DNA from: a virus
Reading direction: 5' to 3' (one strand)
Length of the DNA: 18,172 nucleotides
IMG/VR virus record: IMGVR_UViG_3300028591_000955
Coordinates: 1 to 18,172 of that record
The notes under the pieces were generated by a model. That model was not told the origin of the DNA. It did not search any database and saw only the letters and a list, made by a program, of their open reading frames with translations. The translations under genes and the position numbers were made by a program. Below are positions 1 to 18,172 of the stretch, one piece after another (the stretch's first letter is position 1; every line of letters starts with the position of its first letter).

Positions 1-3000
1 ATTATATTCAATTGTTCGTGTTCCATATCTCCACTTGCCAAACCATAGCTTTCCGCAATACCAGTAATTTCAACTCTTAATCGTCCTAATTCTTTTGGAG
101 TATAGCCAAGATTAATAAAAGGAATACGTGCCATAAAGTTTTCAATATCAGGCATTGTTTCGCCTTCATATAAATAATGTTCTACACCATATTCATCTTT
201 ATATAAATGCCGTTGACCCGCATTTGGATTTTCTGTTGTTCGAACACCACCTCAATACATTCCGTATCCTGCGAAACCTTCGTGGCTTCAAATATCTCCA
301 AAATAAAGAACTTTTTGCTCGTAATCTTGGCTTTCTGGATCGTGCGGTTCTACTAAACTATCATAGATAAACTTAATACTGTCTAATTCTGCTAATTCAT
401 CAACAGAATACCATCTTTCTGGTTCGTATAAACGACCGCCACTACAACTAACTGGCTTATATCTATTAAACCATTCATTTGGCATATAATCAACAAGTTG
501 GACTTTATCTTCAAACTCATCAATTCGGAAAGTAAAAGTATCACTTGCGATTAAATGGTCTTCTCCAATTTCATCTCTAAAATATTCAACTGGGACATAG
601 ATAGGAGCAACTTGATAAACAATTTCATAACTTTCTTTTAAATCTTCTGGCTTATCAAGTCTTTCATCCATCTCATACCATTCAAAAGTTTGTCCGTCTA
701 AATAATATTTTTCTGGCTTAAAACGATTTTTATCTACATAAAAATCAATATATTCACCATCTCTAAAATCACTTTGATCTAATGAAACAGTATATTCTCC
801 AACAGGTTCATATGTTCTAATACCATAAATTTTTTTCTTAAACTTGATAGTTGTAGTATAAACCTTGATTTCTTCATCTATTGGATGATATACGATATCA
901 TATGGAGAACCCTCTACTACACGCGGTAAAGAAACTCTTCTACCAGTATACTCAAAATCTGTTTCGTATCCTGGTGGCTTATATTTATTTATTCTAACAA
1001 TATCTCCAAAAGAAGGAACTTGATAAAAATCTCTTTCAAGTAAAGTAATAGTTTCTTCTTTTAGAAGAGTTCTAACACCCGGTTCGTCTTCTTTTCAATA
1101 ATTTACTGAAATTGCGGTCGGGCGTTCTTCATAAATAACATTAAATGTTCTACCATTTAAATTATCAAAACTAACAATAAAATCATCATCAACCATTACT
1201 TTTCCATTATGGTAATAAGCGGGTTGATAACGATCGACTTGGAAACGTTCATATAAATCTAATTCATAAACTGTCTTAAACTCATCGCCACGCATCCAGT
1301 ATTGAATTGAGTTAATTAACTCTGAACCTTTGTAGTAATTAACTACATAAGAACCTATTTTATGTGCTAAATTAGTATCAACATAGCGAGTATCATCTCT
1401 TATGTTAAAACTATTTTTTCCAGTATAATCTTCAAAGAATAAACCAGTAATTTTATCATATAAACAATTGCTTGGAGCAACTTTATCTCCGATTTTATCA
1501 TAAAACTGAACTGGAATAAAATCTCTTACGAGCTGGCCGTCATAATAAATCTTACAACTATAAATACCAACATTAGAAATACCCGTATGTTTTTGAGGAG
1601 ACCCATTAGTGGCATTACAGAATAAATAAATCGGACAGCCAAGATTGGAAGATGATGCTGTCATTGGATAAGAATAGGTAAATACTGCTCTGCTTTCTTT
1701 ATTTGGGATATCTACTGTGTAAATACCACTATTTTCTGAAAAACTACGAGCTTCACTTTCTACAATAGCAACACCGTTGTGATTAGCAAAATCTGCTATA
1801 ATTTGTTCTGGACCGCCACTTTCTTGTCTGACAACAGATAATTCATAATTACCATCTCTAAAATCTGGTAATTCACCAATTCTACCGCCGGCACACGCTT
1901 CATACATATTGTCTAATATTCTTGTGCTTGTGCCAGTAGCAGTAAGATTTCTATTATGATATCTCATAAAGAAAGCAGAAGTTATTCCCAAGTTTTCTGA
2001 ATATCTCGCTGCTCCAAATAAATAACCATATTTTGGATTGGTTGCGGACATTGGCTGATCTGGATGGACTAATTCAACTTCCATTTGGATAGATAGTTTA
2101 GATGGGTCCGCAACAGATACGCCTGTATTGATACCAGCATTATTTAAAGTTCATTCTGGATGAAGAGCATTTAAATCTGCTGAACCCATATCATTATGTT
2201 CCAAAAATAAAAATCTATGTGGATATTCATAATCTTGTGGTTCACCAGCGTCTTCATTTAAAGTATAAACAACATTTAATGCTTCTAATACTACCAACGC
2301 TCCAAATGATACTAATCCTTGGTAATCTACAACACCATTCTCTGCGTTAATATTTTTATAGCGATTAAGATTTAATCCTAAATCAAATAAAGTTGTTTCA
2401 TCCGTAAAATCAATAACTCTATAAGAAATAACATCACTACCAACTCAATTTTCGTCCGAGATTGTATTATTATAATATCTGACTGGTGTTTCATAAGTTT
2501 TCGCTAAATAAATAACATCATAGCTGGACCCAAGCTCCTCAAACGTAAATAATGTGGAACCTATACCGCCATCGATGAAACCATCATCATAATATTCTGG
2601 CTTATACCGATTAAGATCAATTAACTGATTTAATCGAACACCGCCAATTGCTTCACTTTCATTTATAGTAATTAAACTTGTGTTGATGGTTGAATAAGCA
2701 GAAGCGAGTTCTTGCTTATATCTAACAATAATATTTTTGCTTCTATCTTGCGAAACAGGAATGTAGATTACTTCAAAAGGAGATGCGTTCAATAACGCAG
2801 ATAAACTCACTTCACCATTATAAAGTAATGATAAATCTACTTGATAGCCATCTGTTTTATGTTTGTTTAATGGAATGATTTCCCCTAATGTAGGTTCACC
2901 CACAAACATTAAATCATTGATTTCTATCGTTTCTGAAATTGGAGTATCAGTTTCTCCGTGCTCGTAATAACGAACGGTAATAGGATAATTTATAGGTTTA

Positions 3001-4388
3001 TAATAAACCTGTAAAACACTTCTATTAACCAAATCGTCAAAAGTGAGGATTTCCTCTGCTTTTAACATAACTCCATTTTCATAAAAAGTTGACTTATATT
3101 TATCAAGATTAAGATTTAAATCTTCAATTAAATTAAAACTATCTTCATACTTATCTTGATATGTTAGTGTTAAAACATCAGAGTTAATTCTTAACCAATT
3201 AGGATATTCACCATTATAATATTCAATATAAATATTTAAGGGTTTCTTGCTATATTTTACGTCATAATTTAATTCAATAGTATCATAAGAAATTAAATCT
3301 TGTAAATTATGATTTTCAATATATCCAGTATTAAAATATCTTATATTAGGAATATATAGATTTGGATTGATAATATCTTGTAAAGTCATTCCGTCAGCAA
3401 TATCACCTTGTTTTACAACAACGACAGAATGATTTACTACCTCAAAACTACCATCGTCTTTTTCTACTGAATAATTAACAACGACTGTTTTTTGCTGCTC
3501 GGATTGTATTTTATCATAATAAATCTGAATAGGGCTTGCCAATAAAAGATTTTCTACTGTTAATTCATCTTCAAAAATAACAGATGCTTTATATCCATTT
3601 GGCTTATATTCTTTTAGATTTATTAACTGTCCGATAGTGCGAGCATCTTGAACCTGTTTTGCGGTAAAAGAAAAGTCTTGTTCCAAAAGTTGGTTATAAT
3701 ATCCGCCTCCATCATTCATTAAATAAGAAAGTGTGATAGTATATCGTGTTGGTTCATAGTTAATAATTACCGCTCTGATATTCGCGAGATTTTCAAAAGT
3801 TAAATCAACCCCTCGCAAATTAGTAGCAACACCATCTTCATAATAATCCATTTTATATTTATTTACATCAATTCCAATAGAGGCCAATGTATCTCCTGTG
3901 CCCTTAAAGGCCGCATTACGAAGAGTAATTACATCGGTCGCAATTAAAGTTGTGCTATCGCGATAATATAAAATAGTTAATCTGGTGCTGTCAGTTAAAC
4001 GCTGATTTGTTGTATAAACTTCACGTTCACCTTTTGCGTAATCGCTGGTAAAATTATACCTAACAATAAAATTACCATTTTTTAATCGTTCAGTTGAGGC
4101 TTCCCCTTTCATTGTTAAGTTAAATGTTAAATTGATATCATCAAAACTTACACAAGAGGTTTTTAGTAATTGTGTTAATTTGCTAATTTTTATAAAAGCG
4201 TCTTCTTCATTTTGACCCAAAACTAAAAAAGCCAACTGAACTGGTCTAAAACGCTCTTGTTGGCGAATATAAGTAGGTTGAATATCGCCGTCTAATCAGT
4301 CTTGTTTTGTATCAACTGTATTGCTGTTTAACACTCTATCATACAACTGGATACCAAGACTGCTTAAATCAATACCATTTATTAGCAT
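1..4388 (-). CDS. Giant tail-tip protein whose 3' end runs off the window (>1,460 codons). Dit-like (distal tail protein) N-terminal domain fused to MucBP-like repeats and a central lectin/jelly-roll-like domain. Read with TGA=Trp.
   Basis: ATG at 4386-4388 with AGGAGG at 4395-4400. Track ORFs 2445..4235, 1095..2084 and 288..671 share one frame. I hand-translated the gaps (4236-4385, 2085-2444, 672-1094, 3-287) and found no TAA/TAG, only TGA at 4296, 2445, 2151, 1095, 288 and 252. The N-terminus MLINGIDLSSLGIQLYDRV...LAFLVLGQNEED...VSFDD resembles siphophage Dit N-domains (recollection, not a search). Confidence 0.75.
300..3986 (-). repeat. Array of >=11 divergent ~75-85 aa protein repeats inside the giant tail gene: about 7 copies at ~2210-3986 and 4 copies at ~300-1340, flanking a non-repeat domain at ~1340-2200
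   Basis: Recurrent core motif: VNKYKMDYYEDG, LKEYKPNGYKAS, LDKYKSTFYENG, LNKHKTDGYQVD, LNRYKPEYYDDG, LNRYKNINAENG, VDRYQPAYYHNG, INKYKPPGYETD, KNRFKPEKYYLDG, FNRYKPVSCSGG. Each copy starts with a Y.V.Y-type strand and ends with a Y[DEN]V.Y-type strand. This pattern is typical of MucBP-like beta-grasp adhesin repeats. Boundaries are approximate. Confidence 0.65.
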
Positions 4389-4543
4389 TAAATACCTCCT
4401 TTTCTTTTTAACTCCAAACCTATTTCATTCAATAGGTCAGTTTTAATTTCTTGTTCTTTTTCATCAAGACCTGAACGAACATCTTGATAACTTGTTTGAG
4501 GCATCTGGATTTCAATTTGTTTCATTACATCTTTATAATCCAT
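4388..4543 (-). CDS. Hypothetical 51-aa helical protein between the chaperone-like gene and the Dit-like gene
   Basis: ATG at 4541-4543 follows GGAGG with a 7-nt spacer. Translation: MDYKDVMKQIEIQMPQTSYQDVRSGLDEKEQEIKTDLLNEIGLELKRKGGI. Its TAA overlaps the next ATG (TAATG). Below the track's size cut-off, so it is my own translation. Confidence 0.5.
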   Translation of the reverse strand: MDYKDVMKQIEIQMPQTSYQDVRSGLDEKEQEIKTDLLNEIGLELKRKGGI

Positions 4544-4554
4544 ATACTTTCCTC

Positions 4555-5064
4555 CTAAACATTAAAATTGCGGAATGTTTGATCGTGCTCTTTAACAGAG
4601 CCAATTTCATAATTTTTTTCTTCGGTTATCTTAATTGGGTCATCATCATTCGCAGCCACTTTTTTTAATGCTAATAGGGTTAAGTTGGCGGTTAATTCTT
4701 GACGACGTAAATAACCGATATAAGCATTTTCTACTTCATCTTCTGTCATATTAAAAAAATCAGTAGGCGAAATACCCATTTCACCTACTGACTTCTTATA
4801 TAATTCAGATATTCTTTCTGATGAAGGAAAATCCAAATGGGACAATAAAGTAGAAAGTTCTGATTTTGTTAAATCGTATGGCTGAAAATTATTTAATATA
4901 GAAGATATAAGAAGTTCATTCGTCCCTACTCTTGTCCCTAATTTGAGAACATCTTCGACAGAGATTTCCTCATTATTATCTATAAGATAAGAAAGTTGAA
5001 TTAAACTTTTCAGTCCAAAAATGAGCGGGACATATTTCTTATCTATTTTAATATAATACACCAT
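4555..5064 (-). CDS. Tail assembly chaperone-like protein (called by position)
   Basis: Track ORF 4555..5094 trimmed to the ATG at 5062-5064 (MVYYIKIDKKYVPL...). It lies immediately downstream of the major tail gene and ends in TAG. The function is inferred from synteny only. Confidence 0.4.
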   Translation of the reverse strand: MVYYIKIDKKYVPLIFGLKSLIQLSYLIDNNEEISVEDVLKLGTRVGTNELLISSILNNFQPYDLTKSELSTLLSHLDFPSSERISELYKKSVGEMGISPTDFFNMTEDEVENAYIGYLRRQELTANLTLLALKKVAANDDDPIKITEEKNYEIGSVKEHDQTFRNFNV

Positions 5065-5449
5065 CAATCTCTGCTCGTAAGCTGCCTGTTCCAAGCAAAC
5101 TTATTCTATATTTATAACTATCATCATATGTAGATGATAGAGGAAAATCAACAATAAGAGCCTCTCCTGAATAAAATCCAGAAGATGTTTGTAGTTTAAC
5201 TTTTATACTCTTATTATTCATAAACGCGTCTTCTATTTTTTTATAACTTTCAGCATTTAAAATATAGGCCCCATTACAAATGATCTTTCAACTCTTTATA
5301 CCAACCAAAGAGGTTTGCCATTCGCCAGTAATTTTATTGGTGATATCAATAGGTATTAAAGAACGATCAAGATTAACATTTAATTGACCTGCTACTGGAC
5401 TATCGTCTAATAAAAGAAGTATATTTATGCCCTTTTGGATATTACTCAT
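5048..5449 (-). CDS. Major tail protein (TP901-1/phi13-like, 133 aa), one in-frame TGA
   Basis: ATG at 5447-5449 follows GAGGGGGA. Track ORF 5288..5479 continues in frame through TGA 5288-5290 to TAA 5048-5050. The sequence ...ITGEWQTSLVGIKS[W]KIICNGAY...SGEALIVDFPLSSTYDDSYKYRISLLGTGSL matches the pattern of small siphophage major tail proteins. Confidence 0.7.
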
Positions 5450-5450
5450 A

Positions 5451-5840
5451 TTAGTCCCCCTCTTTCGTTCCAATAACAATATTAAATGTATACGTTATAA
5501 CACCGTGTTTGCGAACGGGGCCGGTCGCCTTATCACCCAATATTCGGCACTGATGTTGAACTATATTCAGAACTTTTTCATTATTCATCTTTATTTCTTG
5601 AATATTGTTACCAATATTTTCAATAATCTCTAAAATCTCTTTTTCGCCAGGATAATTAGAGAAAATATCAATGGTTAAAGATATTTGGTCTATTCTAATA
5701 TCATAAGCATCAACTCTATTATGGCCTGATGTTCTAACAATTAACCAAGGAAATTGTTCTTCGTATTGTCCTCCATCTTTTATATTATACCCCAATTTTT
5801 TTAATAACGCAACTAATTGCTTTTTTAATTCATTAACCAT
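5451..5840 (-). CDS. Tail terminator / tail completion-like protein (DUF3168-like, 129 aa)
   Basis: Intact track ORF with AAGGGGG upstream of the ATG, positioned directly before the major tail gene. The motif ...FPWLIVRT...ISLTIDIFS... is typical of this family (recollection). Confidence 0.5.
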   Translation of the reverse strand: MVNELKKQLVALLKKLGYNIKDGGQYEEQFPWLIVRTSGHNRVDAYDIRIDQISLTIDIFSNYPGEKEILEIIENIGNNIQEIKMNNEKVLNIVQHQCRILGDKATGPVRKHGVITYTFNIVIGTKEGD

Positions 5841-5844
5841 AGAA

Positions 5845-6024
5845 TTATGCCCCCTTTCGAGGGTCTTCTACTAAATGATAAGCCTCTATTGTATCAAACT
5901 TACCTAAAAATAAAAACTTAACATATAAATGCTGTTCTTTCCCGTCATTATCAAAATGAGGTTCTACTCAATCATAAACAAAGCCATCTGGGGCCTCATA
6001 TTTAGTAATTGTATGATTTATCAT
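5845..6024 (-). CDS. Hypothetical 59-aa protein, one in-frame TGA
   Basis: ATG at 6022-6024 follows GGAGG. Translation: MINHTITKYEAPDGFVYD[W]VEPHFDNDGKEQHLYVKFLFLGKFDTIEAYHLVEDPRKGA. TGA at 5968-5970, TAA at 5845-5847. Own translation. Confidence 0.5.
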
Positions 6025-6035
6025 ATTAACCTCCA

Positions 6036-6596
6036 TTAAATTATTTCAACTTCTGGAACATAGCCTCCTGGGCCTGAACCAGAACCACGAGACGAATAAT
6101 CTGCTCCTAACATAACTTTTGCGGTAATTATAACCGCACTTACAATCATTGTAGCCAACAATCCAATTAGCGAAAATCCGAAATCAATACCGCCCTCTTC
6201 ATCGTCTTCCATTTCTTCCATCTCTTCTTCATATCGCTCTTGTTCTTCTTCCATCGCTTCTTCCATAGCCATTTGTCATAACGGCATAGCTTCTCCAAGA
6301 GCCATTCTATAAGCTGGTTCAAAATAAGGCTGGGCGGCCATTTTCCAAGTTCCATATTCTACATACTGTGCGTATTCTGCTTCTGCGTAAGCTTCACATC
6401 AAGTATCATAACCTTCTGCTCCAATAGTGCTTTGTAAAAAACCGGTATCTACTGGAACTAATGTTGTTGCTATATCATAAAAGGTCTCTGCGAATGCCGC
6501 ACAACCCTCACTATAATCTGGTTCAATTCCATAGATAGGCGTTGCGTCCATAAAGCCCAAATCTTCAATTACATCAAAACCAACTCAAAGTCCCAT
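6036..6596 (-). CDS. HK97 gp10-like head-tail joining protein fused to an acidic stretch, a transmembrane-like helix and a Gly-rich tail (186 aa, three in-frame TGA)
   Basis: ATG at 6594-6596. Hand translation runs in frame through TGA at 6585, 6399 and 6276 into track ORF 6036..6272. The core ...LVPVDTGFLQSTIG...YAQYVEYGT.KMAAQPYFEPAY is the gp10-family signature. The C-terminus is EEAMEEEQERYEEEMEEMEDDEEGG, then IDFGFSLIGLLATMIVSAVIITAKVML, then SSRGSGSGPGG. Confidence 0.65.
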
Positions 6597-6608
6597 AAAC
6601 CCACTCTA

Positions 6609-7172
6609 CTATTCATTCTTTAAATAAATACAATATCCATTATTACTTGGGTATAAATCGCTTGTCGAAGCAGTTGACGAACTTCAAATATTTATATATC
6701 CCTCGTCTATATCAATACTGCCGCTTAATCCAGATTGAGGGCCCAATAAAACAGGAACTTTTGCGGTAGTGTCGGAGCTGGAATTAGCAGCAAAAAGGGT
6801 ATATCCGATGTTGCTTGAAGAAGTATTCATTTTATATATATTATTATCATAAAATGGGGCATAAACGTAATATGCCGGTGTCCCACCAGAATAAGATGCT
6901 CGATGAAAAAAGAACATTATAATTTGACTATTATCATCAAAATCATTTGGAAGATTAGCGTAAATTCGCCATTTACCATTAACCTTTCTTGTGGACCTAG
7001 ACATAGGACGGACAGCAACTTTTATAGTTGCTGTCCCGCTCCCTAATGCTTCTATTTCAGTTGCCATATCAGAAGGAGATAATTTTTCAGAACTACCTGT
7101 TTTTTCTCTAATTGCGTCGGCGATATCTACTAATGTGCTATTTTGTATAATATAATTTTCTGATAATGCCAT
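6609..7172 (-). CDS. Fibre-cassette protein (187 aa), one in-frame TGA
   Basis: Track ORF 6684..7172 continues through TGA 6684-6686 to TAG 6609-6611. Its ATG overlaps the upstream TAA. The N-terminus NSTLVDIADAIREKTGSSEKLSPSDMATEIEAL is a motif I recall from Firmicutes phage fibre-like proteins. Confidence 0.55.
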
Positions 7173-7363
7173 TAGAATGTCGCCTCCTCTGCGGACGGAA
7201 GGTTAAGAGAAATAACCCCATCTTCACTAATTGAAATACCTGTGCCCGCAGTATAAACAGTCCCACCAGCATTCGCAATTTCTGTTTTAATTGTTCCTAC
7301 TAAATGAAGTAAGCCATCTCCATTTAACATTTTATTACCATATTCATTTGTATTATCTGCCAT
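7172..7363 (-). CDS. Small fibre-associated protein (63 aa)
   Basis: Track ORF 7172..7453 trimmed to the ATG at 7361-7363, which follows AAGGAGG. MADNTNEYGNKMLNGDGLLHLVGTIKTEI...TAGTGISISEDGVISL shares motifs with the neighbouring fibre genes. Confidence 0.55.
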   Translation of the reverse strand: MADNTNEYGNKMLNGDGLLHLVGTIKTEIANAGGTVYTAGTGISISEDGVISLNLPSAEEATF

Positions 7364-7369
7364 AAAAAG

Positions 7370-7411
7370 CCTCCTTTTAAAAGAGGTGCGGGCAACTCTA
7401 AAACCGCACCT
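7370..7411 (-). terminator. Terminator-like hairpin between fibre genes
   Basis: On the minus strand AGGTGCGG (7411-7404) pairs with CCGCACCT (7391-7384) across a 12-nt loop. It is followed by CUCUUUUAAAAGGAGG, i.e. a U-tract and then the next gene's ribosome-binding site. Confidence 0.4.
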
Positions 7412-7477
7412 AATAATTGTTTTATAATATTTACACGTCCCATTCCATTCCAAAGAGTTGCTTTATACATTTAGTAT

Positions 7478-8080
7478 TTATTCTGCTGATGCCGCAGACC
7501 AAATACTATCGATTTCAGAGTTAGATAAATAACTTAAATTAACATTAGTATCGCCTAATTGTTCCCAAGCATTGTTAATATAAGCATATTCAGTATAAAC
7601 ATTTCCAGAAATACCAGAACTCTTTAATACTAAATAAATTACATTTGCTTCGCCAGTTGCTGGTAGTGTCTGAACGACTTCAAAATGAAAGCCTGTCATA
7701 CTTCCAACAGCAGAAGCAATATCACTCATTGTTGCGACTTTATTAGATGACGCATTATATGCTGTATTAAAAACAAGAGCATCTTGCTTTCCATCCCAAG
7801 CAGAAATCTTGGCACTTGTAATATCTTTTGCCGCACTGGCATTAAAAGCAGGTTCAGTTTCTGCTGGAATATCAGAAGCAGTAATAAAACCTACGTCATT
7901 CGTGAAAGCAGAAACATTTGAAGGAACAGTCGGAATAGTAGGAACGTTATCAAGTAAAGCATAATCTAACTTGCTACTTGATGTAATCGCATCCTGCTTG
8001 CCGTTTAAAGCCGCTTTAACCTTTCCCGCAAAATAACCAAGATGTTCGCCATCTAATAATTTATTATCATAAGCTGCCAT
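7478..8080 (-). CDS. Tail/neck fibre-like protein (200 aa)
   Basis: Intact track ORF with GGAGG upstream and a TAA stop. It contains VPTIPTVPSNVSAFTNDVGFITASDIP, a motif shared with 8320..9957 and common in phage fibre proteins. Confidence 0.65.
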   Translation of the reverse strand: MAAYDNKLLDGEHLGYFAGKVKAALNGKQDAITSSSKLDYALLDNVPTIPTVPSNVSAFTNDVGFITASDIPAETEPAFNASAAKDITSAKISAWDGKQDALVFNTAYNASSNKVATMSDIASAVGSMTGFHFEVVQTLPATGEANVIYLVLKSSGISGNVYTEYAYINNAWEQLGDTNVNLSYLSNSEIDSIWSAASAE

Positions 8081-8094
8081 ATATGTGTTTCCTC

Positions 8095-8316
8095 CTACAT
8101 ATTATTTCATATATCATCAATATCAGAATTGGTAAGTATTTCTCTACCAATCATATTCAAATTATAATCACCCACTGCTGGCATTACCCCTCCAACTCTA
8201 TTATTTCAAGAAATAACGCCATTTTCTCCGGGGTCTCCTTTTGGGCCAGCAGGACCGCGAATAGAAGTTATTTCAACCCATTCGCCATTAGCATTTTTAA
8301 TTTTTAATACTGCCAT
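8095..8316 (-). CDS. Small collagen-like protein (73 aa), two in-frame TGA
   Basis: ATG at 8314-8316 follows AGGAGG. Translation: MAVLKIKNANGEWVEITSIRGPAGPKGDPGENGVIS[W]NNRVGGVMPAVGDYNLNMIGREILTNSDIDDI[W]NNM. TGA at 8206 and 8107, TAG at 8095-8097. G-X-Y triplets fall at ~8218-8256. Own translation. Confidence 0.6.
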
Positions 8317-8319
8317 AAA

Positions 8320-9957
8320 TTATTCCTCCTGTGCCGTAGCTACAAGATTTCCAGAAGTATCTACTGTGATTTCATACACTTTTCCATTCGCATCTTTTAA
8401 GTATAAAGCAGTTGCGGCATTGGCTTGTGTGGTCGGAATTTCAGATTTAAGTGCATAATTATTCCTAATGTATAACAAGTCTGCACCTACGGTAGACGCT
8501 GCACCTGTAACACTTTGGTTTGTTTTAACAGATAATCCTTCTGCACTTATTGGAACGCCTAGTTCAGTATTTACTGATGCATTATTTAATGTATAATCAT
8601 CCTTATTAAATGAAATAACTAATCTTGGAAGTATGCTTTTACCACTCGTATTTGCAAAACTATCGCTCTCATATATTAATTGATGAGCAGCATTTGTTGT
8701 TCTCTGCATTTTTAGTTGTCAATAGTTAATTTTACTTCCATAATTATTATACTTAACTACTGGATAAATAAATCCATTAGATAAAGCTGTCCCCATATCA
8801 GCTAATCCAGTAGCATCTAACGAACTAATTGTATATAATTCATCAGTCCATGTATAACTGCCGCTACCTCCGCCAACTGCGGCAGTCGTCCATTCAACAC
8901 CTGTTTCATCAGATTTTACCCCAAGAACTTTACCCGCATCGCCAGAAGAAATAACTGGTAATTCTGCTTCGGGAATATCTGTTAATTTAGCATATTCTGT
9001 TTTAATAACTTCAAAATTATCATCTAAATATACAACATCAGGTGCTAATTTTCAACTATTCCCAACTTTAATATTTGATAAAGTTGCTTGGGAATACCAA
9101 ACAAAGTTCATAACACCATCTGGTTGCCACTCACCGTTAACAAGTGTGGCCCCCATTGATAACACTCCTCGCCGATTATCGGTCCCGTCAAAATATGCGT
9201 GGTAAACACGATTATAGCTATCATAATGACTTTCAATTAAAGAATAATGGTAGACGGTCGCCCCAGTGTTATATCATAAAATACAAGGATAATTTTCTGC
9301 TCCATATATTAAAACATTATATAAATAATCTTTATCTTCATCATCCAAATCTTGAATGCTAAAAAAACTGGTAGCCCCCTGAATTAAACGAGGTTTTTTG
9401 ATAGATACAATATTGTCGGTAATGTTAATACCTTCACCAGCCTCATAAGTTTCTCCACTGCTTTCTGGGATAACTGGTTTATCAACTAAATCATTATAAC
9501 TTCCAGTAGTAGCAACAGTTGCTAATTCCGGCATCTCTGGTAAATCATTACTTGTAATATAGCCAGCATCGTTATTAAAAGCCGAAACATTTGTAGGGAC
9601 GGTCGGAACGATAGGAATGTCTCTCTTTGTAGCAACCACTGTATCATCAATACTGACAACATCATTAGTAATATCAATACCTATTCCTGCGGTTAATGTA
9701 TTCCCAGAAGGCGAAACTGTTCCTTGCGGGTTAATCCAAACATTAACATTCTCATCTGACGGCTCCTCTGTTCCGACATACACACCAGATACCCCAGGTT
9801 CGCCATCCCGTCCTTGTAATTGGTCTAATTGTTCTTCTGTGAAATCTTCAAAAGTAAATGCGTCTCCCTTATCGCCTTTTGGTCCCTTTAAGACATTCAT
9901 TAAAGACGCAGTGATTTCAGGAGTTTCCATTTTTACTTTAATTTCAGGAGTTTCCAT
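8320..9957 (-). CDS. Fibre protein with short collagen-like G-X-Y runs (545 aa), three in-frame TGA
   Basis: Track ORFs 9274..9957 and 8320..8709 are in the same frame. I hand-translated 8710-9273 and found only TGA at 9274, 9052 and 8719. Motifs include GPKGDKGD, GRDGEPG, TAGIGIDITNDVVSI and IPIVPTVPTNVSAFNNDAGYITSNDLP. Stop is TAA at 8320-8322. Confidence 0.75.
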
Positions 9958-10286
9958 TAGTATTTAACGCCTCCTAAAATCTTAAATCTTGCGGGACCAA
10001 TTACAGTATCCACACGGTCTTCACCGGTATCAACTTGAATATCATATAAATAATTTCCAGGAGCTAAATCAGTATCTTCTTTGGATAAGTGTATTAACGC
10101 TTTATTTTCTACGAACTCTGTAATTGCTTTACTAATTAAAGGTCGTTCTTTTTCTAATTCATTATTTACAGTAAAATAAAGAACTGTCTCTGCGGTAATA
10201 TCATAATTTTCCAAAGAAACTAAAAGATCTCCTGTATCTTTTGCTATCATAGAAAGCATTTGTGTATCTTCTTCGTATTTTAACAT
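9957..10286 (-). CDS. Small structural protein, possibly Ig-like/fibre-anchoring (109 aa)
   Basis: Track ORF 9957..10328 trimmed to the ATG at 10284-10286, which follows GGAGGG. The ending ...LAPGNYLYDIQVDTGEDRVDTVIGPARFKILGGV is a beta-rich motif. Function is unassigned. Confidence 0.45.
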   Translation of the reverse strand: MLKYEEDTQMLSMIAKDTGDLLVSLENYDITAETVLYFTVNNELEKERPLISKAITEFVENKALIHLSKEDTDLAPGNYLYDIQVDTGEDRVDTVIGPARFKILGGVKY

Positions 10287-10294
10287 ATGCCCTC

Positions 10295-10597
10295 CTATTC
10301 CGCAGTTTCCATTAAAGTAGAAAACCATTCGTTTCCCATTTTAACTTGCTGAACTACACGATATAATTTATCTTGAAACTTATATCGTGCTAAATAATTT
10401 TCATCTAATTTATAATCCGTTGTCGTAGTAAGCTGCTGATATCTAACAAGTCCAGCTCCGTCGACAATACCAGTAATCGCAGAAATTGACACATTCGCAG
10501 GAATAATTTCAAGTGCCTCTTTCTCTACTGGTGTTCCGCCTTCGTCATCTTCGCCAAGGATTAAAAGAATGCGTTGGATTTGATCTCTTTTTACCAT
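10295..10597 (-). CDS. Head closure / head-tail adaptor-like protein (100 aa)
   Basis: Intact ORF immediately downstream of the gp6-like connector gene. Size and position fit a head-closure protein. No strong motif recognised. Confidence 0.4.
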   Translation of the reverse strand: MVKRDQIQRILLILGEDDEGGTPVEKEALEIIPANVSISAITGIVDGAGLVRYQQLTTTTDYKLDENYLARYKFQDKLYRVVQQVKMGNEWFSTLMETAE

Positions 10598-10599
10598 AA

Positions 10600-10896
10600 C
10601 TACACCGTTTTAACCTTTCTAAACTTGTTTAACATCTTTCTAATTTTATCACTATAAAAACTTTCGTAGGAAGCTCCTACACCAGACCCTCTCTGGCTGG
10701 TTAAGTTTTCGCTACCTAAACGATTAAAACGCTCAATAACCATTTCAATAACAATAAAATCAAGTTTATTATCATATTCTTCAAGATTACAATAAATATA
10801 TGCTTGCTGCTTACAAATACTAATTAAAGTGTTTAATGTTTTATCAACAGTAGGATCATCCATTTTGTTTAATAAAAGTTTAATTTTTTCTAACAT
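10600..10896 (-). CDS. gp6-like head-tail connector protein (98 aa)
   Basis: Intact ORF with AAGGAG upstream. It is the first gene after the capsid terminator. The N-terminal pattern (LLLN...DD...D..L..LI..A...I..YC) is typical of gp6-like connectors (recollection). Confidence 0.55.
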   Translation of the reverse strand: MLEKIKLLLNKMDDPTVDKTLNTLISICKQQAYIYCNLEEYDNKLDFIVIEMVIERFNRLGSENLTSQRGSGVGASYESFYSDKIRKMLNKFRKVKTV

Positions 10897-10913
10897 TTAT
10901 TGTGCTCCTTTAC

Positions 10914-10955
10914 TGTAAAAAAATAAGGCTTGCCTGCCATTAGACAAGCAAGCCT
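10914..10955 (-). terminator. Rho-independent terminator after the major capsid gene
   Basis: On the minus strand AGGCTTGC (10955-10948) pairs with GCAAGCCT (10933-10926), with extra inner pairs, and is followed by TTATTTTTTT. Confidence 0.75.
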
Positions 10956-10961
10956 ATAAAA

Positions 10962-11747
10962 TTATTCTTTTGTAATCTTAATAACACGAGTTGCGTCTGT
11001 GAGAGCAACAAGGGCAACCTTACGAGTGTAAACAGTATTCTTACGAATGTTAGCATCTCTTTCAGGTTCAACCTCAACACCCTTCTTAATAAAGCAAGTA
11101 GTAGCCTGCTTTGTGAATAAGAAAGCGGTGTCTTCTGGAACGGCCTTTGAAACTACAACAGGAACGCCGCAAACAGAACCAATATAGCCAGTGCGGACAT
11201 TGGCTTCAACATAAGAAAGGTCATCTTTAAGAGCCTTTCTGAACTCTGCCTTTTCTGCTGGGTTAATAAGAAGTGTTAAGCCTTCTTCTTCTTCATAAGG
11301 ATACTTCGCGATAGCATCAACTACTGCGTCATAACTCCAATCTGAAACTGAAAGTGTAAGAGTAGCCTTACCAAGTTCAGCAATAACCTTATCTGTAAGG
11401 TCATTAACCATTGCTTCGGAAATAGCCATCATACCTCTATCAACTACGATAGGATCTGTCATTTCCTGCTCGTCAAACCAAGCAAACTTACCCTGGGTTG
11501 TGCCAACATCGTATTCTTTTGGTGTAAAACTAACTTCAAACTCTTTTGTGTTGCCCTGACCCATTGCTAACTCTTCAAGTTCGCCACTGGCTGTGTAAGT
11601 GTTAATAATTTTCTTCATTCCAGGATTTTCAGTAAGACTGTAATCTGCTGTAATGAAACTATTCATATCAATTTTTGTCTTTAAAAGACTTTCAAGTTTA
11701 TTTTCTAATACAAAGTTTTCATAAATTGTATGTGGTGATACTGCCAT
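10962..11747 (-). CDS. Major capsid protein (HK97 fold, 261 aa)
   Basis: Intact ORF with GGAGG upstream, positioned after the scaffold gene and followed by a strong terminator. Codon usage is visibly more GC-rich than in neighbouring genes. No TGA; both Trp codons are TGG. Confidence 0.8.
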   Translation of the reverse strand: MAVSPHTIYENFVLENKLESLLKTKIDMNSFITADYSLTENPGMKKIINTYTASGELEELAMGQGNTKEFEVSFTPKEYDVGTTQGKFAWFDEQEMTDPIVVDRGMMAISEAMVNDLTDKVIAELGKATLTLSVSDWSYDAVVDAIAKYPYEEEEGLTLLINPAEKAEFRKALKDDLSYVEANVRTGYIGSVCGVPVVVSKAVPEDTAFLFTKQATTCFIKKGVEVEPERDANIRKNTVYTRKVALVALTDATRVIKITKE

Positions 11748-11767
11748 AAAATAATTCCTCCTAATTT

Positions 11768-12346
11768 TTATTGAATAAACGATTTATACAATTCTGGATT
11801 AGTCCGGTATAGCTCCGCCTGCTGGGCGATAGTCATTTTGTTAAACTCTTCTTTTGTTAAACCAGTCTGTTTTACCGAACTGCTCTTTGGCGTAGGAGAC
11901 GCAACTTTCTGTGCTACCGCATCTGCGACAGCTGCCTTAAACGCTTTTTCAAAAGTGTTTATATTGTTTAACATTGTTTCCGCGTCTTCCGCTACGATAT
12001 AATCTACAAACTCTATCGGGAGACCTCTATTAGACATAACTTTCGTTGCTTCTAACTTGTTTTGAGCGATAGCGAACTCTTTTTCTTTCGCTTCAAGTTC
12101 TTGAAGTCGCTTGTCATATTCATAATCTTTACGCTGATTTTCATCCATCGCTCTTAATTTTTCGGCCTCTGCGGTCTTCGCTTCAAACTCTTTCTGTTGC
12201 TTTTTTAACGCACTTGAAACTCTCCGGTCGCCTTCGGCTTGTAATAGAGCCTGGACTTCTTCTTCGGTATAAGTTTTCGGTGCGGCATCCCCTGTTTCAG
12301 TTGGTGCTCCAACAGAACCCTTTTCCGTTTCTTTATTTTCAATCAT
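11768..12346 (-). CDS. Capsid scaffolding protein (DUF4355-like, 192 aa)
   Basis: Track ORF 11768..12373 trimmed to the ATG at 12344-12346, which follows AAGGA. The sequence is charged and helical (EEEVQALLQAEGDRRVSSALKKQQKEFEAKTAEAEKLR...) and lies directly upstream of the MCP. Confidence 0.7.
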   Translation of the reverse strand: MIENKETEKGSVGAPTETGDAAPKTYTEEEVQALLQAEGDRRVSSALKKQQKEFEAKTAEAEKLRAMDENQRKDYEYDKRLQELEAKEKEFAIAQNKLEATKVMSNRGLPIEFVDYIVAEDAETMLNNINTFEKAFKAAVADAVAQKVASPTPKSSSVKQTGLTKEEFNKMTIAQQAELYRTNPELYKSFIQ

Positions 12347-12449
12347 AAAAATATCCTTTCTAACTGCCCTCAATAGAGTTCAGTTTAGGGTTTCTCCCTC
12401 TTATACATATAATAATTCTTTTTTTTTAATAGAACAAAATCGCCCAATT

Positions 12450-13346
12450 TTATTCATCAAAGTCTTCAACTTCGCTAATTTCTACTTCTTCTGTATATGC
12501 CACAAAAGAACAAGCACAATTTGGATGGTAGGGAGGAAGATCAATTCCAATAGCGGCATCTTTAATTGGAACCGGGTCTCCATCTACATAATCTAAACAA
12601 ATACCGCCACATTCCGCATCACCAACAATTTCAACAAACTCAACACCTTCTGTAATCATTCGTTCTTTTGCGGCTTCTGAAAACATAGCCATTGTTTCTG
12701 TTTTTATAAGTCTGGCTGCGGCATAAGCGGTAGAGCCTGTTAACTTTCTCCAAGCCTGGACCATTCAATCATAGCCCTTACCCTTTTCAATGCCCTGCTC
12801 TAATACATAACTTAATTTATCTCTAAAATTAGCGACATTCGCATACATTCTTTCAGAATAAATCTTTCCATCAGAACATCAAGGTATTTCAATATAATGT
12901 TCTGTAATATATGTATCTGTAATTTGAACTGGTGGAAACTCTGGATTTATCACAGGAAAATGATAAATCTCGCCAATTTGCTGATACGTTTTTTGATATG
13001 TATCAATCATATTCTCTTTTATGACATTACAAGCAATCCAGAAATATTCAGTAAAACGTCTCCACTCTTTTTCTTCAATTTCTTTTAATGCCATATAAGT
13101 CTTTGGGTGGTTGTATAATTTTATCTTTTCCTGCGGAACCAGAACCCCATCTTTTTCCAATTTTTTCAATTCTTTAATACATTCTTTGAAAGTTTCTTCG
13201 CTGATGTCATTTAAATATCTTTCTAATTTATTATCATTTTTATACGCATCAGCCAAGAGTTCAAGAACCAACGCCACAGTCAATTCTTCATACTCGTTAT
13301 GTATATGCGGCAAACGCTTGAAGTAGTATCTATCAAATCTACTCAT
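12450..13346 (-). CDS. Minor head protein, SPP1 gp7 / Mu F-like (298 aa), two in-frame TGA
   Basis: Track ORFs 12879..13346 and 12450..12764 are in the same frame. The gap translates as [W]CSDGKIYSERMYANVANFRDKLSYVLEQGIEKGKGYD[W]M..., with TGA at 12879 and 12765. The C-terminal signature is ARLIKTE...DAECGGICLDYVDG...PPYHPNCACS. Confidence 0.85.
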
Positions 13347-14694
13347 TATCTGCTTCTACCTTATTTAAATGATAGTTCTCTTGATACAAAGAGAGTGTAT
13401 CATTATAAAAAGGGCTCTTTTGTTTCATTTCTTCTACTCTGCGGATTTCTTCTTGTGGGTCTTCCACGAAAGGAAGTTGTGATAGTAATGTCTCCGCACT
13501 AACAATACCGTCTAATTTTTCAACCATATTTGCTAAATCAACCTCATTAGCTGGCAAGTTTCTCTTAAAGTGAATATCAATTGAACGTCAATCGAAACCA
13601 TCTCCAAGAATAGCATTCATTTGAGCGATTAACTCAAATCTCTGTTGTAATCCCCTCTTAAACTTACGCTCTTTAATAGATACAAGGTTCTCTGTTCCCA
13701 AAGTCTTATACTCGATAGCAATACCAGAAGTATTCCCAGCAAAATTATCATCTGTTAAGTTCGGGCATTTTGCGAACTTATGAATGTCCTGGTCTAATCT
13801 AATCTTCTGATTTTCTATATTTGTATCACTGGCATTTTTAATAAGCCATTCCGCATTCGTCCCCTCATCCATAAGAAGGACACGATTTTCTTTCATTTGT
13901 TTAATATCTTCTGCGTCCGCAGTGAAACCATATAAGCACAAATAGGCGTCAGCGGCATATTCAAAATCATTTAAACTATCGCTTTCCATCTTATCATACG
14001 CATCAATAAGCGAAATAACAGGCTCAAAATCACCAATTTCTTCATTGTTATTTTTATAAATGGCTACTGGAACCATACCGAAGTAATGATTATAACTTTC
14101 AATAAATCTTAATGAAGTATTACCAGTTGTATTAGTTTTATAGATAGTATGACTTGTATCTGTGATAACTTCAATTACAGTTTCTACCTTATCAGTTGTA
14201 ATATCATAATCATCATAATACCTAATAAAAGCCAAAAGCGAATGTTCTACTGTCTTATCAAAAATTGGAATACCTTCTTTTGGCGAAATAGTAGTAAATC
14301 TAATCATTTTATCTTCTTCACCAAAATATAATAACTCAAAACCGACACCAAAAATACTACAATTCTTTGCCAATTCAGTATTTTCATCAGCCTCATCGTT
14401 ATATTCCAAAATCATTTGTAATTCTTTTAATTTTTCCTCATCATTAGAACTATATGAAATCGGTTCACCAACGAAATAACCTACCAAAGTATCTGTAATA
14501 TAACTGGCATAAGCATTTGCCACTTTGTTATTAGGTTTTGTTGGGTCAGACATTTGTCTACGATTTATATCATTATCAGTATGATAATAACGTTCTAACT
14601 TCAATAAACGAGGTAGCACAGATGATTTATGCTTTTCAACGATACGCAATATCGTTTTTTCATCTAATTCATCTACATTATTTAATGTAATCAC
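13339..14694 (-). CDS. Portal protein, SPP1 gp6 family (451 aa), one in-frame TGA
   Basis: GTG at 14692-14694 follows GGAGG. Track ORFs 13588..14694 and 13339..13557 join in frame through TGA 13588-13590 (...GDGFD[W]RSIDIHFKRNLPANE...). Stop is TAG at 13339-13341. Confidence 0.9.
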
Positions 14695-14704
14695 ACTATA
14701 CCTC

Positions 14705-15943
14705 CTATAACAACAAATCTTTCTTTATAGATTGTAATTGCGGTTTTGCCTCTACGCACTGAATAGAATAACGCAACGCATCCAAATAGTGGTTCCATAA
14801 ATCAACTGGTTCGTTGATATATTCATTAGTTTGTCGGTCTCTTTTTCACGAATAATTTTGTAATTCTTCAATCAAAGCCTCACAAGACGGATGAATAATC
14901 AATTCATACTGTTGAAGTTTTTGAATACCTTGTAAAATACTACCTTTTCCTTTCGCACACGGAAATATCCTACGAATACCAGCACGTTTTATTTCATCAA
15001 TACTCTTGTTCTCCGCACTATCAGCACAAATAAGGCTTTTAGCAAAACCCATCTCTTTTATATTTTTAGCAATCTCATCATTCAAATAACCAGTTCCGCC
15101 CCATTCTTTAAATACATATATACGCTGTTCTTCTGGAACCAACAGGGCTGCGACAAAAGCAGAAGGATCATTAGTATAACCAAAGTCTAATCCGCACATA
15201 AGCTGGCCTTTAATCTTATCAGCATCAAAATCCACTATCTGCCAGTTATTATAAATCAATTTTTCTAATGAACCAAACTCGCCAAGACAATAAATCTTAT
15301 AATATGCTGGGTTTGTTTTTTCCAAAAGAAGCAATGTATCCACATAAGTTTGCGGCAAATGCGGGTTATCTAAATAATTTGTTTTAATTATTCTACATTT
15401 TTTCAAAAACTCTTTATCTGCTTCCGGTGAAAAAAAGTTTTTGAAACATCAATTCGCTTTTGACACAGGGTTGAAAGAAAGAATTAGCATCTGGTCTTTC
15501 GCTGTTTCGTGTCTAATACGCAAGTCAATCTGCGAAAAATCATCAACAGAAAACTCTGTCGCTTCTTCAAGCCACGCATCAGTTAAACCAGTAATTGATT
15601 TTATTTTTTCAGGATCATCAAGTCCAGCAAATAAAAAAGAACTGCCATTATACAATTCAATTGTAAAGTCAGTTCTATTTATTTTACAATAAGGTAATAA
15701 TTTTCAAGAAGATAATATATCCAAAAGCAATTGAAATACCGACCTCTTTATAGTATTACCTACTTTTCGTAATACTAAAATCTTCCTCTTACTTTTTAAC
15801 GCCTTAATAATTAAGTATTCTGCGGCAAAAAAACTCTTTCCTGAGCCTGCTCCTCCATACAACACTAAATAACGAGGCAACTCTTCTTTTAGCAACGGAT
15901 AGTAAACTGGATTGAAGACATTTTTATTAAAACGGATTTCCAT
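14705..15943 (-). CDS. terL: Terminase large subunit (PBSX/Terminase_3-like, 412 aa), three in-frame TGA
   Basis: Track ORFs 15704..15943, 15449..15655 and 14846..15406, plus a hand-translated tail (14705-14845), form a single frame. Walker A is YGGAGSGKS. TGA at 15704 (..ILSS[W]KLL..), 15449 (..NPVSKAN[W]CFKNFF..) and 14846 (..LQNYS[W]KRD..). Stop is TAG at 14705-14707. Confidence 0.95.
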
Positions 15944-16200
15944 TATAAAAATAAAACGTTTCCGTGCTGAACCAAGAGCATTCTTAATAAATACGATGTT
16001 CTTAAATCAAGATCTTTCATAACCTCAATTAACTTCGTTAATTCTTCTTGATCGTTAGTTGTCGGCATCTTGATAGAACGCATCTTAATTAAGGCTTGGT
16101 TAAATGCTGTTGCCGCATTCGCCGCCTCTTGGTAAGCATCTTCTACTTCTTTCATCTTTGCGTCAAAATCAATGACACCCTTTTTTTCAGTATCTGCCAT
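15943..16200 (-). CDS. Hypothetical 85-aa helical protein between terS and terL
   Basis: Intact ORF coupled by TAATG overlaps to both terS and terL. No recognisable motif. Confidence 0.5.
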   Translation of the reverse strand: MADTEKKGVIDFDAKMKEVEDAYQEAANAATAFNQALIKMRSIKMPTTNDQEELTKLIEVMKDLDLRTSYLLRMLLVQHGNVLFL

Positions 16201-16583
16201 TATAAGTCCTCCTCATTATCATTAAACGATATATCAATCGTATAGTTCATTTTATTTGCTTCAAGTCCAATAGACTTCGCCAATAATTCTAATGCTTTTA
16301 ACTTTGCGGAAGTATTATAAATAGGATCTCCCTTTTCCGCAAAAGCAATCTCGCTTAATTCTTGCGTAATACGCTTACTATCTATATTTATACTTTCATA
16401 TATTTCGTCTCTTCGCTGTGCGATATATTCTGCGATTTCGGGTTTCTTTAAGAGGGTATATGGATAAGATGGTTGTTTATTTCTACTATCTGCTCCAAAA
16501 GCCTCATAATACGCCTTGCGGGCGTTAAATCCATTTGAAATATATTTTTCCGCAAAGAGTTTCTGTTTTTGCGTCATTGCCAT
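16200..16583 (-). CDS. terS: Terminase small subunit (Terminase_2-like, 127 aa)
   Basis: Intact ORF with GGAGGGG upstream. The N-terminus MTQKQKLFAEKYISNGFNARKAYYEAF is the classic terS helix-turn-helix opening. Confidence 0.85.
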   Translation of the reverse strand: MAMTQKQKLFAEKYISNGFNARKAYYEAFGADSRNKQPSYPYTLLKKPEIAEYIAQRRDEIYESINIDSKRITQELSEIAFAEKGDPIYNTSAKLKALELLAKSIGLEANKMNYTIDISFNDNEEDL

Positions 16584-16596
16584 AATTCCCCTCCTA

Positions 16597-16620
16597 TAAA
16601 AAAACCGCTTTTAGCGGTTT
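16597..16620 (-). terminator. Intrinsic terminator immediately upstream of terS
   Basis: On the minus strand AAACCGCU (16620-16613) pairs with AGCGGUUU (16609-16602) across a 3-nt loop, followed by UUUUAU. It lies between the stop at 16619 and the terS ribosome-binding site. The stem is short, so strength is uncertain. Confidence 0.5.
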
Positions 16621-16780
16621 AAAATGAACCCCAGACCCAAGACGGTCTATCCATATCCATAGCGTCCCAATCTATCATCTCTGGGGTATAAACTTCCCCT
16701 GTTTCTATATCTTGCCAAAGGGGAACAACGTCTCTTTCTTGGACTTCTCCATCGTCCCCAATTACCATAATTTTAATCAT
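16619..16780 (-). CDS. Hypothetical 53-aa hyper-acidic, Trp-rich protein
   Basis: ATG at 16778-16780 follows AAGGAA. Translation: MIKIMVIGDDGEVQERDVVPLWQDIETGEVYTPEMIDWDAMDMDRPSWVWGSF, ending in TAA at 16619-16621. All four Trp codons are TGG. Own translation (below the track cut-off). Confidence 0.45.
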   Translation of the reverse strand: MIKIMVIGDDGEVQERDVVPLWQDIETGEVYTPEMIDWDAMDMDRPSWVWGSF

Positions 16781-16789
16781 AACTATTCC

Positions 16790-16972
16790 TTACCACTTAT
16801 GTTCTTCAAGCCATTCGTCTAATTCTTGCTTAATATTGAAGATTAAACTTGCTGTTTTATATTCTAAACTCTCATCTCCAATATCATCCCAGTAGTTAAG
16901 AAGCAATTCATCAATTTGCGGTTCTGGCATATTGCCTGACATAATCTGATTTAATAGTGTCATATTTTTCAT
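16790..16972 (-). CDS. Hypothetical ~57-60 aa hyper-acidic protein
   Basis: Intact track ORF. AAGGAG lies only 1 nt from the first ATG (16972), so the ATG at 16963 is the more likely start. About 13 Asp/Glu versus 4 Lys. All three Trp codons are TGG. Confidence 0.5.
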   Translation of the reverse strand: MKNMTLLNQIMSGNMPEPQIDELLLNYWDDIGDESLEYKTASLIFNIKQELDEWLEEHKW

Positions 16973-17005
16973 ACTCCTTATTCTTTTTCCTTACCTTACA
17001 TATAT

Positions 17006-17034
17006 ATTATAACATTTATTTTTTTAATTTTCAA
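17006..17034 (-). promoter_or_regulatory. Near-consensus sigma-70-type promoter with extended -10, reading toward the acidic ORFs and terS
   Basis: On the minus strand TTGAAA (17034-17029), a 17-nt spacer ending in TGT, then TATAAT (17011-17006). Confidence 0.6.
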
Positions 17035-17060
17035 TAATTCTTCTATAATCAAGCCTTTTG

Positions 17061-17183
17061 GTTGACGGAACCCGCCTTGGCGGGGGCCGTAGAAGATTTG
17101 CCGACGAAGTCGGGAACATCTTCGTATAGGGCCACTAATTAGGGGTAAGTGGGCGAAGCCCCAAATAAGGTCCCTATTAGGGA
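17061..17183. other. GC-rich, densely base-paired island: candidate structured ncRNA or cis-acting DNA site of unassigned family
   Basis: About 55% GC by hand count (66/120 over 17061-17180) in a much more AT-rich window. Nested helices: 17065-68/17087-90 encloses 17071-75/17080-84 (CUUG loop); 17092-97/17118-23 encloses 17101-05/17109-13 (GAA loop); 17126-31/17172-77 encloses 17151-54/17158-61 (GAA loop). No credible protein-coding reading. Confidence 0.5.
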
Positions 17184-17271
17184 TTTGAATTAAAAATGTC
17201 AATTTGTATGAATTAAAAATGTCAACTATCTTATGTTTGTATGAATTAAAAATGTCAATTTGTATGAATTA
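17184..17271. repeat. Iteron array: 3.5 direct copies of (TTTGTAT)GAATTAAAAATGTCAA
   Basis: GAATTAAAAATGTCAA occurs at 17187-17202, 17210-17225 and 17243-17258, with a partial copy GAATTA at 17266-17271. Spacings are 23, 33 and 23 bp (about 2, 3 and 2 helical turns). Confidence 0.8.
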
Positions 17272-17291
17272 GTTTTGTCCGCTAAACCGGT

Positions 17292-18002
17292 CTAAAAGAC
17301 GAAATGTTCTTCTTTTGGAATAATTGTTTCTTCTTCAAAAAATCTTCCTTTTTCTTCCGTAGTTTGTGCGACAAAAGTTAATAACTTTCTTGGAACTGGG
17401 TGAACCGAATGCTCTGTATCATAATAATCTTCATAATCAATAAAATGATTGGCTTTAAGGTTTTTTAAGATATTTTTTAAAACCATTTCAATTTGAGAAT
17501 TAGCACTACCACGAGTAGAAGCACTATAACCAAAAGCAACTTTTAATTCGTGTATTGTAAAGTCATATGTGCTACCCTCTTTTTCTTTCCACAAATATTT
17601 ATCCAATAAATAAACATACACTCGGACAGCCATTTTATTATAAACAGAAGTGAGTTCTTGTAATATTCCAGCAGAGACGACGCAATATTTGCTTATTTTA
17701 TCGTATGGAAAATAATATTGCTTTGTTTCCTCATCAAAAGCCATCAATTCATTTTCTTCGCTCATTAACACTTCAATTTTTCTGGAAATGGTGCGAGAGC
17801 TTTTCTTACCAAGTAAATCCGCTAATACAACTTTCGCATCTTGTAATGCCTTTTCTGTTAAGTATACTCGCTTTTTTACATTATCATAAGTAGCAATTCC
17901 TTGTAAATAACCGTATACAATGTCATCAATTTTAAACGACATAAAAGCACCTTCGGTAGGCATACGACGAGGGTGCTGGATTTCTTTCTTAATTATAGCC
18001 AT
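17292..18002 (-). CDS. Winged-helix DNA-binding protein, replication-initiator/replisome-organiser-like (236 aa)
   Basis: Track ORF 17292..18014 trimmed to the ATG at 18000-18002, which follows AAGGAG. The segment ...MAVRVYVYLLDKYLWKEKEGSTYDFTIHELKVAFGYS...LKNLKANHFIDY looks like a Rep/DnaD-type wHTH. Iterons lie immediately downstream. Function is inferred only. Confidence 0.4.
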   Translation of the reverse strand: MAIIKKEIQHPRRMPTEGAFMSFKIDDIVYGYLQGIATYDNVKKRVYLTEKALQDAKVVLADLLGKKSSRTISRKIEVLMSEENELMAFDEETKQYYFPYDKISKYCVVSAGILQELTSVYNKMAVRVYVYLLDKYLWKEKEGSTYDFTIHELKVAFGYSASTRGSANSQIEMVLKNILKNLKANHFIDYEDYYDTEHSVHPVPRKLLTFVAQTTEEKGRFFEEETIIPKEEHFVF

Positions 18003-18039
18003 ATTTATAAACACTCCTTATCTCATTTAGCCATCTCTA

Positions 18040-18141
18040 CTCCTTAAAGAGAAGGGGCAGGTGCTGAAATATGGTAGAAGGCACCTGCCCTTAAAGGAGT
18101 AATGACCTAATATAAATGGCTAACAAGTATTTCAGGTCATT
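18040..18141 (-). promoter_or_regulatory. Structured 5' leader/operator region of the wHTH gene
   Basis: A 10-bp GC-rich stem (18055-18064/18081-18090, 16-nt loop) is extended by CTCCTTAAAG (18040-18049) pairing with TTAAAGGAG (18091-18099). A second inverted repeat, AATGACCT (18101-18108) / AGGTCATT (18134-18141), overlaps the predicted transcription start. Confidence 0.45.
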
Positions 18142-18144
18142 ATT

Positions 18145-18172
18145 ATTATAACAAAAAAATTATTCTATGTCA
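18145..18172 (-). promoter_or_regulatory. Sigma-70-type promoter with extended -10; the -35 is cut by the window edge
   Basis: On the minus strand (T)TGACA (18172-18168, first base outside the window), a 17-nt spacer ending in TGT, then TATAAT (18150-18145). Confidence 0.5.

Follow-up and report, generated by a model that had tools for sequence, protein, structure and literature searches.

In-frame TGA codons in the window

The stretch of viral DNA analysed here (IMG/VR record IMGVR_UViG_3300028591_000955, 18,172 nt; hereafter the window) carries genes that fall into pieces at TGA codons when they are called with the standard code. This raises the question whether TGA is read as tryptophan in these genes and, if so, whether the altered code belongs to the phage or was inherited from its host. 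When open reading frames were read with TAA and TAG as the only stops, all 23 TGA codons reported in the initial annotation were recovered in frame in ten genes, all on the minus strand (Table 1). Over the 25 genes of the window (5,776 codons) no in-frame TAA or TAG was present, as had been claimed. Because TGA makes up just 37% of the off-frame stop triplets of the same genes (TAA 42%, TAG 21%), the probability of 23 out of 23 being TGA is ~1e-10. The 24 complete genes end in TAA (16) or TAG (8) and never in TGA, which bears out the earlier statement on stop codons; the gene number, previously put at about 27, is 25-26.

Translation tables 4 and 11 were compared by the minus-strand stop-to-stop segments of at least 100 amino acids. 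Table 11 yielded 21 pieces covering 13,284 nt, whereas table 4 yielded 18 pieces covering 16,626 nt and restored full-length genes. Pfam matches continue across the TGA sites (Terminase_3, residues 25-222; Terminase_3C, 253-395; SPP1_portal, 19-426; Phage_tail_2, 19-124). The TGA codons are not sequencing errors, since identical codons are present in independent assemblies (ENA, Logan and IMG/VR). The 29 TGG codons ascribed earlier to the TGA-bearing genes are correct for all genes from TerL onward; the ten genes themselves have about 22. TGA accounts for 0.38 of the Trp codons, as compared with an A-ending share of 0.73 for the Lys, Glu and Gln codons (P = 1.5e-8), and it occurs in 10 of the 25 genes (40%). 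TGA and TGG did not differ in their 3' context (P = 0.53); competition with RF2 might have produced such a bias, and its absence counts against the explanation preferred below. Strong GGAGG-type ribosome-binding sites precede many of the genes, as annotated before.

Table 1. Features of the window, with in-frame TGA codons and the state of these sites in relatives and strains
Feature	Position	Strand	In-frame TGA	Matches and remarks	TGA sites in relatives and strains
Giant tail-module ORF, first 1,462 aa of 2,990	3..4388	-	4296, 2445, 2151, 1095, 288, 252	Cut by window end; lies between tail tube/chaperone-like ORFs and Dit/Tal	Full copy (L169:10156-19128): TGA 25, TGG 25
Tail tube protein, 133 aa	5048..5449	-	5288	Pfam Phage_tail_2, 2.2e-12	W 17/18
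59-aa ORF	5845..6024	-	5968	Independent assemblies also have it as a 59-aa gene	W 7, Y 3
Neck1/tail completion (HK97 gp10-like), 186 aa	6036..6596	-	6585, 6399, 6276	PHROG 5, 5.7e-12	Window TGG at 6345 is TGA in L001-L004
187-aa protein	6609..7172	-	6684	Table-4 ORF, GGAGG ribosome-binding site; no match in Pfam or PHROG	
Collagen-like protein, 73 aa	8095..8316	-	8206, 8107	Table-4 ORF	Both TGA kept in five strains
Fibre-like protein, 545 aa, collagen-like N-terminus	8320..9957	-	9274, 9052, 8719	Intact table-4 ORF; PHROG tail-fibre matches at N-terminus	Window TGG at 9736 and 8890 is TGA in other strains
TGA-free head block	9957..12373	-	none	TGG 3; includes orf100 and orf109/123	
Connector	10896..10600	-	none	In head block	
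Major capsid	11747..10962	-	none	In head block	
Scaffold DUF4355	12346..11768	-	none	In head block	
MuF-like head morphogenesis protein, 298 aa	12450..13346	-	12879, 12765	Pfam Phage_Mu_F, 29.0 bits, under the curated cut-off of 29.6 bits	W 22/29 and W 14; both TGG in strains L001-L004 (97-98% identical)
SPP1-type portal, 451 aa	13339..14694	-	13588	Pfam SPP1_portal, 6.3e-113	W 45, Y 15
TerL, 412 aa	14705..15943	-	15704, 15449, 14846	Pfam Terminase_3, 1.8e-57; Terminase_3C, 2.8e-32	Column 165 TGG 158/163; column 366 TGG 139/161; column 80 F/W
TGA-free upstream block	15943..18014	-	none	Rep-like, orf60, orf53, TerS, orf85	
orf85	16200..15943	-	none	In upstream block	
TerS	16583..16200	-	none	Pfam Terminase_2	
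orf53	16780..16619	-	none	In upstream block	
orf60	16972..16790	-	none	In upstream block	
Non-coding region	16973..17291	-		Three iteron-like 23-nt direct repeats, GC-rich structured island, promoter-like site	
Rep-like protein, 240 aa	18002..17292	-	none	Weak Pfam Rep3_N match	

Some 70% of the circular genome, which measures ~25.55 kb, falls within the window (TerS to tail). The genome is AT-rich (34% GC), and this part of it encodes Rep-like, TerS, TerL, portal, MuF, scaffold, capsid, connector, fibre, Neck1 and tail tube proteins and a giant tail ORF. The phage is a small tailed, siphovirus-like phage of ruminant gut microbiomes; its family, found in ruminant gut metagenomes, is very large. 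The name gp10-like given previously to the 186-aa protein is reasonable in view of its tail completion/Neck1 match. The MucBP-like domain could not be substantiated, as the 2,990-aa ORF, which takes up 35% of the genome, has no match in Pfam, PHROG or PDB sequences. In the window clade we found no integrase, no recognisable tape-measure gene and, by Pfam profile search, no recognisable endolysin, holin or lysis cassette.

TGA codes for tryptophan

In codon-level alignments, relatives have TGG in the TGA columns of the window; Trp was counted there 457 times, Phe 59 times, Tyr 48 times and Gly 12 times, and the window's TGG columns give the same profile. Even in homologues of only 36% identity the sites coincide with Trp and not with Gly columns. 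Between the window and strains that are 97-98% identical to it, the only differences at these codons are five exchanges of TGA and TGG. These observations show that TGA codes for Trp; it has also been lost as a terminator, and genes end in TAA and TAG only; the table-4-like code proposed at the outset is thus upheld. Phages of Absconditabacteria or Gracilibacteria, hosts that occur in rumen and oral communities and read TGA as glycine (code 25), do exist in gut and oral metagenomes, and an AT-rich genome in which TGA is never a stop would suit them. Nevertheless, the codon-column test rules this reading out: only 12 residues were Gly, no strain had exchanged TGA for GGN, and TGA is found in 40% of the genes compared with ~90% in code-25 phages. 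Also very unlikely is a decaying or defective prophage with nonsense TGAs, read through at a low level or expressed as separate fragments. Gene calling with table 11 does yield fragments, and some pipelines produced them (L004, L005), but each of the 23 in-frame stops is a TGA, no gene is frameshifted, the sites are conserved over many independent assemblies, TGA stops were systematically replaced, and complete circles of ~25.5 kb recur in many samples.

Genes without TGA

The upstream block contains 8 TGG and no TGA; the other genes have 29 TGG and 23 TGA (Fisher P = 0.019). Recoded codons are avoided in the scaffold, capsid and Rep-like genes, and the capsid and scaffold of TAG-recoded relatives also avoid TAG (2/69 and 4/162), whereas the Neck1 gene family is strongly recoded in both types. 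The non-coding region (fold z-score -3.46; no tRNA and no Rfam match) contains the window's best promoter-like site (TTGAAA-17-TATAAT with a TG extension, 17034-17006). The late genes are not cleanly the limit of recoding: in strain L001 TGA is present in the genes for the HNH endonuclease and an N6-methyltransferase-like protein, and in L018, representing a second TGA lineage, the Rep-like gene has TGA at a conserved Trp. This counts against the explanation preferred below.

Three codes in one family

The family includes members with the standard code and TGA stops, members reading TAG as Gln, and at least three independent lineages reading TGA as Trp. In-frame TAG codons of relatives align with Gln of the window 97 times, Gln being the top residue. 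Three TGA lineages stand apart from one another in the TerL tree, scattered among TAG and standard-code lineages, and none of 100 bootstrap replicates joined any two of them. At homologous gene ends the stops were TAA 134, TAG 66 and TGA 2 in the TGA lineages; TAA 69, TGA 13 and TAG 8 in standard relatives; and TAA 66, TGA 37 and TAG 3 in TAG-recoded relatives. Standard-code relatives use the TGA stop in ATGA stop/start overlaps, which are TAG or TAA stops in the window and L018; the connector gene, for example, ends in TAG in the window and in such an overlap in both standard-code and TAG-recoded relatives. The complete circular genome contains no suppressor tRNA(UCA), nor any other tRNA, release factor or TrpRS gene, so that the decoding genes whose search had been suggested were not found; the TAG-recoded sister lineages are also tRNA-less. 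Repeated changes of code, among the standard one, TGA = Trp and TAG = Gln, have taken place in this family with no suppressor tRNA in the phage genomes.

Discussion

Of the two origins considered in the initial annotation, recoding by the phage lineage, to which it leaned, is favoured. The alternative is a code 4 inherited from a host of the Mycoplasmatales or another recoded rumen lineage, possessing tRNA-Trp(UCA) and lacking RF2. Such a host would at once explain decoding without a phage tRNA or release-factor gene, a step that phage genes leave unaccounted for in the preferred explanation, and also the absence of TGA stops throughout and the TGA codons in the non-structural genes of L001 and L018. 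The AT-rich genome fits as well, and the missing endolysin and holin would fit a wall-less cell. Mollicutes descend from Bacillota, and Bacillota-like structural genes are therefore compatible with this origin. However, it requires that members of a single family moved into code-4 hosts three or more times independently, and it leaves the equally tRNA-less TAG = Gln lineages unexplained, and the missing lysin is common to standard-code relatives with TGA stops. The strong GGAGG sites also speak against it. UGA is decoded as Trp in only 0.5% of 42,109 bacterial genomes (PMC13092985).

Comparison with phages of code-4 hosts points the same way. The Mycoplasma phages MAV1 and phiMFV1 resemble the window in reading TGA as Trp, in using TAA and TAG stops only and in lacking phage tRNAs and an endolysin, but TGA is their dominant Trp codon (0.77 and 0.87) and occurs in nearly every gene (14/15 and 11/14, i.e. 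79-93%), far above the values of the window; with a code-4 host, the low TGA share of the window would reflect a recent host jump. The gene sets of the two Mycoplasma phages differ from that of the window, and no sequence relationship was found among the top portal tblastn matches listed. Borges et al. (bioRxiv 10.1101/2021.08.26.457843) reported ~90% recoded genes with a recoded host and 26-71% with a standard-code host. None of the 80 top-ranking TerL relatives carried by genomes came from Mollicutes, the best genome matches being Clostridia/Bacillota; the best GenBank portal matches were phages of Clostridium, Streptococcus, Staphylococcus and Enterococcus, and among named relatives, phages and prophages of Clostridia/Bacillota come nearest. 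Some TAG-recoded relatives lie as integrated copies in Bacillota chromosomes that use the standard code, although their TerL is only 44-52% identical to that of the window clade. Recoding thus looks phage-specific, and a Mollicutes host is unlikely. We put the probability of the whole preferred explanation, reassignment in the phage lineage with TGA = Trp and a standard-code Bacillota host, at roughly 0.8.

The phages of Borges et al. suggest by analogy that a standard-code Bacillota bacterium, Clostridia/Oscillospirales-like, is the probable host. The ancestral state of the family would have been the standard code with TGA stops, often in ATGA overlaps. Three or more lineages, probably including that of the window, would each have exchanged TGA stops for TAA or TAG on their own, after which TGG would have drifted to TGA, chiefly in proteins of the virion made in low copy number and in those that handle DNA (TerL, portal, MuF, Neck1, fibres, tail-tip proteins, HNH). 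The capsid and the few genes that lie upstream of TerL (Rep-like, orf60, orf53) would have stayed readable by the standard code; sister lineages would have taken a parallel route with TAG to Gln. Given the missing tRNA, release-factor and TrpRS genes, suppression should come from one of two sources: the near-cognate tRNA-Trp(CCA) of the host, aided by some phage-induced weakening of RF2, or a suppressor tRNA provided in trans. As proposed for the phages of Borges et al., recoding might keep most virion genes untranslatable until the infected cell has acquired stop-codon suppression.

Code-25 phages (PMC10746230; Borges et al.) share the in-frame TGA, but theirs means Gly and is matched to an alternatively coded host, and some of them avoid TGA entirely. 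Agate phages (~127 kb, TGA-recoded) and crAss-like and Lak phages (TAG- or TGA-recoded) show phage-specific reassignment, mainly in late genes, that evolves over short distances, as here; for crAss-like phages, metaproteomics has confirmed code 15 (PMC9523058). In contrast to the window phage, they have large genomes, commonly suppressor tRNAs, sometimes "code-change modules" with RF1/RF2 or TrpRS, and replication modules clearly in the standard code.

Closest, by description, are the small clades Topaz (22 ± 3 kb, Firmicutes/Oscillospiraceae), Garnet and Amethyst of Borges et al. The window clade differs from them in having no integrase, recognisable lysis cassette or tape-measure gene and in devoting so much of its genome to one ORF. 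Common to both are a gut and ruminant origin, a small genome of low GC, TGA = Trp deduced from terminase alignment, codes 11, 15 and 4 in one clade with close standard-code relatives, depleted TGA or TAG stops, recoded structural genes with some genes protected, temperate relatives with an integrase, and TAG-recoded prophages in standard-code Bacillota. Many of their genomes also have no detectable suppressor tRNA (one was found in only 35% of code-4 genomes); its absence is better established here, because the complete circle and ~40 relatives were searched. In these features the phage matches the clades, and the window offers a clean example of an already known phenomenon, phage stop-codon recoding.

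In-frame TGA codons in the window

The window carries genes on the minus strand only. The initial annotation had reported 23 TGA codons within them, and every one of these was found to be in frame and inside a long ORF when TAA and TAG were taken as the only stops. The 25 genes (5,776 codons) contain 23 in-frame TGA, 0 TAA and 0 TAG codons. Because stops in the two off-frames are 42% TAA, 37% TGA and 21% TAG, the probability that all 23 would be TGA is approximately 1e-10. The 24 complete genes end with TAA (16) or TAG (8), and none with TGA. Re-calling with table 4 instead of table 11 extended the long segments from 13,284 to 16,626 nt and restored gene integrity, and Pfam domains (Terminase_3, Terminase_3C, SPP1_portal, Phage_capsid, Phage_tail_2 and Terminase_2) span the TGA sites, confirming the gene names; the Phage_Mu_F match was weak. 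The original observation was upheld with small corrections to the TGG count and the gene number, and the label 'MucBP-like' was without support. The recoding of TGA to Trp in the window is real, and the case for it is clean and well supported.

Amino acid encoded by TGA

Three independent tests identify TGA as a tryptophan codon. Near-identical contigs (97-98% to the window) were found by using the capsid protein. At Trp codons these strains differ from the window five times, and all five differences are exchanges between TGA and TGG in both directions: the window TGA codons at 12879 and 12765 are TGG in other strains, and the window TGG codons at 9736, 8890 and 6345 are TGA. No swap of TGA for any codon but TGG was detected in the strain comparison. 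The expectation that TGA would fall in Trp columns was borne out by TerL, where approximately 160 relatives nearly always have TGG at columns 165 and 366; in 88 loci with identities down to 36% the same was found for almost all relatives, and column 80 was TGG or TTY. For an unbiased alignment the TGA codons of the query were masked as X, and all genes were pooled. At the TGA columns of the window the relatives had W 457, F 59 and Y 48 times, a profile that was the same as at the TGG columns, and Gly in only 12 of approximately 760 aligned residues, which excludes code 25 (TGA = Gly). Selenocysteine insertion and programmed readthrough were ruled out, since the TGA sites are Trp columns and swap with TGG.

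Three codes within one phage family

Two readings had been offered for the TGA code, a host using code 4 and a recoding specific to the phage. The result deciding between them is that the phage family contains three codes. TGA serves as a stop in most of the family, and the majority of the IMG/VR relatives (n = 80) have no in-frame TGA. Many of the IMG/VR relatives contain in-frame TAG, which aligns with Gln of the window 97 times, Gln being the top residue by far, and for this reason they are assigned the reading TAG to Gln. The IMG/VR loci in this group are L013-L017, L020-L025, L033-L035, L038, L043 and L059, with up to 41 in-frame TAG codons in the aligned genes of L017; TGA is a frequent stop in them, and the fetched parts of their contigs carry no suppressor tRNA.

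Stop choice at homologous gene ends is complementary between the coding states. The TGA lineages use TAA 134, TAG 66 and TGA 2 times, the standard-code relatives TAA 69, TGA 13 and TAG 8 times, and the TAG lineages TAA 66, TGA 37 and TAG 3 times. At the junctions connector/orf100 and orf85/TerL, orf85 being a small ORF upstream of TerL, standard and TAG relatives have the classical ATGA stop/start overlap. In the window and in the independent TGA lineage L018 both overlaps have been replaced, with a TAG or TAA stop and a distinct ATG in their place.

In the TerL tree three TGA lineages (window/L001, L018/L019 and L039/L041) are scattered among TAG and standard lineages, and none of 100 bootstrap replicates joined any two of them. 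The closest kin of the TGA lineages are standard-code or TAG-recoded phages (L018-L012, 74%; L039-L037, 66%), and the standard-code L010 is 81% identical to the heavily TAG-recoded L017. A fourth TGA lineage, L089, was found among the genome-collection matches. It is a 5.9 kb contig (CAVIUL010000102.1) of an unclassified MAG, with a TerL of 54% identity and 6 TGA vs 9 TGG codons in four genes. Taxonomy and code of this MAG could be informative, but so short a phage contig is not binned reliably.

Origin of the code

Taken together, we favor a recoding specific to the phage, in a host with the standard code that is probably one of the Bacillota, and assign this reading a probability of roughly 0.8. 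A host that itself uses code 4 and passes it on to the phage is distinctly improbable. It would require three or more independent jumps between hosts, it would leave the TAG to Gln sister lineages unexplained, and bacteria with UGA = Trp make up 0.5% of 42,109 surveyed genomes (PMC13092985). The codon usage of the window is not of the Mollicutes type either: TGA accounts for 38% of the Trp codons, vs 73% A-ending codons for Lys, Glu and Gln (binomial P = 1.5e-8), and occurs in 10 of the 25 genes (40%). In the Mycoplasma phages MAV1 and phiMFV1 the TGA share is 0.77 and 0.87, near their A-ending bias, and TGA is present in 14/15 (93%) and 11/14 (79%) of the genes, respectively. No Mollicutes are among the 80 best genome-borne TerL matches, and the top portal matches listed for GenBank phages are phages of Bacillota. 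With TGA share, gene spread and relatives all against it, a Mollicutes-type phage was set aside. When 185,579 species genomes were scanned with a TerL family profile, the matches were prophages of Clostridia/Bacillota (50-55% identity), with none in Mollicutes. A like contrast is on record for other phages: those with code 25 in code-25 hosts have approximately 90% of their genes recoded, and recoded phages of standard-code hosts 26-71% (Borges et al., bioRxiv 10.1101/2021.08.26.457843).

TAG-recoded relatives (TerL identity 44-52%) were found integrated in bacterial contigs of 29, 154 and 156 kb, whose flanks have 56-63% GC, intact genes and TGA/TAA stops. Such TAG-recoded prophages in standard-code flanks are L179, L180, L095, L097 and L104. 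One lies beside a hut operon and EF-P, others sit in contigs of 154-156 kb from Bacillota MAGs, and one of these prophages also occurs as a free contig of 25,390 bp. Together with the Bacillota relatives and with the standard-code sister lineages that have TGA stops, these prophages lend indirect support to a standard-code host.

Distribution of the recoded codons

The block upstream of TerL contains 0 TGA and 8 TGG codons, and the remaining genes of the window 23 TGA and 29 TGG (P = 0.019). Across lineages TAG is rare in the scaffold (4 vs 162 CAA/CAG), in the capsid (2 vs 69) and in the Rep-like gene (0 vs 16), which codes for a 240-aa protein with a weak Rep3_N match, and the capsid has 0 TGA vs 5 TGG. 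TerL has TAG 123 vs 255 and 17 TGA vs 21 TGG; MuF, Neck1, HNH and Tal are also heavily recoded. That the proteins of highest copy number avoid the recoded codon suggests a cost in decoding it, which suppression would fit better than a fully reassigned cellular code. Part of the genes are thus recoded and the early or regulatory ones kept standard, but the early/late split is imperfect, as TGA was found in the HNH and methyltransferase-like genes of the near-identical strain L001 and in the Rep-like gene of L018.

Decoding of TGA

ARAGORN, used to look for a suppressor tRNA as the initial annotation had proposed, detected none in the window, in the complete circle (L001 plus L169) or in the relatives, and Rfam, at gathering thresholds and at E <= 5, returned no tRNA, tmRNA or other family except one chance miRNA match. 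The only tRNA in the window, the circle and the fetched parts of approximately 40 relatives, TAG-recoded ones included, was a tRNA-Thr in L024; for many relatives the search covered the fetched part of the contig. Pfam and PHROG scans for a release factor or a tRNA synthetase, also suggested earlier, were negative. Suppressor tRNAs are present in only 35-40% of recoded genomes, and in 35% for code 4 (Borges et al.).

Two routes of decoding are plausible. The host tRNA-Trp(CCA) may read TGA as a near-cognate codon, for which bacterial precedents exist, combined with interference of the phage with RF2; or a suppressor may come from the host or a co-resident phage. When gene content was compared with coding state, no cluster tracked TGA or TAG across independent lineages in what was a noisy list with spurious overlapping ORFs. 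The 3' (+4) context of TGA vs TGG, taken as a signature of RF2 competition, showed no bias (P = 0.53), and there was a weak enrichment of A after TAG (P = 0.012).

A further scheme, which we consider unlikely, is stop reassignment without a suppressor tRNA: a small early phage protein would weaken the matching release factor, and near-cognate tRNAs of the host would read the codon. The protein would come from early standard-code genes and would act on RF2 in the TGA lineages or on RF1 in the TAG lineages, the candidates in the window being the Trp-rich, TGA-free orf60 and orf53. The putative near-cognate readers would be tRNA-Trp CCA for UGA and tRNA-Gln CUG for UAG. If true, weakening of the release factors would explain why the two reassignments seen are just the natural near-cognate ones, why codes flip easily between sister lineages, and why the recoded codon is avoided in the highest-copy capsid and scaffold.

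Coordinates of selected features in the window and in related contigs (L-numbers)
Feature	Location	Strand	Remarks
Non-coding region adjoining the Rep-like gene	16973-17291	-	iterons, GC-rich island, promoter
Three direct iteron-like repeats	~17258-17190	-	TTGACATTTTTAATTCATACAAA
GC-rich island, ~130 nt	17185-17050	-	three hairpins, z = -3.46
Near-consensus extended -10 promoter	17034-17006	-	precedes orf60/orf53
orf60 and orf53	16619-16972	-	60 and 53 aa, acidic, Trp-rich; 7 TGG, 0 TGA
2,990-aa ORF	3-4388 (cut by window end); full copy L169:10156-19128	- (window)	~35% of the 25.5 kb genome
Mosaic fibre genes between connector and Neck1	~9300-8300 and ~7450-6600
N6-adenine methyltransferase-like gene, 185 aa	L001:4167-4724		NPPF motif, one in-frame TGA; lost from the window (~17050) by a clean deletion that left its last few codons
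HNH/NUMOD4 homing-endonuclease-like gene	L001:2447-3052; L018:7063-7674		between tail genes and Rep-like gene
Tyrosine integrase of a relative	L010:6360-7253
TAG-recoded prophage	L179:7911-18810		ENA ERZ27297486 k141_176578

The origin and the early promoter are probably located in the non-coding region that adjoins the Rep-like gene. Its GC-rich island, kept only in the near-identical strain L001, was considered as a cryptic tRNA and rejected, because the fold, though good, is a three-hairpin multibranch and not a cloverleaf. The tiny orf60 and orf53 are the first genes downstream of the strongest promoter; they had no family match and no homologues beyond the clade, and are candidates for an early function such as a code switch.

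Genome organisation

Contigs of 23-26 kb of the same genome are present in several cattle/buffalo gut assemblies (origin as judged from labels, e.g. STEW19 and TONG22), and L001 and L169 tile a circle of approximately 25.55 kb. The genes follow one another on a single strand in the order Rep-like, N6-methyltransferase-like (not in the window), orf60, orf53, TerS, orf85, TerL, portal, MuF, scaffold, capsid, connectors, fibre genes, Neck1, tail completion, tail tube, two small ORFs, the 2,990-aa ORF, Dit, Tal, a 63-aa ORF and the HNH endonuclease.

The protein collection contains more than 7,000 TerL homologues at E <= 1e-10, of which the best 120 are mostly 67-70% identical, on contigs of at most approximately 27 kb. 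By megablast the whole window had no nucleotide match in GenBank phages, and a genome-collection scan with the portal protein alone gave no match either. Among the matches listed, the portal is 40% identical to that of Clostridium phage phi8074-B1; phages of Streptococcus, Staphylococcus and Enterococcus come next. Only six homologues of the Rep-like protein were found, every one on the same phage contigs.

No integrase was detected in the window clade; some relatives encode a tyrosine integrase, and some carry small holin-like transmembrane ORFs. By Pfam, there was no endolysin or holin in the ~25.55 kb genome (window, L001 and L169) or in the standard-code relatives (L009-L011, L028 and L032). 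The missing lysin as a sign of a wall-less host was dropped, since the standard-code relatives are likewise without a recognizable lysin.

The 2,990-aa ORF occupies the tape-measure position, 3' of the tail tube and the two small ORFs and 5' of Dit/Tal, and no canonical tape-measure protein was recognized in the genome. It had no match in Pfam, PHROGs or PDB sequences, and contains ~90-aa repeated modules with a '...N(R/K)YKP.GY...' motif; its homologue in L028 and L032 is only 679 aa long. The strains L001-L005 and L169-L174, otherwise 97-98% identical, have mosaic fibre genes: the fibre protein varies from 402 to 545 aa, and 173/200-aa and 179/187-aa genes alternate, which suggests rapid exchange of host-recognition/decoration modules. 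The HNH/NUMOD4 gene has two in-frame TGA codons in the window clade, and 16 TAG vs 25 CAA/CAG in TAG lineages, and is reminiscent of the intron endonuclease that is reported to be recoded preferentially in Agate phages.

Relation to known recoded phages

This ruminant-gut family is very abundant, and its genomes will be mis-annotated unless gene callers try codes 4 and 15; since close relatives differ in code, this has to be done for each genome. The family is a natural experiment on a compact scale, approximately 25 kb and 30 genes, in which opal switches occurred at least three times and amber switches several times. Intermediate steps are visible, namely replaced ATGA overlaps, TGG/TGA polymorphism between strains and protected capsid and scaffold genes. 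Surveys have left the question of how stop codons are decoded in recoded phages, most of them without a detectable suppressor, and as the complete genome has no tRNA, release factor or synthetase, the family is a tractable system for suppressor-less decoding. The remaining interest lies in this well-documented absence of a suppressor tRNA and in the repeated switches of code inside a single family of 25 kb genomes, besides such odd features of the genome as the 2,990-aa ORF and tape-measure and lysis genes that are not recognizable.

The window phage matches the alternatively coded gut phages of Borges et al. Their small Firmicutes-infecting clades mix codes 11, 15 and 4 and are depleted in TGA/TAG stops; likewise, close relatives with standard code or code 15 are present in the family studied here. 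Judged by description, membership in their Topaz clade is plausible. Topaz phages have genomes of 22 +/- 3 kb, similar to the 25.5 kb found here, and are temperate phages of Oscillospiraceae that encode an integrase, which in this family was found in the relative L010 but not in the window clade.

What the first reader, a model, noticed from the sequence alone, without database searches (positions are those of the whole stretch)
1..4388. Giant Dit-like tail-tip protein carrying >=11 MucBP-like repeats and a lectin-like insert
This single reading frame of more than 1,460 codons is still open at the window edge. Its parts are:
- an N-terminal domain that looks like a siphophage distal tail protein;
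- about 7 divergent ~80-aa repeats with the core [LIV]N.[YF]KP.GY, the pattern of MucBP-type adhesin repeats;
- a ~300-aa non-repeat domain at ~1340-2200, including ...IYLFCNATNG...GIYSCKIYYDGQLVRDFIPV...CLYDKITGLFFEDYTGKNSFNI, which resembles jelly-roll/lectin-type binding modules seen in uncharacterised phage and gut-bacterial proteins;
- 4 more repeats and a further C-terminal region.

'Evolved' Dit proteins with one or two carbohydrate-binding inserts are known. A Dit extended by an adhesin-like repeat stalk of this size would be unusual. It suggests a long flexible host- or mucus-binding appendage at the baseplate.
Basis: partly seen in the sequence, partly recalled or inferred. Interest (0 to 1): 0.65.

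Follow-up and report, generated by a model that had tools for sequence, protein, structure and literature searches.

The report
Giant split distal-tail adhesin of phage
The window holds the first half of a 2,990-residue phage tail-tip protein that starts with the ring domain of the distal tail protein (Dit) and continues as a long chain of small beta-grasp repeats and lectin-like modules, in a ~25-kb phage that reads TGA as tryptophan and seems to keep only a 51-residue remnant of its tape measure.

Summary
On the minus strand, one frame runs from ATG 4388 off the window edge (1,462 codons) if its six in-frame TGA are read as Trp. It contains 11 divergent ~80-aa repeats (7 + 4) around a ~300-aa non-repeat domain.

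- **N-terminal 134 aa:** truly homologous to the ring domain of canonical Dit proteins.
- **Repeats:** beta-grasp domains that resemble Mub and InlB repeats in fold only. They are not Pfam MucBP members.
- **Central domain:** a ConA/LamG-type lectin jelly roll.

New findings:
- Near-identical contigs show the full protein is 2,990 aa, with about 15 repeats and probably three lectin-like modules. That is about 35% of a ~25-kb genome.
- The Dit galectin domain is not in this protein. It is a separate 118-aa gene just downstream, followed by Tal, so the Dit is split.
- The only thing in the tape-measure slot is a 51-aa ORF (4388-4543) resembling the extreme C-terminus of relatives' 960-aa tape measures.
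- Relatives encode the same gene in the standard code or with TAG recoded. Only this lineage uses TGA.

Most likely function: six long, flexible, multivalent glycan-binding fibres anchored in the tail-tip ring.

The parts
1..4388 (-). Giant Dit-N adhesin gene. The first 1,462 of 2,990 codons are visible; the frame runs off the window edge.
   Evidence: The frame is open only if TGA is sense. Contigs L037-L039 are 98-99% identical in protein and give 2,989-2,990 aa ending in TAA, with 25-27 TGA.
4395..4399 (-). Ribosome-binding site GGAGG, 7-11 nt upstream of the ATG.
   Evidence: Read directly from the sequence.
3987..4388 (-). Dit N-terminal (ring) domain, aa 1-134.
   Evidence: HMM homology to canonical Dits. 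AlphaFold2 model core pLDDT 67-86. Foldseek top hits 4v96, 9j1k, 9m8o, 6v8i.
2262..3986 (-). Beta-grasp repeats R1-R7, aa 135-709.
   Evidence: Fold inferred from the model of R8.
1356..2261 (-). Lectin-like jelly-roll domain 1, aa 710-1011. It carries a 33-aa insert specific to this lineage.
   Evidence: Alignment. Model of the homologous domain of P0010, pLDDT 81. Foldseek hits to the YwfG L-type lectin, neurexin LNS and ConA/LamG-like phage proteins.
360..1355 (-). Beta-grasp repeats R8-R11, aa 1012-1343.
   Evidence: R8 was modelled at pLDDT 89-97 per 10-residue block.
1..359 (-). Start of lectin-like domain 2, aa 1344-1462. It continues beyond the window.
   Evidence: In the full-length protein this domain ends with the same motif as domain 1.
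4388..4543 (-). 51-aa ORF, a candidate vestigial tape measure. Its TAA stop overlaps the ATG of the giant gene.
   Evidence: Its C-terminal motif aligns with the last ~21-30 residues of the 960-aa TMPs of classical relatives. The exact sequence occurs on at least 23 contigs.
4555..5064 (-). Tail-assembly-chaperone-like gene, 169 aa.
   Evidence: Assigned by position. Its L001 homologue gives a weak Phage_TAC_12 hit, E 0.013. The gene was called as 169 aa in L037.
5048..5449 (-). Major tail (tube) protein, 133 aa.
   Evidence: phrog_1407, E 9e-25. PF06199 in relatives.

Best explanation
This is the phage's main adhesion device, built on a split distal tail protein.

**Anchor.** The first 134 residues are the Dit ring domain. 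They are expected to form the hexameric ring between the tail tube and the Tal trimer.

**Fibre.** Instead of continuing into the usual peripheral galectin domain, each subunit continues into a ~2,850-residue 'beads-on-a-string' arm:
- 7 beta-grasp repeats, then lectin-like jelly roll 1;
- 4 repeats, then a larger lectin-like domain 2;
- 2 repeats, then a ~930-aa distal region. By homology with relatives this region has an SH3b-like stretch, one or two more repeats and probably a third lectin-like module.

**Proposed action.** Six such arms per virion would act as long, flexible, multivalent glycan-binding fibres. They would capture the host cell surface, probably cell-wall polysaccharide of a Gram-positive bacterium, and bring the tail tip to the envelope.

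**Companion genes.** The galectin domain of Dit is supplied in trans by the 118-aa gene immediately downstream, followed by a minimal 339-aa Tal.

**Shown:** the frame, the TGA=Trp reading, the repeat anatomy, homology of the N-domain, the folds, synteny and full length.

**Inferred:** hexameric assembly, fibre geometry, sugar binding and the identity of the target.
For: **N-domain**
- The profile hits 158 cluster representatives.
- 69 of the 77 that are 151-300 aa long carry the Dit C-domain in the same chain.
- P0034 and P0043 match phrog_33 and phrog_202 'distal tail protein Dit' and PF22768.
- Foldseek top hits come from siphophage baseplate or tail-tip entries, E 1.5e-4 to 4e-3.

**Split Dit**
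- In every locus that reaches past the end of the giant gene, a 115-134-aa ORF follows it. This ORF is only the Dit C-domain (PF22768 E 1e-12, phrog_33 positions 167-278). Tal comes next.
- That ORF aligns with residues ~130-232 of the same canonical Dits that the N-domain retrieves.
- No other Dit N-domain was seen between the tube gene and Tal (gene tables).

**Folds**
- The model has pLDDT 81 and pTM 0.79.
- It matches the Lactococcus adhesin YwfG (L-type lectin plus Mub domains, mannose-binding; bioRxiv 10.1101/2022.08.19.504583) at E 4.5e-4.
- It also matches LamG/LNS, sialidase lectin domains and beta-grasp domains, and ConA/LamG-like phage proteins.

**Other support**
- The 7+4+2 repeat architecture is conserved at 40-50% identity.
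- Among three near-identical strains, amino-acid changes are 2-3 times denser in the lectin-like and distal regions than in the repeats (Fisher p = 0.002). This fits a structural stalk carrying the specificity modules.
- SH3_3 is found in the distal region of relatives.
- The portal's nearest relatives are Clostridium, Streptococcus and Staphylococcus siphophages.
- Experiments show that evolved Dits promote host adsorption (PMC10688798, PMC7291167).
Against: - The giant protein has no direct Pfam or PHROG hit. Dit identity therefore rests on transitive homology plus a model of moderate confidence (mean pLDDT 58).
- That model was made from homologue P0010, 64% identical, because the tool rejected the TGA-containing window sequence.
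- Matches of the repeat to Mub and InlB are weak (E about 0.5).
- No sugar-binding residues were examined.
- The host is unknown, and no relative was found in GTDB species genomes.
- A distal tail protein whose galectin domain is detached has not been described in the literature I could search, so its assembly is conjecture.
Confidence: 0.7

Rival explanations
1. The arms bind the phage's surroundings rather than the host receptor. Targets could be mucus glycans or plant or feed polysaccharide. Virions would be kept where hosts live, an adherence role like that proposed for capsid Ig-like domains.
For: The best structural analogue is a bacterial surface adhesin built from lectin plus Mub-type domains. 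The lectin/stalk design is generic for glycan adhesion. Record names such as 'STEW19-1 ... METAG' suggest a gut or rumen origin, but I could not verify this.
Against: This protein is the sole carrier of the Dit ring domain, and no other obvious receptor-binding protein follows the 339-aa Tal. SH3b-type domains usually bind peptidoglycan (general knowledge). Strain-level variation concentrates in the lectin-like modules, as expected for host-range determinants.
Confidence: 0.15
2. The N-domain is a paralogous tube/Dit-fold module. It attaches the protein as side fibres to the tube or collar, while the functional distal ring is formed by something else.
For: Dit, tube, terminator and Hcp share one fold, and lower Foldseek hits include tube and terminator proteins. 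Tube proteins with C-terminal decorations are known (general knowledge).
Against: Sequence homology is specifically to the N-domains of canonical Dits, E down to 3e-30. The gene sits exactly at the Dit position, just after the TMP remnant and before DitC and Tal. A separate major tail protein exists. No second Dit N-domain is present in the tail modules examined.
Confidence: 0.08
3. The giant protein replaces the tape measure: it sits in the TMP gene slot and scaffolds or measures the tail.
For: It immediately follows the chaperone-like gene, and no normal TMP is present.
Against: The modelled parts are beta-rich globular domains, not the long helical protein that a TMP is. Its N-terminus is a Dit ring domain. 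A small ORF carrying the TMP C-terminal motif still precedes it.
Confidence: 0.04
4. The long frame is an artefact or a pseudogene: a repeat mis-assembly, or three real ORFs separated by genuine TGA stops.
For: Table 11 splits the frame, and no suppressor tRNA is found in the window.
Against: Trp is conserved at the TGA positions. TGA also interrupts terL, portal and other essential genes in the window. Standard-code relatives carry the uninterrupted gene. At least 23 contigs carry the same locus. No high-identity DNA repeats are present.
Confidence: 0.02

Closest known systems
Classical distal tail proteins (Dit) of Gram-positive siphophages: SPP1 gp19.1, TP901-1 ORF46, 80alpha gp58
   Same: The N-terminal ring domain is homologous. 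The gene lies just upstream of Tal. A PF22768 galectin-type C-domain is present in the system.
   Different: The C-domain is a separate 118-aa gene. About 2,850 extra residues follow the ring domain. The gene is preceded by a 51-aa ORF instead of a ~1,000-aa tape measure.
'Evolved' Dits with carbohydrate-binding modules (Lactobacillus J-1/PL-1, lactococcal skunaviruses, S. thermophilus phages; PMC7291167, PMC10688798)
   Same: The principle is the same: the Dit hexamer serves as a platform for extra glycan-binding modules that aid adsorption. True examples of this type occur in the same N-domain family (301-580-aa proteins with DitC interrupted at profile position 67/68).
   Different: Published evolved Dits carry one or two CBMs, for example a 168-aa insert, inside loops of the galectin domain of a single polypeptide. 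Here the addition is about 15 times larger. It starts at the inter-domain boundary, uses beta-grasp and ConA/LamG-type modules rather than BppA-type CBMs, and leaves the galectin domain detached.
600-1,050-aa relatives with Dit-N plus Flg_new_2 (InlB B-repeat) domains, found here (e.g. P0038, P0047, P0063; locus L034)
   Same: They share the N-domain and one giant-type repeat directly after it. They have the same synteny with a small ORF upstream, and a DitC-like domain in a separate downstream ORF.
   Different: They are much shorter. Their repeats belong to Pfam Flg_new_2, which shows no profile similarity to the giant's repeats (hhalign probability 0.3%). No lectin-like domains were detected in them.
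Bacterial surface adhesins built from lectin plus Mub/MucBP repeats (L. lactis YwfG, PDB 7yl4/7yl6; L. reuteri Mub, 3i57)
   Same: The domain grammar is the same: a ConA-like lectin module carried on beta-grasp stalk repeats.
   Different: No sequence-level relationship was found. This protein has no signal peptide or LPXTG context. It is anchored through a phage ring domain rather than to a cell wall.

Membership tests
Distal tail protein (Dit) | N-terminal beta-sandwich ring domain homologous to Dit N-domains | tested here: met
   The HMM of aa 1-133 hits canonical Dits at E 3e-30 to 1e-5. Those hits carry PF22768 and match phrog_33/202 'Dit'. Foldseek top hits are from siphophage baseplate or tail-tip entries; I identified the chains as Dit by chain length and from memory.
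Distal tail protein (Dit) | Peripheral C-terminal domain (galectin-like or OB fold) in the same polypeptide | tested here: not met
   0 of 6 giants and 0 of 20 mid-size relatives carry DitC in cis. It is a separate 115-134-aa ORF downstream. Ring-only Dits are known (lambda gpM, PMC7291167), so this does not exclude Dit function.
Distal tail protein (Dit) | Gene located between the tape measure and Tal | tested here: met
   In the same lineage (L037-L039) the order is tube, TAC-like, 51-aa TMP-like ORF, giant, DitC, Tal. The TMP, however, is vestigial.
Distal tail protein (Dit) | Forms the hexameric ring joining tube and Tal in the virion | not testable with these tools
   Needs cryo-EM or multimer modelling.
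Evolved Dit (CBM-bearing) | CBM(s) inserted in loops of the galectin domain, with the N- and C-terminal parts aligning to a classical Dit in one chain | tested here: not met
   The extension begins right after the N-domain and the galectin domain is encoded separately.
MucBP (Pfam PF06458) / Mub repeats | Match to the family profile | tested here: not met
   No Pfam hit at E<=1. A profile of 60 repeats found no Mub/MucBP chain among PDB sequences.
MucBP (Pfam PF06458) / Mub repeats | Beta-grasp (ubiquitin-like) fold of the repeat | tested here: inconclusive
   R8 was modelled at pLDDT 89-97 per 10-residue block. Foldseek finds Mub 3i57 (21% identity, E 0.54), HOIL-1 UBL, SUMO, protein L and InlB, all at weak E-values.
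Flg_new_2 / InlB B-repeat | Profile similarity to the family | tested here: not met
   hhalign of the repeat profile against Flg_new_2 repeats from relatives gave probability 0.3%.
ConA-like lectin / LamG jelly roll | Jelly-roll fold matching lectin/LamG domains | tested here: met
   Foldseek against PDB: YwfG lectin E 4.5e-4, neurexin LNS2 probability 0.85. Against BFVD: E 3e-10 to 1e-3, including proteins annotated as LamG-like or ConA-like.
ConA-like lectin / LamG jelly roll | Carbohydrate-binding site and activity | not tested
   No site analysis or assay was possible.
Tape measure protein | Long, largely alpha-helical protein with TMP profile matches | tested here: not met
   The modelled parts are beta-rich. 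No PF10145 or other TMP hit. tblastn with relatives' TMPs matches only the small upstream ORF.

The most novel reading that the evidence does not exclude
The lineage may be a siphovirus derivative that has collapsed its tape measure from ~960 to ~50 residues and so makes a very short tube. The reach of the tail would be handed to the distal tail protein, whose ring domain now carries six ~3,000-residue multi-lectin arms. The Dit galectin domain would be expressed as a separate subunit. This would be a distinct tail architecture: siphovirus parts, podovirus-like length and Dit-borne long fibres, in a ~25-kb genome that spends a third of its coding capacity on one adhesin.
Probability: 0.35. Interest if true: 0.85.

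Novelty: new variant of a known kind. Interest (0 to 1): 0.7.

Why it matters
- **Scale.** Dit is known as a platform for one or two small sugar-binding inserts. A ~3,000-residue extension that splits the Dit gene and fills about 35% of a small genome pushes that principle far beyond the reviewed cases I read. It shows how much of a phage's coding budget can go to host capture.
- **Tail length.** If the 51-aa ORF really is all that remains of the tape measure, these phages offer a natural test of how tail length, the initiator complex and DNA delivery work without a full-length TMP.
- **Genetic code.** One giant late gene is written in three codes among close relatives: standard, TAG-recoded and TGA-recoded. 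This makes a clean system for studying how stop-codon recoding arises.
- **Modules.** The repeat and lectin modules are unannotated families that could be mined as glycan-binding reagents.

Tried and rejected
**Searches that found nothing**
- Pfam and PHROGs on the whole 1,462 aa gave no hits. PHROGs on the N-domain alone and on the 51-aa ORF also gave none.
- Profile searches against PDB sequences gave only chance hits: N-domain, repeats and the canonical relative P0034.
- The search for homologous proteins with the repeat alignment returned nothing, with only 149 candidates scored.
- GTDB genome scan with the central-domain alignment found no relative.
- tblastn of the giant against 50,697 GenBank phage records found no match.
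- Literature searches for phages lacking a tape measure or with very short tails found nothing relevant. One query was malformed.

Homologue P0010 was modelled instead.

**Ideas considered and dropped**
- L002 as a decaying prophage that retains only the giant gene. Its fragmentation comes from TAG recoding.
- Code 25 (TGA=Gly). The aligned residues are Trp.
- Homology of the repeats to the Flg_new_2 repeats of mid-size relatives.
- A giant of ~1,970 aa, as the first database hits suggested. Many of the first database hits (e.g. P0011-P0018) are cut at in-frame TAG; L001's 1,948-aa ORF instead ends at a genuine TAA with the distal region in an overlapping frame.
Full report

The window is the late-gene module of a tailed phage on the minus strand (PHROGs):

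| Gene | Window coordinates |
|---|---|
| Small terminase | 16200-16583 |
| Large terminase | 14705-15943 |
| SPP1-type portal | 13339-14694 |
| Minor head protein | 12450-13346 |
| Scaffold | 11768-12373 |
| Major capsid | 10962-11747 |
| Adaptor | 10600-10896 |
| Neck1 / tail completion | 6036-6596 |
| Tail terminator | 5451-5840 |
| Major tail protein | 5048-5449 |

Several fibre-like proteins lie between the adaptor and Neck1.

Under the standard bacterial code the region 1-4388 falls into three ORFs. With TGA read as sense, one frame is open from 4442 to base 1. A strong GGAGG site precedes the ATG at 4388. 1,462 codons are visible and contain six in-frame TGA. TGA also interrupts terL, portal and other essential genes in the window.

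Three of the six TGA align with an invariant Trp in eleven homologues, and a fourth aligns with W/Y/I. TGA therefore means Trp, as in code 4, and not Gly.

The 7 + 4 repeat layout is real. An HMM built from the window's eleven ~80-aa units finds units at the same positions in all homologues. At the DNA level there are no tandem arrays and only short, 63-91% identical matches. The repeats are therefore old and diverged, and not an assembly product.

**2. The full gene**

An exact look-up of the small ORF just upstream found at least 23 contigs. Three of them, 23.4-25.3 kb long (L037-L039), were fetched. They are 98-99% identical to the window over the visible 1,462 aa.

- In them the gene is 2,989-2,990 codons long, with 25-27 TGA, 23-25 TGG and a TAA stop.
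- More distant relatives (40-50% identity) are 2,844-3,294 aa long.
- The 7+4+2 repeat core is found in all of them, plus one or two further repeats in the distal region.
- Many of the first database hits (e.g. P0011-P0018, 1,042-2,399 aa) were cut at in-frame TAG codons; L001's 1,948-aa ORF instead ends at a genuine TAA.
- Across relatives the same gene is written in the standard code (L001, L005-L008, L016, L018, L032), with 2-33 in-frame TAG (most IMG/VR loci), or with TGA. Only the window's lineage uses TGA.

**3. N-terminal domain**

Neither Pfam nor PHROGs hits the giant directly. A profile of aa 1-133 from eleven homologues was searched against 1.8 billion cluster representatives and returned 158 proteins.

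| Length class | DitC in the same chain | Interpretation |
|---|---|---|
| 151-300 aa | 69 of 77 | Classical Dit |
| 301-580 aa | 10 of 17, interrupted at profile position 67/68 | Classical 'evolved' Dit |
| 581-1,100 aa | 0 of 20 | Dit-N plus Flg_new_2 repeats |
| >1,100 aa | 0 of 6 | Giants |

- P0034 and P0043, from the first class, match PF22768 and PHROG 'distal tail protein Dit'.
- An AlphaFold2 model of the homologous P0010 N-domain has a core pLDDT of 67-86, with the 24-46 loop disordered.
- Its best PDB matches come from siphophage baseplate or tail-tip entries: TP901-1 (4v96), monocin (9j1k), NF5 (9m8o) and 80alpha (6v8i), at E 1.5e-4 to 4e-3. They rank ahead of tube and terminator proteins. 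I identified these chains as Dit by chain length and from memory.

**4. The Dit is split**

In every locus that reaches past the end of the giant gene, the gene is followed after about 12-18 nt by a 115-134-aa ORF. This ORF matches only the C-terminal domain of Dit (PF22768 E 1e-12; phrog_33 positions 167-278). A minimal ~340-aa Tal comes next.

That small ORF aligns at 35-40% identity with residues ~130-232 of the very ~230-aa Dits that the giant's N-domain retrieves. The ancestral Dit has therefore been separated at its inter-domain linker: the ring domain heads the giant, and the galectin domain is a separate gene.

The mid-size relatives (about 600-1,050 aa, with Flg_new_2 repeats) look the same. 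In locus L034 a DitC-like domain lies in a separate 214-aa ORF downstream.

Published evolved Dits are different. They carry one or two CBMs inside loops of the galectin domain of a single chain (PMC7291167; PMC10688798 reports a 168-aa insert).

**5. Repeats and non-repeat domains**

A model of the central domain plus repeat 8 of P0010 was built with an alignment enriched in all repeats. It is confident, with pLDDT 81, pTM 0.79 and 89-97 per 10-residue block over the repeat.

- *Best PDB match:* YwfG of Lactococcus lactis, E 4.5e-4. YwfG is a mannose-binding surface adhesin made of an L-type lectin domain followed by Mub-type domains (bioRxiv 10.1101/2022.08.19.504583).
- *Jelly-roll part:* it also matches neurexin LNS/LamG, sialidase lectin domains and botulinum Hc. 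In BFVD it matches uncharacterised phage proteins, several annotated as LamG-like or ConA-like, at E down to 3e-10.
- *Repeat:* it matches the Mub type-2 repeat 3i57 (21% identity), a ubiquitin-like domain, SUMO, protein L and InlB. All are beta-grasp folds, and all matches have weak E-values of about 0.5-1.4.
- *Sequence level:* the repeats match neither MucBP nor the Flg_new_2 repeats of the mid-size relatives (hhalign probability 0.3%).
- *Second non-repeat domain:* it begins at aa 1344 in the window and ends with the same motif as the first (..IY....LVRD.IPV......NGL.D..T..FF). A third copy of the motif lies near aa 2660-2716 of the full protein.
- *Distal region:* relatives carry a bacterial SH3 domain there.
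- *Strain variation:* among three near-identical strains, amino-acid differences run at 2.8-4.0 per 100 residues in the lectin-like and distal regions, 1.3 in the repeats and 0.8 in the ring domain (Fisher p = 0.002).

**6. Surroundings: a vestigial tape measure**

No normal tape measure gene lies between the tube gene and Tal in any of these loci. Contig lengths cluster at 23-27 kb with varied start points, which points to complete ~25-kb genomes with no room for one elsewhere.

Classical relatives differ. Locus L035 encodes a 238-aa Dit that shares the N-domain, and it has a 967-aa TMP (PF10145) in the expected place. L036 has a 959-aa ORF there that aligns with that TMP.

The only ORF between the chaperone-like gene and the giant is 44-76 aa long. 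In the window it is 51 aa, at 4388-4543. Its conserved C-terminus (..D.SM..LMN.IGLEVQR.GG) aligns with the last ~21-30 residues of those TMPs (..QDKESMDYFLNRLGLALNRV):

- alignment;
- HMM conditional E 3.5e-6, placed at residues 946-966 of 967.

The match is short, so I rate 'TMP remnant' at about 0.6-0.7. L016 lacks both this ORF and the chaperone-like gene. At the textbook figure of about 1.5 Å per TMP residue, 51 residues would measure only ~8 nm.

**7. Mechanism**

*Shown:* the ring-domain homology, the folds, the gene order and the size.

*Inferred:*
- Six copies of the N-domain form the distal ring.
- Each projects a flexible chain of beta-grasp beads that carries two to three lectin-like modules and an SH3b-containing distal part.
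- The galectin domain and Tal join as separate subunits.
- The arms provide multivalent, long-reach binding to surface glycans of a probably Gram-positive host. Portal relatives are all Bacillota phages.

Binding to mucus or feed polysaccharide instead of the host is the main rival and cannot be excluded.

**8. Novelty**

- No GenBank phage record contains a detectable relative of the giant.
- None of the 185,579 GTDB species genomes contains a relative of its central domain.
- No paper I could find links Dit with such repeats.

It works like an evolved Dit, but it fails the definition of one, and it fails MucBP membership. I class it as a new variant of a known kind. A more radical reading, a stubby siphovirus-derived tail with Dit-borne fibres, remains open.

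Noticed in passing
window 4388-4543 (-): A 51-aa ORF lies directly upstream of the giant gene. Its C-terminal motif matches the extreme C-terminus of the ~960-aa tape measures of classical relatives. No full tape measure exists in this phage group, which suggests a vestigial tape measure and a very short tail.
   Followed up: partly
whole window; loci L001-L039: The window reads TGA as Trp. TGA occurs in frame in terL, portal, the minor head protein, fibre genes, Neck1, the tube protein and the giant, but not in terS, scaffold, capsid or the 240-aa gene. Close relatives of the same giant gene use the standard code or in-frame TAG instead. No tRNA gene is present in the window.
   Followed up: partly
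window 6036-6596 (-): The Neck1 / HK97 gp10-like tail-completion protein carries an unusual C-terminal extension. It has a highly acidic helix-like stretch, then a hydrophobic transmembrane-like segment and a Gly/Ser-rich tail. The extension is conserved in L016 and might substitute for membrane-active TMP functions.
   Followed up: no
window 8320-9957 and 8095-8316 (-): Collagen-like (G-X-Y) fibre proteins of 545 and 73 aa are encoded between the head-tail adaptor genes and the neck genes. This is an unusual place for fibres, and they may be head or collar whiskers. The 545-aa gene has three in-frame TGA.
   Followed up: no
window 6609-7172 (-); L016 3473-4717 and 5621-6208: Several otherwise different proteins share an N-terminal motif (..L..IADAIR.KTG.S..L....M...I). 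It looks like a common anchoring module for exchangeable fibre proteins.
   Followed up: no
contigs of L005-L039 (23-27 kb): Genomes of this group appear to be only ~25 kb. Outside the structural genes I recognised only small HTH-like ORFs, a GIY-YIG or HNH (NUMOD4) nuclease, sometimes an integrase, and the 240-aa gene at window 17292-18014 (weak ScpB-like hit). No obvious replication module or endolysin was recognised.
   Followed up: partly
L001 15840-15847; L004 13104-13129: In two relatives the giant gene is split into two overlapping ORFs by a frame change: 1,948 + 960 aa, and 1,042 + 2,009 aa. In most others it is one frame. This could be sequencing error, decay or programmed frameshifting.
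   Followed up: no

Follow-up and report, generated by a model that had tools for sequence, protein, structure and literature searches.

Recoded phages are thought to hold back their late proteins by reassigning a stop codon, with most of the evidence coming from large phages and from integrases. The locus described here raises the question of why a few genes have no TGA codons in a small phage genome where TGA is used for Trp, and whether a terminator in front of terS divides the two groups of genes, as the original prediction had proposed. The window (the whole stretch of DNA that was analysed, 18,172 nt) represents about 71% of a siphophage genome of about 25.5 kb, recovered as a circularly permuted assembly from a metagenome that we take to be probably of rumen origin, and all of its genes lie on the minus strand. 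The phage belongs to a large family, comprising hundreds of terL clusters, with compact genomes of about 25 kb (about 30 genes, complete genomes being available); among its members, the standard code, TAG as Gln and TGA as Trp all occur. The features considered in the comparison of Trp codons were as follows:

17292..18002, minus strand: wHTH gene, 236 aa, 0 TGA / 1 TGG, the codon standing at the single invariant Trp of the family
16790..16972, minus strand: sORF60, a putative gene of 57-60 aa with a net charge of about -9, 0 TGA / 3 TGG
16619..16780, minus strand: sORF53, 53 aa with a net charge of about -10, 0 TGA / 4 TGG
16594..16620, minus strand: intrinsic-terminator-like hairpin followed by a U7 tract, between sORF53 and the terS Shine-Dalgarno (SD) sequence
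16200..16583, minus strand: terS (Terminase_2), zero Trp codons
14705..15943, minus strand: terL, the first downstream gene with TGA, 3 TGA / 4 TGG
10962..11747, minus strand: major capsid protein (MCP), a late gene free of TGA (0/2)
7478..8080, minus strand: fibre-like gene (fibre200), 200 aa, a late gene free of TGA (0/3), as is its homologue in L137 (0/3)
1..4388, minus strand: giant tail protein in the tape-measure position, the N-terminal 1462 aa of 2990 aa

To begin with, sequence comparisons of several kinds indicated that TGA is Trp in this phage, and not Gly. Reading TGA as sense restored long ORFs, the longest one increasing from 596 to 1462 aa, while table 11 broke up terL, the portal, MuF, the fibres and the giant protein through in-frame TGA codons in conserved phage genes. 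Moreover, when the window was compared with genomes sharing 98% identity with it, TGA in one stood opposite TGG in the other, with changes either way, and TGA was replaced by no codon other than TGG. In the alignment of terL homologues the TGA columns matched W, with W165 and W366 being invariant, and a TGA of the HNH gene in the sister genome fell on the conserved NLxW motif. Stop codons in the TGA-state genomes were TAA (42) or TAG (15), the possible sole TGA stop being that of a 3-codon leader mini-ORF ahead of wHTH (ATG GCT AAA TGA, 18034..18023). This mini-ORF is found just before the wHTH SD, and its TGA stop is confined to the window lineage; a role as a 'code sensor' is not supported, because the relatives L140 and L141 end it in TAA.

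The counts behind the original prediction were reproduced exactly, with eight TGG and no TGA upstream of the hairpin and, from terL onward, 23 TGA among 52 Trp codons (23 TGA / 29 TGG), and the MCP and the fibre gene were indeed TGA-free. Its estimate was that chance would produce the upstream run about 1% of the time; the probability that the first eight Trp codons are all TGG was 0.015 and Fisher's test within the window (0/8 vs. 23/29) gave p=0.019, while a run of at least eight TGG appeared somewhere in the gene order in 34% of the shuffles (P=0.34). Seven of the eight upstream codons fall in two tiny ORFs, and the evidence for TGA avoidance from the window alone was weak. In the full sister genome, the comparison of non-structural with structural genes gave only p=0.13. 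At the level of blocks, the TGA lineages presented 11/49 against 87/208 (p=0.014), and p=0.16 when only complete blocks were taken.

The avoidance clearly exceeded chance once relatives were included, giving four lineages in which TGA/TGG states are otherwise randomised. In particular, synonymous sites of wHTH were saturated between lineages (dS 1.0-1.7), and for the giant gene a comparison of 44 homologous Trp sites found no association between the states in the window lineage and those in L137 (odds ratio 1.27, p=1.0). Across the four lineages, wHTH and sORF53 had 0 TGA out of 18 Trp codons, or 0/21 with sORF60 (wHTH 0/8, sORF53 0/10 and sORF60 0/3), the sORF53 codons being TGG only in L135, L137 and L145 too. 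By comparison, 13 of the 17 Trp codons of the neighbouring HNH and DNA methyltransferase (MTase) genes were TGA, 10/14 for HNH alone. The difference between wHTH plus both small ORFs and these neighbours (13 TGA, 4 TGG) was significant at p=4e-7, and that of wHTH alone at p=5e-4. When the comparison was made with the non-giant background (46/53), p was 1e-5 for wHTH plus the small ORFs and 3e-4 for a conservative count of 0/15, the latter becoming 0.007 once 21 gene families were corrected for. These samples are small, wHTH totalling eight Trp codons, and the sORF53 copy of lineage D is only partly independent of that of the window (dS 0.35). Furthermore, a scan of viral contigs with the wHTH alignment returned four loci only, and it is biased in that its peptide pattern includes Trp back-translated as TGG. 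Overall, the codon comparison among lineages showed the TGG-only state of wHTH and the small acidic ORFs to be real and maintained by selection.

The genes sharing this state were then characterised together with their surroundings, which presented the following elements:

18145..18172, minus strand: wHTH promoter, (T)TGACA - 17 nt - TGnTATAAT
18023..18141, minus strand: wHTH leader, with a layout conserved in L137, L140 and L141
17186..17284, no strand assigned: iteron-like direct repeats, 3-4 copies of about 23 nt, TTGACATTTTTAATTCATACAAA, directly after the wHTH stop codon
17054..17185, minus strand: CCTAATAG boxes and then three GC-rich hairpins, with an RNA fold of -47.6 kcal/mol (z = -2.9)
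17020..17053, minus strand: 3' remnant of a DNA methyltransferase gene, still coding LIIEELLK, the rest of the gene being deleted
17006..17034, minus strand: near-consensus promoter of the small ORFs and the late operon, TTGAAA - 17 nt - TATAAT with TG ahead

The wHTH protein is a probable iteron-binding replication initiator, as far as its predicted model and its surroundings indicate. The model (pLDDT 69) has two winged-helix-like domains in tandem, and its best full-length matches in a structure search included pi (2nra), RepE (2z9o) and a Rep-DUE complex (8ac8), all of them weak (TM 0.33-0.35, E>0.05). A PDB profile search with wHTH returned nothing relevant, and the Pfam family Rep3_N (PF01051) scored E=0.0019 and 19 bits, under the cut-off of 22.4. 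The resemblance to the initiators of iteron plasmids (Rep_3, RepE, pi) lies in the predicted tandem winged helix, the 3-4 co-varying repeats and the mini-ORF preceding the rep SD, and the differences lie in the Rep3_N score under threshold, the low TM values and the presence of the gene in a complete siphophage genome. The repeat sequence is lineage-specific and changes together with the diverged wHTH protein. As for the promoter, the window edge removes the first T of the -35 hexamer, and the full consensus was found in loci of the sister and of relatives (COMP, L137 and L141). In the leader, a hairpin is followed by an anti-SD-like ACUCCUUU, by a GC hairpin carrying a U-run and by the mini-ORF with its own SD. 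The structured element at 17054..17185 is probably part of the origin region; it is neither a tRNA nor a known RNA family (Rfam gave no match for it), and its layout of boxes and hairpins was kept in L135, L137, L143 and L145 with different stem sequences. Beyond it, the sister genomes carry an intact MTase gene (phrog_799 DNA methyltransferase, E=1e-30) of 185 aa with an in-frame TGA at codon 48, which is conserved in COMP, L140 and L141; this gene probably shares the wHTH transcript.

The promoter at 17006..17034 matched the consensus at 11 of 12 positions and had equivalents in L135 and L145. The first small ORF behind it, sORF60, is an orphan whose sole match among 1.84 billion representative proteins was itself, and it is missing from lineages B and D. 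The second one, sORF53, formed only four clusters in a database of 5.8 billion proteins and is a real gene, because its dN/dS of 0.12-0.43 denotes purifying selection; its C-terminus PSWVWGSF is conserved. The hairpin that follows was correctly recognised in the original prediction, as it is intergenic and has the structural features expected of an intrinsic (Rho-independent) terminator: an 8-bp stem AAACCGCU/AGCGGUUU (4 bp GC), a 3-nt loop and then U7, 12 nt ahead of the terS SD. The stem was kept in the sisters (with one A more in the loop), in L137 (with a different loop) and in L145 (with a G.U-compatible change), and the terminator was conserved in lineages A, B and D. The gene layout here, with a strong promoter, a short leader and an intrinsic terminator before the packaging and structural operon, is reminiscent of PR'-tR' in phage lambda, where transcription from a constitutive promoter runs through a short leader to a terminator that antitermination overcomes. 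The two differ in that the leader here would be translated (one or two small proteins) and no antiterminator was identified; the terminator is modest (-9.3 kcal/mol, z = -2.2), so simple partial read-through is equally possible.

Our tentative explanation, on which we are almost evenly divided with a slight lean to doubt, is that wHTH and the small ORFs may be kept free of TGA because they must be translated early in infection or establishment, when UGA is not yet read as Trp or is read only poorly. Here wHTH, as a probable iteron-binding initiator, would be expressed from its consensus promoter under plasmid-like leader-peptide control, sORF60 and sORF53 would be made from the promoter-proximal end of the late transcription unit, and the conserved intrinsic terminator after them would gate terS and the structural genes. 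The model of recoding as a timer, which the original prediction had invoked, fits insofar as genes for establishment can still be read with the standard code (0/21, four lineages), while no partition by transcription unit was found at the terminator. The TAG-recoded cousins offer a parallel, their wHTH homologues and an integrase having 0 TAG out of 28 Gln codons (p=0.008). The exception among genes needed first is the wHTH of another TGA-recoded clade (L064/L065), in which the invariant Trp is coded by TGA, so that the avoidance in wHTH is not a general rule.

Avoidance of the recoded codon was not restricted to these genes. A second force was shown to act on abundant late proteins (MCP, connectors and one fibre), which likewise avoid it: fibre200, MCP and p100 together had 0/11 TGA (p=7e-4), and head genes shun recoded codons throughout the family, those of the TAG-recoded cousins having 19/375 (5%) compared to 488/2272 (about 21%) in other structural genes (p=5e-17). 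Strict avoidance in late and head genes means that selection for translation efficiency would by itself be able to produce it. On this basis, UGA could always be decoded as Trp, only worse than UGG, with TGA purged from genes that are translated fast or abundantly; wHTH and the small ORFs would then resemble the capsid, connector and fibre genes in this respect, and the terminator would be an ordinary attenuator. The low-copy giant tail protein fits this account in being the richest in TGA (6/11 in the window, 27/50 in the sister and 36/48 in L137; 55-77%), as do the near-perfect promoters in front of both the wHTH and the small-ORF units. (No Pfam family matched the N-terminal 1462 aa of this giant protein.) Nevertheless, an initiator with leader-peptide control is normally of low abundance, yet wHTH had 0/8 beside an HNH gene with 10/14, and integrases, also of low abundance, avoid the recoded codon both here and in the preprint of Borges et al. 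(bioRxiv 10.1101/2021.08.26.457843). Efficiency as the only cause is considered rather unlikely, and the need for early translation is retained as the tentative explanation for wHTH and the small ORFs.

No tRNA is encoded by this TGA=Trp phage: a tRNA search with default and intron-tolerant settings found none in the window, in the circularised full genome or in any of the relatives of about 25 kb, so that the suppressor tRNA which the original prediction had proposed to locate did not appear and there was no code-switch gene to time. With a relaxed threshold, ARAGORN proposed 14 tRNA candidates, shuffled genomes yielding 2-13, and these candidates were judged to be noise. An antisense 'tca' candidate inside the giant gene (window ~1098-1166, plus strand) was rejected, with an acceptor stem made entirely of A-T, a conservation in L137 no greater than the coding level and similar counts in shuffles. 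Rfam at gathering thresholds gave nothing in the window or in L007, with only chance-level matches near the wHTH-terS region, and no release factor or aminoacyl-tRNA synthetase domains were present in the gene lists of the complete 25.5-kb genome.

This absence of any decoding gene in a complete genome is what would be expected if the host itself used code 4, for instance a rumen member of the Mycoplasmatales, in which case there would be neither switch nor timer and the differences among genes would reflect host-like codon preference or history. A protein of 2990 aa with 27 TGA codons requires efficient decoding, TGA is not a stop and drifts freely with TGG in the giant gene, and the wHTH of L064/L065 could not be made without decoding TGA. 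Phages of Mycoplasma and Spiroplasma, whose native code is code 4, are similar in that TGA codes for Trp genome-wide, never serves as a stop and can be read without a suppressor tRNA. They differ from the present family, whose relatives are standard or TAG=Gln, whose affinities are with Bacillota/Clostridia prophages and whose avoidance is gene-specific. Indeed, a single terL family holds all three coding states, and siblings at similar terL distances are standard, with TGA stops, or TAG=Gln, which is the code of no known bacterium. In a scan of GTDB species genomes, all relatives came from genomes and MAGs of Bacillota/Clostridia type that use the standard code, and Mycoplasmatales yielded none, the known UGA=Trp bacteria being Mycoplasmatales, a few Patescibacteriota and insect endosymbionts; a megablast of 8 kb of the window against 50,697 GenBank phages gave zero matches. 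Moreover, the integrase of cousin L070 adjoins a tRNA-Thr, like the Oscillospiraceae prophages of Borges et al., and a lasting gene-specific avoidance is unexpected where the two codons are fully synonymous. A native code-4 host is improbable and, given that the terL relatives are standard-, TAG- or TGA-coded, it was set aside as the leading view.

Efficient decoding of UGA (or UAG) is nevertheless needed without an encoded tRNA, release factor or synthetase, and therefore a TGA-free product may itself switch the code. That a product which can be made without UGA decoding turns the host to UGA=Trp is a long shot; the acidic, Trp-rich orphan sORF60, sORF53 or the structured element beside the iterons may be candidates. 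If it were true, the product could target host RF2 or tRNA-Trp, and the terminator-gated leader would be the first step of the timer.

The strict reading of the original prediction, in which the terminator at 16594..16620 divides a standard-readable upstream block from a recoded downstream block, has in its favour that within the window all upstream Trp codons are TGG and TGA begins at terL, and that the terminator is kept in the sub-lineage. It did not hold in the relatives. In the sisters, L140 and L141, the interval from wHTH to the small ORFs, upstream of the terminator, contains the MTase gene with its conserved TGA; the absence of this gene from the window is due solely to a deletion. 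In addition, the HNH gene directly upstream of wHTH is rich in TGA (10/14), and downstream of the terminator the late genes fibre200, MCP and p100 are TGA-free. L064/L065, with TGA in wHTH, have no terminator before terS, and neither have the TAG-recoded cousins, where recoded codons reach 29% in the block preceding terS vs. 19% in the structural genes, so that no clean block exists in either group. A code boundary at the terminator is accordingly very unlikely; at the level of codon usage, the avoidance was shown to be gene-wise, in establishment and leader genes, and not set by position relative to the terminator. Least credible of all, a sampling fluctuation of eight TGG in three small genes passed on to relatives by shared ancestry would agree with the 34% of window shuffles and the p=0.13 of the full sister genome, and was set aside after the saturation test (codon states randomised between lineages, dS >=1) and the four-lineage counts (0/15 to 0/21, p 3e-4 to 1e-5, surviving the 21-family correction).

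The early-translation explanation has its closest precedent in the work of Borges et al. (bioRxiv 10.1101/2021.08.26.457843; Nat Microbiol 2022), who reported for recoded phages that both the integrase and the replication genes steer clear of recoded stops, and this phage family is a further example of that avoidance. In their data, no more than 35-40% of these phages had a suppressor tRNA (35% for code 4), so that a phage-encoded one is common and not obligatory (10.1101/2021.08.26.457843). Their Topaz clade has genomes of 22 +/- 3 kb, Firmicutes/Oscillospiraceae hosts and prophages beside tRNA-Thr (10.1101/2021.08.26.457843). Those phages and the present family share a small genome with standard, TAG and TGA codes mixed among close relatives, a concentration of recoded codons in structural genes and, mostly, the lack of a detectable suppressor tRNA; their integrase without recoded stops corresponds here to the Rep-like wHTH, plus the integrase of L070. 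The window lineage differs from Topaz in having no integrase, with a Rep-like gene and iterons instead, and the two are likened by size, codes and the integrase-tRNA-Thr arrangement of L070. Two further differences are that the avoidance here extends to two orphan acidic leader ORFs and that the non-structural block of the TAG-recoded cousins is not poor in recoded codons.

The interest of this system lies in its compactness, as it combines a tiny, well-defined set of TGA-free genes with three codes among close relatives and no suppressor tRNA, and its small size opens tests of whether avoidance arises from timing or from translation efficiency and of how UGA or UAG is decoded without a phage tRNA. 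As a point of method, a marginal count of codons within one genome becomes rigorously testable once diverged relatives show randomised codon states. In crAss-like and Agate phages, the replication modules are in the standard code and the structural and lysis modules are recoded, following the same idea that the genes needed first should be readable by a naive host. Those genomes measure 100-200 kb, are clearly divided into modules and often code for suppressor tRNAs, in some cases also for release factors, whereas the 'early' set described here consists of two or three tiny genes interleaved with recoded genes, in a genome with no tRNA.

Every credible gene of the window was carried on the minus strand. 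Reading in table 11 fragmented these genes, which were restored when TGA was taken as sense, with the longest ORF growing from 596 to 1462 aa. From position 18002 down to 1, the order was a winged-helix gene (wHTH), two tiny acidic ORFs (sORF60 and sORF53), a hairpin with a U-tract, terS, an 85-aa gene and terL, followed by an SPP1-type portal, a MuF-like gene, scaffold, MCP, connectors, fibres, tail genes and, last, the initial 1462 aa of a giant tail protein. The features concerned are the following:

17292..18002, minus strand: wHTH, winged-helix gene
16790..16972, minus strand: sORF60, tiny acidic ORF
16619..16780, minus strand: sORF53, tiny acidic ORF
16594-16620: hairpin before terS, plausibly an intrinsic terminator of modest strength (stem 8 bp, loop 3 nt, U7, -9.3 kcal/mol; 12 nt ahead of the terS SD)

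Sequence comparisons show that TGA encodes Trp, with free drift between the two codons. When the window was set against 98%-identical sister genomes, TGA and TGG were exchanged both ways at the same codons, and TGA was exchanged for nothing else: MuF codons 156 and 194 are TGA in the window and TGG in the sisters, while fibre codon 356 and codon 84 of the p186 gene are TGG in the window and TGA in the sisters. Moreover, W occupied the TGA columns of the terL alignments, and the conserved NLxW motif of the sister HNH gene was encoded with TGA. The fibre-like genes at 8095-8316 (-) and 7478-8080 (-) share the terminal motif S[ED]IDxIW, whose Trp is TGA in the shorter (73 aa) and TGG in the longer (200 aa), and appear to be an internal paralogue pair also showing TGA=Trp.

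The original prediction held that genes upstream of the terminator before terS lack TGA and that recoded genes follow it, and its counts were exact on recount: ahead of the hairpin all 8 Trp codons were TGG and 0 TGA, from terL onward there were 23 TGA and 29 TGG, and some late genes were TGA-free (MCP 0/2, fibre 7478..8080 0/3). Taken alone, the window gave weak evidence for a TGA-free block (Fisher p=0.019; probability of 0.015 that the first eight Trp codons are all TGG); an equally long TGG run appeared somewhere in 34% of shuffles of the window, and 7/8 upstream Trp codons belong to the two tiny ORFs.

Several samples yielded contigs, 25.5-25.7 kb in length, on which the TGA-free proteins of the window were found again and, because the start points of these contigs differ and their ends overlap, a complete genome of ~25.5 kb, circular or circularly permuted, is indicated. 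A composite of 25,547 bp was assembled from two sister contigs 97-98% identical to the window, with all genes on one strand. The 2990-aa giant protein is followed there by Dit, a tail protein, p63b (63-aa, HTH-like), an HNH endonuclease (NUMOD4 + HNH_3 + NUMOD1), wHTH, a 185-aa DNA methyltransferase (phrog_799, E=1e-30), the two sORFs and terS again. The giant gene was the richest in TGA (55-77% of its Trp codons). Its product, in the tape-measure position, takes up ~35% of the 25.5-kb genome (window 1-4388 (-); full gene in the composite, L001 + L007), and its N-terminal 1462 aa consisted, as judged by eye, of repeated ~90-aa units and had no Pfam family match. Tabulated over the full sister genome, TGA use was lower in non-structural genes (3 TGA/9 TGG) than in structural ones (46/45), but not significantly (p=0.13).

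Relatives altered this picture. A TGA-recoded sub-lineage, defined by the wHTH protein, comprises four branches: A (window and sisters), B (L137, wHTH identity 63%), C (L140, 79%) and D (L141/L145/L135, 60%). Synonymous divergence of wHTH between branches was 1.0-1.7. Furthermore, the giant gene offered 44 homologous Trp positions for comparison: TGA occurred in both A and B at 19, in A only at 5 and in B only at 15, with TGG in both at 5, and the states of the two branches showed no association (odds ratio 1.27, p=1.0). The branches are effectively independent samples.

Trp codons across branches (TGA/TGG)
wHTH: 0/8
sORF53: 0/10
sORF60: 0/3
HNH: 10/4
Methyltransferase: 3/0
Non-giant background: 46/53

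The wHTH gene and the two sORFs differed from their two neighbours, HNH and methyltransferase (p=4e-7), and from the non-giant background (p=1e-5), and wHTH alone differed from HNH plus methyltransferase (p=5e-4). A conservative count of 0/15, omitting the orphan sORF60 and the branch D copy of sORF53, which is only partly independent, gave p=3e-4 (0.007 corrected for 21 gene families). With relatives added, the TGA-free state of wHTH and the sORFs was borne out as beyond chance. The most likely reading, put forward tentatively, is a gene-wise form of the model in which recoding acts as a late-gene timer; selection for translation efficiency alone is its main rival and is considered unlikely.

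Avoidance gene by gene thus stood, with no TGA in these genes across branches, while the boundary at the terminator failed. On the upstream side of the terminator, wHTH and the sORFs are separated by a methyltransferase gene with a TGA at the same codon in each lineage having the gene, and the window block appears clean only because this gene was deleted, its final codons alone remaining at ~17020-17053. The cassette (185 aa) is present in L001 (4167-4724), L140 (3812-4192) and L141 (3472-4029), precisely missing from the window, L009, L135, L137 and L145, and overlapped at its 3′ end by the promoter of the sORFs. Among small genes, the richest in TGA is HNH, which directly precedes wHTH; since its final codons are overlapped by the wHTH promoter, the late transcript probably ends with HNH. 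Downstream late genes were just as strict (fibre200, MCP and p100, 0/11, p=7e-4). The other TGA-recoded clade (L064/L065) has TGA for the one Trp that is invariant in the wHTH family, and has no terminator before terS; within the sub-lineage, the terminator is kept solely in branches A, B and D. In TAG-recoded cousins, recoding reached 29% in the pre-terS block (95/328), with internal TAGs in HNH and a small HTH gene, versus 19% in structural genes (507/2647), and their head genes (MCP, scaffold, connectors) had 5% TAG versus ~21% in other structural genes (p=5e-17).

Thousands of terL relatives were found, on contigs reaching at most ~24-27 kb. In-frame stops in terL defined three states (standard, TAG-recoded and TGA-recoded) among members 58-72% identical to the window, with 4-13 TAG in each TAG-recoded terL, mainly aligned with Gln. 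A single ~25-kb phage family (terL family loci L055-L092 and L143) includes standard-code, TAG=Gln and TGA=Trp members; TGA stops were commoner in the TAG-coded ones (72/221 stops). No tRNA was found in the window, the circularised composite or any ~25-kb relative of the three coding states, relaxed-threshold candidates behaved like noise, and no Rfam family was present. Bacillota MAG contigs yielded more distant relatives that had a tRNA with a CUA anticodon: in L015, L017 and L019 (42-156 kb; terL identity 50-52%), it lies a few kb upstream of a terL with in-frame TAGs, and each is probably either a prophage recoded at TAG or a large phage that supplies its own suppressor tRNA. A GTDB scan (one genome per species) placed relatives only in Bacillota/Clostridia-type genomes and MAGs and in one contig binned as Gastranaerophilaceae, with none in Mycoplasmatales. 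Among bacteria, UGA=Trp is known from Mycoplasmatales, a few Patescibacteriota and insect endosymbionts. The family context agrees with what Borges et al. (bioRxiv 10.1101/2021.08.26.457843) described for 'alternatively coded' gut phages, in which suppressor tRNAs were detected in only 35-40% of recoded phages and whose Topaz clade (22 +/- 3 kb, Firmicutes hosts) forms prophages adjoining tRNA-Thr, with integrases without recoded stops. Given the family codes, the scan, this agreement and the known UGA=Trp bacteria, a host natively using code 4 is not what would be assumed by default, and is rated as rather improbable. The TAG-recoded cousin L070 has a tRNA-Thr(CGU) at ~6021-6096, between a tail gene and a 323-aa tyrosine-recombinase-like gene with TAG at 0/15 Gln codons, the layout described for Topaz prophages.

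A perfect TTGACA-17-TGnTATAAT promoter, truncated in the window by its edge, lies ahead of wHTH, and the leader (18023-18172 (-), promoter included) contains two hairpins, an anti-SD-like ACUCCUUU and, served by a separate SD, a mini-ORF of 3-6 codons. In the window the mini-ORF reads ATG GCT AAA TGA, directly before the wHTH SD, and its TGA is the sole candidate TGA 'stop' of the lineage; a code-sensing role is unsupported, because the mini-ORF ends in TAA in relatives. Immediately 3′ of the wHTH stop are 3-4 direct repeats of ~23 nt (17186-17284; likewise in L135, L137, L143 and L145), lineage-specific and varying along with the wHTH protein, which looks like Rep-iteron co-variation and suggests that a complete siphophage genome here contains an origin of plasmid type. 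The direct support, a sub-threshold Rep3_N match and a structural model of tandem winged helices (TM 0.33-0.35 against pi and RepE), is weak; taken with the repeats, it would make wHTH a putative iteron-type replication initiator. Next come 2-4 CCTAATAG boxes and three GC-rich hairpins (17054-17185 (-); -47.6 kcal/mol, z -2.9), in the same position in L135, L137, L143 and L145; the boxes are kept even in TAG-recoded L143, and the hairpins are constant in layout with stems varying by lineage. This element, which had no Rfam match and is not a tRNA, may be an origin, a single-strand initiation signal or a small RNA.

In the gene-wise timer reading, wHTH would fill the role that the integrase has in integrating cousins, the late unit would yield the sORFs first and the terminator would attenuate passage into terS. 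With UGA still terminating in the cell, complete products could be made only from wHTH, the sORFs and genes for Trp-free proteins; translation would halt at codon 48 of the methyltransferase and codon 107 of HNH in the sisters, and at codon 80 of terL in the window. There is a very slim chance that one of the few TGA-free products is the missing code-switch factor itself. Establishment and replication genes without recoded stops, mixed codes within clades and often missing suppressor tRNAs were already published (Borges et al., bioRxiv 10.1101/2021.08.26.457843), and the locus is a new, unusually compact case of the principle that establishment genes are kept free of recoded stops. Worth recording are a Rep-like gene replacing an integrase, orphan acidic leader ORFs joining in the avoidance, and complete genomes without tRNA in all three coding states.

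The sORFs have a near-consensus promoter ahead (17034-17006) and the terminator after. No homologues of sORF60 were found; sORF53, a lineage-restricted orphan with 4 clusters among 5.8 billion proteins, evolves under purifying selection (dN/dS 0.12-0.43). Within the 3′ end of sORF53 there is another small hairpin (AGACC/GGUCU, 16632-16649 (-)), which takes in part of its TGG GTC TGG codons, so that a nucleotide-level constraint on one of these TGG codons is possible.
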